Virus record (IMG/VR): IMGVR_UViG_3300020710_000008
Span: 291-64,290 of that record
Source: a virus
Taxonomy: Duplodnaviria > Caudoviricetes
Length of the DNA: 64,000 bases
Reading direction: 5' to 3' (one strand)
Below are positions 1-64,000 of the stretch, one piece after another (the stretch's first letter is position 1; each line of letters opens with the position of its first letter). Made by a program: the position numbers and the translations under genes. The notes beneath the pieces were generated by a model. The model saw only the letters and a list, made by a program, of their open reading frames with translations. It made no database searches and was not told the DNA's origin.

Positions 1-1264
1 GAAAGGAGTTATAGAGGGGGTCTTTGGGGAGTATCCTGCACTTATCCTTGGAAGAATTCCCAAATTCAAGAAGGAAAATTTTATTTTCATTATTACCCGT
101 AATACGGCTGTTTTTATAGCAATAGGGGCACCAGCAATTTTTTAGCTTAATATTCCCCCAGTTCGCCTTCCACTCATGACCTTCAGCACATCTCCAAAGG
201 AGGGTTTCGTTTTTGTTATTGTAGATTTCAGAGAGACATTCCCCGCTCTTTCCCAAAGCCCACTGCTTACACTCTTGTAGTTGAGAAGAACAAGTAGACA
301 CACTAAAATTAAGTTCATTCTCCGAAGTGATCCCCAATCGCTCTAACTCTTCCTTAAGATATCCCTCTATATCTCTAGCAAAATAAGGGACTTCAATAAG
401 CGTGATTCCATGAGAAGCGCATAGCTCTCTTTTGATTTGATCATCCTGTTGGCGTTGTTGAAATCGCTCCATAGTCTTTCCAAAATGTGGAATGAATTTG
501 TAGTGCTGCTCTCCATGATACTCAAAGGCTAAACGAAGCTCTGCTGAGTATCCATCTAGTTCCATTTTCCTACCTCTAGAATTAACTAACCACGGTAGGC
601 TCTTTGTTTTTTTGAAGGTTTTACCAGTGTAGATTTGGAGGAAACTACGACAACGAGGCTCTTGGGTGCGCCAGTTGCAATCAGGACATCCTTGTCCTCG
701 TTTAATGTGTGCCCAACTGGAAGAGAAACTATGACCATTGCTGCATTCAAAATTAAGATAGGCAGAATTATTTACATAGGTGTCAGAGGTAAGAGAAAAG
801 GGTTTATCTAAGCAGAATAGTCTAATAGCTTTGATTCGGGCTTCAGACTCTGTTTTGCCCAGATCCCACAGTCTTCGTTTAGAGCAAAAGGGGCAACCCC
901 TCCCTTGAGTGATTTTGTTGTGGGTAGCTAAAAACATGTGGTTTTCTTTACACCTATAGCTGTGGTTTTCTTTACATCCTCTGTATTCTGAGGCCACAAA
1001 TTCAAACCCATTATTTTTCGCAGCTTCCCTTACTGTGTGAATGGAGAGCAGTGCATGTGTTGTCTCTCTTTGAAGACACCCACATGAACGACAAGAGCCC
1101 TCAAGCACACTGCTACTAGAGGCCACATGAGAGTTGCCACAAGAACACAGCCACTCCCAGGCCACATGCCCGGTTCTACGGCTTATAGTTGACCTAATGG
1201 GAGTTAGGCGGCAATCTAGTGGGAGTCGCCTAACTATTTCTTCTCGGGTCAGCTTCTTGGACAT
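1..1264 (-). CDS. Putative homing endonuclease with zinc-ribbon repeats and a PD-(D/E)XK / Vsr-like (DUF559-type) domain; 3' end runs off the window
   Basis: Not in the ORF track because it has no stop in the window. Manual translation from ATG 1264 (SD GGAG) is open to base 2: MSKKLTREE..., repeated C..GH.[FW]...GCP.C motifs, and MELDGYSAELRLAFEYHGEQHY...DDQIKRELC...LIEVPY. Confidence 0.75.
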   Translation of the reverse strand, partial: MSKKLTREEIVRRLPLDCRLTPIRSTISRRTGHVAWEWLCSCGNSHVASSSSVLEGSCRSCGCLQRETTHALLSIHTVREAAKNNGFEFVASEYRGCKENHSYRCKENHMFLATHNKITQGRGCPFCSKRRLWDLGKTESEARIKAIRLFCLDKPFSLTSDTYVNNSAYLNFECSNGHSFSSSWAHIKRGQGCPDCNWRTQEPRCRSFLQIYTGKTFKKTKSLPWLVNSRGRKMELDGYSAELRLAFEYHGEQHYKFIPHFGKTMERFQQRQQDDQIKRELCASHGITLIEVPYFARDIEGYLKEELERLGITSENELNFSVSTCSSQLQECKQWALGKSGECLSEIYNNKNETLLWRCAEGHEWKANWGNIKLKNCWCPYCYKNSRITGNNENKIFLLEFGNSSKDKCRILPKDPLYNSF

Positions 1265-1327
1265 GTAATCTCCAACCACATTATACTTGAGTTACAGAGA
1301 AATTAGTCATAAATAGTCAAGTTCCCT

Positions 1328-2298
1328 TTAAAAAGAAAATCGGTTAATGGCCTTCAAAATGCGAGTCATAGTGGAGTCAATCTTATGCCTGTTATTTAAA
1401 TGCACCCTATTATGACATTTAACACATAAACAAGTAAGGTTACGAGGATGGTTAATAACTTCCGTTTCAAAATGGTATGTATCAGAAACCTTATGCCAAA
1501 ATCTATTAACCAGTAAATGACGCATGGTAATATGGTGAACATGGAATTTACCAGAAGTTTTTCCGCAATAGACGCATTGTTTTAGTTTACTCACCCTATA
1601 CAAATTTCTACGAGAACGAGAGCTTAGAGGGAAGATTCTCAGTTCCTTTCTTTTCCTATTTTTAATGTGCATAGGTGCCTGAGAACAATTTTTACAATTC
1701 TTTACATTCATGTTAAATGTAGCTGAAGCAAAACCTTTGTATTCAATATGACAGTTGGTGCAATATAATGTGTCCCCTTTATAGCTAACTTTTTTTATTC
1801 TAATGCTGGAATTAATTGATTCCATAAGTTTGTTCCATTCTTCTGGAGACTTTGTATTAGGGGGGATATATGCTTTCCACAGCCACAACCGAGAGTGCCT
1901 CCCCCTCCTTCAGAAACATCTCTAATCCAGTAAGTCACAATCTTACCACAATCGCATTTAAAATTCCAATAACAACGAGAATTTTTGCCTTTAAGGATAG
2001 TATGACTATAATTAATCGGGGTCAGTCTTGTGCCATGTGCCATTTTTGCTTGTATCCCTTCTACACTGGCATACTTCCATTTCTCCAGTTTACAACGGCA
2101 TCCACAGGATTTATTCCTTTTAGCCTTAAAGTGCCCCGCTTGAGTAGTATAGATATCACCACAAAAGCATTTTACTACAAAATAAGCAAAGTTTTGTCTG
2201 CCCTTAAACCTCATTTCATAGTCTAGAACCTCAAGTTCACCAAATCCATTATCAACCTTGCGGCCAATCCAGGAATCCCAATCTGCCACGCGAGACAT
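1328..2298 (-). pseudogene. HNH endonuclease gene interrupted by a -1 frameshift (ORFs 1795..2298 and 1328..1888)
   Basis: The first ORF has KCFCG/KCDCG...SCGC zinc-ribbon repeats typical of HNH N-termini. The second has CVYCG...FHVHHI...NLTCLCVKCHNRVH. The frames switch at a C6 run (G6 at 1860-1865). Confidence 0.65.
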
Positions 2299-2344
2299 AT
2301 CTTTTACTTAGCCCTTTCACGGATAGTGGCAAGGTCTTCGTCAA

Positions 2345-3346
2345 TCACCCAAATGTTTTGTTTGCCAAGTCTCTCATGCGTTCTGTATCATCCTTAATCT
2401 TTTTTGTAGATGCTTCTCTAAACTCTGGAGTGTCGAGAATTTTAAATCTTTTTTCCATAGCCGTTCTCGACCATTTATCTCCAGCACCCCAGGCTCCAGT
2501 GTTCCAATCACGCCAGAAGTAGTTCTCTCTTTGTTTAATTAGAATATTATCTTCATCTAGATGATTTTTATTGGCTGTTTTACACTGCCAACGGTTGTCC
2601 ATAGCTTTTAAACGAGCAAACAAATCCCAAAATTCTTCGTCTGTATATAGGGGTTCCGGTGTGGGGTCATTCTCCCTTTCGAATAAGTCCTCAGGGGTTG
2701 CATACCACACTTCTCTGTAAAAAGCAACAAACTCTGGGTCATACTCCTTATGATTAGGGTTAGCGTAGTTTACCAGACAGCGCCACCAATGACGATCCCA
2801 TTTTTTGGTTACTCTTTTCCCACTATCCATAATGGCGTTTTTTACCCCAGTGAGCGGGGGGAATGTTGAATTGTACAGTTCAGTAAACTCTGGATCAAAA
2901 TGAAGGGTCTTATGGGTAAGTGTCCACAAATCTGAGTAGAGATAATCGCAGCTAAACACCCTACGGCCATTCTCCATAAGTTCTTTTCTAGAAGACTTTA
3001 GCCTCTCTACTTCGGAATTAAAGGCTTCTTCTTGAGAGAGTCCATTTCTTAGGTAGTAATTAGAGGTCTTGCTCATGTTATAAGCAGGATCTAAAGTGTC
3101 CAAGTAGTGTTGTTCACGCTTTTGTATTTCTGTTTTATCACACAATTCAATTATTTGAAATTCAAAAAGTTCAGGCCCATGCTGGGTCCAAGCCTCCTGA
3201 AAACGACTAGAATGGTGCTTACCCTCATTGGCCTCTTTTTTATGAGAAGACCATCTATGTTGAATATTAATCGAAGCACCAACATAGATGTCATTGGTGC
3301 TTCGATTAATGATGGAATAAATTCCAATTAGGGCAGATTTAGCCAA
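2345..3346 (-). CDS. GIY-YIG endonuclease with atypical C-terminal repeat region
   Basis: GIYSI...IYVGAS...RWSSH...EQHYLD...YN motifs; TTG start with SD GAGAGG. Confidence 0.85.
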   Translation of the reverse strand: MAKSALIGIYSIINRSTNDIYVGASINIQHRWSSHKKEANEGKHHSSRFQEAWTQHGPELFEFQIIELCDKTEIQKREQHYLDTLDPAYNMSKTSNYYLRNGLSQEEAFNSEVERLKSSRKELMENGRRVFSCDYLYSDLWTLTHKTLHFDPEFTELYNSTFPPLTGVKNAIMDSGKRVTKKWDRHWWRCLVNYANPNHKEYDPEFVAFYREVWYATPEDLFERENDPTPEPLYTDEEFWDLFARLKAMDNRWQCKTANKNHLDEDNILIKQRENYFWRDWNTGAWGAGDKWSRTAMEKRFKILDTPEFREASTKKIKDDTERMRDLANKTFG

Positions 3347-3402
3347 CTTTTTAGTCCTCTCTTGCTCATTATACTGGAGACACTTAGGTTTACTACTTGA
3401 AA

Positions 3403-3984
3403 TTACAGGTTGCTGCGAACACGAATGGCGGTGAAGTTGTCATCAACCAGGATCACACCATTCTCATAGACGGTCTGCATGGCAGTGACAGCACACTCAA
3501 GCTCTCCGTCAAGCAGTCGGACGGTCTGGAAAGACCCATCGGCCATACGCTGGAGATCGAGGCGACCACGCTTGGAGTTCTTCATGGAGTCGGTCTTGGG
3601 CTGCTTGTAGACATCCACTTCTTCAGTGTGTCCATCGGTATAGGTGCGGGTCATGCTGCTGCACTTATAGGCGAACTGCTGGGTATCACGGTTGACGATC
3701 TGGAGTAGAGCCCCACCCATGCCGAAGGCAATGTTAGTGGCCGACCAGCCCTGCTGAGTAGCGACTTCAAGGATTTCCAGGATGGAATCGTAGTTCACCC
3801 CATCACCCTGGATGACACGGACATTGTTCAAGACCTTGTAACCCTTGGAGTTCACAGTGAATCCAAACTTACTACCCAGGAGTTCCAGGCAAGTGTGGAC
3901 CACAGTGGCAGGATGGCCGGAGTCAGGACGGATCACAACCGTAGCCTTGGAGTCGATGACTTCTTGCTTAAGCTGTTCACCCCA
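3403..3984 (-). pseudogene. nadV: C-terminal fragment of nicotinamide phosphoribosyltransferase (NAMPT)
   Basis: WGEQLK...VIRPDSG...SKGYKVL...VIQGDGV...NIAFGMGGALLQ.VNRDT..FAYK...K.PKTD..K.SKRGRL matches the NAMPT C-terminal third. The N-terminal ~300 aa are absent and there is no in-frame start. Confidence 0.85.
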
Positions 3985-4402
3985 AGTTATGCTCCTCTTT
4001 ATCCTCGGTATGTTGTTTTGGCCTCCTTTTGTTCTCAATAATCCAAGCTATGACTTTTTTCTTATTTTCGGCAGTTTCATCAATTTTAGGGCAAAGCTTA
4101 TTGATTTTTTCCACTAGACTCAAATCATAGCTTTTACCGGAAACCTGAGAGTAGTTGCTCCACAGTCCCCCTAATCGCTTTTCTTCAGGATCGGCACATT
4201 GTTGCCTAGGTCTTCTGTGGTTCTCTATCACCCATTGGATAATGTCTGCCTTATTTTTAATTTTAGTGGGTGGACAATTTTCATCTATCCATTTTTTAAA
4301 TTCAGGGCGAAAACTAGGGCTACCAGGGAAGGTGTAAGAAGAAAGGTATCGTGCTAACATTTTTTCTTCTGGGTCTTTGGACTTCTGATTGGGTCTTCGC
4401 AT
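3977..4402 (-). CDS. Helicase-associated (HA)-like repeat protein, truncated in its third repeat
   Basis: Repeats I..W..EN.RRP....DPEE..LG..W.NY; the start ATG overlaps the helicase stop (TGATG). Confidence 0.6.
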   Translation of the reverse strand: MRRPNQKSKDPEEKMLARYLSSYTFPGSPSFRPEFKKWIDENCPPTKIKNKADIIQWVIENHRRPRQQCADPEEKRLGGLWSNYSQVSGKSYDLSLVEKINKLCPKIDETAENKKKVIAWIIENKRRPKQHTEDKEEHNLG

Positions 4403-5928
4403 CAGTGAGCCGCCATCCAAGCTTCGATTCGCTCGATATTTCCATCTACATCAGCAAAAACCTTACCAGTGAGTTTACGGATCACCTCCCCCATCTTTGC
4501 GTATTCAAACTCGTTCCATTTGTCAGAGCCGGAATTCAGAGTCATCTCCTGCATCAGCTTGAGGCTCATGATCTCTTCATACATCAAAGTGTCCACGATC
4601 ACATCATGCGTTCTCTTCTTACCCTTTGGCTTCTTCCCTTCCCCGCTACGATCACGGACCCTATGACGCTTAGGGACTAGGATCTCCATGTGGCTCAGGT
4701 TCTTACCGTTGAACTTGCTGATGAAGTCTTTGTTGTTCAGACTCAGAGCAGCCTGAAGGTAGAACGAGTCCACAGCGGGGTTCATCTTGCTGGTCAGACG
4801 GAAGAAGAACTTATCCTTGCTATCAGGATGCTGGCGAAGGACTCGCGCATACAACTGATAGATACGATTGATGTTACGAGAGCAAGTGAAGTCCACCACA
4901 TTGCACAGAGTAGGCATGTTGAATCCAAGCACACCACGCCTCACCACAATCAAGACCTTGATACTCTCATCCTCGATGAACTTCCCGATATTCTCGTTTT
5001 CCACATCACCTTCGGACTCAGAGAGGATACAGCTAACACCTTTCTCGTCAAGAATAGAACGAATATCTCGTCCCTGCTTGATGGAGTGAGCAGCGATCAT
5101 AGTCTTGTTGAGTTCCCCAAAGACCGCATTGACCTTGTTGAGCTTAACCTTGGAGGCAAAGTTCATGGCATTAATGCTAGTGGCTCCAATCACGCTCTTC
5201 AGGCGGGTCACCATCTCTTCGATCAGGTCATCCAGGGAAGTAGCTGTATCCTCAGTCCTGAGGTCCACCTTGCGCTTCAGGTCACCGTGGATGTTGTAAT
5301 CGCCGGAGATGTCATCCTCCCCCTCTTCTGGGGCATCACTATCAAAGTCTTCGATCTCCTCTTCTCCCTGGCTTCTGAGGTCATAGGAAGACTTCACCAT
5401 TCCGAAGTAGGTATCCTGGACGAAGCCTTCGCCATATACCTCAACACCAGAGGTAATGTGAATAGGACGGTAGGTCTTACCCTGAAGATTATCGTAGACA
5501 AACTTGCTTGGAGTCCCAGTCAAGAGAAGTTCATGCTTGGGTTTGCAAGTCTTGATGATGCTCTGCACCAGCTTTTCAGCGAAATAGAATTCGTGGGCCT
5601 CATCCACGATCAACAGACCAAGCTCCTTTTCGTGGAGCATGGTCTTGATCTTACGAATGGACTGAGGGAGGGTGGTAATGAGATTGGTGTTCCACAGATG
5701 CTTCTCAGCGATCTCGTCATTCCATTGATCCAACAAGACCTTAGTTCCGTGGGTCAAGACCATGACGATCTCCCCACGATCTAGATAATCCTGGGCAATA
5801 GAGAGGGCCATAATGGTCTTACCTCCTGAGGGGCAAGTAGATAGGACCACAGACTTATGGTCCTTGAGGCTGTCTTTGCAAGCCGCTACAGCGGTCTTCT
5901 GGTAGGGGCGTAGTTCTGGCAGGGCCAT
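4402..5928 (-). CDS. Superfamily 2 (DEAH, ResIII-like) helicase
   Basis: LRPYQ, CPSGGKT, IVDEAH, LTGTP, GFNMP, QLYARVLR; SD GGAG. Confidence 0.85.
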   Translation of the reverse strand: MALPELRPYQKTAVAACKDSLKDHKSVVLSTCPSGGKTIMALSIAQDYLDRGEIVMVLTHGTKVLLDQWNDEIAEKHLWNTNLITTLPQSIRKIKTMLHEKELGLLIVDEAHEFYFAEKLVQSIIKTCKPKHELLLTGTPSKFVYDNLQGKTYRPIHITSGVEVYGEGFVQDTYFGMVKSSYDLRSQGEEEIEDFDSDAPEEGEDDISGDYNIHGDLKRKVDLRTEDTATSLDDLIEEMVTRLKSVIGATSINAMNFASKVKLNKVNAVFGELNKTMIAAHSIKQGRDIRSILDEKGVSCILSESEGDVENENIGKFIEDESIKVLIVVRRGVLGFNMPTLCNVVDFTCSRNINRIYQLYARVLRQHPDSKDKFFFRLTSKMNPAVDSFYLQAALSLNNKDFISKFNGKNLSHMEILVPKRHRVRDRSGEGKKPKGKKRTHDVIVDTLMYEEIMSLKLMQEMTLNSGSDKWNEFEYAKMGEVIRKLTGKVFADVDGNIERIEAWMAAH

Positions 5929-6008
5929 GTGTGATTCTCCAAAGGTATTATACTAAGGTTTTCATTAAAGTTGCCAGCCGTTTTTCTTCTGGATCTTTAG
6001 ACCCGGTG

Positions 6009-6590
6009 CTAGGTCTTCTCATGTTTCCTTCTAAGTTCTTTAGTTAAAGGACAAAGAGCATCCAGAGTCACTTTAAACTCAGGATCATAGCAACTCTGAG
6101 AAGGACAAGTGTAGCTCCCCATTAGTCCCCCTAGCTTTCTCTCCACAGGATCATCCGATGTTTTCTTTGGCCGCACACTATGCTTGTTGACGAACTCAAT
6201 GATTTGCTGTTTATTGGTGTTTATAGAGTCTCTCTTGGGGGGTGTTTCCTTTTTAACCACACCTCGTAATGGGCAGAGGGTGTCCAAAAGTAATTTGAAT
6301 GGATGGTCATAGGTGGGGCTTGAAGGAGAGGTAATTCTATTCATACACTCCCCCAATTTTCTTTCCTCCAAATCCCCTAAAGCCTTGCTTGGCCTACGAC
6401 CATTGATCTCAATAAAGGTGACAATCCCTTTCTTTTTTAATTCTGGATTAACAGCCGATGCACAATTTTCATCTACCCACGCTCTGAAATCAGGTCTAAA
6501 GGAGTGGTGTGCTGGACTAGTGTAATTAGAAAATAATCGAGCCAGCCTTCGCTCTTCAGGATCTTCAGAGAACCTGCTCGGTCTTCTCAC
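6009..6590 (-). CDS. HA-like repeat protein, paralog of 3977..4402
   Basis: Three RRP...D.EER.LG...Y.SP...YDP.F repeats; likely GTG start at 6590 after GGAGGAGG. Confidence 0.6.
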   Translation of the reverse strand: MRRPSRFSEDPEERRLARLFSNYTSPAHHSFRPDFRAWVDENCASAVNPELKKKGIVTFIEINGRRPSKALGDLEERKLGECMNRITSPSSPTYDHPFKLLLDTLCPLRGVVKKETPPKRDSINTNKQQIIEFVNKHSVRPKKTSDDPVERKLGGLMGSYTCPSQSCYDPEFKVTLDALCPLTKELRRKHEKT

Positions 6591-6627
6591 TATAAACCTC
6601 CTCCCAATGAGACAGCATTGGGAACTG

Positions 6628-6954
6628 TTAGTCAATATTCAGATTCATGCCCTGAGCATCCTGGATGGGACCAAGGCCATTGGCTATTGAAGCGGTATTA
6701 ACCTTAGCAATCACCTTGGCCATAGAGTGGACCAGCTTGGCTGTGATCTCTTCACCCATAGAGTCATAGGCTTCCTGGGAGACCTTGCATTCAAAACCCA
6801 TAGCCAGCTTACGAGCCAGTTCGATTTCCAGACCCTCAACCACCAAGAAGCCAAGAAGCATCTTACGGATGGCAAAGTTCGGAAGGAGCGTGAGATCACC
6901 AAGAGCATCAAACTGTTCGATCATCTGCATGGCAAACTTCTGATACTGGTTCAT
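6628..6954 (-). CDS. Hypothetical protein
   Basis: ATG with GGAGG SD and upstream AGTATAAT. Confidence 0.7.
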   Translation of the reverse strand: MNQYQKFAMQMIEQFDALGDLTLLPNFAIRKMLLGFLVVEGLEIELARKLAMGFECKVSQEAYDSMGEEITAKLVHSMAKVIAKVNTASIANGLGPIQDAQGMNLNID

Positions 6955-7143
6955 GGGTTATTGCCTCCACCACTATTATACTGTAGGTGGGGGAGTTTTA
7001 TCCAAATTGATTTCAAATTTCTTTTGAAATTCTTCTAAAGCTTTTAGAGCAGGGCCAGCAGGACAACCACAAGGATCATTTCTGAGGATAGGGCAAAGCA
7101 TACCGTGTACAATACCCTTCCTAATTACCTCAATATCCATAGC

Positions 7144-8319
7144 CTACCTTAAATTTTTAAGAGCTTGAAGAACCGCACACCTAGTATAATAATTGCCCAT
7201 TCCCACTTTTAACCCACGAGCATCATCTCTGATTTGATTGAAGTTAGCCACAATGGTAGCCAAATGAGGGAGATTCTCTGGGTTTTCTTCCAAATCCTTA
7301 TCCAATACCGAGACAGGAATATTAGCCTCAGTGTCCTTAGGTTCATAAGCATCATCAAAGAAAGGAATTAGGAAACGCCTCCCCTTATACTCAGAATAGT
7401 ATTCATCGGTATCAGAGGCTGAAGTTAGGACATCTTCTCTAACTGATCTGATTCCATCATCTCCGATTAGCTTAAACGTTACGTTGTTATCTTCCTTGTT
7501 GATTTCACCAAAGATAACAGAATCTTGATCATACTTGCTCTTCCACTTGAGAAGATCAGTTATACGAATATTCATAATAAAGAAAGCCTTTTCAAACTCC
7601 CCATACTTACCCTTATGCTGAATATATCCATAACCAGAGCGATTTAGAATTTCTTTAAACTCAGCCTGCTTCTTGTTGTTCTCTTCTGGAGATGCAGCTA
7701 TACCCTGAGGGTTATCAACTGATATGATCCCAAAGGTGTGAACGGATGGAACTTTACCCTTAAGGATACTCATCAGACGAGGATAGCCAGCGGCTTGCTT
7801 CTCTAAAAGCGATGATTTGAAAGCGATTCTCCTTCTTTCTGGGTATTCTTCTTCAGTTAAAATACTAGCTCTTCTGAGAATCAACTCAGGATCTTGAGTC
7901 ATATATTTAATGAATTCAGTATAACTTAACTCAATAGACTCGCCGGTCCTTAAATTATTGAATCTGCATTGCGTTTGGGGGCCAGCGTAATTGGTCAAGA
8001 AGTCGAGACAAGCCCAAAGAGCTTCGTATGAATTGATAGAGAATTCAAAGGTCCAATAAGATCCATGTCCTCTCATTCTAATAAATCCAGCCTTCATGAC
8101 TTCAGCCAAGATTTCGGCTCTACCTGGACCATCAAAGTCCCAGTCCATCTCCATGATCTTTTGATAGGTCTTTTTAGGTAAACCGATTCCTTCTGCATTA
8201 AGCTCACGCTTAATCCAAGAAGCATGTTCATCTATCCATGCGAATTGACCGGTTTTGGCATTGATCCAAGCACCTTCGTTCATTTTACTACCCTCAGTAT
8301 AGAGTTCTAAATATGCCAA
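7144..8319 (-). CDS. Two-domain phage protein; C-terminal domain DUF3293-like
   Basis: 391 aa; FGIISVDNP...SPEENNK...GKYGEFEKAFFI...YDQDSVIF resembles DUF3293-type phage domains. Confidence 0.5.
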   Translation of the reverse strand: MAYLELYTEGSKMNEGAWINAKTGQFAWIDEHASWIKRELNAEGIGLPKKTYQKIMEMDWDFDGPGRAEILAEVMKAGFIRMRGHGSYWTFEFSINSYEALWACLDFLTNYAGPQTQCRFNNLRTGESIELSYTEFIKYMTQDPELILRRASILTEEEYPERRRIAFKSSLLEKQAAGYPRLMSILKGKVPSVHTFGIISVDNPQGIAASPEENNKKQAEFKEILNRSGYGYIQHKGKYGEFEKAFFIMNIRITDLLKWKSKYDQDSVIFGEINKEDNNVTFKLIGDDGIRSVREDVLTSASDTDEYYSEYKGRRFLIPFFDDAYEPKDTEANIPVSVLDKDLEENPENLPHLATIVANFNQIRDDARGLKVGMGNYYTRCAVLQALKNLR

Positions 8320-8696
8320 TATCCTTGAAAATACCCATTGACTGTTTCAAAATCAATCTGTCTAAAAGAATAAACTAAAATTTCTCTTAGCGGACTATCC
8401 TCCCAGTCATGAGTAATAACCACTTCTCCAAGAGTATGTGAGAACTGGAGCAGATTAGTATCTTCAGGAGTGATAATGGCGATCCTATCAATCTCCCTGT
8501 TCTCTGCTGATCTGATAATCCATTTGATGGACTCATCCAGAGTTTTAGAATTGTAGTCAGAGATGAAATTCGTTCCACCAAAAGTGCATTGCCATGGATT
8601 GACATTCAAAGTTATAGCTAGCTCATCCATGTAAGCAAAATCAGCTACGGCATCACATTCAAGGTCTCCAGTGATAGGTCTTAGGACTAATGGCAT
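8307..8696 (-). CDS. Hypothetical protein
   Basis: Likely start ATG 8696 after GAGGAG; tight packing with neighbours. Confidence 0.6.
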   Translation of the reverse strand: MPLVLRPITGDLECDAVADFAYMDELAITLNVNPWQCTFGGTNFISDYNSKTLDESIKWIIRSAENREIDRIAIITPEDTNLLQFSHTLGEVVITHDWEDSPLREILVYSFRQIDFETVNGYFQGYWHI

Positions 8697-8698
8697 TT

Positions 8699-8902
8699 CT
8701 ACTCCTCGTAATGATAAACTTTCTTTTCTTGCCAGATCCCCCAAATTGTCAAGACAAAAGGGTAAAGAATGATGGCTCCAACAACAGCCCAAATGTTGAA
8801 GACAAGGGCAAGACCGAGAAATACCCAAGTAACCATGACATCACTCAGCCATAGCCTGCCCTTAATGGGGTCTACGAATTTATTTCGAAGCGACTGTAGC
8901 AT
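8699..8902 (-). CDS. Small membrane protein
   Basis: Two hydrophobic segments; start overlaps the upstream stop. Confidence 0.6.
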   Translation of the reverse strand: MLQSLRNKFVDPIKGRLWLSDVMVTWVFLGLALVFNIWAVVGAIILYPFVLTIWGIWQEKKVYHYEE

Positions 8903-9156
8903 TACTGTTTTCCTTTAAAGACTAATTCTTTTTTGGTAATCTCAGGACCGTTTCCTGATAGGGTTTCCACATACCAAATATTACCATTTGGCTCTCTGAT
9001 CAGATACCTAAAGGGGGTATCCCCATCTGGAGAAAGTGAAATTTCGCTATTTGGAAAAGTTGATTCCACACTTTTACGACAGTAATAGGCAGAGGTGGCG
9101 TTGTTATTGCACCCAACCAACATAACTAAAACGAGCAAGGAAAATAAATATCTCAT
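8902..9156 (-). CDS. Putative lipoprotein
   Basis: MRYLFSLLVLVMLVGC lipobox. Confidence 0.65.
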   Translation of the reverse strand: MRYLFSLLVLVMLVGCNNNATSAYYCRKSVESTFPNSEISLSPDGDTPFRYLIREPNGNIWYVETLSGNGPEITKKELVFKGKQ

Positions 9157-9422
9157 CCCTTGGACCCCTCTTCACGAAAAGTTCTGAAATTAGGTTTCAT
9201 ATGCTTTTTAGCCAAAAGCTCAGCACGAGAAAACCAAAACTTTTTGTTATCCCCATCTACTTTGACTTTCACCTCGGGTTCATGAGAAGTCCAATCATTG
9301 TTTTGAGTGGTATTACACCAACGGCGACCAATAGAGTATTTCTCTAGAGTCTTCCACTCTCCTTGAGCCCCAAATAAAATCATGAAGCAGTAGCGAATAA
9401 ATAGTCCGATATTGTATAACAT
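9153..9422 (-). CDS. Hypothetical protein
   Basis: Likely ATG 9422 (MLYNIGLF) after AGAGG. Confidence 0.5.
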   Translation of the reverse strand: MLYNIGLFIRYCFMILFGAQGEWKTLEKYSIGRRWCNTTQNNDWTSHEPEVKVKVDGDNKKFWFSRAELLAKKHMKPNFRTFREEGSKG

Positions 9423-9426
9423 TGGC

Positions 9427-9627
9427 TTACCTCTTTTCCAAAAAATTGAGCATTCCATCCAGTTCAACAACTGCACACAAATAACCTGAGGCCACTCCAT
9501 TATAGAACGAAGCGTCTGTTGGATTGTTGCTCCAATTAGCTTCATGCGCTCTAGCCGCTGCATGTTCTGCCTTTCTCCTGAGGATATTGCGAAGTGATTG
9601 AATAGCTGCTTTTTCTAGCTTAGTCAT
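9427..9627 (-). CDS. Hypothetical protein
   Basis: ATGA overlap with the upstream kinase gene. Confidence 0.55.
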   Translation of the reverse strand: MTKLEKAAIQSLRNILRRKAEHAAARAHEANWSNNPTDASFYNGVASGYLCAVVELDGMLNFLEKR

Positions 9628-10055
9628 ACCACCTCGCTAAACCCATAGGGAACATCAATACGAGCAATCATACGCTGAATAGATTCCAAAGGAACCTTAT
9701 GGACATTACGCTGGAAGCAGAGTTCAGCTTCTCCCTTGATAACATCCATCCAGACCTCATAGCCACGGCTACGGGCCTCTTCAACATAGAACTTACGCTC
9801 CCTGGCAGTGGTATTAGTGTTATCCACAATCACCAACTCTTTGCCAGCAACGAGAGCATCCACATAAAGGCTTTGGCAAGTTTGGTGCGCCATATACAAC
9901 TTAGCTCGATCAAAGACATAGTTTCCATCCACCTCAAAATAGTGATCCGCCGAGACAATGGCTCGGTTCTCTTCCTTAATATCCTTAATATGATCTTTGA
10001 CCCAGGTGGACTTTCCAGAACCCGGCGCTCCGACCATCAAGATGACTTTTCGCAC
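9624..10055 (-). CDS. P-loop polynucleotide-kinase-like protein (AAA_33 type)
   Basis: LMVGAPGSGKSTW, VSADHYF, VIVDNTN; GTG start 10055 after GGAGG. Confidence 0.8.
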   Translation of the reverse strand: MRKVILMVGAPGSGKSTWVKDHIKDIKEENRAIVSADHYFEVDGNYVFDRAKLYMAHQTCQSLYVDALVAGKELVIVDNTNTTARERKFYVEEARSRGYEVWMDVIKGEAELCFQRNVHKVPLESIQRMIARIDVPYGFSEVV

Positions 10056-10240
10056 TTTTCCTCCGTATTCGAATTTGCCCACTTCATGCCATAATACACA
10101 TTGAAAGCTGCACACTGCATGGCTGTAAACCAAGCTATGGACTTCAGAAGAGCGTGTGGACCAAGAAGAAAACTAACAATAAAAATCCCAGCGGACCCAA
10201 TACCCACACTTGTCAAATACAGCTTAGTTGACTTTTTCAT
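10037..10240 (-). CDS. Small membrane protein
   Basis: Two hydrophobic helices. Confidence 0.55.
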   Translation of the reverse strand: MKKSTKLYLTSVGIGSAGIFIVSFLLGPHALLKSIAWFTAMQCAAFNVYYGMKWANSNTEEKCEKSS

Positions 10241-10454
10241 TTTCTTTTTCCGTCTTTCTGATGAAATAGAGCAGGTTGACCAGAGTGTAGGGCCAAATGG
10301 CCGCTACTGGAATACAGAACAAGAACATGGGAAAGAATCCTCCATGCTTATCATAAGTGGGGCGAATCTCGGCATCAAAGTAGCCGATGGTCATATAACC
10401 CCATAGGAAGAGTAAGGTAGCGAGAGCGGGGAAGGCCCAAATCTTTGTCCACAT
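10224..10454 (-). CDS. Small membrane protein
   Basis: Two hydrophobic helices. Confidence 0.55.
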   Translation of the reverse strand: MWTKIWAFPALATLLFLWGYMTIGYFDAEIRPTYDKHGGFFPMFLFCIPVAAIWPYTLVNLLYFIRKTEKENEKVN

Positions 10455-10456
10455 AA

Positions 10457-10618
10457 CTAGCTCCTAACGATATAGCCGAGAGCCATGAGAAACTGGACGC
10501 CATTGACAACGGCGAGAGTCCCCAGGATGAACTTGATCAGCGTATTCCAACCCCGGCTAGACCAGCAGAGAGTCAAAAGAGCAAAAGCTGCCGTATTAAG
10601 TCCAAGAATGGTTGTCAT
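10457..10618 (-). CDS. Small membrane protein (53 aa, below ORF-track cutoff)
   Basis: GGAGG SD plus AGTATAAT; MTTILGLNTAAFALLTLCW... Confidence 0.55.
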   Translation of the reverse strand: MTTILGLNTAAFALLTLCWSSRGWNTLIKFILGTLAVVNGVQFLMALGYIVRS

Positions 10619-10779
10619 GTTATTGCCTCCAATGGTATTATACTAGTCTTGAAAGGATTTCAGGACAAAGGGTTTCACAATCTTTTTCTTATTCTTCAGC
10701 ACCTGGGTAGAGGTATTAATGATAACACCCAAAAGCGACAAACGAGCCGCATTCTTATGGGCCTTAAGCGTTTTCTTTT

Positions 10780-10938
10780 TCATCGCTTACCTCCTTTATT
10801 TGGGATGGGTTCTAGGCCAGTTCCGTTACACCAGCCACACTTAGGACTTCCAGTGACATCGTAGATTCCAGAACCACTACAGGCAGTGCATTTGCGGGGT
10901 TCGATTCTGATTCCAATGTGCTTTTTCTTGAACTTCAT
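10780..10938 (-). CDS. Small DnaJ-type zinc-finger protein (52 aa)
   Basis: CTACSGSG...CGWCNGTG (two CxxCxGxG motifs); GGAGG SD. Confidence 0.65.
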   Translation of the reverse strand: MKFKKKHIGIRIEPRKCTACSGSGIYDVTGSPKCGWCNGTGLEPIPNKGGKR

Positions 10939-11630
10939 CGCTTCCTCCTTTGGGTTACATGCTTCCAGCGTTTACCTTTTCGGATGCAACAGACAATACT
11001 AGGGCTGATACCATACTTTTTTGCTAAGGCAACTCCAGGCTCTTCACTAATAAAAATTTCTCTAACTTGATCATCGGTAAGTTTAGCCGCATAGGAAGCC
11101 ATTCCCTGCACGGCTAGTGTGAGGCTCAGCCTGTTCTGATCTGAGATGGTTTTGCCAAATCGTGGATGATTGCTTCCGCTGTTAGCATCGGATATCTTTT
11201 GCCTACTTTCCGCTGACAGGGTATGGCCTATTTGACCTATTGCTATGTTTTCCCTAGCCTCTTCAGATTTTTGTTTTCCTTTCCTCTCAATCGAATACCG
11301 CAATTTAGTAGCTTCAGAGTGTTTCCTACCTGACATTGGGGCTAGGGCGTCTTTACTTATGTTATAGCACTGCACCCCACCATCCCAATACACATCCAAG
11401 CAGCGTTGTTCAAATAACAGCAGATCCCTTTCGTCACAATATAAAACTACCTCGTAACTAAATGTGTCTCCATACCTATTGTAAGAATCCTGAAGATGTG
11501 GATTAGCGTGTTTATTGTGCTTAAGTCCTGTTTTGTGGTAAGCCCATCTGCGAGGAATATTTTTAGATGACCCAATATACACCTTATTGGTTACGAAGTT
11601 TGTTATTTTATAGATGCCAGATGTTTTCAT
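10935..11630 (-). CDS. GIY-YIG homing endonuclease with NUMOD3-like repeats and C-terminal HTH
   Basis: GIYKITN...VYIGSS...RW..H; HSEATK and HTLSAESR repeats. Confidence 0.9.
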   Translation of the reverse strand: MKTSGIYKITNFVTNKVYIGSSKNIPRRWAYHKTGLKHNKHANPHLQDSYNRYGDTFSYEVVLYCDERDLLLFEQRCLDVYWDGGVQCYNISKDALAPMSGRKHSEATKLRYSIERKGKQKSEEARENIAIGQIGHTLSAESRQKISDANSGSNHPRFGKTISDQNRLSLTLAVQGMASYAAKLTDDQVREIFISEEPGVALAKKYGISPSIVCCIRKGKRWKHVTQRRKR

Positions 11631-12052
11631 GCAATATCTTTGCTGTTTGCTATTGTGCTATGGAATGTTTTTTCAAAACCCTCAATGGGATCATGATATT
11701 CCGGGGACAATGGAGCGTTGTGAAGTCCAAGTTCTGCTCGGATTTCTTCAAGGCGAGTGGAGAAGCAATCCAGCCACCAATAGACTTTACCCTGGAAGAT
11801 GTAGTTGCTGTAGGTGAATTCTACCCGCTCACCCTCATACTTACCCCAAGCCTTGAGATTTTTGGGCTTCTCGTAACGGACCACAGTGATGTGGGGATCG
11901 TAACGCTGTCCATTGGCCTTGAACCACTTGGGAATGAGGGACTTGTAAAAGAGACCGATACCCTTATCAATATTCAAAACGAGTCGGTACCCGTAGCCAG
12001 GTACATGGTCGTAGTGGAGAGTCCCCACGGACTTGAAGAAAGTCTCGCTCAT
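11627..12052 (-). CDS. 2H phosphoesterase family protein
   Basis: Two HxT motifs: PHITVV and FHSTIA. Confidence 0.7.
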   Translation of the reverse strand: MSETFFKSVGTLHYDHVPGYGYRLVLNIDKGIGLFYKSLIPKWFKANGQRYDPHITVVRYEKPKNLKAWGKYEGERVEFTYSNYIFQGKVYWWLDCFSTRLEEIRAELGLHNAPLSPEYHDPIEGFEKTFHSTIANSKDIA

Positions 12053-12076
12053 AGACCTATTATACTGCGGCTCTGC

Positions 12077-13801
12077 CTACTTCTTCTCCAATATTTTTAC
12101 GAGCCCATCATAATACTTTTTCTCTAATTCTAAGTGAGCATACATAATTCCATCTGTTTTATTAGTATAATACTCTGTTATACTAATATGTTTAACAAGC
12201 CAATTGACAACTTGATTATGGTCAAAACCTGAAATGCCCTTCTTCTTAAAGCCATCTACTAAATTATTAGCAAATTCAATTGGACCTGAATTTGCTAAAG
12301 CTTTCCTCTGGAACCCCACATCTCCAAGAGAGTTAGCTGCTTCTTGAGCGACAAACCCCAAAGATGTGGGAGTTGTGGGGCTCTTTACCCAAGTAGGTAG
12401 AGATTGCTGAACCATAGCTGGAGGTTCAGGCGGCATATCTAAAGCGGCCTTTTTCCAATTGGCGATGTTGACTTCCCCATCAGCAGAGCCCTCAGGCTTG
12501 CTCACATCTTTGGCAAATCCCCAATGAACCTCAGCATCAGTTCCTCTAGCTTTGGAGTTATGTATAGCTAATTGTTTGACTTGCTGCATGACTGGCCCAG
12601 GTAGCTCCTTGAGGTTATCTGGATTACGAACTACGATATGAGAGCCTGGAGCCCCTGCGACATGGAACCAAAAATCATTAGAATTAGCTACTTCAAGAGA
12701 TAAAATGTCGTTTTCAATGGCAGAACGTCCGATAAGAATCTGGAAGCCCTCAAAATCCTGAAGCTTATACGGAGCCTTAGCGATTTTCCCAATCTTAGGA
12801 ACTACATTGGTTTCCCAATATTCTTTGTTCCCAATCCTATTGAAGTCAATCCCTGGAATAGCCAGCCATTTCTTGCTATGTTCTTTCGCGGCATTGACAT
12901 CAAATCCTGTGTAATCATCTTTTACCCATAACCATTTGTGATGCCAAATAGCAGCCGTGCTACCATTTTTATGATCACCATTTGACTTAACTACAACGTA
13001 GTTACCAGCTACAGGTTCATCAGCGGTATCAAAATCAGGGGACTCGAAAAAGGTGTAAGTTCCATCTTTATTCCACTTAATGACGTTATAATTGGGAAGA
13101 CTGACTAGTGCAATCTCCTCTGCTTTAGCCAAGGCTTCTTGGTTTGGAAGCGAACCTTTATAGTTCCTATGGAGATAGATAGCGCCCCCAATGTCCTTAC
13201 CCACCCCTAAATAGGATCTTCTAATAGGAGTCCCTTTTTCTGTTTTTAAATCAGAGGTCTTAGATCCACCCTTAGCTTCGATGGCCAATCTAGCAGCTTC
13301 AGCCGTGTAGGGCTTCCAATCCTTCTTTCCAAAGAACTTGACATATAAATCCTGCCAATCCTTTTCTGATTTGATATTAGGCATATGCGTAACCAAGAAG
13401 CCAACATCAACAGGATCGTTGGCCTTTTCCTCTGGCCTTCCTGACATGATCTTCAAACATAGAAGATATTCCTTTGAGGGTAATTCTATACTGAGATTTG
13501 AAAATTGAGGGCCTGGAACTGTCTGGCCTTTCTTGGGAGCATAGTAATCTTTACTGGTATCATTGAACCAGTCATCAGATAGATCCATTTCCCAGGTCAC
13601 TTGTTCCACAGCAGCTTGCAACTCGGGTGACATATACCCAGCATCTAGATCCTTGACCTCTCTGGGGAAGTCTGGGAACTGGAACATGATGGCAGCACCA
13701 CCAGTGATAACCACAGTAGCTTTCTGGTTCTTGGCCTTTAAAACGGCATTTACGGCTTCTAGAGCGGCCATTACTTTGGAGCGGTCCATATTCATAATCA
13801 C
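12077..13801 (-). CDS. Multidomain protein: DUF6036/MenT-like nucleotidyltransferase + phosphorothioation-associated-protein-like domain + NFACT-R (DUF814) + unknown C-terminal domain
   Basis: GGAAI...REVKDLD...DWFND (NTase); GKDIGGAIYLH...YNVIK...PDFD...IWHHK; GRSAIEND.L...DFWFHVAGAPGSH.VV (NFACT-R). Confidence 0.7.
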   Translation of the reverse strand: MIMNMDRSKVMAALEAVNAVLKAKNQKATVVITGGAAIMFQFPDFPREVKDLDAGYMSPELQAAVEQVTWEMDLSDDWFNDTSKDYYAPKKGQTVPGPQFSNLSIELPSKEYLLCLKIMSGRPEEKANDPVDVGFLVTHMPNIKSEKDWQDLYVKFFGKKDWKPYTAEAARLAIEAKGGSKTSDLKTEKGTPIRRSYLGVGKDIGGAIYLHRNYKGSLPNQEALAKAEEIALVSLPNYNVIKWNKDGTYTFFESPDFDTADEPVAGNYVVVKSNGDHKNGSTAAIWHHKWLWVKDDYTGFDVNAAKEHSKKWLAIPGIDFNRIGNKEYWETNVVPKIGKIAKAPYKLQDFEGFQILIGRSAIENDILSLEVANSNDFWFHVAGAPGSHIVVRNPDNLKELPGPVMQQVKQLAIHNSKARGTDAEVHWGFAKDVSKPEGSADGEVNIANWKKAALDMPPEPPAMVQQSLPTWVKSPTTPTSLGFVAQEAANSLGDVGFQRKALANSGPIEFANNLVDGFKKKGISGFDHNQVVNWLVKHISITEYYTNKTDGIMYAHLELEKKYYDGLVKILEKK

Positions 13802-13818
13802 CTACACATTAGAAATGA

Positions 13819-14208
13819 TTAGTCAGAATTTCCATGAATAGGGCAAGCACCACTGACAATCCCATAGCCAGTCCCCCAACGTTCTGCATTGTCTATCTTA
13901 GGGCAACGGCATTTAGGCACAGTATACCAGTGATGGAAATTGGCATTCTGTTCAAAACCCCAAACTTGCTGGAGTTCAAACTGAAGCCTCTTCCATTCCA
14001 TATTAAGAACTTTTAGAGTTCCTACGTCATCAGTATGCTCCATAGCATTTAGAATATTTTGTACCCCCAGGTGAAGAGTCCTGAGTTCCCCCAATCCTTC
14101 TAGGGTAATCTTCTGCTTCTTACACAGATTGGGATTGATATAGAAGGGCTCTCGGCCAGGATATTCAACAATGAAGCTTTCTGACTTACTGTAGTCAATT
14201 TTAGTCAT
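13819..14208 (-). CDS. Hypothetical phage protein with C-terminal Cys/His cluster
   Basis: PKCRCPKIDN...CPIHG. Confidence 0.65.
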   Translation of the reverse strand: MTKIDYSKSESFIVEYPGREPFYINPNLCKKQKITLEGLGELRTLHLGVQNILNAMEHTDDVGTLKVLNMEWKRLQFELQQVWGFEQNANFHHWYTVPKCRCPKIDNAERWGTGYGIVSGACPIHGNSD

Positions 14209-14217
14209 ACTTTCTCC

Positions 14218-14856
14218 TTAAATTTCAAAAATGATTGGTGCATTGATCGGCCTCAAACGATTATCGCAAATGCAGGCATTTACAAATACTGTATCCCCCC
14301 GCCTTCCGCGACCATAACCTGGATGAACGTGACCAAATACATGATACTTCGGTTTCTTATTCTGAACCGCTTGCAGGAGTTGGTAGTTACCCAGACATTT
14401 CTGTTTAAAATCTTCACAGACCTCATCAAACATTCCGTACGGAGGAACATGGGTAATCAAAAGATCCAATTCATCTGGGATTTCTTGATGAAGATCCTGA
14501 AGATCCTTGGTATCATCTGTAAAGTTAGGATGAACGGGGGCTCCATAGACAAATAGGTCTTTCTTGCCATCTTCTTGAAGGAACCGTCCATCATTTTGCA
14601 AATAGATGATGTTATTTTCTCTACAGAGGATCTGAATGATCTCCCTGTCAATGTGGTAATCGTGATTACCCGGCACATAAATCTTGTGTTTGTAAGGGAG
14701 GTAACCATACCAATCGAAGAAGGGGATTAATTCATCAAGAGTCCCCTTATCTGTAGCATCACCCGCATGGACAATCACATCCCCCTCTGGCAGCTTACCG
14801 TCCAGAACCTCGTGCTGATTATGCGTATCAGTAATAGCTACTATTTTCCAAGTCAA
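14218..14856 (-). CDS. Calcineurin-like metallophosphoesterase
   Basis: DTH, HAGD, GNHD, THVPP, FGHVH. Confidence 0.9.
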   Translation of the reverse strand: MTWKIVAITDTHNQHEVLDGKLPEGDVIVHAGDATDKGTLDELIPFFDWYGYLPYKHKIYVPGNHDYHIDREIIQILCRENNIIYLQNDGRFLQEDGKKDLFVYGAPVHPNFTDDTKDLQDLHQEIPDELDLLITHVPPYGMFDEVCEDFKQKCLGNYQLLQAVQNKKPKYHVFGHVHPGYGRGRRGDTVFVNACICDNRLRPINAPIIFEI

Positions 14857-14864
14857 CGGAGAAA

Positions 14865-14898
14865 TCCCCCTACCTCTATTATACCAGGGATAGGGGGA
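14865..14898 (-). promoter_or_regulatory. Stem-loop with TATAAT in the loop; covers the RBS of 14856 and may also act as a terminator
   Basis: TCCCCCTA/TAGGGGGA arms (extendable) around attatacc; followed by UUUC on the minus strand. Confidence 0.55.
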
Positions 14899-14909
14899 AA
14901 TTGATCCTT

Positions 14910-15107
14910 TTAAATATAATCCAAGAAAGAAGTCATGAAATCTTTAAATCCTTCACGATTCAAATCTTGGCCTGATTTAGTAAAACGACTCTTTAGAACT
15001 CTATAGCGGCCACCTTCAGTCACAACGATTAAAGAAGCATTGTGAGTTTGGGTTAAGGGGAGAGACCCCAATTCTTTTTCAGTTGCAATGATAATCGTTC
15101 TAGTCAT
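14910..15107 (-). CDS. Hypothetical protein
   Basis: Likely start ATG 15107, overlapping the upstream stop. Confidence 0.5.
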   Translation of the reverse strand: MTRTIIIATEKELGSLPLTQTHNASLIVVTEGGRYRVLKSRFTKSGQDLNREGFKDFMTSFLDYI

Positions 15108-15606
15108 CGCTGCCCCCACAACTAGAACTTGAGGAGTCACTAGAGCTTGAGGAGTCCCCCCAATCACTAGAACTTGAAGACTGCTCTCCCCAATCACTAT
15201 GAGACTCAATGGAAATGGGGACATAGGGCTCAGGAGTGGGATCTGGTGTTGGATCGGGAGTAGAGGAATCAGTAAGAATATCACTCACTAAAGCGGCAGC
15301 AGTAACTCCGATAGCCAGATCCATCAAATCATCTGAGCCAGCATCCTCTTCTACTACTACATTTGTCTTAGGAGTCCCCCAAAAAGACTGCTTCCTGCCC
15401 AGCGTGGCAGCAGCGTAAGGAGGAATATCCTTGCTCACTGGAACGACTAGCACAGTTGGCTTATCTGGGGTATCATAGGAACTGATAATCTCCGGGTAAA
15501 CTGGAGCCATTAGATCAGTAATAGGCTGATCAGTCTTATGAACCTGATACCAAACTCCAGCCGCAATTGCAGCCAGTCCAACGATAGCAACTACGATCCA
15601 AATCAT
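15100..15606 (-). CDS. Membrane-anchored protein with Ser/Asp-rich low-complexity tail
   Basis: N-terminal transmembrane segment; SSSSSDWGDSSSSSDSSSSSCGGSDD. Confidence 0.7.
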   Translation of the reverse strand: MIWIVVAIVGLAAIAAGVWYQVHKTDQPITDLMAPVYPEIISSYDTPDKPTVLVVPVSKDIPPYAAATLGRKQSFWGTPKTNVVVEEDAGSDDLMDLAIGVTAAALVSDILTDSSTPDPTPDPTPEPYVPISIESHSDWGEQSSSSSDWGDSSSSSDSSSSSCGGSDD

Positions 15607-15614
15607 TATTTCTC

Positions 15615-16658
15615 CTATGGGATGAGACTACGAGCAGCTTGACTAATCATAAAATTGATTTGAGTTCCGGACATGCCCTCTTTGATGTTTTGCTTGATGA
15701 AGAAATCCAAGTCCACTACCAAATTAGTCAGGTCTCGTGGCATGACCATGAGCCAATCCAAAGGCATACCACGTTTGATACCCTTGCTAATACTGATCAA
15801 ATCATCAGCTTCGGGGCCTTCTTTTTTCCAGCGAGTGATCATATCAAACAGGCTACAAGCATTATTATAAGAGTCACTATAACCCAATTTTTTCAGTGCC
15901 TGGGCACGGATACTCTTGGGGATAGCACAGAAAAACTCAACCATATACATGTTCCAAGAGTAATCTCGGCCCTCCACAAAAAAGGGACCAATGGGGAGCC
16001 ATTCCTTAATTGCTCTAGCCACCTCAATATTCTGGTTCAGCACCCACATGAACGTTCTCAGATTCTTGGCCTTTTCCAGTTCTCCACGGATACGGTCAGC
16101 CGGAACTGCATACAATTCCTTAGAGGCCACAGCCATCAGCTTATAAGTCTCATGGGTAACAGTCCAGTTTCCGGAAGAAGCAAAACGAGCTACCCTCAAA
16201 ACACGAACTGGGTCTTCAGCAAATGCTTCAGAACAAGCGTGGAGCAGCAAGTTAGCCATATCATGAGCAGACCTCTCAATAGGGCAAACCAGACCCATAT
16301 CAGGGTGCCACAGCATTGCATTGATAGTCAGGTCACGGCGCAGACAGTCCTCCTTGAAGGAGGGAGTGTAGCTGGTTTCAAACCCAGTATAGCCTACACC
16401 AGTCTTGCGCTCTGTGCGAGTGCAAGCCAGTTCACCAACTCCGGTGTGGAAGACAGGGAAAGCTTTACCGACCTTCTCATAGCCCATACCCTCAACACGA
16501 TCAGGGTCCATGTTGGTTACAAAGTCGAAGTCCTTGGGGGTCTTCCCCAACATTAGATCACGAACAGCCCCGCCAACTAGATAGACATGACCACCAAACC
16601 CTGCGGCTCGGTCATTCAGTTCTTTCATGTGGTCAATGATGTGTTGCGGAACTTGCAT
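15615..16658 (-). CDS. cca: tRNA nucleotidyltransferase (CCA-adding / poly(A) polymerase class II)
   Basis: YLVGGAVRD..LG..PKDFD, DC.RRDLTINAM, AF.EDPVRVLRVARF. CCA versus poly(A) specificity cannot be decided from motifs alone. Confidence 0.8.
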   Translation of the reverse strand: MQVPQHIIDHMKELNDRAAGFGGHVYLVGGAVRDLMLGKTPKDFDFVTNMDPDRVEGMGYEKVGKAFPVFHTGVGELACTRTERKTGVGYTGFETSYTPSFKEDCLRRDLTINAMLWHPDMGLVCPIERSAHDMANLLLHACSEAFAEDPVRVLRVARFASSGNWTVTHETYKLMAVASKELYAVPADRIRGELEKAKNLRTFMWVLNQNIEVARAIKEWLPIGPFFVEGRDYSWNMYMVEFFCAIPKSIRAQALKKLGYSDSYNNACSLFDMITRWKKEGPEADDLISISKGIKRGMPLDWLMVMPRDLTNLVVDLDFFIKQNIKEGMSGTQINFMISQAARSLIP

Positions 16659-16687
16659 GAGTTCTCCTGCTGCTATTATACTGGGGC

Positions 16688-16933
16688 TCAGGGCTTTTCT
16701 GCTAGAATCTTTCGGCCCTCGTTAATCCACAAATTCCTGCGGGTATCGGGGACAGAGAAGGAATCGGCAATAGTCTTACCATGGCGAAGTCCACCAGATT
16801 TGCCAACGAAATAGTGAATAAGGTGGGCGGCGTGGTCTTCTGCAAAGACCAGATACTTAGTGCTGCGAGAAGGAATTTCCCTCCAGCCATTGGCTTTCAG
16901 ATAAGCGGAAATACATTCGCGTTGAGTGGACAT
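16688..16933 (-). CDS. Hypothetical protein
   Basis: ATG 16933 after GGAGG and AGTATAAT. Confidence 0.6.
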   Translation of the reverse strand: MSTQRECISAYLKANGWREIPSRSTKYLVFAEDHAAHLIHYFVGKSGGLRHGKTIADSFSVPDTRRNLWINEGRKILAEKP

Positions 16934-16952
16934 AGAAACGCCTCCAAGGTTA

Positions 16953-17765
16953 TTATACTGCGTCACGGACCAGATTTACTACGGCAAAATACCCAGCTTG
17001 CTGCTTGGTGAAACGATTGACGATACGGCCCAGCAATTCCACACCACCATCCAGAGCGTCATCCCATACATCCTCAGGACTATCGTTCTGGGTGTGGAGA
17101 GTGTTCCAAGTAACAGGGTGCTTGTCATAGAACTCCTCTTCAGGAAGAGCGCAGACTAAAGCAGTGGGAATCTGCATACGAATCATATTCAAGTTGTCAG
17201 ACGGAGGGGTCTTGCGGCTAGGAAGATCATAGACCAGCCCAGTATCGTCATAACCAGAAACGAAGAAGGTGGTCCCAATTCCAGTGACATCAAAGATGAT
17301 AGACTGGAGGGGCAGATTGTCCTTGTGCATCTGAGTGTAGACTTTAGATCCCATGCATTCAGAACCAAAAATCTCCTCATGATCAAAGAAGCAAAAGGTG
17401 ATATTAGGCTCTTTACCAGAGTCCTGCAATTGGCTAGCCGCTTCAATAAGCTGGATGACTGCTGCACCATTATCGTTGGCACCAGGGCAATTGGGGACAG
17501 CATCGTAATGAGCCCCGATGAGCAAATGGTCCTTTTGCTCACCAAAGACCACCAGGAAATTCACAGTCTCCCAGGCATCAGCAGTGAAAGAGGGCCAAAC
17601 TTTACGCTCGATAATCAAACGAGTGGGGAAACGCTTACGGAGAATGGCTTCTAGGCGGGTCTGGCGCATATCAATGGCAGTGGCTTCGCAAAGATCAGCT
17701 AACATTGCCTTTAAATCAGGCTTTACATCTTCAATTGTATATTCTATTACGGTTTCAGGGTTCAT
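16953..17765 (-). CDS. M28 family metallopeptidase
   Basis: GAHYDA, PGANDNGA, FDHEE, FDVTG, LHTQND. Confidence 0.85.
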   Translation of the reverse strand: MNPETVIEYTIEDVKPDLKAMLADLCEATAIDMRQTRLEAILRKRFPTRLIIERKVWPSFTADAWETVNFLVVFGEQKDHLLIGAHYDAVPNCPGANDNGAAVIQLIEAASQLQDSGKEPNITFCFFDHEEIFGSECMGSKVYTQMHKDNLPLQSIIFDVTGIGTTFFVSGYDDTGLVYDLPSRKTPPSDNLNMIRMQIPTALVCALPEEEFYDKHPVTWNTLHTQNDSPEDVWDDALDGGVELLGRIVNRFTKQQAGYFAVVNLVRDAV

Positions 17766-17767
17766 TT

Positions 17768-17799
17768 TACTGCCTCACCTCTATTATACTAAGGCAGTA
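17768..17799 (-). promoter_or_regulatory. AGTATAAT promoter nested in a perfect 8-bp inverted repeat abutting the M28 RBS
   Basis: TACTGCCT 17768-17775 / AGGCAGTA 17792-17799 flanking attatact 17783-17790. Confidence 0.6.
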
Positions 17800-17805
17800 C
17801 TGATT

Positions 17806-18633
17806 TCAGTCTAAGTATTTATCACTATGGAGATATTGATTAACTCCCATATTCCAAATCTTAGTATCGGTCTCATTCAGTTTAATGCCAGTTTTCTCGT
17901 AACCTTGATCCCCTGCGATGAGCCCATAGAGTTCACCCTCAACATCAATGGCCCAGTCATAAGCATCTGCAAGCACATTAGTTTGGATTCCAGCAGATTC
18001 TAATCTGGCCCAAATAGTGGTAGACTTGAAAGCTCTGGTATTAACCGTAGCCAGGGCCTTGTCCTTCCAGTAGTCATAAGACTCTTTCAGGGCCTTCTCA
18101 AAGGCTTCGGGGGACATAAGAGTATTGGAGCCACCATCAGCCCCAAAATGATTAGCCATCAAAGTACCCACGTTCATAGGTGCAGGGAAGTCAGTAGGGT
18201 GAGTCAAAATAGTGATAAAGTCCCATTCGGCCCCAGAGCGGGGTTCGTCCTTCTCCTCCAGAACAGAACGATTATAGAGAATAGCTTCCACTAAAGCAGC
18301 ATCTGGGAGACTTTCTACGATGGCTCTGGTAGTCTTTCTAGGCGTTTCTCCAACTACTCTGGACTCCATAGTGGTTTGAAAGATAGTATCCTCATTAACG
18401 ACTACTGTACGCGATTTCCAACCAGCGGGGGGCAAAGTAATTCTAAGCACTCCATCTCTGTATCCTGGTCTAATTTTAGTGCCAATGTCTTTAGTTGTGA
18501 GTTGGGCTATATAGCTGAGATTTTGGTTAGGATGCCAATTCTTAGGAGCAATATCAGCAAATTTTTCGGCATGAATCTGTTCAGTCAAAAAAGGACTGTA
18601 GTCTACATTGAGCCTCATAAATTTTTCTACCAT
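17806..18633 (-). CDS. DUF3228-like protein
   Basis: GYRDG...ILY...PM...LMAN.FG..GGS...SY.YW..KA parallels the DUF3228 pattern (recalled, not searched). Confidence 0.5.
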   Translation of the reverse strand: MVEKFMRLNVDYSPFLTEQIHAEKFADIAPKNWHPNQNLSYIAQLTTKDIGTKIRPGYRDGVLRITLPPAGWKSRTVVVNEDTIFQTTMESRVVGETPRKTTRAIVESLPDAALVEAILYNRSVLEEKDEPRSGAEWDFITILTHPTDFPAPMNVGTLMANHFGADGGSNTLMSPEAFEKALKESYDYWKDKALATVNTRAFKSTTIWARLESAGIQTNVLADAYDWAIDVEGELYGLIAGDQGYEKTGIKLNETDTKIWNMGVNQYLHSDKYLD

Positions 18634-18890
18634 AAATCCTCGCTGTAAAGAAGGGGAGGGGCTGACAATTTCTCCACTTGACCATTTGAAAGGGCTAGGG
18701 CAGCGGCCAAATCTCTGCTAATATAGTGACCGTTATCTAAAAGAAACCCTTGGTTTCCTTGAATCCCTGGAGGGAGCCCCATAAAATGCATAGCGTGGAT
18801 AATAGTGTGATGCCTAGCCGGTTTTGGCATAGAGAAGATCACATCTTTGTATAGAACGGCAGCAGCCACGATTTTAGTCTGAAGTTGCAT
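18627..18890 (-). CDS. Conserved-type phage hypothetical protein
   Basis: P.RHH...QGFL...G.Y.SR..A...LYSEDLW. Confidence 0.65.
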   Translation of the reverse strand: MQLQTKIVAAAVLYKDVIFSMPKPARHHTIIHAMHFMGLPPGIQGNQGFLLDNGHYISRDLAAALALSNGQVEKLSAPPLLYSEDLW

Positions 18891-19150
18891 TAGTAGCCCT
18901 TTGTGTAAATTCTCACTTCTGAACCGCCTGCAAGTTCAATATGAAGATTACGAATCATCATTGGAATGAAACGGGGAGCTACAGTTATACCTCTAATGGT
19001 CATCTTTTTAATACCTTTTGGGAACGCCAATCCATCCCAGTCCATAGGCTTAACCAGAATGCCATTGATAAATAACTTTCCTTTTATATCGAAAACCCCA
19101 AGCTCTTTGAGTTTCTCATAAGCGGCTTTTTCTTTACCCACGAGTTTCAT
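18890..19150 (-). CDS. Hypothetical protein
   Basis: Stop/start overlaps with both neighbours. Confidence 0.55.
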   Translation of the reverse strand: MKLVGKEKAAYEKLKELGVFDIKGKLFINGILVKPMDWDGLAFPKGIKKMTIRGITVAPRFIPMMIRNLHIELAGGSEVRIYTKGY

Positions 19151-19305
19151 TTACCCCTCTTACCAATAATAAGCCCAGCACAAAAACTGGCAACCATACC
19201 AGCGGGGATTAAGATTGTCAGGACTAGCATCAAATGGGAAATGACCCACAAAGCAGCCAATGACACAGCAACTACTAAAAGAGATAGAATCAATAAATAC
19301 TTCAT
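19147..19305 (-). CDS. Small membrane protein (52 aa; replaces track ORF 19160..19345)
   Basis: MKYLLILSLLVVAVSLAALW...; TAAATG coupling and an AAAAGG SD. Confidence 0.55.
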   Translation of the reverse strand: MKYLLILSLLVVAVSLAALWVISHLMLVLTILIPAGMVASFCAGLIIGKRGK

Positions 19306-19533
19306 TTAATGTCCTTTTACCATTCTGTCCAAGCGTACCTGACAATTGGGAGTTGAAGCGATATTCAAACTAACAGACTCCCCATAAACTTCTGGCTCAT
19401 CACCAAAAGTAACAAATCCGGCCCCAATTACCTTTTCGTGACTGAACATACCAGCCATCGAAGAATGCTGGATGTGATTTCCAAAAATCACAATACCGGT
19501 ATCTTCAAGGTTAATGTATTTAATTCGACTCAA
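19306..19533 (-). CDS. Hypothetical protein
   Basis: GGAGG SD and AGTATAAT upstream. Confidence 0.65.
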   Translation of the reverse strand: MSRIKYINLEDTGIVIFGNHIQHSSMAGMFSHEKVIGAGFVTFGDEPEVYGESVSLNIASTPNCQVRLDRMVKGH

Positions 19534-19552
19534 ATTAGCCCTCCTTCTGATA

Positions 19553-19756
19553 TTATACTGTGGGAGGAGTAATTCTAGTCTTATTTTTCTTTATGGAAGC
19601 TCTGGTCTTAGCCCTATCGCAAGCCTCATCAGTCATATCCCCCCAACAACGATACATTTCCTCTAAGACCCCATCCATATCATCTGGACTAGTAGAGGCG
19701 ATCAGATTTTCCAGTTCAATATATCGTGCTTCAGATTCTACTTCTCTAACCGACAT
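19553..19756 (-). CDS. Hypothetical protein
   Basis: Operon packing. Confidence 0.5.
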   Translation of the reverse strand: MSVREVESEARYIELENLIASTSPDDMDGVLEEMYRCWGDMTDEACDRAKTRASIKKNKTRITPPTV

Positions 19757-20018
19757 TATCAGTCTCCGCTAGTTCCACAAGCATATCCTCTACATCAGTT
19801 TCGTCCAATTTGGAGTCCTGAATATGATAAACCATAGCAGCTACGAGAGGGCGATAATTTTTATCCCTCATGAACTCCACGGCTCGGGCATAATCATCGC
19901 CCCTGAACTGACTCTTGTGAGCCATCCTATATTCCTCCCAAGCCTTCATGACTTGGATAAAAGCTAGCTGATACCTATGACCCCAAACGTTGGCTGAGGT
20001 GATAAGGGTGTGAGTCAC
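19746..20018 (-). CDS. Hypothetical protein
   Basis: AAGGAG SD, GTG start. Confidence 0.55.
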   Translation of the reverse strand: MTHTLITSANVWGHRYQLAFIQVMKAWEEYRMAHKSQFRGDDYARAVEFMRDKNYRPLVAAMVYHIQDSKLDETDVEDMLVELAETDNVG

Positions 20019-20031
20019 GGGGTATTTCTCC

Positions 20032-20412
20032 TTAGAAAAGCGCGGGGTCTTGTGCTTCGTAGTAATCTACGGCAGCAATAATTGGAATTATAGGAAAAAG
20101 CAGATAGGTTCTGGGTGAACTGAACACCCATTTAGCGGCAGATTTAATACAGAGCCAGTAAGAAAAAGGCTTGATCATAGTTAACGTCCCATCCTTACCA
20201 AGAGTCATGGTCCTCAACTTATGTTTGGGGTCAGCGTAGAAAACTACGAATACCCCATCTGAGAAAAGCTCCTTTTGAGCCAGAAGGGGATTCTTATCAA
20301 AAGCAGCAGCCCTCGAAAGCACCTTAACCACTGACCCGGCTTCAAAAGTCCTATCAGGGTAAACCACATCCTGAGAAGTATAGCAAATAAGAGTCATTTT
20401 ATCCCTCATCAA
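20032..20412 (-). CDS. Hypothetical protein
   Basis: Operon packing. Confidence 0.55.
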   Translation of the reverse strand: MMRDKMTLICYTSQDVVYPDRTFEAGSVVKVLSRAAAFDKNPLLAQKELFSDGVFVVFYADPKHKLRTMTLGKDGTLTMIKPFSYWLCIKSAAKWVFSSPRTYLLFPIIPIIAAVDYYEAQDPALF

Positions 20413-20950
20413 CCCAAGTGATTAGATGTAGTTCAGCTTTATCCCCATACAGTCCCTTGATACTATCATAGAGGGCTCTACCTTGAAGATCAAGATCATC
20501 GTAAGTGCATCTCCAGTAGTTCAGATCCTTCATCCATGTAGCACCAGTAGATCCTAGAATAACAGCCGCCAATACTGGAACTGATTGATATTGACCCTTT
20601 GCTTTTTCAGTGAAGAAACGGGGGTAGATAAGATTAGTGGCATCGGCTACTTTAGCTCGTAATTCATACCACTTTTCCTTATTTTCCTCTGTGTAAGGAA
20701 CATAAGTATCAACAAGCGTGTCTGTGCCAGCCATAAATTCTTGGTAGTCCAAGGTAGTGTTGGACCCACCGAAGCAGATAAGGAAAGCGTCATCCCACCA
20801 GTTTTCAGCTTCGGACCTCTTCTCAATGGCTACTAATTGAACATACATGCCACCAAGCGCCGTATTTCTATACTCACCCTCTATGGGGAATGTAACGCAA
20901 CCACTTACGGCACTTGAATCAGTTCTTCGGGTATTAACTTGGGCATCCAT
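20399..20950 (-). CDS. Hypothetical protein
   Basis: 183 aa, AAAGGA SD. Confidence 0.6.
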   Translation of the reverse strand: MDAQVNTRRTDSSAVSGCVTFPIEGEYRNTALGGMYVQLVAIEKRSEAENWWDDAFLICFGGSNTTLDYQEFMAGTDTLVDTYVPYTEENKEKWYELRAKVADATNLIYPRFFTEKAKGQYQSVPVLAAVILGSTGATWMKDLNYWRCTYDDLDLQGRALYDSIKGLYGDKAELHLITWVDEG

Positions 20951-21491
20951 TTGGATTTTCCTTTATGATGTTCAATACTGTAGAATTCTCTAAATAGGTA
21001 ACTGCACTTTTAATTAGGTTTAAATCATCACCAAAAGCCCCTAAGCCCCTATTACACTTGGCACAAAGGATACCTCGGACCTTGTTTGTTTGGTGATCAT
21101 GATCAATATGCCAAGTATCCGGGGTAATAGCAATATGACAAATTTTACATTGACGGTTTTCAATTTTGAAAAAATCTCTAGTCTCTTCTCCATACATTTT
21201 AACCGCATGGTTTACTCTCATGCAATAGCGGCAATAATCGTTAAATCCATCTTTTCTGCATTTTAATTTGTTGAAATTAGTGGTAGCTAAGGTCTCTCTG
21301 CAAGCCCTACACTGCTTGACGCCAGGATCTGGCTTGTCCATTGCCTTTATTTTGTGATATTTGCTTTTTGCATAAACACCCAAACATATTTTACACCAAT
21401 GACATAACCCATCAGCACGATGTTTGTTACTATAAAAGTCAGTAAGGGATTTAAGTTCCTTACATTTTGTGCAGCGTCTAGCTGACTCCAT
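20934..21491 (-). CDS. Endonuclease VII-family (HNH) putative homing endonuclease
   Basis: N-terminal CxxC...CxxC repeats; C..C...HIDHDH.T.KVRGILC..CN.GLG.F.D. Confidence 0.85.
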   Translation of the reverse strand: MESARRCTKCKELKSLTDFYSNKHRADGLCHWCKICLGVYAKSKYHKIKAMDKPDPGVKQCRACRETLATTNFNKLKCRKDGFNDYCRYCMRVNHAVKMYGEETRDFFKIENRQCKICHIAITPDTWHIDHDHQTNKVRGILCAKCNRGLGAFGDDLNLIKSAVTYLENSTVLNIIKENPNGCPS

Positions 21492-22080
21492 TTGGGTTAT
21501 CCCTTATGATATCTAGCACAGTATCTAATGCTACGGGTGCGTACTGCCACACATCTACCCCGACATTAATTTGCTTGCCTTTGAACTTCCATTGACCATG
21601 AACATGGCCATGAATGAGCCACTTACCCTCGTTAACAGGCTGTAAAGCCTCATAACGGCCTTCATAGGCATGATCAGTGAACTCAGGATCAAGATAAGGG
21701 TAATGACAAAGCAAAACATCTTCTCCAGAGCAGAGGGGAAGGGTGAGTGTCTCCTGGATAACCAAGAAATACTCGTGGTAACTCCTCAACCACTTCTCCC
21801 TAGCTTCAGGCTTCTTGTGGTGATAGGCAACAGAGGGACGATCATGGTTACCCAGGATCAGTATCTTATTGCCATTTAGCCGCTGGAGGAGGGGAAGAGA
21901 ATCAGCCAACTTACCCATACAGGCATCTCCAAGGTGATAGCAAGTATCCCTAGGGCCAACAACTGCATTGTAGTTTTCGATGAGCTTCTCATTCATCTCT
22001 TCCACAGATCGAAATGGCCTATCGGCCAATTCAATAATCCTCTCGTGTCCAAAATGAGTATCTGCGGTAGCCCAAATCAA
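21478..22080 (-). CDS. Phage calcineurin-like metallophosphoesterase
   Basis: ADTHFGH, HLGD, GNHD, CHYP, HGHVH. Confidence 0.9.
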   Translation of the reverse strand: MIWATADTHFGHERIIELADRPFRSVEEMNEKLIENYNAVVGPRDTCYHLGDACMGKLADSLPLLQRLNGNKILILGNHDRPSVAYHHKKPEAREKWLRSYHEYFLVIQETLTLPLCSGEDVLLCHYPYLDPEFTDHAYEGRYEALQPVNEGKWLIHGHVHGQWKFKGKQINVGVDVWQYAPVALDTVLDIIRDNPNGVS

Positions 22081-22129
22081 AATAAATCTCCTTCAATCCC
22101 ATTATACTAAGCTGGTAGTAGGTTCACTC

Positions 22130-22543
22130 CTACTTTTTCTTTAATAGCTCTTCCCCTATTTCAGAGAAGCATACATTATTAAGAAGCCTACCACTATTAC
22201 TCTTTAACCCACATTTTTCTTTTTCTGGCAGTATATATACGATAATACAGTCTTCCCCGTTATATTTAACTGGGTCTCCAATGTTATATTGCAATAAGGA
22301 AGACTCTTTGTCCCCCTGCCAGTGATAGTCAGTTATACCTTTATCCTCTAATTCCTTAAAGAATATGGGTTTTAAAGTCTTTTTTACAGCCTTCAACTCT
22401 CTTGGATGCAGATCATCTACTTGATCCAAGTAGCACTCCCATCTGTTCTTAACTTTATTTGCCACGCATCGAACATGGACAGTGGCCCCTTCTTCTCGGA
22501 ACTCACTTATATCTAGGGTGTAAGAGGACGTTATCATATACAA
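22130..22543 (-). CDS. Hypothetical protein
   Basis: 137 aa ORF. Confidence 0.55.
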   Translation of the reverse strand: MYMITSSYTLDISEFREEGATVHVRCVANKVKNRWECYLDQVDDLHPRELKAVKKTLKPIFFKELEDKGITDYHWQGDKESSLLQYNIGDPVKYNGEDCIIVYILPEKEKCGLKSNSGRLLNNVCFSEIGEELLKKK

Positions 22544-22560
22544 AGGAGATGAAAAGCCAT

Positions 22561-23109
22561 TTAGTTAGATAAAATAGTGAAGGGGGGCTCTACACCCATC
22601 GCATATGTAGTTGCAGCCTCAAGAGCTTGCTGTATTTTTCTTCTCGGCAACATTCTCTTTGTTAGTAGCATTGTAGTGTATAATGAACCAAACGCGACAC
22701 CAGAGCCACAGCCTATAGCATAATAGTTGCATTTTGGTTCTCCAATCTGAAAATCTTCTTCTAAAACATACAGCCTTCCGTTGTAGCCAATCAAAGCTCC
22801 CCCAGGAACACTTTCCTCATTATCATCTATTTTAGTCAGACCCGATCCCTTGCAGGTATGTCTTAGGGCGTCTAGCCAATCAGTTACAAGGTATTCAAAA
22901 TCTTCTTGCTCATCTCGCTTAACTGGAGGATCAAATCTATATTTTAAAATTTGACCCAAACGAAATGAACCAGAATAGCCGATAAGAAAATCCTCTTTGA
23001 TGAAGACCTTTGGATCTTTTCTAATGACCTTCTCAGACCCATCAGAGGCACAGGAGTCTCCTCCCATCCATACTTTGCCTTTAGCGGCTATTCCTACAAT
23101 ACAAGTCAT
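22561..23109 (-). CDS. HslV/proteasome-beta-like Ntn-hydrolase peptidase
   Basis: M-T-C-I-V-G N-terminal Thr, GGDS, PKV, GYSG, AIGCGS. Confidence 0.7.
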   Translation of the reverse strand: MTCIVGIAAKGKVWMGGDSCASDGSEKVIRKDPKVFIKEDFLIGYSGSFRLGQILKYRFDPPVKRDEQEDFEYLVTDWLDALRHTCKGSGLTKIDDNEESVPGGALIGYNGRLYVLEEDFQIGEPKCNYYAIGCGSGVAFGSLYTTMLLTKRMLPRRKIQQALEAATTYAMGVEPPFTILSN

Positions 23110-24254
23110 TAGTTCCTCGTGTAATATTTACCAGCAACCACGATCATCTCATCAGTGAAAATGAAATGTTCAGGTTGGCACTGCTTGGTCTTAGTGTCAA
23201 TGTGCCACAGGCAGAAGGATTGATGAGATTTATTCATACGTTCCTGGTATTCAAAGTCGATGTTACTTAGGCATCCCATGGTGATCCAATGAATGGGGCC
23301 TCTGACTAGATTAGCAGAAGAGGTCATATTAGTTCTATGAGTGTGGCCAGAGCATCCGGACATACCAAAAGTCTGTTGCCCATGGTGATCTACTACAAGA
23401 CAGTCATAATAAATCTTGAAGTTATTCTTAATCTCACTACGAGTCTCAGAGGCTGAGAATGCTGATAGGTCAAGTCTTGATACTAGATTGATCTTAAATT
23501 CTGGAAGACCAAAAATATCGGCTAGTGTTAGGCCCATTACATCAGAGAGAATTACCTTTAGATTGGGGCTCTTGTTAGCTATGAACTTGATGATTCTCCA
23601 ATCATGATTTCCTATGATAAAATCAATTTGTGCATCAGGGCATGTCTCTCTGAGGGGCTTGAAGATTTTGGTCTTCACAAACTCAAAAGCTTCTTTGAGG
23701 CTGAAGTTACGCGGATCTTGATCGAACCTAGAAAATTCCCCCTGATCGAAGACATCGCCTGCAAGTACAATAATATCAGGCTTTACTCTCGCGCAAGTGT
23801 CTAAGAAAACAGACCAGCAGAAGGGGTCTAGCTCCTTATCATGAAGATCGGAACACATCATGATCTTCTTAAATCTCTGACCGTTATCCGGAACTTCATA
23901 CTTGCCAATCCAAGGGTCTACTTGCTCTTTTTGAAATTGTCTATAAATGTCTAGGTGGGCGTGTTTGGCAATATCTCTTTCAAGAGTATGCTGAAAACGA
24001 TTAAGCTCAATACCTGCTTGCCTTCTGGCTTCTAACCAAGTGCCGAAGTGACGATTCCATGTTGCATCGGAATACTTGCCATATACTCTGTAAAAATCAC
24101 GAGAAATCGTCCTAGTCGGGAATTCTTCTTGAAGTCTCCTGATGTCGGTAACGATTTCTGCTATGGTGGCAGTGGGGTCATACTTTTTGGATCTTTCAGA
24201 TAGCAGAGCTACCTCGCTAAATCCTAGCTTCTTTTCTTTCTGTAGTTCTACCAA
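23109..24254 (-). CDS. Metallophosphoesterase with N-terminal homing-endonuclease-associated-repeat-like HTH
   Basis: Y...GKYS..TW.RHFGTW.EAR..AGI; SDLH, LAGD, GNHD, GHTH. Confidence 0.75.
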   Translation of the reverse strand: MVELQKEKKLGFSEVALLSERSKKYDPTATIAEIVTDIRRLQEEFPTRTISRDFYRVYGKYSDATWNRHFGTWLEARRQAGIELNRFQHTLERDIAKHAHLDIYRQFQKEQVDPWIGKYEVPDNGQRFKKIMMCSDLHDKELDPFCWSVFLDTCARVKPDIIVLAGDVFDQGEFSRFDQDPRNFSLKEAFEFVKTKIFKPLRETCPDAQIDFIIGNHDWRIIKFIANKSPNLKVILSDVMGLTLADIFGLPEFKINLVSRLDLSAFSASETRSEIKNNFKIYYDCLVVDHHGQQTFGMSGCSGHTHRTNMTSSANLVRGPIHWITMGCLSNIDFEYQERMNKSHQSFCLWHIDTKTKQCQPEHFIFTDEMIVVAGKYYTRN

Positions 24255-24336
24255 GAGGTTCTCCTGTTAAGTGGGCACTAATGCGCCCCTCACTTCTAGA
24301 TTCCAAAAATCGGTTTTGGCATAGCAGGGCAACCCG

Positions 24337-25563
24337 CTAATTTAGGCCAATTACATTCTTTATTGCACTTGCAGTGCGGTTCTTCAGTGATTGTGCTTTT
24401 ATACTTGCAACTGTTTCATCGGTTACAACAATATCTACGTCATCAATGATGGGCTGTAGTAGGGCAATAGTAGCTATATCCTTGTGCATCTCTGCTTCAA
24501 CCAACAGCATGAATAGTTCTAGACGCTGAGGATTTTCCTTAATGGCCACAATTTGCTTCTCTTCAGGGGTGAGGTCACGATGAATTTCCTCTTGTTCATT
24601 CAGAGAAATAGTAGACAATTCCCCACTTTTTAGTTTAGCAATTGTGTCTTTTGAAATAGCGGAGAATGTGGTCTTCTCTGTTTCTACACGAGTCTTGTAA
24701 GGGACTACAGAAATTTTGTTAACATAATCCATCACTTTAGCAGGGGCTTCATAGAGCTTATCATAGGGTAGAGTATAGATGATCTTAAGAACGTGATCAA
24801 CTTCATAATCAGTTAATTCATACTTCTTCTCAAGCATCTTCATGATGCCACTCTTATCTAGAATTTTAACAGCCGTAACACGAAGCGAGGAGCGCATTGT
24901 CAACGCTCTTTCAAGCATGTCAATTTCTGCGAATACCAAGGGCTCTTCGTGGGTCTGGTTGAAGTCAGCTTCTTTAGCTACTTCACCGGTCTCCACTTTC
25001 ACCCATTCATTCAGAAGAGGTAGTTCTGCATAATCATCCACTAGTCCAACTAGATCAGACCTAAACAAAGAGAATAACCTAAGGGCAACTTTATTAGGTT
25101 CTCCCTTTACATTATCAAAATAGTTGGGGCATTCTTGATGGATATATTTCCACAGAACCTCAGAAGGCTGCTTATGAAATTCTTGAGGATCTAGACCGTC
25201 AACCATAATCATTTTGCGGAAGTGGCGACCTTCTCCTAGAATCTCAGAATAGGTCTCTAGCTCGGCCATCGAATGACTCATGATGGAGTTGCTATCTACA
25301 TATTGCTTGCCTAGTCTAGCATCACCACCGAAAACAGCGGCCCTATCAATGACAAACTGGTTTTCAATGGTCTCAAAACGAGGATCAAGAATCATATTCC
25401 AAGTAGGCCCTAGTGTCTCCACCATGCCTTTGTCTCCCCACAGTACTTGATTCAGCACTTGGCAGTATTCGTACTCTTCCTGGGACACATGATTTTGATC
25501 AATCATGTAGATTCTCTTACCATCCCTAAGTCCGAGCAGATTTCGGATTTCAAACGAACTCAT
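24337..25563 (-). CDS. Hypothetical protein (408 aa)
   Basis: Long ORF with AAGGAG SD and a CAGTAATA motif upstream. Confidence 0.75.
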   Translation of the reverse strand: MSSFEIRNLLGLRDGKRIYMIDQNHVSQEEYEYCQVLNQVLWGDKGMVETLGPTWNMILDPRFETIENQFVIDRAAVFGGDARLGKQYVDSNSIMSHSMAELETYSEILGEGRHFRKMIMVDGLDPQEFHKQPSEVLWKYIHQECPNYFDNVKGEPNKVALRLFSLFRSDLVGLVDDYAELPLLNEWVKVETGEVAKEADFNQTHEEPLVFAEIDMLERALTMRSSLRVTAVKILDKSGIMKMLEKKYELTDYEVDHVLKIIYTLPYDKLYEAPAKVMDYVNKISVVPYKTRVETEKTTFSAISKDTIAKLKSGELSTISLNEQEEIHRDLTPEEKQIVAIKENPQRLELFMLLVEAEMHKDIATIALLQPIIDDVDIVVTDETVASIKAQSLKNRTASAIKNVIGLN

Positions 25564-25595
25564 TAAAACTCCTTTAACTTCCTATTACTGACAAA

Positions 25596-26090
25596 TTAGG
25601 CCCAAGAAAGGCCGAACTGTGCTAATAGTGTATTTAAATCAGTCATACCCAGAATCTGTAGGTTTTCAGAATTGTTGATAGTCACATCGTATAAGATGGT
25701 GTTCTCATTAGTATGAGCAATGTGGTCGGTTTCACAGAACGGATCTGGATTTACAATGATGTTCCAGACTGGTCCGTTGTAGAAGTAATTATTGACCCCT
25801 ACCAAAACTCCCCCACCACCACTTATAGTTAGTTTTCTAGTAGCTGGGATAGTAACCGTTACTGTAGCGGTTGCAGTTGCATGGGTAGGAACTGGCTGGC
25901 CATCAGTGACGTATAGGGTGTAAGTAGTAGTAACTGGAGGAGTAACTGTAAAAGGCACTCCACTAGAGATAGGAATGTTACCGGGTAGGATAAAGCCTCC
26001 ACCTCCAGCAAATACACCAGTTAGGGTAGTGGAAGCGGCTAGGGAAATAGTCCCTGAAGCGGCGGCGAAAGAGGTAATAGAAACGGCCAT
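25596..26090 (-). CDS. Ig/PKD-like beta-rich protein, possibly virion-associated
   Basis: VTPPVTTTYTL.VT...ATATVTV Thr/Val-rich pattern. Confidence 0.55.
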   Translation of the reverse strand: MAVSITSFAAASGTISLAASTTLTGVFAGGGGFILPGNIPISSGVPFTVTPPVTTTYTLYVTDGQPVPTHATATATVTVTIPATRKLTISGGGGVLVGVNNYFYNGPVWNIIVNPDPFCETDHIAHTNENTILYDVTINNSENLQILGMTDLNTLLAQFGLSWA

Positions 26091-26319
26091 TGAGTAAGCT
26101 CCATGTTCATCAAAGAGTCGAAAAGTTTATTATTTCTTACCTTAGACTCTTTCAACTAAACGTTTTAGCTCCTGAAATAGTTCATCGGCTCCCTCTTTGC
26201 TCTCGTTACGAAAGGGGATACAGAGCATCCCAATGGCTTCCGCTTGGGCTTCTTCCGAATGTTCCCATATGAGATTAGTCTTGAGTCTTGCTAGCACTAC
26301 AGGATTCATTTATTTCTCC

Positions 26320-26748
26320 TTATTCCGTTGATAAAATTGGTTGTTTTGTACTTGAGGTAGTTTCAATTAAGAGATTTAGATTGGTGAGGTATGTGGCATA
26401 CTCTTCTTTGAGAGCAGTTAATTGATTTTGCAATTTTCTCATGAGCCAAGTTCTGGCTTTAGAGTTGAAAGCTATTTCATTTACCACACCTTCACTGTAG
26501 TACAGAGGAGTGTTAGAAGAGGGAAATTTCTCATCAATTCCAATAATCTCAAACTCTTTGCCCTCTGCCATAATTAATTTAATTTCACCCATAAATAGGG
26601 ATCTGCTATGCACTCTTCCATGAAGGGTTTCACAATACATACGAATGTCATGCAAAAGATATCTAATATCTTTTTGCCATATATCTATGGCTACTTCTTC
26701 TCTGTCTTCAACTGCCCAATTATGTCCCATATGTTCTAATATTCTCAT
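26320..26748 (-). CDS. Hypothetical protein
   Basis: ATGA coupling to the ligase C-half. Confidence 0.6.
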   Translation of the reverse strand: MRILEHMGHNWAVEDREEVAIDIWQKDIRYLLHDIRMYCETLHGRVHSRSLFMGEIKLIMAEGKEFEIIGIDEKFPSSNTPLYYSEGVVNEIAFNSKARTWLMRKLQNQLTALKEEYATYLTNLNLLIETTSSTKQPILSTE

Positions 26749-27689
26749 AGGTCATCCCATTCTGTTTCAAACTTGCTATCGTTTTTTAGGCCCATGCCGT
26801 TTGCTTCCAGAGTCTTAACTAGCCAGTCGCGTTTAAGCAGGGGGAGATTCAACTCCTTAGCCTTGGATAGCTTGGATTGACCGGCTCCTTCACCTACTAA
26901 GAGATGAGTTAACTTTTTGCTTACACCTGTCTTCATTGTTGCACCAAGAGCAGTCAGCATCTTAGACAGAGTTTCACGTTCAGTCGGCAAGAACTCACCA
27001 GTAATGCACATCACATACCCGGCTAGAGGTAGCACTTTGGTTGGATCTGACTGTAGCAGAATAAGGGATTTAGGTCTTACCCCAGCTTCATACAGAGCTT
27101 TGCATATAGGCTCAAGAGTAGGGAGAGCCTTACGAATCTCAGCCTCTTTCTTCTCTCCAATTCCGTCAATCATGGAGTAGTCACCCTTGGACAACAGGGA
27201 GGGTAGAATATCCATATCGTTAGGACCAAGACGGAACTGCATAGAAAGCATCTTGGAGAGGGATTTAGCGATACCAGGGATACCCAAAGCAGCTAGCCAA
27301 CGATCCCAATCCCGAGTCTTGACTTTCTCAAGTGAGTTTGCCATCTTAATCAGCAAAGCGCCAGAATAACCCATCTTGTTTAACTTAGCTGATATAACCT
27401 CTTCGCCTTTGGTTTCAATACCTTTAACGATACCATCAGAAAACTCAAATAGATCGGGGAGAGAAGTAATATAGCCATCTTCCACTAATTTAGTGATGGT
27501 CTCAGGGCCTAGTTCATCAATCTCCAGAATATCTCTACCAGCAATGTAGGCCAAATAAGCCGCTAAACGTCCAGGACAGCTTGCATTATAGCAAGTGTGG
27601 GAAAGCACTCCGGACTTTGGGTCAGCCTCTTCTTTGATGGGCTCTCCGCAAGAAGGACACTCAGTTGGGGGAGTTAGAATTGTTGGCAT
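26745..27689 (-). CDS. ligA: NAD-dependent DNA ligase, C-terminal half (Zn finger, HhH, BRCT)
   Basis: CPSCG...C.N..CP, LGIPGI, IDGIGEK, CITG...R..L...L..LGA....VSKK...L.VGE..G.SKL.KA; own GGAGG SD 8 nt before the ATG. Confidence 0.9.
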   Translation of the reverse strand: MPTILTPPTECPSCGEPIKEEADPKSGVLSHTCYNASCPGRLAAYLAYIAGRDILEIDELGPETITKLVEDGYITSLPDLFEFSDGIVKGIETKGEEVISAKLNKMGYSGALLIKMANSLEKVKTRDWDRWLAALGIPGIAKSLSKMLSMQFRLGPNDMDILPSLLSKGDYSMIDGIGEKKEAEIRKALPTLEPICKALYEAGVRPKSLILLQSDPTKVLPLAGYVMCITGEFLPTERETLSKMLTALGATMKTGVSKKLTHLLVGEGAGQSKLSKAKELNLPLLKRDWLVKTLEANGMGLKNDSKFETEWDDL

Positions 27690-27727
27690 AAAAGTAACCT
27701 CCGTTAAAAATACTGACTTTTGGTCCC

Positions 27728-28432
27728 TTGATAAAGGAGAATATGAACATGAACAACCTCACATCTGGAATTTACAAAATATGTAATCTTGTGAATGGCA
27801 AGATTTATGTGGGGCAGACGGTAAATTTACATCATAGAAAGGATCAGCATATTTCAGCGTTAAAGACGGTCAAGCACTCCAACCCTCATTTGCAATCTGC
27901 TTGGAACAAATATGGTGATTCTATGTTTGAATTTTCTATTCTTGAAGTGTGTCACTTTGCTCAGTTAAATGAGCGAGAAAATTTCTGGATAGAATTTCTG
28001 GAATCTTGGAAAAGTGATAGGGGGTATAACCTTGATAGACTAGCCCAGGGTACTGGTCCTCGTAGTCCCGAAACAAAAGCACTAATAAGTAAAAAATTAA
28101 TGGGGCATCCTCATTCTGAGGAGGCTCGTAGGAAAATATCGGCTTCAAAACTTGGTCATAAATACGGCCCATGCAGTGAAGAGAAAAAAATTAATATATC
28201 TAGATCCAAAAAAGGTAAGAAGTTTTCTGAAGAGCATAAGAAGAAACTATCAGAGGCCAAAATTGGTAAGCCGGGGAATAGGACTGGAGGGTTGGTATCA
28301 GACGAAACCAGAGCCAAAATGAGAGCGGCTAAGATAGGTAAACCAAGTCTTCGTAGAGGAACGAAGCACACGGAAGAAACAAAAGCGAAGATGAGAGCGG
28401 CTAAGGCAAAACACGCACAATCTGAGGAATAA
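27728..28432 (+). CDS. GIY-YIG homing endonuclease with NUMOD3-like repeats, antisense between the ligase halves
   Basis: SGIYKI.N..NGKIYVGQ; HSEEAR, FSEEHK and HTEETK repeats; AAAGGAGA SD, likely start 27743 or 27749. Confidence 0.9.
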   Translation: MIKENMNMNNLTSGIYKICNLVNGKIYVGQTVNLHHRKDQHISALKTVKHSNPHLQSAWNKYGDSMFEFSILEVCHFAQLNERENFWIEFLESWKSDRGYNLDRLAQGTGPRSPETKALISKKLMGHPHSEEARRKISASKLGHKYGPCSEEKKINISRSKKGKKFSEEHKKKLSEAKIGKPGNRTGGLVSDETRAKMRAAKIGKPSLRRGTKHTEETKAKMRAAKAKHAQSEE

Positions 28433-29603
28433 CCTCTCCACCTCTTGCTACCTCTACCTGACAAGGAACCTCTTTAATACCTTTATCCAACATCCAAGAC
28501 CAATTATTCAAGTTAGCACGACTTACCATTACTCCTCCGATGTTTACCGGGACCAACTCTCCAACGGGGGTTAGTCCTCCGCTACGACCTACCTGCCAAG
28601 TGACAGAGATTAAAGTGGTCACAGCCCCCTGAGAGGGGTATTTGAACGCTACGGCCCAATTAGGGCACTTTGAGCCAACTCCCACTTCCTTACGAAGAGT
28701 AGGAGAAGCCACCTTGATGACATACCCATCAGTGAGGATACCTCGGCCCTTATGCATAGCAGTATCACGGTAGATTCTGAGATGTCCATCCAGTGCTTTA
28801 TTCATCTCACTGGCAGTATGGAAGACAGAAAAGTCAGGATTGAAGTTTTTTGTAATGGTTCTGGAGAAGTAGACAATCTGGTGATGAGCAAAATCAGCAC
28901 TAAGATGTTTCTTGGCTAGATACTCCGCTGGAATCCCGCTGACATCCCATGGGTAGAACTTCAGACCTCTGGCCTTAACCGCAGCAAGATCCTGAAGTTT
29001 CATAGACCCAGCCGCTAAGTTACGAGGAGAAGCATACTTCTTTTCAGATTCTGCGTTGATGGCATCAAATTGCTGGGTGGTCATGTAGACCTCCCCACGG
29101 ACTTCAATAAGACTGTCAGGATAAAATTCGGGATTTAGGGTAACTTCAATGGCATCAGAGGCCACCATCTGGCGAGTCACATCTTCCCCGTATTCCCCAT
29201 CTCCGCGAGTCACAGCTTTAACTAGCTGACGGTTCAGGTATTGAACCGCTAAACTCGCGCCATCAATTTTTGGTTCAACCACAAAAGCGGCCCCCTCAGG
29301 AAATTTGTCAACAAAAGCTTCTACATTATCAAAAGTATACTGATTTTCTAAAGATAACATTGGCCTAGAATGACGAACTCTACCCTTATCGTCCACAATG
29401 TCAGATCCCACCTTAGTTAAAACCGTGGCAAGTCCAGTAAATTGTGGAAGTTTAGACACCATACTTTTTAGGTCTTTTTCTAGCAAATCGTAATGCTCAT
29501 CAGTCATGATGGGCTGGGCCTTAGCGTAGTAGGCTTTACTAGCTTCCATTAATTTTTTATTAGTTTCTATGATTAGGTTTTTACCTGCTTCTTCGAAATC
29601 CAT
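28401..29603 (-). CDS. ligA: NAD-dependent DNA ligase, N-terminal half (adenylation and OB domains)
   Basis: EPKIDG, TRGDG..GEDVT, EVRGEV, PRNLAAGS, DG.VIK, WAVAFKY, QVGRSG.LTPV, GEVIPQI; likely ATG 29603 after GGGAG. Confidence 0.92.
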   Translation of the reverse strand: MDFEEAGKNLIIETNKKLMEASKAYYAKAQPIMTDEHYDLLEKDLKSMVSKLPQFTGLATVLTKVGSDIVDDKGRVRHSRPMLSLENQYTFDNVEAFVDKFPEGAAFVVEPKIDGASLAVQYLNRQLVKAVTRGDGEYGEDVTRQMVASDAIEVTLNPEFYPDSLIEVRGEVYMTTQQFDAINAESEKKYASPRNLAAGSMKLQDLAAVKARGLKFYPWDVSGIPAEYLAKKHLSADFAHHQIVYFSRTITKNFNPDFSVFHTASEMNKALDGHLRIYRDTAMHKGRGILTDGYVIKVASPTLRKEVGVGSKCPNWAVAFKYPSQGAVTTLISVTWQVGRSGGLTPVGELVPVNIGGVMVSRANLNNWSWMLDKGIKEVPCQVEVARGGEVIPQIVRVLP

Positions 29604-29629
29604 ATAACTCCCGTAAAAACAAACTTTCA

Positions 29630-29637
29630 AGTATACT
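29630..29637. promoter_or_regulatory. Palindromic AGTATACT, candidate bidirectional -10 element
   Basis: Lies between the divergent ligA-N and GIY-YIG genes, with an SD downstream on each strand. Confidence 0.45.
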
Positions 29638-29651
29638 GATGGAGGTAGTTC

Positions 29652-30458
29652 ATGCCGTTCTTATCTACTCCAAAGGCTTTGGGGGTCTCAGGAGTTTATG
29701 CCATTCTAAACACTAATACTGGAAAAAGCTACATTGGAAGTTCTGTGGATCTCAGAAAGCGACTGCTGAAGCATTTTGATTTCCTAGAAAAAGGAGGCCA
29801 TCACTCTTTAAAACTCCAAAATTCGTGGAATAAACATGGAGCAAACGCATTCGATTGTAAAATTTTAGAACTTGTAGGCAAAGAAGACCTCCTTACAAGA
29901 GAACAGTTTTTCTTAGATTTCTTTAAGTCTAGTGAAGAAGGGGGTTATAACATATCAAGGATAGCCGGATCTCCAATGAGTGGGAAAAAGCACAGTGCAG
30001 ATACAAAACAAAAAATGAGTGAGCGAGGAAAACTGAGGAGGCATACTGAGGAAGAGAAGAAGAAAATAGGGGAAGCAAATTCAAAAAGAGTGTGGAAAAA
30101 AGAAAGCATTGAAAAAATGAGCAACTCTTTGAAAGAATTAGCAAAAACCAGGATTGATTCCGATACACTTAGGCTTGCAAAAAGTGAGGGATCTAAGCAA
30201 GGGTGGGCGGCAATTAAGTCCGATCCAGAAAAATATGCTAAACGATTAGAACAACTGAAGGTGAGTTTTAGGCATATTTGGACAGAAGAAGAGAGGGCGG
30301 AAATGAGTAGGAAAAGGAAGGGTGTAGCCCTGTCAGAAGAACATAGAAAAAAGATATCAGAAGGGTCAAAGGGCAAGCCGAAGTCAGAAGAACATAGAAA
30401 AAAGATATCAGAAGCTCATAAACTAAGATGTGCTAAAATTAAAAAAGCCGCTGAGTAG
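29652..30458 (+). CDS. GIY-YIG homing endonuclease with NUMOD3-like repeats
   Basis: SGVYAI.N..TGK.YIGSS; SEEHRKKISE repeated; GGAGG SD. Confidence 0.9.
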   Translation: MPFLSTPKALGVSGVYAILNTNTGKSYIGSSVDLRKRLLKHFDFLEKGGHHSLKLQNSWNKHGANAFDCKILELVGKEDLLTREQFFLDFFKSSEEGGYNISRIAGSPMSGKKHSADTKQKMSERGKLRRHTEEEKKKIGEANSKRVWKKESIEKMSNSLKELAKTRIDSDTLRLAKSEGSKQGWAAIKSDPEKYAKRLEQLKVSFRHIWTEEERAEMSRKRKGVALSEEHRKKISEGSKGKPKSEEHRKKISEAHKLRCAKIKKAAE

Positions 30459-30466
30459 CGGCTTTT
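30443..30466. terminator. Bidirectional intrinsic terminator
   Basis: AAAAGCCGCT-GAGT-AGCGGCTTTT between convergent genes. Confidence 0.75.
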
Positions 30467-30729
30467 ACGCGAAGGTGTCAATGTTTTGCCCTATCGCCTC
30501 GTTCACTATAGGTACAGGCTCTCGGCTTTCAGAGTCCATTTTTCTATGAGGTAAAGTAGAATAAGAACCCAGTCCTGAAATCCCCATAATTCGGGAAACT
30601 CTAAGACTATGCTTTGCCACTAGAACATTAGGTTTGATGTCGATCCAAGGAGGAATCAAAATGCCCTCCAACCAATCATGAAAAAGTCTTTGATAACATG
30701 AGAGGTGGCTCCAAGAGCTATGTCAATCG

Positions 30730-31758
30730 TTACAATCCAAAAAACGACTTTAACAGCGAACCAAGCTTTTTTACCCATGACATTAAAAAATTCGTGCATG
30801 ACTGCTCCTTATTTTTGACTTTCAAAATTTCATGTCTAACTGCGTTTATTTGTGTGTTCTTATACCATTGATTCAGCCATTCATAATCTGGCTTCTCTCG
30901 GAGAGTGGAGGTTTCAAACAACCTATCTCCCTTTGCCATCAGTTCGTCAATGAGGTTGCTGACTTCTCCATTAGTGAGCTTACCATTACGGATGTCAAGC
31001 AGGAGTTCCTTTTCAGGACGAGGGTAAGTTACCGTCCCATACTCAAGGATTTCGTTCATTTCGCTTATAATGCGTACCGCATGATATAGGGCCTTCAAGT
31101 CCTTACCATCGTTCTCCTTGGCTTTCACGGCGCGAGTCCCGTAGGTTTTGCGAAGTTTGACCAGGGCATCCAACCACAGCTTAACAGTGGTGGTCTCCCC
31201 AAAGGATTTACCACAGATTTCCATCAAACGGGTCTCCACCTCACCCTTGACATCTGTCCAGAATCTAACCGTTGGGCGACCAGTAAAAGCCACCGTAAGT
31301 TGATCCCAGCAAAGTCGAGGGAGGAAGTTGGGGGGATAGCCACTAAGGAAGAAGATCACTTCATCTAAAAGCTGGAGCTTCTCACCTTTGAGGGAGTATT
31401 TGACAGCTTGATCTCGGGCATACCCAACAAAGGGCTTCAGAGCCTTGGAGACTACCTTGTCCTTGTTGAGAACCAACTCCTCCCATTCAGGAGTAGACTC
31501 CAGCCACATATTCTGGGGAGCAAATAACATAGAATAAGCCACAGTCTGACCAGAAGCCATCAGGTCAGCAAAAGCCTTGATGTAATACATTTCATGCTCT
31601 TCGTTTTTTTCCTCATCCTTCCACTGGATATTAGTGGGGGCAAGACTGACAAGCTCATCCAAAGACTGAGTGAACACACCCTTGAAATCCTTATCGGAGG
31701 TAGGCTGAGCCACACCATAAAGGTGAGAGCCGTATAGACATTTAAACAGGGTCTTCAT
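30730..31758 (-). CDS. Pol-beta-superfamily nucleotidyltransferase (PF10127-like)
   Basis: YGSHLYG...TSD.D.KG; K.L.HA.R...E..EIL..G. Confidence 0.8.
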   Translation of the reverse strand: MKTLFKCLYGSHLYGVAQPTSDKDFKGVFTQSLDELVSLAPTNIQWKDEEKNEEHEMYYIKAFADLMASGQTVAYSMLFAPQNMWLESTPEWEELVLNKDKVVSKALKPFVGYARDQAVKYSLKGEKLQLLDEVIFFLSGYPPNFLPRLCWDQLTVAFTGRPTVRFWTDVKGEVETRLMEICGKSFGETTTVKLWLDALVKLRKTYGTRAVKAKENDGKDLKALYHAVRIISEMNEILEYGTVTYPRPEKELLLDIRNGKLTNGEVSNLIDELMAKGDRLFETSTLREKPDYEWLNQWYKNTQINAVRHEILKVKNKEQSCTNFLMSWVKKLGSLLKSFFGL

Positions 31759-31810
31759 TTAACTTCCTTTGTGCGTTGTTAGAGTTCCTTGTCTGGCTCT
31801 TGGGCAAAAA

Positions 31811-31972
31811 CTATTCGCGGCTGTAGTGAATGAGTCTGCCGTGTTCCTCGGCAAACCCAGGACGATCCGGCTCCGGGGAGGAACAGCATTGACCTGGCTC
31901 TGCGCCACAAGTTGGGCACTTGCGTTCATGGGCATCGGAAGACCAATCAAAGGGGATGAGGTCAGAGTCCAT
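31811..31972 (-). CDS. Small zinc-finger protein (53 aa)
   Basis: CPTCGAEPGQCC...H..R; AGGAG SD. Confidence 0.55.
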   Translation of the reverse strand: MDSDLIPFDWSSDAHERKCPTCGAEPGQCCSSPEPDRPGFAEEHGRLIHYSRE

Positions 31973-31990
31973 CGTGGCTCCTGGGCAGGA

Positions 31991-32137
31991 TCAACGCTTA
32001 ACGCGAAGGTGACTAAGGAACTTGATAGGGTGTTTCAACCCACAGCGCCAGCAGGGAATGGCAAAGGTACAGCCGTGGTCACAACGCCAAAAGGTGCCAC
32101 GGTCAATCATGATCGGGTGGGATTCGTAGGCATTCAT
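31991..32137 (-). CDS. Small Cys-rich protein (48 aa)
   Basis: WRCDHG...CWRC; AGGAG SD. Confidence 0.5.
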   Translation of the reverse strand: MNAYESHPIMIDRGTFWRCDHGCTFAIPCWRCGLKHPIKFLSHLRVKR

Positions 32138-32151
32138 GGGACTCCTGGACA

Positions 32152-32361
32152 TTACTTGCGGTTGAGGGTTTCTCTGGCATCAGCTTTGACCTGATGGATG
32201 CTGCAACCTCGACCCGTTATGTCGCCATGCTCGGCGTAGTCCAGAAGGGACCGTAGGTCGTTCTCTAGATCCGCGACACGGGCTTTGAGTGTTTCATGGC
32301 AAGAGTCATCAACCTGTGAAGGCTTGTCGTGGTCGGTTCCGGCACATTCTGAGCATTTCAT
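32152..32361 (-). CDS. Small protein with CxxC
   Basis: GGAGGAAGG SD; MKCSEC. Confidence 0.55.
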   Translation of the reverse strand: MKCSECAGTDHDKPSQVDDSCHETLKARVADLENDLRSLLDYAEHGDITGRGCSIHQVKADARETLNRK

Positions 32362-32455
32362 CTCGTTCCTTCCTCCAGCGGCTGCTGGACAGAATCGTCT
32401 GTCACTTCTATTATACTTAACTAGAAGGCGTTTACTCCTGAATATTATCGGACCC

Positions 32456-32806
32456 TTATACCACCCAGGCTAGAGTTTGTTTATCTTCAAGGCGAATTTC
32501 ATAGCCAAAGAACTCAGAATCAGCAGTTACAATACCACTATCCTTTAGTCTCTCCAGCGTATCCCAATAGGCTTCTGACATATCAAATACATCTTCTGGT
32601 CTCATCAGAACAGATACAGATTCCACAAATTTACCATCAAAGGCAAAGGTATCTCGTAGTAGGAATGAACTTAAATGTTTAGGTTTCTCGGTTTCATACC
32701 ACAACTCAACCTTAATTCGACCATGCATAGTTGCTGCTTGTTGAAATTTTTCAGCGATATCAAGGTTAATTACAATCCCTGGAACAGTAAGTGTTGCAGT
32801 AGCCAT
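32456..32806 (-). CDS. Hypothetical protein
   Basis: GGGGAG SD. Confidence 0.6.
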   Translation of the reverse strand: MATATLTVPGIVINLDIAEKFQQAATMHGRIKVELWYETEKPKHLSSFLLRDTFAFDGKFVESVSVLMRPEDVFDMSEAYWDTLERLKDSGIVTADSEFFGYEIRLEDKQTLAWVV

Positions 32807-32809
32807 TGG

Positions 32810-33649
32810 TTACTCCCCACCAAGTAGAGCCTCAATAGCTGAGGCTAATTCTCTTCCTGTAATGGTAGAGCCTTCTTCTATGATTTCTTGGGGTTGTAGG
32901 CCAAGCTTAGATCCAATCAATTTAGCGGCGGCATCAGGTGAACCAGCAATCTCAATCAAGTAGCCCTCAGTATCAGAGGCATTCCAGAGAAAGAAAGAGG
33001 TGGATTCGCTATCTGCCCCCTCTGCTTGGAGTCCGTGAAGTAGTTTATAAAGCTCGGATACAGACCAGTCTTCAATGTTGGATTCAGCCCAAATATCCAT
33101 TACTGAACCTTCAACACTACTCATTTTTTCTTCGGGGAGTTCTGGTTCTTCATGGATTAATCCACCATGTTCAACGTTTGTCCCGGCTTCACTTCTCTCG
33201 GCTTTGGTATCTGGACCGTGCTTTTCAGATGAAAGTGCTTCTGGATTCTCTAGTTTTAGGAAACGATCAAGGAAGGTATTTGAACTGGAAATAGCTAACT
33301 TGGTAAAGGATGACAAGGTTACTACTGATTCTGTTTGTGCATCTCCAAAATTACCGGATCTGATCTCTCCATTACTGACGTATACGAAAGCTTCATGTTT
33401 AAGGGAATAGCCTGAACCAGTTAGAAAATACAGAGAATCAGAGTTAACCGGAATAGCGACTACTCCGTAAGTAATATTATTAGCTTCTGCTGAGGCTTCC
33501 ATGCTGGGGACAATGGGAGAATTGCCATCTACCATTCCGTAGAGATATAGGGCTCCTTTATCAAGATCCTCTCCCCACAATTGAATTAGGAGGTCAATCG
33601 CTGGCCTCAAATCCTCAATTTGCTCGGAGGATACGTTGATGTAATACAT
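32810..33649 (-). CDS. Acidic hypothetical protein
   Basis: 279 aa; GGGAG SD, TATAAT upstream. Confidence 0.65.
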   Translation of the reverse strand: MYYINVSSEQIEDLRPAIDLLIQLWGEDLDKGALYLYGMVDGNSPIVPSMEASAEANNITYGVVAIPVNSDSLYFLTGSGYSLKHEAFVYVSNGEIRSGNFGDAQTESVVTLSSFTKLAISSSNTFLDRFLKLENPEALSSEKHGPDTKAERSEAGTNVEHGGLIHEEPELPEEKMSSVEGSVMDIWAESNIEDWSVSELYKLLHGLQAEGADSESTSFFLWNASDTEGYLIEIAGSPDAAAKLIGSKLGLQPQEIIEEGSTITGRELASAIEALLGGE

Positions 33650-33702
33650 GGTAGCAACTCCCTTATTATAGGAACCGTTATTGCATTCCTCACTTGATAA
33701 TA

Positions 33703-34251
33703 CTAAATTGCTTCCTCGATTGATTCCTTCTGTTTTTCATATTCTCCCTTAATACCATTTACATGATTGTCAAGGGAAATAGCCTTATTTAACAAGGGAT
33801 AAAAATGTTCTGGGATTTTCATATCCATGCCATTTTTGGATTTTGTGGTAAAGGCGCACATGGAAATGGAGAATTTATTTTTGTATTTTAACAAAATATC
33901 TTCAAATCTGGTGTTGTGGAATCCGATTAGAACAATATTGGACCCACTTGGTAGGTCTTTAAAAATCTCGTGAAGGTAGGTAGCTGGCTTATAGAACTTG
34001 CTTCCAATGTTTAGTCTTGAATCAATTGGAGTCATTCTAATTACGGTGGTACCAGTCTTCTCAACTGCGGCGGTATACTTTTCTGCTTGGGAGTCTTTAG
34101 TAGAGCCAAATAGAACCCAGCTTCCGCTACTAGGTGCAAATATTTCGTTTGCTAGGTAGGTTATCACATTCACTACGTACAGTTGAGCAGAGAATAACTC
34201 ACCCGCTCTGAAGAGATGGGATGCCTCTATGATAAAAAAAGTTGAAGTCAT
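33703..34251 (-). CDS. Degenerate NYN/PIN-like fold protein
   Basis: FFIIEASHL and IVLIGF..RFE.IL are positioned like NYN motifs, but the acidic catalytic residues are mostly missing. Confidence 0.35.
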   Translation of the reverse strand: MTSTFFIIEASHLFRAGELFSAQLYVVNVITYLANEIFAPSSGSWVLFGSTKDSQAEKYTAAVEKTGTTVIRMTPIDSRLNIGSKFYKPATYLHEIFKDLPSGSNIVLIGFHNTRFEDILLKYKNKFSISMCAFTTKSKNGMDMKIPEHFYPLLNKAISLDNHVNGIKGEYEKQKESIEEAI

Positions 34252-34272
34252 GATAGTCTCCTATCAAGATTC

Positions 34273-34887
34273 TTAAAGTCCATTTACCTTCATATAAGCA
34301 ACAATCTTTTCAAGCTCTTCCAGAGTGCCGTTACACTTAATTCTGTTAGCTCTCCAGGATATAACTCGGATATTCCCTGGAACATAACCTATGTCGGGCA
34401 GAAGCCTGTCTAGACTGGGTGAGTTGTCGTGGAAGTACCTATCACCAACTTCAAGTTTAATCCCAAGAACAGGGCAGATTTCTGGAATTATGATATCTTC
34501 TTTCACTAGACTATACGGCACTTTAAGTTTGTTGGCCCTACTACGGGCACTATTCAACATAATTGAACGGCTATCAGAATGATATTTGTTTCTTCTATGT
34601 TCGTTGTTACATTTGGGGCAAAGGTATCCTCTTGGGGGGCACACTCTTTTAACACAAGTGGTACCACATTTTGGACACACTTTGCCTGGTAACCTAGTTT
34701 GCCTTTTACAGCCACAGCTTACATTTGAGCCGCTGATCAAAGCTCCTTGCCCAATAAGTTTCTCTTTCCCGCATAACTCACAACTGCACCACCACCTAGC
34801 TGGGCCACTAGGGTAAGGTTCTCCTTGGCATAAAACTGTTAAATACCCGAATTTTTGATTTTTAATATCCAAAACAAATACCTCCAT
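34273..34887 (-). CDS. His-Me finger (HNH-like) putative homing endonuclease
   Basis: CSCELCG...SCGC; CPVLG...SPSLDR...GYVPGNIRVISWRAN.IK. Confidence 0.8.
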   Translation of the reverse strand: MEVFVLDIKNQKFGYLTVLCQGEPYPSGPARWWCSCELCGKEKLIGQGALISGSNVSCGCKRQTRLPGKVCPKCGTTCVKRVCPPRGYLCPKCNNEHRRNKYHSDSRSIMLNSARSRANKLKVPYSLVKEDIIIPEICPVLGIKLEVGDRYFHDNSPSLDRLLPDIGYVPGNIRVISWRANRIKCNGTLEELEKIVAYMKVNGL

Positions 34888-34923
34888 ACAAGAGGCATTT
34901 GGTAGTCAGTTATTTGTTTACTA

Positions 34924-35658
34924 TTAAACCCATGCTACTGCTTCTACTTTATCCTGAATATCCTGGAATAGCAATGGCACCAAGTTGTATAAAAGACGCA
35001 AAACTTCTCTTGCCACTACCTGCATATCTGGGTGAGCAGAGCTTGGGGTCCTCAGGGAAGCAAAGTTTCTGAGTGATCTAAGATTCATGGTGGTGACGAT
35101 CTCAGTTTTCAGGTCATTGGTCAGAATCCCTCTAGCCTCTTGGGGCTTCCATCCTCTAGCTAGGGCTTCATTGTATTTAGCGATGCTCTCCACCTGAGCA
35201 TAATACCAAAAATTTTTATCTTTGTCATCACGGGTAGCTAGGTGGAAGGGAAGGATGACCTTAGGAGCCTTTTTCCCATAATTTACATATCTAGTAGACT
35301 CTTGAGTGTAGCTTGCAATTCTATGTCTAACCAATTCATGAGTTACACCTCTAGAAGTGACAATCCTAAATGATAGGGAGATATGCTCCAATGTGCTTTC
35401 ATGCTTTAGACTGAGAATGTGCTTCAGGATCTTTAAGTGGGAGTCTGGGCCAATTTTATCCTCGCTCTTGTAGGCAGTTCGGATTGCAGCCTCCAAATGA
35501 CGCATAATCATCTCTCCATCAGGGGCCATCCCAATTAGCTCTACAGATGGGGTTATAACTTCCAAAGTATCCCAATTGTAGAATAGCTGGGATTTATCTT
35601 CTGCTAGTTTACTCTCTAGGAACTCCAGAGGATTCTTATATTCACAGGGCTCGGCCAT
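34924..35658 (-). CDS. thyX: FAD-dependent thymidylate synthase
   Basis: HESTLEH, RGVTHELVRHRIASYTQESTRY, EAR.IL, N.RSLRNF..LR...AH. Confidence 0.95.
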   Translation of the reverse strand: MAEPCEYKNPLEFLESKLAEDKSQLFYNWDTLEVITPSVELIGMAPDGEMIMRHLEAAIRTAYKSEDKIGPDSHLKILKHILSLKHESTLEHISLSFRIVTSRGVTHELVRHRIASYTQESTRYVNYGKKAPKVILPFHLATRDDKDKNFWYYAQVESIAKYNEALARGWKPQEARGILTNDLKTEIVTTMNLRSLRNFASLRTPSSAHPDMQVVAREVLRLLYNLVPLLFQDIQDKVEAVAWV

Positions 35659-35891
35659 TATTTTAACCTCATCAAAATATCTATATCTAAAACATCTACA
35701 CCGTTGAAAAGCATATCATTGGCCACTTTTCTGGCTTTTTCTGGATTTTTACCGGCACTTATGACATCACCTATTTGTTCAAAAAAAGCTTTTCGAACAT
35801 TGGAAGGGCCTTTTTCAAAGCACATCTCCTTCCAACCACTTTCTTTTCTAGAAGCAAATCTAACTTTTAGTAGTCTCTTAAGTTCTAACAT
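35658..35891 (-). CDS. Hypothetical protein
   Basis: Stop/start overlaps with both neighbours. Confidence 0.5.
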   Translation of the reverse strand: MLELKRLLKVRFASRKESGWKEMCFEKGPSNVRKAFFEQIGDVISAGKNPEKARKVANDMLFNGVDVLDIDILMRLK

Positions 35892-36759
35892 ATTTAGTTA
35901 CCAAGCCTTCGTGAATCAACTCATCGAGAGCATCTGATTTAGCATCTCTAAGGATTATTACTGACTCATAACGAGGAACTAAGTGTAGAATAGCAGGATC
36001 AAAAATTAATCTTGAGACAATATAGCGAGAGGCCAAAGCCTTCTTTACAATGTCACCACCGGACTCTGATTGAATGGGCCATTTTAGTCTAGAAGAAGTC
36101 CATTTCCCATTTCCCTCTTCTGCCACTCCTGCCTTGTTACAAACAAGAGAAGTATCGAACATGAAAAGCTCCCCATCCAAATATGATTGAATTGCCAAGG
36201 GGGATAAATTGGATAGATTGTTGATATCGGCTAATGCCGGAGTCTTACCTAAGGGGGAAATTCTATAAGAGCTAGTCCCACGCTGCATTTCTCCCACAAT
36301 TTTAGCGTTCTTGATAAGAGCCAAATCCAGATTATACTTCTTTTCTGATTCTTCCACTCCAGGCTTGTATTTTGCCTTTTTAGCTAATGGGGATTCTTCT
36401 AAAGAGGGGTAACTAGATTCAATAGGTTTTAAATCTTCCTGCATTTTATCTAGATCAAAGGAGAGACTGCCAGTCTGTAGGTTCAAAGCGATCTGTGTGA
36501 CTAAATTGAAATCCTTGAGAATAGTGGAAAGCACGGCGGCTACTCTCTTACGATCATTGGGCAAAATAGATCCTGAATTCATGCCAGCAGCAACTAGGGC
36601 CTCATCCACAAGTTTTGTTACAAACATCTTGGCTCTAGTGGTGCGATCAAGATCAATAAAGACCTTCTCTTTAAACCACTTCACCATACTTTCTTCATCT
36701 TTCCAGACCTCTTCAATTAGCTTGGATAGAACAGCAGCCGCAGTAGTATAGATTTCCAT
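35878..36759 (-). CDS. Hypothetical protein
   Basis: 293 aa; TAATG coupling. Confidence 0.65.
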   Translation of the reverse strand: MEIYTTAAAVLSKLIEEVWKDEESMVKWFKEKVFIDLDRTTRAKMFVTKLVDEALVAAGMNSGSILPNDRKRVAAVLSTILKDFNLVTQIALNLQTGSLSFDLDKMQEDLKPIESSYPSLEESPLAKKAKYKPGVEESEKKYNLDLALIKNAKIVGEMQRGTSSYRISPLGKTPALADINNLSNLSPLAIQSYLDGELFMFDTSLVCNKAGVAEEGNGKWTSSRLKWPIQSESGGDIVKKALASRYIVSRLIFDPAILHLVPRYESVIILRDAKSDALDELIHEGLVTKYVRT

Positions 36760-37433
36760 TAGTATCTCCCAAGAGCGAATTGTAGTTGTAGATTTAACTT
36801 TTCATGACAAATTTCTACTTCATGAGGTAAAATATGCCAACGAAATCTTTGGGCTAACTTACTCAGAGTATCTGTAGCAAGATAGGCATGAACTTCATCT
36901 TCTATCACACTAGGACCATAACACCCCCAGCTTAAAAGCCTATTATGCACTGAACTACGATATTCTTCTGGTAACTGTGCAATAATAGCTTGTTGATTAG
37001 CCTTGTAGCTCTCGTTTAAATACCATAGAGCATGGGCTAATTCATGGTCTCCGGCCTTCCACGATGCCTTTTTAGCGGCATTATCGGCTGATCCAATAAG
37101 ATAGTAACGTCCAGGCAATTTAAGGCTCTTTAGATGCTCATAAACCTTCAATTCAGCGGAGGTGATAGATGGAAATTTATCATAAAATCCATCAACATAA
37201 TGACCTGGAATATTAAAGCCAGTGAAAGACCAATAAGGGTTAGCTCTGCCTCCATGAGTAGAGGGGAATGATCTCATATACTTTTTAAGACGAGAAGTGG
37301 TAAATATAGTGTCTTGAAATTTAGGGGATTCCGCATACTCTTGAGGGCGTACCAAAGCTTTTCCTAATTGTGTAAATGAATCAAAATCCAAGTGAACCAA
37401 TCCAGGAACTGGCTGAGTAGAAGTAAAACTCAT
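36759..37433 (-). CDS. HExxH metallopeptidase-like phage protein
   Basis: DHELAHALW followed by DEVHAY. Confidence 0.5.
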   Translation of the reverse strand: MSFTSTQPVPGLVHLDFDSFTQLGKALVRPQEYAESPKFQDTIFTTSRLKKYMRSFPSTHGGRANPYWSFTGFNIPGHYVDGFYDKFPSITSAELKVYEHLKSLKLPGRYYLIGSADNAAKKASWKAGDHELAHALWYLNESYKANQQAIIAQLPEEYRSSVHNRLLSWGCYGPSVIEDEVHAYLATDTLSKLAQRFRWHILPHEVEICHEKLNLQLQFALGRY

Positions 37434-37909
37434 AGTCCCTCTTGGTGAAGTAGAACTTTCAGATCCTCGATCATACTATCTAGATCCCCCCATACTGTGA
37501 CACCCTTACGGCCACAGCAGATATCCACATTGCCCTTACGATAGAAACCTTCAGGACAGCACACCATGATATCATTGTTGATATGCATACCTAGTTCAAG
37601 AAAAGTGATGGGTGCTTTGCTATCCTTAGTGAATACCACCAGGACTAAATCGCTGGCTTCAAGTCCATCTTGTTCCCAATTAACTTGTTCAGAGAACTGA
37701 GGATCAGATTTCTCCTGCTTCCATGAAGAATCCCAGTCATCTCTACGGGGATTTAAGATCAAGACCTCAAAATCTTTAAGGGCTTCAGATACCTTGACTT
37801 GCCAATCCTCAGCCGAACCCATATCAATCGCACCAGCTAGAAAGATAGTGAATTTGTCTTTAGTATATTTTCCTGGTGCTTTAACAATATCAGCCATTAA
37901 ATTCTCCAA
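37430..37909 (-). CDS. Nucleoside 2-deoxyribosyltransferase-like protein
   Basis: IFLAGAI...DWQ...LNPRR...QVNWE...L...D...PIT.LELG. Confidence 0.8.
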   Translation of the reverse strand: MENLMADIVKAPGKYTKDKFTIFLAGAIDMGSAEDWQVKVSEALKDFEVLILNPRRDDWDSSWKQEKSDPQFSEQVNWEQDGLEASDLVLVVFTKDSKAPITFLELGMHINNDIMVCCPEGFYRKGNVDICCGRKGVTVWGDLDSMIEDLKVLLHQEGL

Positions 37910-38148
37910 GCTGCTCGTTTAACAAGAGCTTCGTAAGTAGTAGCCTCTTCATCAATAGCTTGGTTTAGCAGCAACTCTAGTGCTTTAACAGCCAATGGCC
38001 CCTGGCCGGAGGCAACACAACTATCTAGAATACGAAGAATTTGAAGAGCAGATGGCTCATCATTCCAGTTCTTTTTGATGTCTTCTTTGATACTGGGATC
38101 TAACTGGTTATCGGGGCATTCTAGCATTATAGCTTTCATAGTTTGCAT
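37897..38148 (-). CDS. Hypothetical protein
   Basis: Operon packing. Confidence 0.55.
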   Translation of the reverse strand: MQTMKAIMLECPDNQLDPSIKEDIKKNWNDEPSALQILRILDSCVASGQGPLAVKALELLLNQAIDEEATTYEALVKRAAWRI

Positions 38149-39156
38149 TTAATACTCGCACAATTCTTTGATCAAGGAAGCCAAGATAGGCTCATCTTTG
38201 CATAATGATTCAATTACGACAATTGGATCATCGCTAATAATCTCATCCACAGATTCGTTCATATCACTAAAAAATTTTCGAACTTCAGAATTGTCTTTTG
38301 ATTTTTCAATCACTTTATCCTCAGTTCTAAATGCTTGAGCAATTGGTAAACAGGGCACCTCTACTTCTTTAATACGGGCTTTTTCAGCAGTAAATGTAAG
38401 AATTGAAGTTACAATTTTTCGCTCTGTCTCATCACTAGACAGAGCGGCTCTAGCTAATGAACCAAGATTAATATGTGTAACATTTCCAACTGTAGCTGTC
38501 TCAGTTCTAGTATGGTCATGTCCCCATAGCAATAGGTCGAAGTCTATGTCTTTCAATTGATTGTATCCAACGGTCCATTCTCCAAAACGTTCCCTTGAGT
38601 CCCCAGGAACTCCTGAAGCATGGACAATACCTAGTCTATAATCCACATCAGGATGCCTATCGCCTGAGTTCAAGAGAGCAGCCATAGTCTCCACTCCTCC
38701 TGCGTAATCAAATGTCTCTACACTGACCTTTACACTTTCATCCTCATTGGTAAAAATAACAGGCTCGTGATTAAGGAGATGACATACTCCGGCCTCAATC
38801 AAGACGCCGAGAGGCTGGCTAGGAATTGTGTCCATCCTATCAAACTGGATGTCATGGTTACCCGCAGCAGAGTAAATTTTGCCAGTTGGGTAGGACCCAA
38901 ACATACGAATGGTCTCATTAATCATATTTAGGCTATTAGCCTTAGAATGACTACCTTTGATATGGAATATATCCCCACCACATAGGCACACACCATTTAC
39001 TTTTTCAGTAAGTTCTCTTACAAAATCTAGCTTCCTGAATATTTGACTACGATAAGCATCAGATCGTCTACCGGGAGCAACCGCAGACAAATGAATATCA
39101 GTAATCCATGTGAAAACTACACTAGAATTAGGTAGTTTTATAACCCTGTAATTCAT
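38149..39156 (-). CDS. sbcD: SbcD/Mre11-like nuclease
   Basis: TDIHL, GGDIFH, GNHD, GHDH, NLGSLAR; SbcC homologs nearby. Confidence 0.85.
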   Translation of the reverse strand: MNYRVIKLPNSSVVFTWITDIHLSAVAPGRRSDAYRSQIFRKLDFVRELTEKVNGVCLCGGDIFHIKGSHSKANSLNMINETIRMFGSYPTGKIYSAAGNHDIQFDRMDTIPSQPLGVLIEAGVCHLLNHEPVIFTNEDESVKVSVETFDYAGGVETMAALLNSGDRHPDVDYRLGIVHASGVPGDSRERFGEWTVGYNQLKDIDFDLLLWGHDHTRTETATVGNVTHINLGSLARAALSSDETERKIVTSILTFTAEKARIKEVEVPCLPIAQAFRTEDKVIEKSKDNSEVRKFFSDMNESVDEIISDDPIVVIESLCKDEPILASLIKELCEY

Positions 39157-39547
39157 TTGATTCCTGTTCAGTTGTTAGAAATTTTGCAAATTTTTCATCT
39201 TCTTCGTTAATATGAACTTGTAGCAAATTTTTTAATTCGGATAAATCTTGGCAAAACACAGGAGTTGAGGATGACAGGATCTTTCCAAAATAGTCTTGAA
39301 TACCCTCATGGATACCCTCATGTTCTTTGGCCTCTGGGAAACCACAAATTCGCATGTAGGATTCCTCATCCTCGAAATTGGTGGTTAAATGGGCCACAAA
39401 ATCTGACATAGCCTTAGCTCTGCTAGCTTCGCACATAGGCAAAGTATCAAGTAAACCCATCATAGCCTTATGCTCTGCATTAAGGTCAGTTAGCATCTTC
39501 ATTCTGATCTGCATGTTTTTTCTCCAGGGCTTTTGTGGCAGAAGCAA
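39128..39547 (-). CDS. Hemerythrin-like protein
   Basis: EHK, NFEDEE.YM...FP...EH...H, HI.EED; the true start is probably downstream of 39547. Confidence 0.75.
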   Translation of the reverse strand: MLLPQKPWRKNMQIRMKMLTDLNAEHKAMMGLLDTLPMCEASRAKAMSDFVAHLTTNFEDEESYMRICGFPEAKEHEGIHEGIQDYFGKILSSSTPVFCQDLSELKNLLQVHINEEDEKFAKFLTTEQESNELQGYKTT

Positions 39548-39776
39548 TAAGTTTATCGGCCCCCTTATATGTTTCTTCTAAAATTGAAGATCCCATTTTG
39601 TTTAAGAGGTATCTTAATTGTGCCACGGTTTTTAAGAACTCTTCTTCGGTTACTAGATTCTTTTTATCAAAATGAATCTCTACTTCAGCGGAGTCACACA
39701 AAGCTTCATCGGAGGAAGTGGAGAAATTAATATCACGCTTCCCGCGCCTGAAGTTAACTACAAGTTTAGTCGCCAT
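39486..39776 (-). CDS. Hypothetical protein
   Basis: Operon packing. Confidence 0.5.
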   Translation of the reverse strand: MATKLVVNFRRGKRDINFSTSSDEALCDSAEVEIHFDKKNLVTEEEFLKTVAQLRYLLNKMGSSILEETYKGADKLIASATKALEKKHADQNEDAN

Positions 39777-40212
39777 TTAGATTCATATAGGAGGCTACAA
39801 CAGTTAGCTGCCCCTTAAGAAAATTAGAGTCTTTAGCTAGAAGTAGTAGCCAAGGCACAGATGGAACGGATTCAATTTCTAGCTCTGGAGCCCCTACTGT
39901 CCACCATTCTAATTCTTCATCAGTGGTAGTACGAGCGGATTTAAACGCAGATTGACTTATCAGAGAAAAGCAATGAACAACAAAATCTTCACTACCTAGA
40001 ATTCCAAGGGGTCTCCAACCATCTTCAGAAACAAAGACACCCGCCTCTTCAACAAACTCTCTGGACATAGCTTGAACAGGGGTTTCCCCCTCTTCAATTT
40101 TTCCACCAATACCATTGAGTAATCCTGATTGCCATTCAGGGTGATTCTTTCTAATGAGTAACACAGAATTCATGGTCTCATTAAATACAAATCCAACAAC
40201 ATACTCGTTCAT
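39766..40212 (-). CDS. Nudix hydrolase
   Basis: GGKIEEGETPVQAMSREFVEEAG Nudix box. Confidence 0.9.
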   Translation of the reverse strand: MNEYVVGFVFNETMNSVLLIRKNHPEWQSGLLNGIGGKIEEGETPVQAMSREFVEEAGVFVSEDGWRPLGILGSEDFVVHCFSLISQSAFKSARTTTDEELEWWTVGAPELEIESVPSVPWLLLLAKDSNFLKGQLTVVASYMNLNGD

Positions 40213-40490
40213 CGTAGAGCCTCCAATTTTGTGAATAAGCTCTCTACTTCAGAGAGCCCTTCTGATAATTTATTCTTTTTACTCTCTAGTTCGGCTAAGA
40301 GCTTCTTTGATAATTCGTTTAGCTCTTCTTCAGACATAGTGGCAACATCATAACCCTCACCTTTGAGGCTATCGAGTATTTCTGTTACTTTATGTTCTTC
40401 TACAGCAAGAAGTTTTTTAAATTCATCTTGCTTTTTAGTGAGAGTTAGGACCTTTTTATTGAGGTCAGCGATTTCTTCATTGATGCCCAT
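40209..40490 (-). CDS. Small coiled-coil protein
   Basis: Heptad pattern; ATG 40490 after AGGAG. Confidence 0.6.
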   Translation of the reverse strand: MGINEEIADLNKKVLTLTKKQDEFKKLLAVEEHKVTEILDSLKGEGYDVATMSEEELNELSKKLLAELESKKNKLSEGLSEVESLFTKLEALR

Positions 40491-41652
40491 GTTTTTCTCC
40501 TGTGTTGAAATAGTGACCGCAATTAGGACATTGGACACCATCGTTTTGTAACTCGACTAAACGGTCAGTCAATAGCTGATACTCACTATTGAACTCAGAT
40601 ATCTTAATTTTCAAATTTTTCTGGGACTCCATAGATTCAAGGTAATTAGTTACCATAGTTAACAAGGTCTTGATGCCTTGAAGTTTTTCTATATTTTGAA
40701 TCCATTTATCACTATTAACTTTAGTTATTGCTCTAAAAGATTTGGCTTTATTGACTGATGTAGTATACTTATTAACTTTTGGAATTAACTCCATTAATTT
40801 AATAATACTAGCTGTACGAGGAATTTCAATAGAGGCCCCATTTAGGTAGTTATTTCTAGAATTGGCTGATCTTATGTAATTTCTAATAAGTCTGGCATGA
40901 TATAAAGCACTCTCTAGTTCATCAAGAGATGGGATAGGTCGCTTGATTCCGCTAAGAGCCCCCACTTTACGTTTAACAAGAGCAAGATGCTCTAAACTAT
41001 TTAGAGTGGCTTCTAAAGTATCACACTGTTCTGATAGGGCCTCTAGGGGCTTTGTGGCTTCATCAAATTCCGTTACTAATGAGGCTAACAATGCTCTTTT
41101 AAGTTCAGATTCTTGAATATCTGTGGCTATATATTTAGCAGTAGAAGTGAGTTCTGCATTCTTCAAAGAGGCTTGCTTCTTACCGGAGTTCAATTTCTCA
41201 GTAGAAGAGAATAAACCGAAGATTGCGTTAAGCTCATTGGGGCTTAGTTCCAACATGAATTGTTGACCAAATTGGCCAGCAAAAATAGGGTCCAATTTTA
41301 CCCCGCCTATATCCACAGAGCCACACTTAAGATCCTCCATAGCAGGAGGAATTCCGCCAGCTAATTTAGAAAATTCAGCATCTCCAATAGTGTAATTAGT
41401 GGTCTTAGCGTTTCTGGATAGGGCTATAACTTCACCTTCTTCTGGTTCCAGGGTTATATTAACCTCTTTCTCCCCATAGGTGATATGATTAGCTCCTACT
41501 TCATTCCTTAGAATCCCTCTAAGAGAACGTAGAATGGCCGACTTTCCACGATCCGAAGGCCCCACAATAACTGTGAAACCTTTAACGGATAGATGGAAAC
41601 TCTTCCAAGACTGGAAATGTCTACCAGATAGCTTAAATGACTTTCCCAGCAT
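40477..41652 (-). CDS. sbcC: SbcC/Rad50-like ATPase, N-terminal half (Walker A, coiled coil, Zn hook)
   Basis: FQSW, VGPSDRGKSAILR, GQF Q-loop, terminal CPNCG; no Walker B. Confidence 0.8.
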   Translation of the reverse strand: MLGKSFKLSGRHFQSWKSFHLSVKGFTVIVGPSDRGKSAILRSLRGILRNEVGANHITYGEKEVNITLEPEEGEVIALSRNAKTTNYTIGDAEFSKLAGGIPPAMEDLKCGSVDIGGVKLDPIFAGQFGQQFMLELSPNELNAIFGLFSSTEKLNSGKKQASLKNAELTSTAKYIATDIQESELKRALLASLVTEFDEATKPLEALSEQCDTLEATLNSLEHLALVKRKVGALSGIKRPIPSLDELESALYHARLIRNYIRSANSRNNYLNGASIEIPRTASIIKLMELIPKVNKYTTSVNKAKSFRAITKVNSDKWIQNIEKLQGIKTLLTMVTNYLESMESQKNLKIKISEFNSEYQLLTDRLVELQNDGVQCPNCGHYFNTGEKHGHQ

Positions 41653-42470
41653 TAATTGCTCCAAGTGTTTGGAAGTTTGAGCAAACTGGGGTTAGCCTCA
41701 AGCTTTTTGAATTCTTCGTACCTATCTACCAGATGAGCAAGAGGCTCTAACGTTCCAATAGTCCATCTAGTATAATTCTTATCCCCAAGCATTAAGGCGT
41801 GGAGCAAACCGACAGCGGGATCTGGACCCAGATCAAATTGTATGGAGGACAGATAAATAGTTTTGGGTAGGTCCGTCCTATAAGCAGAAGCCAAGGGATT
41901 AGCCTTAGTTCTATCATTTGACAAGAAGCTATGTCCAAAAGCTAAGCAATAACCCTTGGGGAGACAGAAAAAGAATTCGTTTTCTCTTTTTGTGGAGTAA
42001 AGGGTATAAGGGATAGGTTTCTTAATTGGTGTCTTATTAGACATTCTATTAGCTTTTTCTACCCATTCGGAGTCTTCAGGGACTAAAAGATTCTGACTTC
42101 CATCTCTCACAAAACGAAAAGTTCCTGAAATTTCTCCACCAGGGCTAATAGTTTTTCTTTTGAAAATATCCAACATAACACGTTCACGAAGATCGTATAT
42201 ATGACCATATTGATCCACTACTTTATAAGCTTTTCCACCTTCTTCTCTAGATTCAAGATCAATAATACGAAGAATAAAACCGCCATTCAATATTGTTTTG
42301 AATGGCATCTTATTGCAAGACCAGCCTCTTGCTCTTTCATTTAATTGAATATCATCTGAATCTACAGCAAAAGAAGAACGAGCCTTAATAGTTGAGCCAA
42401 GAACAGGACTATTATATACGTCCTTTACTTGGCTATATACATTTAAATGAGAGGGATTAGGATTGCTCAT
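41652..42470 (-). CDS. Hypothetical protein
   Basis: 272 aa; coupled at both ends. Confidence 0.65.
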   Translation of the reverse strand: MSNPNPSHLNVYSQVKDVYNSPVLGSTIKARSSFAVDSDDIQLNERARGWSCNKMPFKTILNGGFILRIIDLESREEGGKAYKVVDQYGHIYDLRERVMLDIFKRKTISPGGEISGTFRFVRDGSQNLLVPEDSEWVEKANRMSNKTPIKKPIPYTLYSTKRENEFFFCLPKGYCLAFGHSFLSNDRTKANPLASAYRTDLPKTIYLSSIQFDLGPDPAVGLLHALMLGDKNYTRWTIGTLEPLAHLVDRYEEFKKLEANPSLLKLPNTWSN

Positions 42471-42940
42471 CTGACTCTCTGACCATTAACATATAATTGA
42501 GTGCCAGGAATACCTTGAGTTCCTTTAGTTTCAGGATACACAATTACACCAGAGCGAAGTGGAGTAGGAACCCATTTGATTTCAGGAAGTTTAGTGCAAC
42601 TAGTAATAGCGTCACTTAAAATATTAGTATCAAAAACAAATGCCGTATCTCCAATTACTAAAGTATTCTGGCCAGTTTGATCAGTAACAATAATCAACTT
42701 ACCCGGAGGATCATCATTACCTACAATGTATTGCTCTACGCTGTACTGGTGTCCATTCCCCGCTGGAGCCCTTCTGATGGCCTCCTGGATATCAAAGGCG
42801 GGAAGTCTACCAGTAGAAGCCAGGATAGGCCCTACAGCCTTATCCTGGACATCTATGGTAACAGTGAGATTTTCTCCACTAGTAACAGTAAGGATATACT
42901 CACTGGCTCTTATTTTAATTCTAACACTAGACTCTAACAT
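42467..42940 (-). CDS. Hypothetical protein
   Basis: GGGGA SD downstream of recA. Confidence 0.6.
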   Translation of the reverse strand: MLESSVRIKIRASEYILTVTSGENLTVTIDVQDKAVGPILASTGRLPAFDIQEAIRRAPAGNGHQYSVEQYIVGNDDPPGKLIIVTDQTGQNTLVIGDTAFVFDTNILSDAITSCTKLPEIKWVPTPLRSGVIVYPETKGTQGIPGTQLYVNGQRVR

Positions 42941-42949
42941 GAGTCCCCC

Positions 42950-44209
42950 TTATAGGTCATCATCGTCAAAAGCGGTGACGCGAACTACATTTTCTTCTTC
43001 TTCAACGCTTTCAGAGTCACCAGCTAAGAATTTATCATTTTGAGTAATTTCAGTTGAATAACCACCCTTATCCTCTTCAATTGCGGCGGCTACAAGAACC
43101 TTTAAACGAGCCAAAACTTCAAAATCAGGCTCGGTTACTAGATTACGAATAGCTTCATCCTGAGAGTCGTAGGTAGCAATAGGCTTGTCCTCATTACCCA
43201 CAATATACTTCTTACCCTTATTTTTGATAAGGCCATAGTTACGAGCTAGCTCACGAACAGAAATCCAGTCATCTAGGCCGAACCCAGGACGAAGCCAAAG
43301 ATGATACTCACGATAACCACCAGTGGTGGCCTTGTTCTTGATTATACGAACTTTAACCTTAGTGGCAACATAGTCACCCTTATTATCACCCGGTTCTAGA
43401 ATAAAAGGATCTGGAGTTCCCGTAGCACTCTTGTAACCACCGGCCCTATAAGCCTTAGCTACATTAACTTCAATAGACACGGAAGGGATAAAACGAACTG
43501 AATTGCCTCCAGGCATAGTATAAGCTAGATTGGTGATAGAAGGGTATTTAACGGCTTGCATTGCTTCTTGGGTCATCTCAATTCTAGCACGAATCTGGTT
43601 AACCATGAGGAACAAGCAATCGTACTTCATAGCATAGGGCATGAGAATATCAAAGAACTTCTGCATACCTCTAGCATGTTCACCAACCTGAGCCTTCATA
43701 GCCTGACCACTCATGATGTCTTTTTCATCCACCATAGACTTCATACGAGGAATAGAATCAAATACGAATAGCTTAACTCCGGCCTTCATAAACACGATGG
43801 TTTGCTTGATAGCCTCATCCATGCTATTAGGTCTGTAGACAGCCAGAGCAGAGCGACTAGTGTCTACTCCGATGTCACGAAGATAATTACCTGTGCAAGT
43901 TCCCTCAAAATCGAAGATAACAACAGGCTCATCCTCGGACTTTTGATAAGCCTTAACGAATGAGTAGCAGAGTGTGGACTTACCGCCGTGTTCCTTACCA
44001 TGAATATGATAAACACGACCACCACGAGGAAGGCCCTTTAAGCGGAGTACGTTATCAAATACGATTGAGTTAGTGGGAGTGAATCTCTCATCAACATCGC
44101 ACTTTAGGACAGTTGGGCCATCCTCCCCCATGATGCTCAAAGCCTCTAGAAATGAGGACTTAACATCTTTTGAATCAAATGTTGCGTTTCTTAAAGTCTT
44201 CTTTGCCAT
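42950..44209 (-). CDS. recA: RecA/UvsX-like recombinase
   Basis: GLP.GGR...I.GKE.GGKST, FDFEG, VFDSI, NQIR, PGGN..RF..S, KNK. Confidence 0.92.
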   Translation of the reverse strand: MAKKTLRNATFDSKDVKSSFLEALSIMGEDGPTVLKCDVDERFTPTNSIVFDNVLRLKGLPRGGRVYHIHGKEHGGKSTLCYSFVKAYQKSEDEPVVIFDFEGTCTGNYLRDIGVDTSRSALAVYRPNSMDEAIKQTIVFMKAGVKLFVFDSIPRMKSMVDEKDIMSGQAMKAQVGEHARGMQKFFDILMPYAMKYDCLFLMVNQIRARIEMTQEAMQAVKYPSITNLAYTMPGGNSVRFIPSVSIEVNVAKAYRAGGYKSATGTPDPFILEPGDNKGDYVATKVKVRIIKNKATTGGYREYHLWLRPGFGLDDWISVRELARNYGLIKNKGKKYIVGNEDKPIATYDSQDEAIRNLVTEPDFEVLARLKVLVAAAIEEDKGGYSTEITQNDKFLAGDSESVEEEENVVRVTAFDDDDL

Positions 44210-44218
44210 ATCTACTCC

Positions 44219-45022
44219 TTAGATGGTTACGGTGATTTTAGTTAGTCTTTTCTTGGGTGGGACTCGTGCATCTTTAACACTAATACTGTAAACGGTAGGA
44301 GCAAATACAAACCAATAAGCAGGATTGTAAATAATCCCCTTCTTGACCATTCTTTCATTCCTGCCTTTACCCTTTTTAACATCTGTGAAATCAAATAGAG
44401 CAGCGGAAATTTTATCCGGCACATCATCAATTTCTTTACCCATTAACATATCTGATAAATATCTGCCGAATTGGGCTAGAAGGATAGCATCACAGGCATC
44501 TGAGTCAATACCTGGGAAGTCATCGGCTGGAGCATAATCATGGGATTTTGCTATATTTTCGTGTTTGTTATTTCCTTTAGCGGTCAGACCTAAGCATGAC
44601 CTCATGGTCATGGCGTTTACATGCATGACACAAATTTTAGAATAATCAGAACGATCCCTTATTTCTGACAACACCTTAGCATGGATGATTTTATTAATGG
44701 TATTTAAGTAGTCATTCCCAGGTGTTGGAGCCTCCATGACTATGATTAAGCCAGCATCCATAGCCCCGTTTTTCAGGACAGACTCAGTGATGTAATTGGC
44801 CATCATAACGGATCTAATCCAAGATGGAGCCTTTGAGTCATCAGGCTTTAAAGAGTTAATTGCAGTCCAAGTATAGGTATCTTTATTATTATCCATAATA
44901 GCTAGCCCTGTCCTACTAAGAGAGGGATCAATCCCTACAATAGTCCAGGAGATTTCATCGAATTCTGGTGGTAACTTTATTCTATCTTTTACACTTGGTT
45001 TTGGCTTTGCTACTTTGGCCAT
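44219..45022 (-). CDS. ruvC: RuvC-like Holliday junction resolvase
   Basis: VGIDPSLSRTG, VMEAP, DACDA. Confidence 0.75.
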   Translation of the reverse strand: MAKVAKPKPSVKDRIKLPPEFDEISWTIVGIDPSLSRTGLAIMDNNKDTYTWTAINSLKPDDSKAPSWIRSVMMANYITESVLKNGAMDAGLIIVMEAPTPGNDYLNTINKIIHAKVLSEIRDRSDYSKICVMHVNAMTMRSCLGLTAKGNNKHENIAKSHDYAPADDFPGIDSDACDAILLAQFGRYLSDMLMGKEIDDVPDKISAALFDFTDVKKGKGRNERMVKKGIIYNPAYWFVFAPTVYSISVKDARVPPKKRLTKITVTI

Positions 45023-45031
45023 GATTACCTC

Positions 45032-45073
45032 AAAAAATTGAGGCTATTGGATAAACGTCATCCAATAGCCTCA
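45032..45073 (-). terminator. Intrinsic terminator after the SSB-like gene
   Basis: 14-bp perfect stem TGAGGCTATTGGAT/ATCCAATAGCCTCA, 7-nt loop, followed by AUUUUUU on the minus strand. Confidence 0.8.
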
Positions 45074-45088
45074 GCACTATTATGGGAA

Positions 45089-45844
45089 TTACAAATCTTG
45101 ATTATCCCCATCTTCATCGCCATCGCTACCAATGGAAGAAATCAAAGCCTTCCATTCAAGCGGCGATAGTCTCTTACCAAGCTTTTTGGTCAATAGCACA
45201 CCATCTTCAAACTTGGCACAAGCTGCCTTAATTTCATCGGTAAGGCCCTTCTTCTTCCAACGAGCCTCAGAGGAAGCACGGCTAAACTTGTAGCCAATGC
45301 CATTCTCACGATGGGTCATAACAATATCAAAACCAGTGACATGCTCATCTTCCTGCACTAGAGCGGAGATATCCGAGAAATTGGTCTGAGAGAGATTAAC
45401 ATACTTGATCTCATACTCAGTAGCTTCAACTTCCTTGGTGTACTTTCCGGTCTTGGAGTTCGCGTTAGTGTAGTGAACCACCACAGCTACGAACTGGAGG
45501 TTTGGCTTGCCCAATGACTTGCAGCAAAGTCCCTCACCCTCATCAGAAGTAGTGCAACGGAAAGTGCCCTTCTTGTCAATGTAGTGATTGTGTGCTTTCT
45601 TGGTCTTCAAGAAAGGGACGATGGCAAAACGAGAGGCTGAACCCTTCTCAGGACGAAGACGGTCTAGACCATCCCCACGATACATGAGCTTTTCATCACC
45701 AAACTCGCAGTCATCGTCATCACTAACAACAACGTCAACCTTTTTCTTGTCCTTAGAAGAGAAATCATCATCATCTTCGATAGGCTTCTTACCCTTACCC
45801 TTTTGAACTACAACTTCCTCTTCGTCTTCAAACTTCTGCGCCAT
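45089..45844 (-). CDS. Putative single-stranded DNA-binding protein (gp32-like)
   Basis: Located beside recA/ruvC; H..C..CC cluster, aromatic core, acidic tail DGDEDGDNQDL, strong SD. Confidence 0.6.
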   Translation of the reverse strand: MAQKFEDEEEVVVQKGKGKKPIEDDDDFSSKDKKKVDVVVSDDDDCEFGDEKLMYRGDGLDRLRPEKGSASRFAIVPFLKTKKAHNHYIDKKGTFRCTTSDEGEGLCCKSLGKPNLQFVAVVVHYTNANSKTGKYTKEVEATEYEIKYVNLSQTNFSDISALVQEDEHVTGFDIVMTHRENGIGYKFSRASSEARWKKKGLTDEIKAACAKFEDGVLLTKKLGKRLSPLEWKALISSIGSDGDEDGDNQDL

Positions 45845-45903
45845 TTATGGCCTCCTTGTTAGATAATACTGGTTTTTTGAACTTTAAATTTGACAACGAT
45901 TGT

Positions 45904-47139
45904 CTAGAAAGGAATCTCTTCCTCTTCGTCATCATCAAAGGTAACTACCTTTTTCTTTGGCTTAGTTTCAGTCTTTTCTACCTTAACTTCTTCCTTTACT
46001 ACTACTGGAATTTCTGCATCATCGTCATCATCAAAAGTAATCTTTTTCTTTGACAAGGGGACAAGAGTGGCTTTACCGGCTTTTACTAAAATATCTCCAG
46101 CGAAGTCATCATGAAGTGTAGTAGTTTCAGCAGGAGCATGGCTCTCAGCTACAAAAGAATCAGGTTCTTGCATGACTATTTCTTCAGCCTCTACGGGTGG
46201 TAAAGGGGTGAAATCCCCTTGATAAGCGGCCATGAATGCCTCTCTGTCTTTTACTAAATCCGTTAATTCTTCAGCCGTTATCCCGTTAATGGTGATAAAT
46301 TTACCTAAATCCTCTTCGGAGACTTCTTCTGCTACTATAACAGCAGGAGAGGAGGATTCAATGATCTTATGAATGCCTTCAGGGACCTCTACTTGATCAG
46401 CCCTACGTCTTTCAACATAAGCGGGGTCTTCATCTAAATCATCAAAGCCATTATCAGGAGACTCTACAGGTTCAGAGTCCTCAGTAAAACTCCAATGTTT
46501 CTTAAGCAGAGGGAAGCTGTTATCACCAGCCGATCCTACCCCATTAAAGGGTAAATTTACAATAGATGCATTAGCTTGATCAGTGCCTAGCTTGTACTTC
46601 TCTTGAGCGATCTTCCTCATTTCTTTTAGATGAACCACCATGACCTCAACGGCGGATAAAAGTCCGTCAATATTAAGATCAGTGTCTCCAATTAGTCTAG
46701 AGAATTCAGATTCTGCCAAGGCTTTTTGAGTGGAGGCTGGAATCTTGACTCCTGCCTCTTTCAGCTTTTCTGAGATAGCGATTTGATACCATGCAGAAAA
46801 AGTTGCAAGTAGGTTGTTGCTTAAGTGGAGGGCAGATTTAAGCTTTCCCTGGAAATAGATAGCCTTCATCTGTGCTACTTCAATCTTATCCGTCACTTGC
46901 TGTAAGGCTGTAGATAGTTCTACTAGATAAGACTGTGCCCCACCTGGAGGAATAGCGGCCATCAATTCAATTCGATCAATGCCTTTAATCTCTTTGTTCA
47001 GGATATTGAAATAGTCTTCAAATTGATAAGAATTGGAATCGGTTTTGTAAGTGAGGCTAGTCTTAAGGTTTGTGATCTGGCCAAGAATAGCGGTATCTTT
47101 TAAAACCACTTCTGCTTTTAGTTCATTCAATAATTGCAT
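45904..47139 (-). CDS. Coiled-coil protein with long acidic tail (possible recombination mediator)
   Basis: Helical N-terminus; ends DDDEEEEIPF, resembling an SSB-type interaction tail. Confidence 0.5.
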   Translation of the reverse strand: MQLLNELKAEVVLKDTAILGQITNLKTSLTYKTDSNSYQFEDYFNILNKEIKGIDRIELMAAIPPGGAQSYLVELSTALQQVTDKIEVAQMKAIYFQGKLKSALHLSNNLLATFSAWYQIAISEKLKEAGVKIPASTQKALAESEFSRLIGDTDLNIDGLLSAVEVMVVHLKEMRKIAQEKYKLGTDQANASIVNLPFNGVGSAGDNSFPLLKKHWSFTEDSEPVESPDNGFDDLDEDPAYVERRRADQVEVPEGIHKIIESSSPAVIVAEEVSEEDLGKFITINGITAEELTDLVKDREAFMAAYQGDFTPLPPVEAEEIVMQEPDSFVAESHAPAETTTLHDDFAGDILVKAGKATLVPLSKKKITFDDDDDAEIPVVVKEEVKVEKTETKPKKKVVTFDDDEEEEIPF

Positions 47140-47486
47140 TAGCTCTCCGGTGTCTCTGAATTATTACTGAGAGAAGCGAGATGTTCTCTCATCTTTTTTA
47201 CACGAGCCTTTGCCTTAGTGATGGCAGCGGCAGCATCAGTCCCACTCATCTCTCCTGCTGCGTACTTAGCAATATTGAGGGATTCCCACATAGCTAAGTG
47301 CATGTCTAAACTTTGATTAACTACTTCCTCAATATTGTCGAAGCCCACACCTTCAGTTCCCTCCGGAACTTCAGCCTTCATGTTGAAAAAACGACTTTGG
47401 CCTGCACCATAACTGACATCTTTAATGTCAAGACTCAAGGTCATTCCCGTTATTGATAGACGCCTTTCGTTTCCACTCATTAACAT
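47139..47486 (-). CDS. Hypothetical protein
   Basis: AAGGAG SD. Confidence 0.6.
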   Translation of the reverse strand: MLMSGNERRLSITGMTLSLDIKDVSYGAGQSRFFNMKAEVPEGTEGVGFDNIEEVVNQSLDMHLAMWESLNIAKYAAGEMSGTDAAAAITKAKARVKKMREHLASLSNNSETPES

Positions 47487-48204
47487 GCTCCTTTAAATAA
47501 TTAATTCTGTCATCCATCTCTGGTAGGAAGTCCAACAGTGTTACATCCACACCTGGGATTCCGTTACCTGAGGCTAATTTTACTTGAGGGGTTTTGCTTT
47601 TCACTATTAAGTCAACTGTATTAGCTCTAGTCAATTTCATAGTGGGGAGATTTAAAACTAATTGTCTAAAACTTGAAGTCATTGATGGATGTTGATCAAT
47701 AAACTGTGGCCTAGATTTTACTACAATCCAGGTTGGATGACCCGCAGATTGCCTGTTACTTATTACGAATTCGTGCCACTGCGAAGCCTTCTCATAATGC
47801 AAGAAAACTGGAGCATTGATAATAAGAAGGTCTACAGAGTATAAAGCCGCCATTTGTTGGGCATTATCCCCACTGGGAACTGCATGAGACATTAGTTCTG
47901 TGGGGGATACAATCTTCCAACTCTTTTCAGGCATTTTGCGCCTTATTAGCGCGGTCCTAAGATGAGCCTGCCAAATACCATTGTCCTCACATTCAATGCA
48001 TAAATTGGTACGAGCTTTAAGTGGTTCTAAGAGCTTAGTTGACTTTAAGAAATGAAAGTCCTTAAGAGGACTAGTGTACTCTTTTAATAGGGCGATACCG
48101 ATACAGGTGCAGGGCTCCCTGAGATTCTCCCCTATGGCAATTGTTTTGTTGCCATGACACTTAGGACAAACTGAGGTCTCCGCCGAGAAGACTGATATAA
48201 CCAT
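47428..48204 (-). CDS. DnaC/IstB-like helicase-loader homolog with degenerate P-loop
   Basis: N-terminal CPKC...CTC; DLLII and R...G.PTWI pattern; no Walker A. Confidence 0.45.
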   Translation of the reverse strand: MVISVFSAETSVCPKCHGNKTIAIGENLREPCTCIGIALLKEYTSPLKDFHFLKSTKLLEPLKARTNLCIECEDNGIWQAHLRTALIRRKMPEKSWKIVSPTELMSHAVPSGDNAQQMAALYSVDLLIINAPVFLHYEKASQWHEFVISNRQSAGHPTWIVVKSRPQFIDQHPSMTSSFRQLVLNLPTMKLTRANTVDLIVKSKTPQVKLASGNGIPGVDVTLLDFLPEMDDRINYLKEHVNEWKRKASINNGNDLES

Positions 48205-50171
48205 TAAAACTCCCACTTAGCAAGGTCAGCCTCACTCACTGATACTCTCTTTTTCTCTTTCTTTTTACTCTCTGGTTGATCAAAGGACATTTTGTAATCA
48301 GAACCTTCTAATTCAGCCTCTTTAATCTGCTTGCCACTAATGAAATCCCCCATCTTTATATTCTTAACATGTGCCTTTAGAAGCTTTAGGAATTCAGAGT
48401 CATCATTAACCATTTCCATACCTGATGCAAGGTCCAAATCATTGGAGTCATTGAGTAGCCCTGCGGAATAGGACTCTCCCAGGATAGTCTCAAATAGCTC
48501 TCCCTTGCCCTTTAAGGTGTCAATGGCATATTCATCTATGGTTCCTTTGGCGGGGACTACATGAAGCGTACAGGCACTATGGGGGCTTGCCATTCTAACC
48601 ATACGACCAACTAGCTGAATAAGCACTCCCCAACTCCAAGGAGCGTCTAGAAGAACCATGTGAGCCGCTTGCTGTAGATTAACCCCCTCAGCAGCAGCGG
48701 TATTGATAAATAGTAGGTTGTAATTAGGGTCATTCTGGAATAATTGTTTATTTATTTCACGTTGTTTCTCATTCTCGGCTCCAGTGATACGGAGGAATTT
48801 GCGATCCGTGAAATGGCCGTTCTTGGTAATGGCTTCGAAACGGTCAATCCAAGTCCTGAATTTGGTAAATACAATAACTTTCTCTCCTGCTAGATCACCT
48901 TCTAGTAAATCTAATAAAACCTCCTCTTTAGGGGATAAATTCTTAGTGTGGAACGCCTTTAAATCATGTTTTTCTAGAAGACATGGGTGGTTAGCAATCA
49001 TTTGAGTGACAGCTAACATAGTCATGGCATTATCAGGATCACGCTCTTTCTCATAAAGATCCCCATGAACATCCTTTTTCACCATAGGCGGGAGAATGTA
49101 TTCCCCAAGAGGGATATCGTGCAAAATAAGCTTAGATTGATACTTATCGAGGTCCACTGGATGATAAATAGTAGACAATTTTGGTAGCGGCTCTTTAACC
49201 TGAGCTTGGGATCTACCATAATAAAAGGGTCTCATTCCCTCTTTGAATTTTTTAACATTTTTATAACCCTCTAGCTGATCTTTGTAAATACCCTTACCAA
49301 CATGAACTTGTCTATAGATACAGAATTCTGACCTAAATGGTTTCATGGGGCCAAAGGGACGAATGCCAATTGCTACTGCAATAGAGTAAAATTCATCTAG
49401 AGAATTTTGAATGACAGTAGCGGTCATGGCCCAAATAGCAGCAATATAAGGCTGAATTTTAAGAATCATCTTTCTATTTTGAGAGGTGGTTGATTTAAAT
49501 TTTTGGCACTCATCTGTGATTAAAATGAGCCTATCCCCATATTTTTTCATTAAGGCTACTAGAGCTAATACTTCTGGAGAAGTCTCTTCTTTTTGGCCTT
49601 CGTTTACAGGATTACCATCTTGGTCAAATTCTCCCTCTATAGTCCTTCTTCGGCCCACTAGAGAGGAATATTTGCAAACTAGGACATCTGTATCACCATT
49701 AAATAGGTCCTCAATTTGTTCTAGTCTAGCTTCAGACCCCTTCTTCTTCTTATACTTATCTTGAAGTACTTCAACTTTTAAAGTGGAAAAGTTCTCATAC
49801 TCACTCTGCCATTGATAGGTAGTAGATTTAGTCCCGAAGACGATCACCTTCATCCCTGGACGTTTGTGTAAATGATAGGCTGATCCTACAATTGCTGAAA
49901 TGGTTTTACCTAACCCTACTGCATGACCATCAATGTAACGATGCATCTTGATCATGTGGGCTATAGATTGAGTTTGGTAATTACGAATATCAAAGGGCTT
50001 ACCGGTTTTAGTTATCTTTCGAATAGTTGGGGGGATCTGAATTGGAATTGGACCCTCTTCAGGATCATGACATCTGATTCGGTACAGTAACTCAAGGGTC
50101 TTGTGAGAAAGACCCATTTTGTCTGTATAGTCTGTGATTAAAGGACAAGCCTCTTCCTCTTCAGCTATCAC
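48204..50171 (-). CDS. SNF2-family helicase
   Basis: AVGLGKT, TDECQ, MTATVIQN, KVIVFT, EGVNLQ.A, QLVGRMVR. Confidence 0.9.
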   Translation of the reverse strand: MIAEEEEACPLITDYTDKMGLSHKTLELLYRIRCHDPEEGPIPIQIPPTIRKITKTGKPFDIRNYQTQSIAHMIKMHRYIDGHAVGLGKTISAIVGSAYHLHKRPGMKVIVFGTKSTTYQWQSEYENFSTLKVEVLQDKYKKKKGSEARLEQIEDLFNGDTDVLVCKYSSLVGRRRTIEGEFDQDGNPVNEGQKEETSPEVLALVALMKKYGDRLILITDECQKFKSTTSQNRKMILKIQPYIAAIWAMTATVIQNSLDEFYSIAVAIGIRPFGPMKPFRSEFCIYRQVHVGKGIYKDQLEGYKNVKKFKEGMRPFYYGRSQAQVKEPLPKLSTIYHPVDLDKYQSKLILHDIPLGEYILPPMVKKDVHGDLYEKERDPDNAMTMLAVTQMIANHPCLLEKHDLKAFHTKNLSPKEEVLLDLLEGDLAGEKVIVFTKFRTWIDRFEAITKNGHFTDRKFLRITGAENEKQREINKQLFQNDPNYNLLFINTAAAEGVNLQQAAHMVLLDAPWSWGVLIQLVGRMVRMASPHSACTLHVVPAKGTIDEYAIDTLKGKGELFETILGESYSAGLLNDSNDLDLASGMEMVNDDSEFLKLLKAHVKNIKMGDFISGKQIKEAELEGSDYKMSFDQPESKKKEKKRVSVSEADLAKWEF

Positions 50172-50191
50172 CGTTCATCTCCTATGAGCTA

Positions 50192-50497
50192 TTACTGCTT
50201 CTTAGCACATTCTAGCAAGGAGGAGGTGACTGATGAAAGATTCAAGGAGGATGATCTTCCGTTTTCTTTGATTTCTAATTTCATATGATGGTCTAAAGTA
50301 AAGGCTCCAAATCTACTATCTGTGACCTCTACCATGGTCTTGTCTAAAGATTTTTTGAGTTCGATCCTATCAAACTCTATTCCGCAGACTCGAAGGTTAA
50401 CAGGAACGGCCATTTCAATGGGTCCTTCCCTTTTGGGCCTCTTTAAGACCCTCAGCAGTGATTTCAAAAATGCTTTCGCCGGTTTCCAGAATGACAT
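50192..50497 (-). CDS. Hypothetical protein
   Basis: Operon packing; start uncertain. Confidence 0.45.
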   Translation of the reverse strand: MSFWKPAKAFLKSLLRVLKRPKREGPIEMAVPVNLRVCGIEFDRIELKKSLDKTMVEVTDSRFGAFTLDHHMKLEIKENGRSSSLNLSSVTSSLLECAKKQ

Positions 50498-50642
50498 CTA
50501 TTGTTCTCAAAAATTTTCTATTTGTTAAGCGGTGCATGACAAGTTCATCATCATACGGGAGTTTAGATTCTTTAATTCCGTTAGGGTAGAAGTCTCTTAC
50601 CCTTTCCAAAATTTGGATGGCCTTTGATTCGGCGGATTGCAT
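50415..50642 (-). CDS. Small winged-helix-like hypothetical protein
   Basis: L..L....FL......FEIT.EG pattern. Confidence 0.45.
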   Translation of the reverse strand: MQSAESKAIQILERVRDFYPNGIKESKLPYDDELVMHRLTNRKFLRTIDVILETGESIFEITAEGLKEAQKGRTH

Positions 50643-50744
50643 AATCTAACCTCATACTTATGATGCACGAAGATCCAATATTGGTCGGACTTTGTGATTA
50701 TAAAGTATTAAAGTAATTACACTACCATACGTTACAATATTTCC

Positions 50745-50981
50745 TTAAACTGCTTGGCGTCTTAGCCCAGAATCACACTGGCTGATACGCAATCTTAACA
50801 GATTTTTGAAGTTATCTACCGGAACAACATTCCAATTGAATGTTTTCATGTCCATCATTTCCACATTACCATCTAATTGTTCAAATGACTCAGGATTAAA
50901 CTTAGAATCTCGTAGTTCAATTTCACCTGAAGGAGTAAGGAAAGCTAGAAAATCTTTACCATTCTTTTTAACCATTAACAT
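50745..50981 (-). CDS. Hypothetical protein
   Basis: 78 aa ORF. Confidence 0.5.
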   Translation of the reverse strand: MLMVKKNGKDFLAFLTPSGEIELRDSKFNPESFEQLDGNVEMMDMKTFNWNVVPVDNFKNLLRLRISQCDSGLRRQAV

Positions 50982-51068
50982 CTTAGAGTTTCCTTAAGAT
51001 TACCGAATAGAGGGGGAGAGGGGAGGTCTGTGACCTCATCTTAAATATGATTTAAAAGTTGATTTAAC

Positions 51069-52787
51069 TCACAGTTTTTTATGAAGTAAAGTGTTATTCC
51101 ACCCACTACTCTTTTTTACATAATTTGGGTCAAGAAGGCCAAGATCAACTAATATAGCTCTTACATCAGTATGATGGGGATTAAAATTGTCCGTGACTTC
51201 TTCTACCATATCTTCAAATTTTTCTTCACTAGATTTAGATGCATCGTATAGGGGTTTGAACTGCTCCAAAGTTCTAGCCATTTGTTCCCTAGTTACTACT
51301 CCACCAAAAACCCTGTCAAACGAAGATTGGGTGCATCGCTGAGAGGAGGTTAGATTTCCTAAATGCCACTCTGGAGTAAGATCGGCAGGAGCGGTGATAG
51401 TGGCATTGGGGTTGCCTTCTTTGGTTTTTTCATTCATTTTCTCGACAGCTTCGCGGATTACATTGAATACATGAGCTTCAGGAGAATCAGGAGAATTAAT
51501 AAATTCGTTTAGTTTCGCTTTAGCTGCTAATTCTTCTGTATCATCAATGGGCGGTAAGAGTTCGTCCATCTGCTCTTTGATATAATCCTCATGTGCTGTT
51601 TTAAAGCAATCTAAATCACAGTAGCTTCCATTTGTAATATCGCTGTAAATAGCCTCGTGTTCGTCAAAATCAGTCCCACATTGATCACATTCAATGCGGT
51701 GAGATTCATAGTCACTTTCACTTGGAATAATAATACCATCATCCATGTAGCTAGAAATTCTTTTATCGTATTTAGCAAGAAACGCAAAGAGTGACCAATA
51801 CTGATCATCTGTTACTACATAAGCTTCATCAGTATCCCCGTAGTATTCCCCAACATCATTCCCATCAATGTCCTGGCATTCAATTCTTTGTGAGTTAGGG
51901 GGAACATAATATTGAGCAAATTTATCACTACCCATATATTCCTCTTCGTCACCCTGATAGGTTTCATCATGGGTAGTGATAACATATAGAGGAGCTTTGG
52001 ATAGATAATTCCTAGCATGACTCTCACCTTGAGTACACCAATGAGTTCCCGTTGACATCAGCATAGAGGCTTCTACTGTGGTGACTCGGTAGAAGTCGAA
52101 GTGACCCATTCTTCCCAGGTATTCAACTCCGTCCCTTAAATATTTTGCTTTATTTTTTTCGATATCTTTCAATTGGTCTTTTTTAGACAGGTCTTCTCTA
52201 GTGATATTATCAATCATCGTTATAAAATAAGCGGGGGGATAGGAGTTAATATCAGTAGAGTTGTTAAGCCTGAATTGAGGACTGTTTTTAAGACGTTCAA
52301 ATACTGCCAGCCTGTCTTTAAAATCAGTAGTCAAATCTTCTATGGTTCTGCCACCAGCTTTATAGGCTTTCGTTAGCCATTCGGTGTAGACACCATTAGG
52401 GGTTGGATCAACATCTGCAATTTTATCAAGAACGACTCTATCCAGTTTATACTTATTGGCTAGAGCATCTTTCTTGGAATCTGAAGCAGCGGCCACTTTA
52501 CCAGCGTTCTGTCCAGTCCTTTGAATCTCAAAATCGAAATCTTCTCCTTCGGTGGAAAAGCTAGCTACGTCACCTAGAGTCTTGTTGTAGAAAGGTAGTT
52601 GTTTAACTCTAGATATGACTATTTGAGGGGATACAGACCCCTCCACAATTTCTTTAATTTTTCCGGAATTATAGAGATGCTGAACCCAATAGTATAGGAA
52701 TTTAGGGTTAACCTCTTTGTCCGTGACTTTGACTTTTATAGTATTGCCGACAGCCGCAGCCAGTTTTGATTCAAATTCTAGCATCAC
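51069..52787 (-). CDS. Multidomain protein: HsdS-TRD-like N-terminal segment, PcfJ-like GTxWCT domain, Zn finger
   Basis: V.PKFLYY...GS..P.I; DPTPN..Y..W; GTHWCT; CDQCG...YC..DC. Confidence 0.55.
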   Translation of the reverse strand: MMLEFESKLAAAVGNTIKVKVTDKEVNPKFLYYWVQHLYNSGKIKEIVEGSVSPQIVISRVKQLPFYNKTLGDVASFSTEGEDFDFEIQRTGQNAGKVAAASDSKKDALANKYKLDRVVLDKIADVDPTPNGVYTEWLTKAYKAGGRTIEDLTTDFKDRLAVFERLKNSPQFRLNNSTDINSYPPAYFITMIDNITREDLSKKDQLKDIEKNKAKYLRDGVEYLGRMGHFDFYRVTTVEASMLMSTGTHWCTQGESHARNYLSKAPLYVITTHDETYQGDEEEYMGSDKFAQYYVPPNSQRIECQDIDGNDVGEYYGDTDEAYVVTDDQYWSLFAFLAKYDKRISSYMDDGIIIPSESDYESHRIECDQCGTDFDEHEAIYSDITNGSYCDLDCFKTAHEDYIKEQMDELLPPIDDTEELAAKAKLNEFINSPDSPEAHVFNVIREAVEKMNEKTKEGNPNATITAPADLTPEWHLGNLTSSQRCTQSSFDRVFGGVVTREQMARTLEQFKPLYDASKSSEEKFEDMVEEVTDNFNPHHTDVRAILVDLGLLDPNYVKKSSGWNNTLLHKKL

Positions 52788-52808
52788 TCACCAAGATAAG
52801 CCTTCATA

Positions 52809-53033
52809 CTAGATAGGCAAATTGGAATTATTAGACGCTAACCTATCATGATGGTATTGAGTTAGTACGCCTTGAGTTGGACTATAGGCACTTTTTAGAC
52901 AATCAGGGCACCATGCATTTAAGTTATTATCTACAAACATGGGAGTTCCGTGGGTAGGACAAATTAAGTGACTCATGTAAACATCCAATCTGACATCCAA
53001 TGATAAAGCCTGTAAAGGGACATCTCTAGCCAT
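52809..53033 (-). CDS. Small zinc-ribbon protein
   Basis: CPTHG...WCPDC. Confidence 0.55.
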   Translation of the reverse strand: MARDVPLQALSLDVRLDVYMSHLICPTHGTPMFVDNNLNAWCPDCLKSAYSPTQGVLTQYHHDRLASNNSNLPI

Positions 53034-53181
53034 GTTAATTCTCTGAGAGTAAGAGTTTTATCCCATCCAATGCTTGCTATCTTATAGGGCTTTCCTCCAG
53101 TTTTATAGGTATCTCCGATTTTAAATTGTGGCTCTTTTTCTATATAACTTGACTCTATAATGCGGCGAGGGCCACCAACTA

Positions 53182-53460
53182 TCATACTGCCTCAAAATAG
53201 GATACTATCCAGCCATTTTTGTACACTTTATGAAAATGAGTATTTTCACTAAACTGAGTTGGTAAAGTTACATCTTCTTTTAATTCGGTAATTGCTTCAA
53301 TGATTGTTAAAAATACATCGGTGCCTAGAAGAGTTTTGGACCCATTTTCATCTGTTTCTGTAACATGCACTCTTTTTTCCACAGACACTTTACCAGTTAA
53401 AATGGGGTGCTTTGACAGAATAAGATCCGTAGTATCAAAACAGAACTCTACAATTTTCAT
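53182..53460 (-). CDS. Hypothetical protein
   Basis: ATGA coupling. Confidence 0.55.
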   Translation of the reverse strand: MKIVEFCFDTTDLILSKHPILTGKVSVEKRVHVTETDENGSKTLLGTDVFLTIIEAITELKEDVTLPTQFSENTHFHKVYKNGWIVSYFEAV

Positions 53461-54236
53461 TTCATTTTCTTTCCAGCTTCATAGGCTATAACGAAAGCCG
53501 CACCTGTTTTCAACCAACCATTGAGCCTTTCACGTTTAACCCTAGCATCAGCATCTTTGACTAATCCATTTAAATTAGCTTCTCTGGCGACATGCTCTGC
53601 ATTAATGGCATCTTTCTCTGTAGATATCTGATTACCTTTTTGAACTTCAAGATTCAGCCCATCCACTTGTTTAGTTAAAGCTCCAGTGAGCCCAACTTGA
53701 GTAGTATAAGCGGTCTCCAACTGAGGAATACGGAGGCTTTCCTTATACCAAGTCCAAATTGTGGGTACATTCTTAGTTGGGGTAGTAGCTGATCCGAGCA
53801 TAGGATCTGTTCTAGGTTTTGGCACAGTAAGTGTGAATCTAACTCCGGAAGAAGCAATATCTGTTACAGCAACATTAACATCTGTAGGTGGAGCCGTGAC
53901 AGGAGCGGGTGGTGGATTATTGGCAACTTTGCCCTTCCACATCTCTACTTGATTCTTTAGGACAACATTGGAGGCAGTGAGAGCGTCTTTATCTTTCTGA
54001 TCAGCCGCAGCCTTGTCATTAAGGACTTGAAGCTGCTTCTTGAACTCATTGTCCTTAGCCTTTTCAGCGGCCTCTTGTTTATCTTTGTACCCACACCAAG
54101 CTCTCCACCCTTGCCATGCAACAGCAAGGAAGACACAAATGCAGATAATGATGAGATATTGCTTAATTACCATGCCTGCTTTGTTTAATCCAGCAGTTAC
54201 TCCATCCAATAGCGCCATTTTATCTCCTTTGGCCAA
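53457..54236 (-). CDS. Membrane-anchored coiled-coil protein (i-spanin-like topology)
   Basis: N-terminal transmembrane segment then long heptads; function uncertain. Confidence 0.45.
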   Translation of the reverse strand: MAKGDKMALLDGVTAGLNKAGMVIKQYLIIICICVFLAVAWQGWRAWCGYKDKQEAAEKAKDNEFKKQLQVLNDKAAADQKDKDALTASNVVLKNQVEMWKGKVANNPPPAPVTAPPTDVNVAVTDIASSGVRFTLTVPKPRTDPMLGSATTPTKNVPTIWTWYKESLRIPQLETAYTTQVGLTGALTKQVDGLNLEVQKGNQISTEKDAINAEHVAREANLNGLVKDADARVKRERLNGWLKTGAAFVIAYEAGKKMK

Positions 54237-55308
54237 GAATTCTAACGTAATTCAAGCAGCCGGTAGCGGTGGAATCTAGGGGGTTAGCCGATGCTCTAGC
54301 TTCACCAACCTTGAATCTCACATCCAAGTTACCCATGAAGACTTCATTAAATAAGTCCATGAAACCAACTGCCTTAGTAGTTCCACCTGAGATTACTACA
54401 GGGATGGTCTCGGCAATTTCAGTACGATGTTCATTCATACCGAAGAATACGTTTGTGGCGTGAACCAGCTTAGTTAGAAGATCACGATACATCATGCTAA
54501 TAGCCTCAGCTTGGCGTTCTGTCTTGGTATCATCAGAGTCCTGCTTGTCCAGCACTAGACCAGAAGTTACATTAACACCACGCTCTTTCAAAAGGGTAAT
54601 GTGAGACACCAGAGAACTAGTCTGATCAGCGGCAGCATTATCAATAAAATCCCCGCCAAAAGGCAAAGAGAATACGCGAACAGGTAGGCCCTTATAGACT
54701 AGGGCTACGTTAGTCATACCGGCACCAAAGCTAATAAATAAGCCGGTAAGTGGTAGTTCCCCTTTCTTGGGAGTAATGGTTTCAGCATAACCAATGGCAG
54801 CGGCCTCATTCAAAGGCTTAGCTGTGAAGCCAAGATCAGTGATTAGATTCTTGAAAAATCCTGTATGGAAAGTTAGTCCAATATCCTGGGAGGGTTTGAA
54901 ATTAGCAGGCTTGTCTGCATCAAAGAGAGGACCGGGGACAGAGAAAGCCACTAGCTCTTTCTCAACCGCAGGCTTGCCTAGAATTTGAGATAGGATAAGC
55001 TTGAGGATTTCCTTACCATCTTCTTCCTTGGGGCTAATAAAGCCCTTGGAAAGCGGTCTACGAAGCTCTCCTCCTAGAACACCAACTAGGTTGATGGCAT
55101 CATTACCAACAACATAGAGTTCGTTGGAGCCTTCAATGTACTCAACACCAGAAATGTCAAGAGTTGGAGCATTATCAAGGGAGAGAGCTAGGAAGCAGTC
55201 TCTAACGGAAGATAGGTCTACCGTCTTTCCTTGGTCGGATTTTGCAGATACGATATACGCAGTTCCAATATCCACTCCGCATCCGTTGAATTCTTTGTTA
55301 TCAGCCAT
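54220..55308 (-). CDS. Actin-fold ATPase (MreB/ParM/FtsA superfamily)
   Basis: GVDIGT, LNEAAA, SFGAGMTN, GGDFID, ISGGT: phosphate-1, connect, phosphate-2 and adenosine motifs. Confidence 0.8.
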   Translation of the reverse strand: MADNKEFNGCGVDIGTAYIVSAKSDQGKTVDLSSVRDCFLALSLDNAPTLDISGVEYIEGSNELYVVGNDAINLVGVLGGELRRPLSKGFISPKEEDGKEILKLILSQILGKPAVEKELVAFSVPGPLFDADKPANFKPSQDIGLTFHTGFFKNLITDLGFTAKPLNEAAAIGYAETITPKKGELPLTGLFISFGAGMTNVALVYKGLPVRVFSLPFGGDFIDNAAADQTSSLVSHITLLKERGVNVTSGLVLDKQDSDDTKTERQAEAISMMYRDLLTKLVHATNVFFGMNEHRTEIAETIPVVISGGTTKAVGFMDLFNEVFMGNLDVRFKVGEARASANPLDSTATGCLNYVRILGQRR

Positions 55309-55311
55309 TTC

Positions 55312-56418
55312 TTACTTCTCCTTTGAAGAAATTACTACACCGTCTTTTATTTCCATTTTGATTACTGAATCCTTACGCTTTCGTTTGTCTTGCTTGGGGT
55401 CATTATCAGACTTCAGAGGAATCATATCATCCGTGTCTAGTTCCTTAATACTCTTCGGAGAGATTCTCCATTGCTCTCCGTGCTTTAAAATTACATCTTT
55501 ATACGATTTAATTTCAGGATCATCCTTGAATAAGACCTCCATGATAATTTGCTTAAGAACGAAATACAGAATAAAAATGCTCTTAGGCTTCTTTATATTC
55601 TCATCCTTAATTTCTTTTAATATGGTAGTTATCATATCTTTAGGGTCTCGGACTCCACTATACATTAGGCGTTTGGCTACAGCGGTAATAGTTTTTTGCC
55701 TACCAAACTTGACTTTTTTCTCTTCATTTTCGCCATGATTGTCCTCTTCTACTACATGAGGAGGACTATAGACAATATCTTTCTGAAGAGTCATGAGAGC
55801 TTCTTCAGTGAATTCCTCAACATATTCCTTCACCACATCTGAATAATAGAAAACTCTTTGCTCGGTGGGGACGTAGGATAAATCTTTTAGATTGTGGATG
55901 GGGGTCTCAATGAAGAGTCTTCTAGTCTTTAAATCAATAGAGATAAGGGCATAATCTCTCTCCATGTTAATTACTGTGCCACAAAAGCCACGGTCCAAGC
56001 CATCTAGAATACGCACAAATGAACCAATAACTATAGTTGTTGGGTCCATACGGAACCTATCTTCACAGTCTTTAATTAGCCCTTGAACATAGTCATCTTC
56101 TACCGCTAGAGCCTTATCAATTCTTTGTTGTTCACCTTCACATAGAATACCCAGAACTCCAGTAATAGTTCTGAACTTGGTTAGCTCCTTCTTAACATTC
56201 GTTCTAATAAATACATAAGAAGATGTTTGCAGTGTGTATACATTTAGGTCTCTTTCTCCAACAGGAATAAATACCTCGCAGGCACCACCTTTAATAATAT
56301 CCTTTAGGGCATTACCTATTCTACGGATAATGTTTTCAGCGGTCTTTTCAGATCGAATTTCCATTAAAAACCATTTTTGACCTACTAATTGACTTACATC
56401 CCCATAAACTAATATCAT
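55312..56418 (-). CDS. NusG/Spt5-like protein (NGN + KOW) with C-terminal extension
   Basis: WFLM...EVFIP...SYVFI...TGVLG; GSFVRILDG..RGF.G.V KOW motif. Confidence 0.65.
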   Translation of the reverse strand: MILVYGDVSQLVGQKWFLMEIRSEKTAENIIRRIGNALKDIIKGGACEVFIPVGERDLNVYTLQTSSYVFIRTNVKKELTKFRTITGVLGILCEGEQQRIDKALAVEDDYVQGLIKDCEDRFRMDPTTIVIGSFVRILDGLDRGFCGTVINMERDYALISIDLKTRRLFIETPIHNLKDLSYVPTEQRVFYYSDVVKEYVEEFTEEALMTLQKDIVYSPPHVVEEDNHGENEEKKVKFGRQKTITAVAKRLMYSGVRDPKDMITTILKEIKDENIKKPKSIFILYFVLKQIIMEVLFKDDPEIKSYKDVILKHGEQWRISPKSIKELDTDDMIPLKSDNDPKQDKRKRKDSVIKMEIKDGVVISSKEK

Positions 56419-57395
56419 ACTTCTCCTATAATTTCTGCACCAAGCATACCAGATAGTTCGCTGGGGCCAAGTTCACGAGGTTGAACGATTACACATCTAG
56501 GATTTACCGGTTCTTTAACCATAGATATTTCATGGAATTTCATATCAGTAGCTTCTTCAGAATTAGCTAGTTCTTTTAATAAAAGCGGTAGGCTTTCAGA
56601 TGGTAAATCCCTAGCTCCTTTCCATTTTAGAAAAATGGAGGTCACATTCTTATAATTACTGAGATGTTGGGGAATTGCATTATTAAAATACATTAAAGAA
56701 TAAGAGGTAAATAACTGATCTACTATATCATCAGCACTAGCCTCAATGGTTCTAACCAATTTTATAGCTTCAGGGAGTGACAAACTAAATAACTCTTTAA
56801 CTCGATTGTCCAGTTCTAGAGGTTCAAATCTGACAGACCCATTGATCTCCCCTCTCATGGCAGTTAAAGAGGCACCATGAAGCAGGGTTAATACTTTACC
56901 GGGATTGCCTTCGGCTCTTATACAAAGCTGGTATAACCCATTTAGGTCATAGTGTATAGATTTTTCTTGTGCTACTTTGCATATAAGCCCACGAAGGCTC
57001 TCCTCATTTAACAGACCAAGCTGGATTCTATAAGCTCTTGTCTTAAGGGTCTGAGGAAGTCTGTAATAATTTTGAGTTGTAATGACTACAAAATGCTTGT
57101 CAGAGTCAATCAGTTTCGCAATTTGTTCAGTTGTGGAATGATTAATATCCGCTATATTTTCTAGAATTAGGCATTCAGGAATATCAGCAATATCTAGCTC
57201 ATCGGGTCTGATTACAGCTACTTCCCCGAAGTGACTAAGGAAAATTTTAGCAACAGTAGTTTTGCCAACTCCGCTAGGGCCATCTATGATATAGGCCCTA
57301 GGAGCTAGTTCTTTTTTCAATAAAATAGCCCCTAAATTTTGAAGGGCTATTTTATTTCCAGCGATGTCGTTTAAAGATTGCGGCTTGTAAAACAA
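56415..57395 (-). CDS. Clamp-loader / Pol III gamma-tau-like AAA+ subunit
   Basis: Y.PQSL.DI.GN, GPSGVGKTT; Walker B and SRC motifs degenerate. Confidence 0.7.
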   Translation of the reverse strand: MFYKPQSLNDIAGNKIALQNLGAILLKKELAPRAYIIDGPSGVGKTTVAKIFLSHFGEVAVIRPDELDIADIPECLILENIADINHSTTEQIAKLIDSDKHFVVITTQNYYRLPQTLKTRAYRIQLGLLNEESLRGLICKVAQEKSIHYDLNGLYQLCIRAEGNPGKVLTLLHGASLTAMRGEINGSVRFEPLELDNRVKELFSLSLPEAIKLVRTIEASADDIVDQLFTSYSLMYFNNAIPQHLSNYKNVTSIFLKWKGARDLPSESLPLLLKELANSEEATDMKFHEISMVKEPVNPRCVIVQPRELGPSELSGMLGAEIIGEV

Positions 57396-57416
57396 GATCA
57401 GTCTCCAGTCTACTTC

Positions 57417-58715
57417 TTAACTCTCCATGGTTTCTTTAACAAGATTGAAATAACGGAACAAGGAAGAGTTCATTCCATAATACCAAAGATTCCAGTAATC
57501 CTTAACGGTGATGCTTCCAGTAGCCTTGATGAACTCTTTAAGAGTCTTCTTGAAGTTGTCTAGATTGATGCCTTTCACGATAAAGCCTGGATTATCAGGG
57601 GCTAAGGTATTTGAAGTAACTTCAATAGAGAAGTCCTTGATTAAGATCATCCTAGAATTACTACCTGAAACCTTCTCAAATAGGCGACAGAAGGTCATAG
57701 GAGCGCCGGAGAGGAGCAGGGTATGGTTGTCATCGTTCAGCATCTCTGTGGCCTCGTATGGGGTCTTGAGCGTTACTGTGGATGCCACGGTTGGGGCAAG
57801 GCGAACTGAAAGAGGACCACCAAAGGCAAGGTAGTCTTCCCCGCCACCATTTTCAGTAAAGGCGAAGTAGTTCTTGAGGATCTTTTCCATATAGGATTGT
57901 TCATTTGGTTCTACACCATTAACCCCATGCATACGAATTTCAGCAGCACGAGCATTGAAGTCATCATGGAACTCAGAGGCGTCTACTAGCTTACGGAGGA
58001 AGGTCTCTGTCCACTGAGGACCCATGAGGTATTCCTCTTCAGGTCTCCAGGCTTCAGTAGCAACATCTAGAGAGCCCAGAGTAAGAAGAAGGTCTCCAAC
58101 CACATTCTTAGAGGGAGAATTGATCCACACACGCTTGAGATTGAAGTCTACTACCACTTGGAACTGCTTGCGAGTAATAGTATCCAATTCCTCGACATCA
58201 GCAGTAATTTGCGCCTTAATGTCAGAAGGCTGATATTTGAAGGGGGAACCATAGGAGTAGGCCAAAGACTCCTTCTTAGAATTCATATCATGGACATCTT
58301 CCCAATCGAACCCAATCATCCAGAAAGCGTATACGCCTTCAGCAATTTTCCAGTTTTCGGGATTATTATCCCACAGTTTGTTATCTTGAAGATCAATAGT
58401 CCCTACACCTGGGTCCTCTAGGGTGTCATCTTCAGCATTATAGACCCAAGGCTTGTCTGTGAAGATAAGACGAAGAGCTTGGGGGTCTAGCACATCTGCT
58501 TTACCGGCCTTGTTAGCCACAATTTCTTCTACGTCACCAAGGCGAGGTTGATCAAATGGGGCTAGACCAATGGAATGATCATGGGTATTGAGAGCCTGTG
58601 CCTGTGCCTTGAATGGCATAAAATCCCAGCCATCAGCTTCAAGCTTGATCTTAAAAGCTTCTTCTTCAGATATTAGGGATAGGACTGTCCATGTCCCCTT
58701 AGCAAACATTGTCAT
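57417..58715 (-). CDS. Hypothetical protein (432 aa)
   Basis: Long ORF with GGAGG SD and TATAAT upstream. Confidence 0.75.
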   Translation of the reverse strand: MTMFAKGTWTVLSLISEEEAFKIKLEADGWDFMPFKAQAQALNTHDHSIGLAPFDQPRLGDVEEIVANKAGKADVLDPQALRLIFTDKPWVYNAEDDTLEDPGVGTIDLQDNKLWDNNPENWKIAEGVYAFWMIGFDWEDVHDMNSKKESLAYSYGSPFKYQPSDIKAQITADVEELDTITRKQFQVVVDFNLKRVWINSPSKNVVGDLLLTLGSLDVATEAWRPEEEYLMGPQWTETFLRKLVDASEFHDDFNARAAEIRMHGVNGVEPNEQSYMEKILKNYFAFTENGGGEDYLAFGGPLSVRLAPTVASTVTLKTPYEATEMLNDDNHTLLLSGAPMTFCRLFEKVSGSNSRMILIKDFSIEVTSNTLAPDNPGFIVKGINLDNFKKTLKEFIKATGSITVKDYWNLWYYGMNSSLFRYFNLVKETMES

Positions 58716-58893
58716 TAATTACCTCCACGGAAAAATTATAATTAGTTACGACTGAATAATCAGGGTCTTCATAGGCTAGTTTGAGTTGGGATATCAGAGA
58801 TTCTAACTCTTCTTCATTTAAGATGGTCGGCTCTTCAATTTTAGCTAGTAGAAAAACTTCTGGTGCTACTGGAAACATAACTGATTGTTGCAT
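58699..58893 (-). CDS. Hypothetical protein
   Basis: GGAG SD, operon packing. Confidence 0.5.
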   Translation of the reverse strand: MQQSVMFPVAPEVFLLAKIEEPTILNEEELESLISQLKLAYEDPDYSVVTNYNFSVEVINDNVC

Positions 58894-58896
58894 AGG

Positions 58897-59625
58897 TTAC
58901 TCCACTCCCTCCAATACTCGTTGCAGGGCTTCTTTTTTCACTCTGGTCTTCAAACAATCTGAAGGATCAGAGTCAGGACAAGTTAAGGGTACCACTTTCA
59001 TAGACTTAACCGTATAAGATAAAATTTGCATGGATTTATTGCCAGCTTCGTCATTATCATACATCAAGTAAATGGTCTTGACCCCCAGTAGTCTTAGATA
59101 TTCTTCATGCTTCTTTCCAATGTTTTTGGTCAAGGAAGACATGATAGGAAGATCGGGGGCCATAGCTTTGGCAGCAAGGATATCGAATGGGCCTTCCACT
59201 AGAATAACATAGCCGCATTGAATAATTTTCGCCAAAGTCTCGGGAGAATTACCTAACCAGATAGGCCCTAAGAAGTCTTCTTTACTAGTTCCAATAGAAA
59301 AATATTTAGAAGGCCCGAACATGGTGTGCAAGGGTTTAGTTTGAGCCCTAATTTTTCCTTCAGTGTCAATCTCAGGAAATACAAACATAGGCCCTGGAAA
59401 TAGTTTTTTAGGAATATAAAGGAAATTAAGGTCTTTAATGGGTTCGAATAATTCTTCTTCTGTTACAATCCATTTTCTATGTTCTATGATTTTTTGGGCC
59501 GTAACTTGAATAGGATTTCGCTCTAGTTTATTGTAAATCCCAACAGATCGCTCAATAAGTTTACCTACATCCTGCCACCAGCCTTCATCAGCCTTTAGTT
59601 TCAGAGCGTTCATCCAATCCCTCAA
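58897..59625 (-). CDS. TOPRIM-domain DNA primase (short form)
   Basis: ILVEGPFD.L, YLMYDNDEAG, DPSD. Confidence 0.8.
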   Translation of the reverse strand: MRDWMNALKLKADEGWWQDVGKLIERSVGIYNKLERNPIQVTAQKIIEHRKWIVTEEELFEPIKDLNFLYIPKKLFPGPMFVFPEIDTEGKIRAQTKPLHTMFGPSKYFSIGTSKEDFLGPIWLGNSPETLAKIIQCGYVILVEGPFDILAAKAMAPDLPIMSSLTKNIGKKHEEYLRLLGVKTIYLMYDNDEAGNKSMQILSYTVKSMKVVPLTCPDSDPSDCLKTRVKKEALQRVLEGVE

Positions 59626-59842
59626 TCTTCATAATACTGTCTTTATGGGCTCTAAATAGTAATCTGCCTTGAGCATCATAGCCTCTGATATGATCTTTAG
59701 ACTCTTCAATATGAGCAATTTCAAAATTCTCATAAACTTTGAATTTAAATATTTCCGTATCTTTCAAATTAGTAGGATCATAACGGCTAACTTCCATTGT
59801 CTTTATTCTCCAAAGTATCAGGAATTTTACGTTGCTCAACAT
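59588..59842 (-). CDS. Hypothetical protein
   Basis: Likely start at MEVSRY. Confidence 0.45.
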   Translation of the reverse strand: MLSNVKFLILWRIKTMEVSRYDPTNLKDTEIFKFKVYENFEIAHIEESKDHIRGYDAQGRLLFRAHKDSIMKIEGLDERSETKG

Positions 59843-60233
59843 TAGAAATCAACTGCTCCTTAGACTGTTCGTAAGCTTCAGGATCATCAAATTGGCCAAG
59901 TACCCAAAGTAAGGTTGCAATATCTCTATACTCTCTCAGCATTCTTTGTGTATTGTGAATATCATCAGAAAAATCTTGAGATAGCTCTTCCTTTGTTCTG
60001 GATGGCTGAAATAGTTTTTGGTTTAAGCAATTATCAGGGTCATCAGTACCACATTTTAGGCACTTGTAAGCACCAGTGGCTTCATCGTATCTGACAAAGG
60101 CACAGTTCTCCCCCTTAGGCTTCATTTTATTCTTGAAGAACCTTTTTTTATGCCTAGTTATAAGTTCCTTCAAGCGGTCAAGAATCTCTTTCTCGGTCTT
60201 GACCTTAATTTTTACTTCCGGATTTAAGTTCAT
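59787..60233 (-). CDS. Hypothetical protein with four Cys
   Basis: C...CLKC...C. Confidence 0.55.
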   Translation of the reverse strand: MNLNPEVKIKVKTEKEILDRLKELITRHKKRFFKNKMKPKGENCAFVRYDEATGAYKCLKCGTDDPDNCLNQKLFQPSRTKEELSQDFSDDIHNTQRMLREYRDIATLLWVLGQFDDPEAYEQSKEQLISNVEQRKIPDTLENKDNGS

Positions 60234-60840
60234 CTAGTTCTTCCTGGCGAAGCTCTCTAAGAAGCGGCCCGTTTTCTACAACAAACACTTTATCAGCAGA
60301 GGTAGCCAAGGCCGCTTGCTGAGTGATAGCTAATATACAATACCCATGTTCATCACAAAGCGTTTTCATCATTTCAGAAACTTTAGGAATAAATTCTGGT
60401 GATACATTATTCATAGATTCATCCAAAACGATTAACTTGGCTAGTTTGAATCTTTGAATCATAATGACACGAAGGAGGAAGGAGATAACATTGACCACCC
60501 CTCCACCAACTGTCTCTATGGGAGGAGCCGCGAATCCTCGTTTTTCCACAAGAATTTTATAAGACTCCCCGCGAACTCCTTCTTTTCTTTCAATGATTAG
60601 CTTGTAATCGTCATCAAAAATGAGTTTCAACCCATCAGAAACTACCGATTCAATTTTACCTATGCCATTGGCTGAAATGACTTGAATAGCCTTATCCATT
60701 ACCCCAATAGCTTTTGTATGTAGTATTTTATCGGCCTCAATAGATACTAATTTCGCCTTGTTCTTGGCTATATTAGATATGTGGTAACCGAGAAGAGATT
60801 CAGCCTCTTTTTTCTTGGCTCTTAGTTCAAGCATGGACAT
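60205..60840 (-). CDS. sbcC: SbcC/Rad50-like ATPase, C-terminal half (coiled coil, signature, Walker B)
   Basis: VGGGV signature-like motif, LIVLDE Walker B, ITQQ at the H-loop position, ADKVF; no Walker A. Confidence 0.75.
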   Translation of the reverse strand: MSMLELRAKKKEAESLLGYHISNIAKNKAKLVSIEADKILHTKAIGVMDKAIQVISANGIGKIESVVSDGLKLIFDDDYKLIIERKEGVRGESYKILVEKRGFAAPPIETVGGGVVNVISFLLRVIMIQRFKLAKLIVLDESMNNVSPEFIPKVSEMMKTLCDEHGYCILAITQQAALATSADKVFVVENGPLLRELRQEELDELKSGSKN

Positions 60841-60867
60841 AGCTACCCTCTGTAGCTAATACTCTAT

Positions 60868-63800
60868 TTAGCCCGGTGTGTAGTAAGCTCCGTAATTTGA
60901 ATAATCCGAATTTCCAAAAATTCCACTAGCGAACATCACTACACTACCTGATATGGAAGAAGGAACAGATATTGATGTTGTGTAAACTCCACTATTTACT
61001 GATTTTAATAAACTGAAATCAGTCGCTCCTTGTAGTTGCTGTTGTATAACAAAGCCAGTTACCATCTCAGGGAGGTCTTGAGTCCAAGATACAGTATATA
61101 AGGTATTATCCGTGTTACTAGGATCAGTTCCCTCATATGTTAGATCCAAAATAGGTGCTGGGGGAACTCCTAAATATACAACGTTAGAATAAGGTGATGC
61201 CCCATCTGGGTTAAGTGCCCTAATTTTGATAAGATAAGCTTCAGTGGTGGGGGGAGTAATATAAGCAGTTTGAATAGCACCCGAATTAATTTTTTGTATT
61301 AAAACAAAAGCGGGGTCTCCATAGGTTTCCCCCACCATCTCATAGGAGGAGATTAGGTCTGGCCTTAGTTCTGTCCAGCTTACGGGGTAAGTATTCACAG
61401 TTGGGGCAGAGACTGAGGCTACGGGAGTTGGGGGAAGACCAGAATAATTTATTGTATTACCAGTAAGAATTTCTCCAGTATGCACATTTGTATTTATTCT
61501 ATTAGTTCTATCCCAAGCACCAGTAGCAGTATCAACTGGTAAATCGAATAAGGTCTCAAAGGTGTCAGTGCCGTTAGTGGTTCCTACTAGTAATTTACCC
61601 AAGTGCAAGCTCTCTACACCACTGAATTTAACGAATTGAACATTGTTTGCCCCATACATTGAGAAAGAGGCAAGAGATAGCATTAAATCTTCTTCGATTT
61701 CAAATGTAGTTTCATTAATTTGAATTAAGAGCAAACCTACTGTAGAGTGGATTGCTATAACTCGCTTGTTATTAAATAAGCCATTAACCGTCATTTTAGT
61801 GATGTTATTTGGCCCTAAATAGGCCCCAACATTGATGGTATGCTGAGGATAATCAGAACAATTATCTGGTCCAGCTTGCTCATAACGACTGAGTAACCCA
61901 GTGTTATCCAAAACTAGAGTATAATCATTTTCAGTTTGCCAGCCATCAAGGATATTAGGAGATGCGTTAGGTAGCAGTCTCTTTCTGTAGTACATTTCAT
62001 TCTGACCTGTAACTAGAATGGAACTAGTAGATATGGCGGTTTGTCTATCGGAGCCTGAACTGGTAAGAGAAGTTCTGAGTCTGAAAAAATCAGATGAGTA
62101 ACTAGGGTAGGATGAGGTCCAGACTTCTGAGCTATTTCTGTTAGCAATAGTCATCTTAGCGCCGGTATTGTTGACCCAGAACATTCTAGAAGTCCTATTT
62201 ACGTCCAAGTAAGTAAGAACAACCGAAGGGACTGTCACGCTAATAACGGATACTACAGGAGAATTAACCCCATCATTAACAATTAGTTGAAATTCAAGAG
62301 TCTCCCCCAAAACTTTAGTGCCGAATAGACCCACCTCTAAAATAGGTCCGTTAGAATAGCCTATAACCTCTACGGGAGTGCCCTTTATTTGAGTCCAAGA
62401 ATAGGTTAAATCACCAATCGAGTCAATGATAGTGGGGATTAACAAAAGGGTCTCATTTCTTGTACCGGGTACCGGTAAAGGGTTACCAGATAGATCAGAA
62501 GGCCATGTTACTACTGGAGCCGCTTTAAATGGAAGAGAGACCAAAGCTGAAACTACAGATGGGGGATTAATTGGTGAAGAAAAAGTATTCAAATCTTGGA
62601 CAGATACTTGCACTTGGAAAGTCCTGGCCAGAGGGCCTATTGCTTTATCCACAGTAACTAGGGCTATGGGACTAGCACTACCTGTTGAAAGAATAGTAAT
62701 GTGATTTGGACTAATAGAAGGGTTTAGATTAGTAATATTCCAAGAAAAAGCCAGAGTATCATAATCTTGGTCAAAAGACCCAGAAGCGTCAAATATGGTA
62801 GGTGTATTTCTTTGAATTGTAGCAGTAGCTGGGGCTATGGCTCCGTTAGGGGGAACGTTCTTTTCAGAAACGAAATAAGGATTAAATGAGCCAGGAGTAG
62901 AGGTCCAATCTTCTACTATCACCATCCATTTAGAGTCTGTACCTACTTGATACTTTGTCCCTCTTATCCATGTCACAGAAAGAAGATTGAAGTGGCCAGG
63001 ACGATCTGTTAAAATAAAAGTTGCTGGATTTAAATCAAATACATGCATACTTCCATAAGAATCAGTTACATTTATTTTTCTTATGTAAGCCAATCTCCAG
63101 TTAAAAGCGGTATCTAGACATAGAGTTGGCTCTGCTATATTTTCATCAGTGAGAGTTTTAATAGTCCAAACCGTTCCGTTATAATAACCTAAGACCAGAA
63201 CAGACTGGAGAGTAAATCCTACTCGATTGTAATAGAGATGAGTAAACATTTTTATAGTAGAAGAGGCATGGTAGCCGACTACGGTTAATTTATCATCAAT
63301 CAAATCTCCAATGTAATTGTACACCGGAACTGGAGTCCCCCACACTCCAAGTGAGTTGTCCCTTGTTGTAGAGTAGATATAATGCAGGGTCTTATTTGGC
63401 ACTACTTCTTTTTGATGACTAGTATAAAGCAGTTCGGTTACACCATTAAGTGTGCTTAAACTTACAGCGCCAAACATATTACCAGAAAGCGATGGGGATT
63501 GATCCAATGTAAGGACATGTAACACTGCATTAAAAGAAGAATTTAAATGCAATTCTAAAATAGCATTGCCATCAATTTTAGGATTAATCGGATCTACTGC
63601 TGCCACTATAATAACAAAAGAGGAATCAGCTAGCTGGGTAATGTCATAAGCAGAACGGGTTCTACTACCTATAACAAGAGGAACTGGGGTAGATAGAATG
63701 TAGGTAGAAGGATTAAATTCAAACGCAACTAAATCAGATAGAGCATTATTAATTAAATTAGGTTGCATTCCAATAATGTAGATATTGGTTCCATCATAAT

Positions 63801-63999
63801 AAGATACAGGGTCAAATTCAGGATTGGGTAAAGCAAACTGATAGGATTTTACTGTGGTAAAAGTGACACCATTGTCAGAAGATTTGTATATGTGGAAAGT
63901 ATTGTCAGTCTGAGAGTTAGAAATAACAAATATGGTAACACTATCTGTCTGAATAAAAGATGAGTTACCAGTTAAATCTTCCCTGGTCCAAGGTTGGTT
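60868..63999 (-). CDS. Large beta-rich structural-type protein with PKD/REJ-like and FN3-like domains; 5' end beyond the window
   Basis: The track ORF (63768) extends in frame to the window edge (NQPWTREDLTG...). Motifs FDASGSFDQDYD.L.FSW, LTYSWTQI.G..LEFQLIVNDG, IRALNPDGASPYSN. Confidence 0.7.
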   Translation of the reverse strand, partial: NQPWTREDLTGNSSFIQTDSVTIFVISNSQTDNTFHIYKSSDNGVTFTTVKSYQFALPNPEFDPVSYYDGTNIYIIGMQPNLINNALSDLVAFEFNPSTYILSTPVPLVIGSRTRSAYDITQLADSSFVIIVAAVDPINPKIDGNAILELHLNSSFNAVLHVLTLDQSPSLSGNMFGAVSLSTLNGVTELLYTSHQKEVVPNKTLHYIYSTTRDNSLGVWGTPVPVYNYIGDLIDDKLTVVGYHASSTIKMFTHLYYNRVGFTLQSVLVLGYYNGTVWTIKTLTDENIAEPTLCLDTAFNWRLAYIRKINVTDSYGSMHVFDLNPATFILTDRPGHFNLLSVTWIRGTKYQVGTDSKWMVIVEDWTSTPGSFNPYFVSEKNVPPNGAIAPATATIQRNTPTIFDASGSFDQDYDTLAFSWNITNLNPSISPNHITILSTGSASPIALVTVDKAIGPLARTFQVQVSVQDLNTFSSPINPPSVVSALVSLPFKAAPVVTWPSDLSGNPLPVPGTRNETLLLIPTIIDSIGDLTYSWTQIKGTPVEVIGYSNGPILEVGLFGTKVLGETLEFQLIVNDGVNSPVVSVISVTVPSVVLTYLDVNRTSRMFWVNNTGAKMTIANRNSSEVWTSSYPSYSSDFFRLRTSLTSSGSDRQTAISTSSILVTGQNEMYYRKRLLPNASPNILDGWQTENDYTLVLDNTGLLSRYEQAGPDNCSDYPQHTINVGAYLGPNNITKMTVNGLFNNKRVIAIHSTVGLLLIQINETTFEIEEDLMLSLASFSMYGANNVQFVKFSGVESLHLGKLLVGTTNGTDTFETLFDLPVDTATGAWDRTNRINTNVHTGEILTGNTINYSGLPPTPVASVSAPTVNTYPVSWTELRPDLISSYEMVGETYGDPAFVLIQKINSGAIQTAYITPPTTEAYLIKIRALNPDGASPYSNVVYLGVPPAPILDLTYEGTDPSNTDNTLYTVSWTQDLPEMVTGFVIQQQLQGATDFSLLKSVNSGVYTTSISVPSSISGSVVMFASGIFGNSDYSNYGAYYTPG

Positions 64000-64000
64000 A

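What the first reader, a model, noticed from the sequence alone, without database searches (positions are those of the whole stretch)
40477..60840. SbcC/Rad50 split at the zinc hook into two genes about 18.5 kb apart
Seen: 40477..41652 has Walker A, Q-loop, coiled coil and ends CPNCGHYFNTGEKHGHQ. 60205..60840 has a coiled coil, signature-like VGGGV and Walker B, with Gln at the His-switch position. Each has its own start. A 93-aa coiled-coil gene follows the N-half. Known: an ABC head needs both halves, normally on one chain. Inference: a heteromeric SbcC with unequal arms, in which the small coiled-coil protein might complete the arm. It is the second split enzyme in the window.
Basis: partly seen in the sequence, partly recalled or inferred. 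Interest (0 to 1): 0.7.

Follow-up and report, generated by a model that had tools for sequence, protein, structure and literature searches.

The report
Phage Rad50/SbcC built from separate proteins
This uncultured freshwater giant phage makes its Rad50/SbcC-type DNA-end-processing ATPase from separately encoded pieces, cut just after the zinc hook and 18.5 kb apart; the cut is real and shared by hundreds of phage lineages, and it does not fit the textbook single folded-back chain.

Summary
Gene 41652..40477 (391 aa) carries Walker A, the Q-loop, about 200 aa of helices and an invariant CPxCG 17 residues before its stop. Gene 60840..60205 (211 aa) carries a 70-aa helix, a GGG signature, Walker B and Gln at the His-switch. 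Each gene has its own ribosome-binding site.

Family profiles place both halves with Rad50. The N-half tail matches the P. furiosus Rad50 zinc hook (E 3.5e-6). The C-half matches the Rad50 C-terminal head (E 1.5e-11). An Mre11/SbcD nuclease gene (39156..38149) lies 1.3 kb downstream of the N-half.

The split is conserved. All 22 N-half relatives stop after the hook, and nearly all of the 150 nearest C-half clusters are about 200 aa and stand alone. Both halves occur on every related contig that is at least half complete, 2 to 132 kb apart. Rare single chains join them in swapped order. Complete relatives hold no other Rad50-like gene.

A 93-aa helix-loop-helix protein (40490..40209) always travels with one of the halves. 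It is probably a third subunit, but the complex prediction gave only weak support.

How the long outgoing arm is paired remains open.

This scan has already noted the same split in at least 52 other genomes. I found no paper that describes it.

The parts
40477..41652 (-). N-half of the Rad50/SbcC-type ATPase (391 aa): head lobe I, about 200 aa of helical arm, zinc-hook motif at the C-terminus
   Evidence: PHROG 16465 'exonuclease' 1.5e-12. The family profile matches the P. furiosus Rad50 hook 6zff at E 3.5e-6.
41539..41562 (-). Walker A (GPSDRGKS, residues 31-38)
   Evidence: G31, G36, K37 and S38 are invariant in 22 homologues.
41272..41274 (-). Q-loop glutamine (Q127 in DPIFAGQ)
   Evidence: Invariant in 22 homologues.
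40516..40530 (-). CPNCG zinc-hook motif (C375-G379), 17 residues before the stop
   Evidence: C375, P376 and C378 are invariant and G379 is at least 90% conserved. Aligned to CPVCG of the P. furiosus Rad50 hook. In 20 systems the chain ends 6-24 residues from the first Cys of the motif.
40209..40490 (-). 93-aa helix-loop-helix protein, probable third subunit; overlaps the N-half stop by 14 nt
   Evidence: Complex prediction: weak support.
60205..60840 (-). C-half of the Rad50/SbcC-type ATPase (211 aa): coiled-coil stub plus head lobe II
   Evidence: PHROG 15167 6.6e-18. The family profile matches Rad50 3aux at E 1.5e-11 over positions 6-204.
60496..60510 (-). Signature-like motif VGGGV (residues 111-115)
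   Evidence: G112, G113 and G114 are at least 90% conserved in 51 homologues. It replaces the SGG of canonical Rad50.
60418..60435 (-). Walker B LIVLDE (residues 136-141)
   Evidence: D140 and E141 are invariant in 51 homologues.
60319..60321 (-). Gln174 at the H-loop (His-switch) position
   Evidence: Aligned to His of EcfA. 46 of the 51 aligned C-half sequences have His; 5, this one included, have Gln.
38149..39156 (-). Mre11/SbcD-family nuclease (335 aa)
   Evidence: Pfam Metallophos 1.1e-7, above the cut-off. The family profile matches Mre11 4hd0 at 3.7e-19 and T. maritima SbcD 2q8u at 2.3e-18, and the DxH, GD, GNHD, H and GHxH motifs are invariant.
42950..44209 (-). UvsX/RecA-type recombinase: conserved upstream neighbour of the N-half (context)
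   Evidence: Pfam RecA 2e-19. The same position is kept in related loci.

Best explanation
The phage encodes an Mre11-Rad50 (SbcCD-type) DNA-end and hairpin-processing complex whose Rad50/SbcC subunit is assembled from separate polypeptides.

The N-half supplies Walker A, the Q-loop, a helical arm of about 200 aa and the CPxCG hook at its very C-terminus. The C-half supplies a coiled-coil stub, a GGG signature, Walker B, the D-loop and the switch residue (Gln here).

Inferred mechanism: the two halves join non-covalently into one ABC-type head, with the C-half stub pairing with the base of the N-arm. Two such heads clamp ATP and DNA together with an SbcD dimer, and the terminal Cys pairs of two N-halves share a zinc ion. 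The 93-aa helix-loop-helix protein is probably a third subunit bound to the helical arm. The complex would serve recombination-dependent replication and repair alongside the neighbouring UvsX and RuvC-like genes.

Shown here: motifs, family assignment, conservation of the cut, co-occurrence, and fused permutants. Inferred: physical assembly, zinc binding, arm pairing and activity.
For: 1. Complementary motif sets, neither sufficient alone.
2. The N-half family profile has the P. furiosus Rad50 zinc hook as its best solved match (6zff E 3.5e-6, 1l8d E 5.3e-5), aligned through CPxCG. The C-half profile has Rad50 as its best match (3aux E 1.5e-11, 3qkr_B E 2.5e-10) over its whole length, while SMC scores weaker at 2e-7.
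3. The C-half model (pLDDT 95.7) superposes on the C-terminal head chains of two-chain SMC and Rad50 constructs.
4. The SbcD neighbour belongs to the Mre11 family, with all metal-ligand motifs.
5. The cut is conserved. All 22 N-half homologues are 362-428 aa and end after CPxCG. Among 1.84 billion cluster representatives, 268 match the C-half at E <= 1e-10, and nearly all of the best 150 are stand-alone proteins of about 200 aa.
6. Co-occurrence: both halves are in Tunturiibacter phage Tunturi_5, Microbacterium phage Magritte, LR745208 and B. cereus prophage phBC6A51. Among the related viral contigs I checked for a distant C-half, it was found on all six that are at least 50% complete, 2-132 kb from the N-half.
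7. In more distant phages the order N-half, SbcD, small protein, C-half sits within about 4 kb.
8. Fusion evidence: P0061 (647 aa) and P0068 (672 aa) carry the C-half, then the N-half, then the arm, and end in CPxC on one chain.
9. Complete relatives (G004 with terminal repeats, Tunturi_5) have no other AAA_23 or SMC_N-type gene.
10. Small protein: homologues sit directly after the N-half or directly before the C-half in every layout seen. The complex prediction with the small protein as partner gave weak support: score 0.37 against a best control of 0.00. The runs agree in at least 83% of contacts and the partner pLDDT is at least 75. The mark was reached by 58 of 80 solved complexes and 2 of 110 mismatched pairs, but at 0.60 or under by only 7 of those 80 solved complexes and by both mismatches that passed. 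My own alignments were used, so these counts hold only roughly.
Against: - No direct evidence of assembly, zinc binding or activity.
- For this protein alone, Pfam AAA_23 and AAA_15 score below their cut-offs, and the C-half has no Pfam hit.
- The signature motif is GGG, not SGG, and the switch His is Gln here, so ATP turnover could be slow or altered.
- The arm has no full returning strand. The Walker A to hook distance varies from 269 to 473 aa, while the small protein (77-97 aa) and the C-half (202-225 aa) stay constant, r = 0.17. The textbook antiparallel intramolecular coiled coil therefore cannot form as such.
- The N-half model is of low confidence (pLDDT 65.7, pTM 0.27).
- Fold comparison alone cannot separate Rad50 from SMC or RecN.
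- Magritte's N-half lacks the Cys pair.
Confidence: 0.85

Rival explanations
1. The N-half and C-half form the Rad50-type head as above, but the 93-aa helix-loop-helix protein is not part of the ATPase arm. It would instead be an adaptor or regulator (for example bridging SbcD and the coiled coil, as the Mre11 Rad50-binding helices do) or an unrelated conserved neighbour.
For: The protein is a hairpin of two helices of about 40 aa rather than one long helix. Its size does not follow arm length. Its profile matches only generic helical bundles in the PDB, and it has no Pfam or PHROG family. The complex score was only weak. The fused permutants P0061 and P0068 do not obviously contain it.
Against: It is kept next to the N-half or the C-half in three different gene orders across distant phages. 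It is translationally coupled to the N-half here by a 14-nt overlap. The SbcD proteins keep their own conserved C-terminal helices, so it is not simply a detached Mre11 tail.
Confidence: 0.3
2. The two genes encode independent ABC or SMC-like proteins that each work with some other partner. Their joint presence in the window would then be coincidental.
For: They lie 18.5 kb apart with no shared operon. Single-sequence searches give only generic ABC-transporter matches.
Against: Each lacks half of the ATP site. The halves co-occur in the related genomes examined, are adjacent in distant clades and are fused in P0061 and P0068. Complete relatives have no other candidate half.
Confidence: 0.04
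3. A broken or decaying SbcC gene, or an assembly artefact, rather than a functional split.
For: The split form looks like a truncated SbcC and has been annotated piecemeal, for example 'Exonuclease SbcC' plus 'Chromosome segregation ATPases' in phBC6A51.
Against: The open frames are intact, the catalytic motifs are invariant and each gene has its own ribosome-binding site. The same cut point recurs in hundreds of 50%-identity clusters. Contigs from metagenome runs of 2012-2020 are identical over the junction.
Confidence: 0.02
4. The pieces are joined after translation (split intein) or at the RNA level into one canonical chain.
For: A relative (L016) carries an intein in the N-half, so inteins do visit this gene.
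Against: Only 6-24 residues remain from the first hook Cys to the chain end, which is too short for an N-intein, and the C-half starts directly with its coiled-coil helix. Joining would also not supply the missing returning strand. The L016 intein is a complete one at Walker A, not at the cut.
Confidence: 0.02

Closest known systems
Canonical Mre11-Rad50 / SbcCD (P. furiosus and M. jannaschii Rad50-Mre11, E. coli SbcCD, phage T4 gp46/gp47)
   Same: ABC-type head with Walker A and the Q-loop in one segment and signature, Walker B and the switch in the other. CPxCG hook. Mre11/SbcD partner with all phosphoesterase motifs. Placement in a phage recombination and replication module.
   Different: The chain is cut 6-24 residues after the hook and the pieces are encoded up to 132 kb apart. 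The C-half has only a helix of about 70 aa, so there is no full antiparallel returning strand. The signature is GGG instead of SGG. The switch is Gln in this phage. A small extra helix-loop-helix protein is present.
Laboratory two-chain Rad50 and SMC head constructs (PDB 1f2t/1f2u, 1ii8, 3qkr, 1xew, 3kta)
   Same: The N- and C-terminal head segments are made as separate chains that assemble into an active ATPase head. The C-half model superposes best on exactly these C-terminal chains, and the profile matches 3qkr_B over its whole length.
   Different: Those are engineered truncations lacking the arm and hook. Here the split is natural, and the N-piece keeps the whole arm and the hook.
Single-chain circularly permuted forms found here (P0061, P0068)
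   Same: The same C-half and N-half families, and the same terminal CPxC.
   Different: The halves are fused in the order C-half then N-half on one chain of about 650 aa. In the window they are separate genes.
Mre11/Rad50 fusion proteins (Mimivirus R555, Bacillus phage 0305phi8-36; Yoshida et al. 2011, PMC3175470)
   Same: Non-canonical gene architectures of the MR pair in viruses. That paper notes that in the Bacillus phage fusion one P-loop NTPase segment 'was not observed', which may be the same kind of split.
   Different: Those are fusions of the nuclease with the ATPase. The paper does not describe a Rad50 split at the hook. I did not examine 0305phi8-36 itself.

Membership tests
Rad50/SbcC (ABC-type ATPase of the Mre11-Rad50 complex) | Bipartite ABC head: Walker A and Q-loop in the N-terminal segment; signature, Walker B, D-loop and H-loop in the C-terminal segment | tested here: met
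   All motifs are present but spread over two polypeptides. The signature is GGG rather than SGG, and the H-loop is Gln here (His in 46 of the 51 aligned C-half sequences).
Rad50/SbcC (ABC-type ATPase of the Mre11-Rad50 complex) | Zinc hook CxxC at the end of the outgoing coiled-coil helix | tested here: met
   CPxC is invariant in 22 homologues. The profile matches the P. furiosus Rad50 hook 6zff at E 3.5e-6 and 1l8d at E 5.3e-5. Zinc binding itself cannot be tested here.
Rad50/SbcC (ABC-type ATPase of the Mre11-Rad50 complex) | One chain folding back into a long intramolecular antiparallel coiled coil that links the hook to the head | tested here: not met
   The chain ends 17 residues from the first hook Cys. 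The C-half has a helix of only about 70 aa, against about 200 aa in the N-arm. Arm length varies by 200 aa with no matching change in the other pieces.
Rad50/SbcC (ABC-type ATPase of the Mre11-Rad50 complex) | Sequence-profile membership | tested here: inconclusive
   For this protein, Pfam AAA_23 scores 18.9 bits against a cut-off of 27, and the C-half has no Pfam hit. Relatives' N-halves pass AAA_23. The family profiles have Rad50 as their best PDB match.
Rad50/SbcC (ABC-type ATPase of the Mre11-Rad50 complex) | Mre11/SbcD nuclease partner | tested here: met
   Gene 39156..38149. The profile matches Mre11 4hd0 at 3.7e-19, and the metal-ligand motifs are invariant. Physical binding was not tested.
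Rad50/SbcC (ABC-type ATPase of the Mre11-Rad50 complex) | ATP-dependent DNA-end or hairpin nuclease activity of the complex | not testable with these tools
   Needs biochemistry.
SMC / RecN / MukB-type ABC ATPases | Hinge dimerisation domain (not a CxxC hook) at the arm apex, with kleisin-type partners | tested here: not met
   The arm ends in CPxCG with no hinge domain. The partner gene is Mre11/SbcD. The C-half profile scores SMC more weakly than Rad50 (2e-7 against 1.5e-11). Fold search alone does not separate the families.
Split-intein-joined protein | N-intein after the N-extein and C-intein before the C-extein | tested here: not met
   Only 6-24 residues remain from the first hook Cys to the chain end, and the C-half begins with its coiled coil.

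The most novel reading that the evidence does not exclude
In this large phage family the Rad50 arm is a single outgoing strand that ends in the hook. It would be stabilised either by folding on itself with the small hairpin protein or by pairing in parallel with the arm of the second protomer. The zinc site would then be a C-terminal clasp rather than the apex of a folded-back chain. If so, an intramolecular antiparallel coiled coil is not needed for an Mre11-Rad50 machine to work, and head-hook communication must operate differently from current models.
Probability: 0.3. Interest if true: 0.8.

Novelty: new variant of a known kind. Interest (0 to 1): 0.62.

Why it matters
Rad50/SbcC is described from phage T4 to humans as one chain that runs out to a zinc hook and folds back on itself. 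How the hook and arm talk to the ATPase head is still an open question.

A natural, widespread form with the chain cut at the hook and no full returning strand gives several things:
- A test of which parts of that architecture are needed.
- Naturally separable pieces for biochemistry and structure work.
- Culturable systems to work in: Tunturiibacter phage Tunturi_5, Microbacterium phage Magritte and the B. cereus prophage phBC6A51.

It also matters for annotation. The halves are currently labelled 'exonuclease', 'ATPase', 'EcfA2', 'chromosome segregation ATPase' or 'hypothetical', so phages with this form can look as if they lack SbcC.

Tried and rejected
I used the search for related loci and the genome search on handles instead.
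- Megablast of 40000..45000 against the phage collection gave no match.
- Single-sequence PDB searches gave only generic ABC or coiled-coil hits. Family profiles were needed.
- Foldseek with the low-confidence N-half model gave no match at E <= 0.001, and the weak rows mixed RecN, SMC, RecF and Rad50 heads.
- The small-protein profile against the PDB gave only designed helical bundles and generic coiled coils, so there is no sequence link to the descending Rad50 arm. It has no Pfam, PHROG or NCBIfam family.
- NCBIfam gave only sub-threshold hits for all four proteins.
- Literature: four full-text searches found no paper describing a Rad50/SbcC split at the hook. The jumbo-phage papers I read treat SbcC as one protein.
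- Sequencing runs: no RNA holder is listed, so nothing can be said on expression.
- Split-intein, pseudogene and artefact readings were considered and rejected (see the rival explanations).
- A C2H2-type intramolecular zinc site using the His residues in the tail (GH...HGH) was considered. These His residues are absent from Tunturi_5 and many distant members, so only the Cys pair is universal.
- I did not examine Bacillus phage 0305phi8-36, which is named in earlier notes of this scan.


Full report
**What is in the sequence**

All genes in 38-64 kb lie on the minus strand.
- Gene 41652..40477 encodes 391 aa. Its ATG overlaps the stop of the upstream gene (TAATG), and GGAG lies 8 nt upstream. 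The database copy of this protein and all its relatives start at this Met.
- It carries Walker A GPSDRGKS (residues 31-38), a Q-loop Gln127 in DPIFAGQ, and a helical region. It ends in CPNCG plus 12 more residues.
- Gene 60840..60205 encodes 211 aa, with GAGGG 5 nt upstream of its ATG. It carries VGGGV (111-115), Walker B LIVLDE (136-141) and AITQQ.
- Gln174 in AITQQ aligns with the H-loop His of EcfA-type ABC ATPases and with the His of 46 of the 51 aligned C-half sequences.
- A 93-aa gene starts at ATG 40490 with its own GGAG. It overlaps the last 14 nt of the N-half gene and ends at 40209.

**Family assignment**

Single-sequence searches are weak.
- Pfam AAA_15 and AAA_23 score below their cut-offs for the N-half, and the C-half has no Pfam hit.
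- PHROGs gives an 'exonuclease' family (1.5e-12) for the N-half and a 211-position 'ATPase' family (6.6e-18) for the C-half.

Profiles are clearer.
- An alignment of 22 N-half homologues (A1) has as its best solved match the P. furiosus Rad50 zinc hook (6zff E 3.5e-6, 1l8d E 5.3e-5). The match runs through the last arm helix and CPxCG. Weaker matches go to Rad50, SMC and OLD heads at the P-loop.
- An alignment of 51 C-halves (A2) matches M. jannaschii Rad50 best (3aux E 1.5e-11, positions 6-204). It also matches the C-terminal chain of the P. furiosus two-chain head construct (3qkr_B, 2.5e-10). SMC heads score 2e-7, and ABC transporters align only from Walker B to the H-loop.
- The AF2 model of the C-half is confident (pLDDT 95.7): helix 3-74 followed by an alpha/beta lobe. 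It superposes best on the C-terminal head chains of SMC and Rad50 two-chain constructs.
- The N-half model is poor (pLDDT 65.7, pTM 0.27). It shows a beta-rich P-loop lobe, then helices 153-234, 243-273, 282-311 and 314-370, then a short hairpin at the Cys pair.

**The nuclease partner**

Gene 39156..38149 (335 aa) passes Pfam Metallophos. A profile of 16 homologues matches Mre11 and SbcD structures: 4hd0 at 3.7e-19 and T. maritima 2q8u at 2.3e-18. The DxH, GD, GNHD, H and GHxH motifs are invariant.

The surrounding genes are a recombination and replication set. They include a UvsX/RecA recombinase (44209..42950), a RuvC-like resolvase, an SNF2 helicase, a Toprim primase and a clamp loader.

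**The cut is conserved, not an accident**

- All 22 N-half homologues found among 5.8 billion proteins are 362-428 aa. All end 6-24 residues from the first Cys of an invariant CPxC.
- A search of 1.84 billion cluster representatives with the C-half gave 2012 hits at E <= 1e-3 and 268 at E <= 1e-10. Nearly all of the best 150 are stand-alone proteins of about 200 aa (a few are shorter fragments), and none is a canonical full-length SbcC.
- Both halves are present as separate genes in four annotated records. These are Tunturiibacter phage Tunturi_5 (gp181 and gp14, 108 kb apart), Microbacterium phage Magritte (genes 155 and 2), the uncultured phage LR745208 (about 7 kb apart) and B. cereus prophage phBC6A51.
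- In phBC6A51 the genes run BC1852 'Exonuclease SbcC' (ends in CPLC plus a short His-containing tail), two small genes, BC1855 'Chromosome segregation ATPases', one more gene, then SbcD.
- Of 23 related viral contigs, ten lacked a nearby C-half and were searched whole. All six that CheckV rates at least 50% complete hold one, 2 to 132 kb away. One of them is a complete 299,875-bp genome with terminal repeats. The four without a hit are fragments rated 10-49% complete.
- Complete relatives contain no other AAA_23 or SMC_N-type gene. The split pair is therefore their only Rad50-like ATPase, in a group of phages where SbcCD is described as practically universal (PMC7824862).
- Contigs from four freshwater or lake metagenome runs (2012, 2016, 2020) cover 40150..41700 with no differences and no gaps. 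Two of these runs may be the source of this DNA.

**Gene orders and a natural fusion**

- In the window's own clade the order is UvsX, (a 272-aa gene), N-half, small protein, a variable slot (NUDIX and hemerythrin here), then SbcD. The C-half lies far away.
- In more distant phages (L018, L020-L023, L025-L028) the order is N-half, SbcD, sometimes one or two further genes, small protein, C-half, all within about 4 kb.
- Two of the nearest C-half relatives, P0061 (647 aa) and P0068 (672 aa), are single chains. The C-half comes first and is followed directly by an N-half with Walker A, a long helical region and a terminal CPxC.
- This is a fusion of the two families in swapped order. It is independent evidence that they act as one head, and even there the hook sits at the chain end with no returning strand.

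**The small protein**

- Homologues of 74-104 aa share a helix (about 40 aa), a Gly-containing loop and a second helix (about 35 aa).
- They always sit directly after the N-half or directly before the C-half.
- A three-chain complex prediction with this protein as the scored partner gave weak support: score 0.37 against a best control of 0.00. The runs agree in at least 83% of contacts, and the partner pLDDT is at least 75.
- The mark was reached by 58 of 80 solved complexes and 2 of 110 mismatched pairs. At 0.60 or under it was reached by only 7 of those 80 solved complexes and by both mismatches that passed. My own alignments were used, so these counts hold only roughly, and no interface was reported.
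- I read this protein as a probable third subunit, at about even to 60% odds.

**What does not fit the textbook**

Across 20 systems the distance from Walker A to the hook runs from 269 to 473 aa. The small protein stays at 77-97 aa and the C-half at 202-225 aa. Across 11 systems the arm-length to small-protein correlation is r = 0.17.

The other two pieces therefore cannot supply a residue-for-residue returning strand. The arm is also broken by conserved Pro-containing turns and takes uncompensated insertions of about 40 aa. It must fold on itself, bundle with the small protein, or pair with the second N-half. I could not decide between these with the jobs available.

**Details and limits**

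- The Gln at the switch position is shared with the closest relative and three others of the 51 aligned sequences. It is a lineage quirk rather than a family feature.
- The GGG signature, by contrast, is family-wide.
- Magritte's N-half has no Cys pair.
- No assembly, zinc binding or activity has been shown.

**Prior knowledge**

- Four full-text searches found no description of a Rad50/SbcC split at the hook.
- Yoshida et al. 2011 (PMC3175470) noted that in the Mre11/Rad50 fusion of Bacillus phage 0305phi8-36 one P-loop segment 'was not observed'. That may be an early glimpse of the same thing.
- Within this scan, notes on at least 52 other genomes describe the same split, three-piece layouts and the permuted single-chain form. 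I re-derived the split, the Mre11-between-halves layout and the permuted form from my own searches.
- This window is thus a further, well-documented member of an apparently unpublished variant of a known machine.

Noticed in passing
L016:5998-8277 (also L015): A relative's N-half gene is interrupted right after Walker A GKS by an in-frame insert of about 352 aa with no stops. Pfam finds Hom_end_hint (1.3e-16) and LAGLIDADG homing-endonuclease domains, so this is an intein in the P-loop of the split Rad50.
   Followed up: partly
proteins P0061 and P0068: Single-chain circularly permuted Rad50/SbcC: C-half first, then the N-half, the arm and a terminal CPxC.
   Followed up: partly
L032 (NC_004820.1, B. 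cereus prophage phBC6A51, 3697-7874): A long-sequenced prophage carries the same split. It is annotated as 'Exonuclease SbcC' (518 aa, ending just after a CPLC motif), two small genes, 'Chromosome segregation ATPases' (211 aa), one further gene and 'Exonuclease SbcD'.
   Followed up: partly
window 39128..40212: NUDIX hydrolase (40212..39766), a 96-aa ORF and a hemerythrin-domain protein (39547..39128) sit between the small gene and SbcD. In relative L007 the small gene abuts SbcD directly, so this interval looks like a variable cargo slot.
   Followed up: no
window 41652..42470: A 272-aa protein of unknown function (PHROG 12487, 2.9e-10) lies between UvsX and the N-half. Among the related loci it was matched only in L006.
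   Followed up: no
window 54220..55308: Actin-fold protein matching Pfam Volactin (5.8e-47) inside the replication module.
   Followed up: no
window 45039..45073: A strong terminator-like hairpin (16-bp stem plus a T run) on the minus strand, between the 251-aa gene and the RuvC-like gene. Terminator-like sites are enriched in 38-45 kb: 13 found against 4.8 expected.
   Followed up: no
window 40209..41652: The same stretch is held by 24 freshwater, lake and sediment metagenome runs dated 2012-2020, at 89-100% of the sampled words. Some runs may be the source or belong to one campaign. The phage appears to be a persistent freshwater one.
   Followed up: partly
L004:4980-6032 (Microbacterium phage Magritte gene 155): This N-half homologue (350 aa) has no Cys pair at its end, so it is a hook-less member of the split family.
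   Followed up: no
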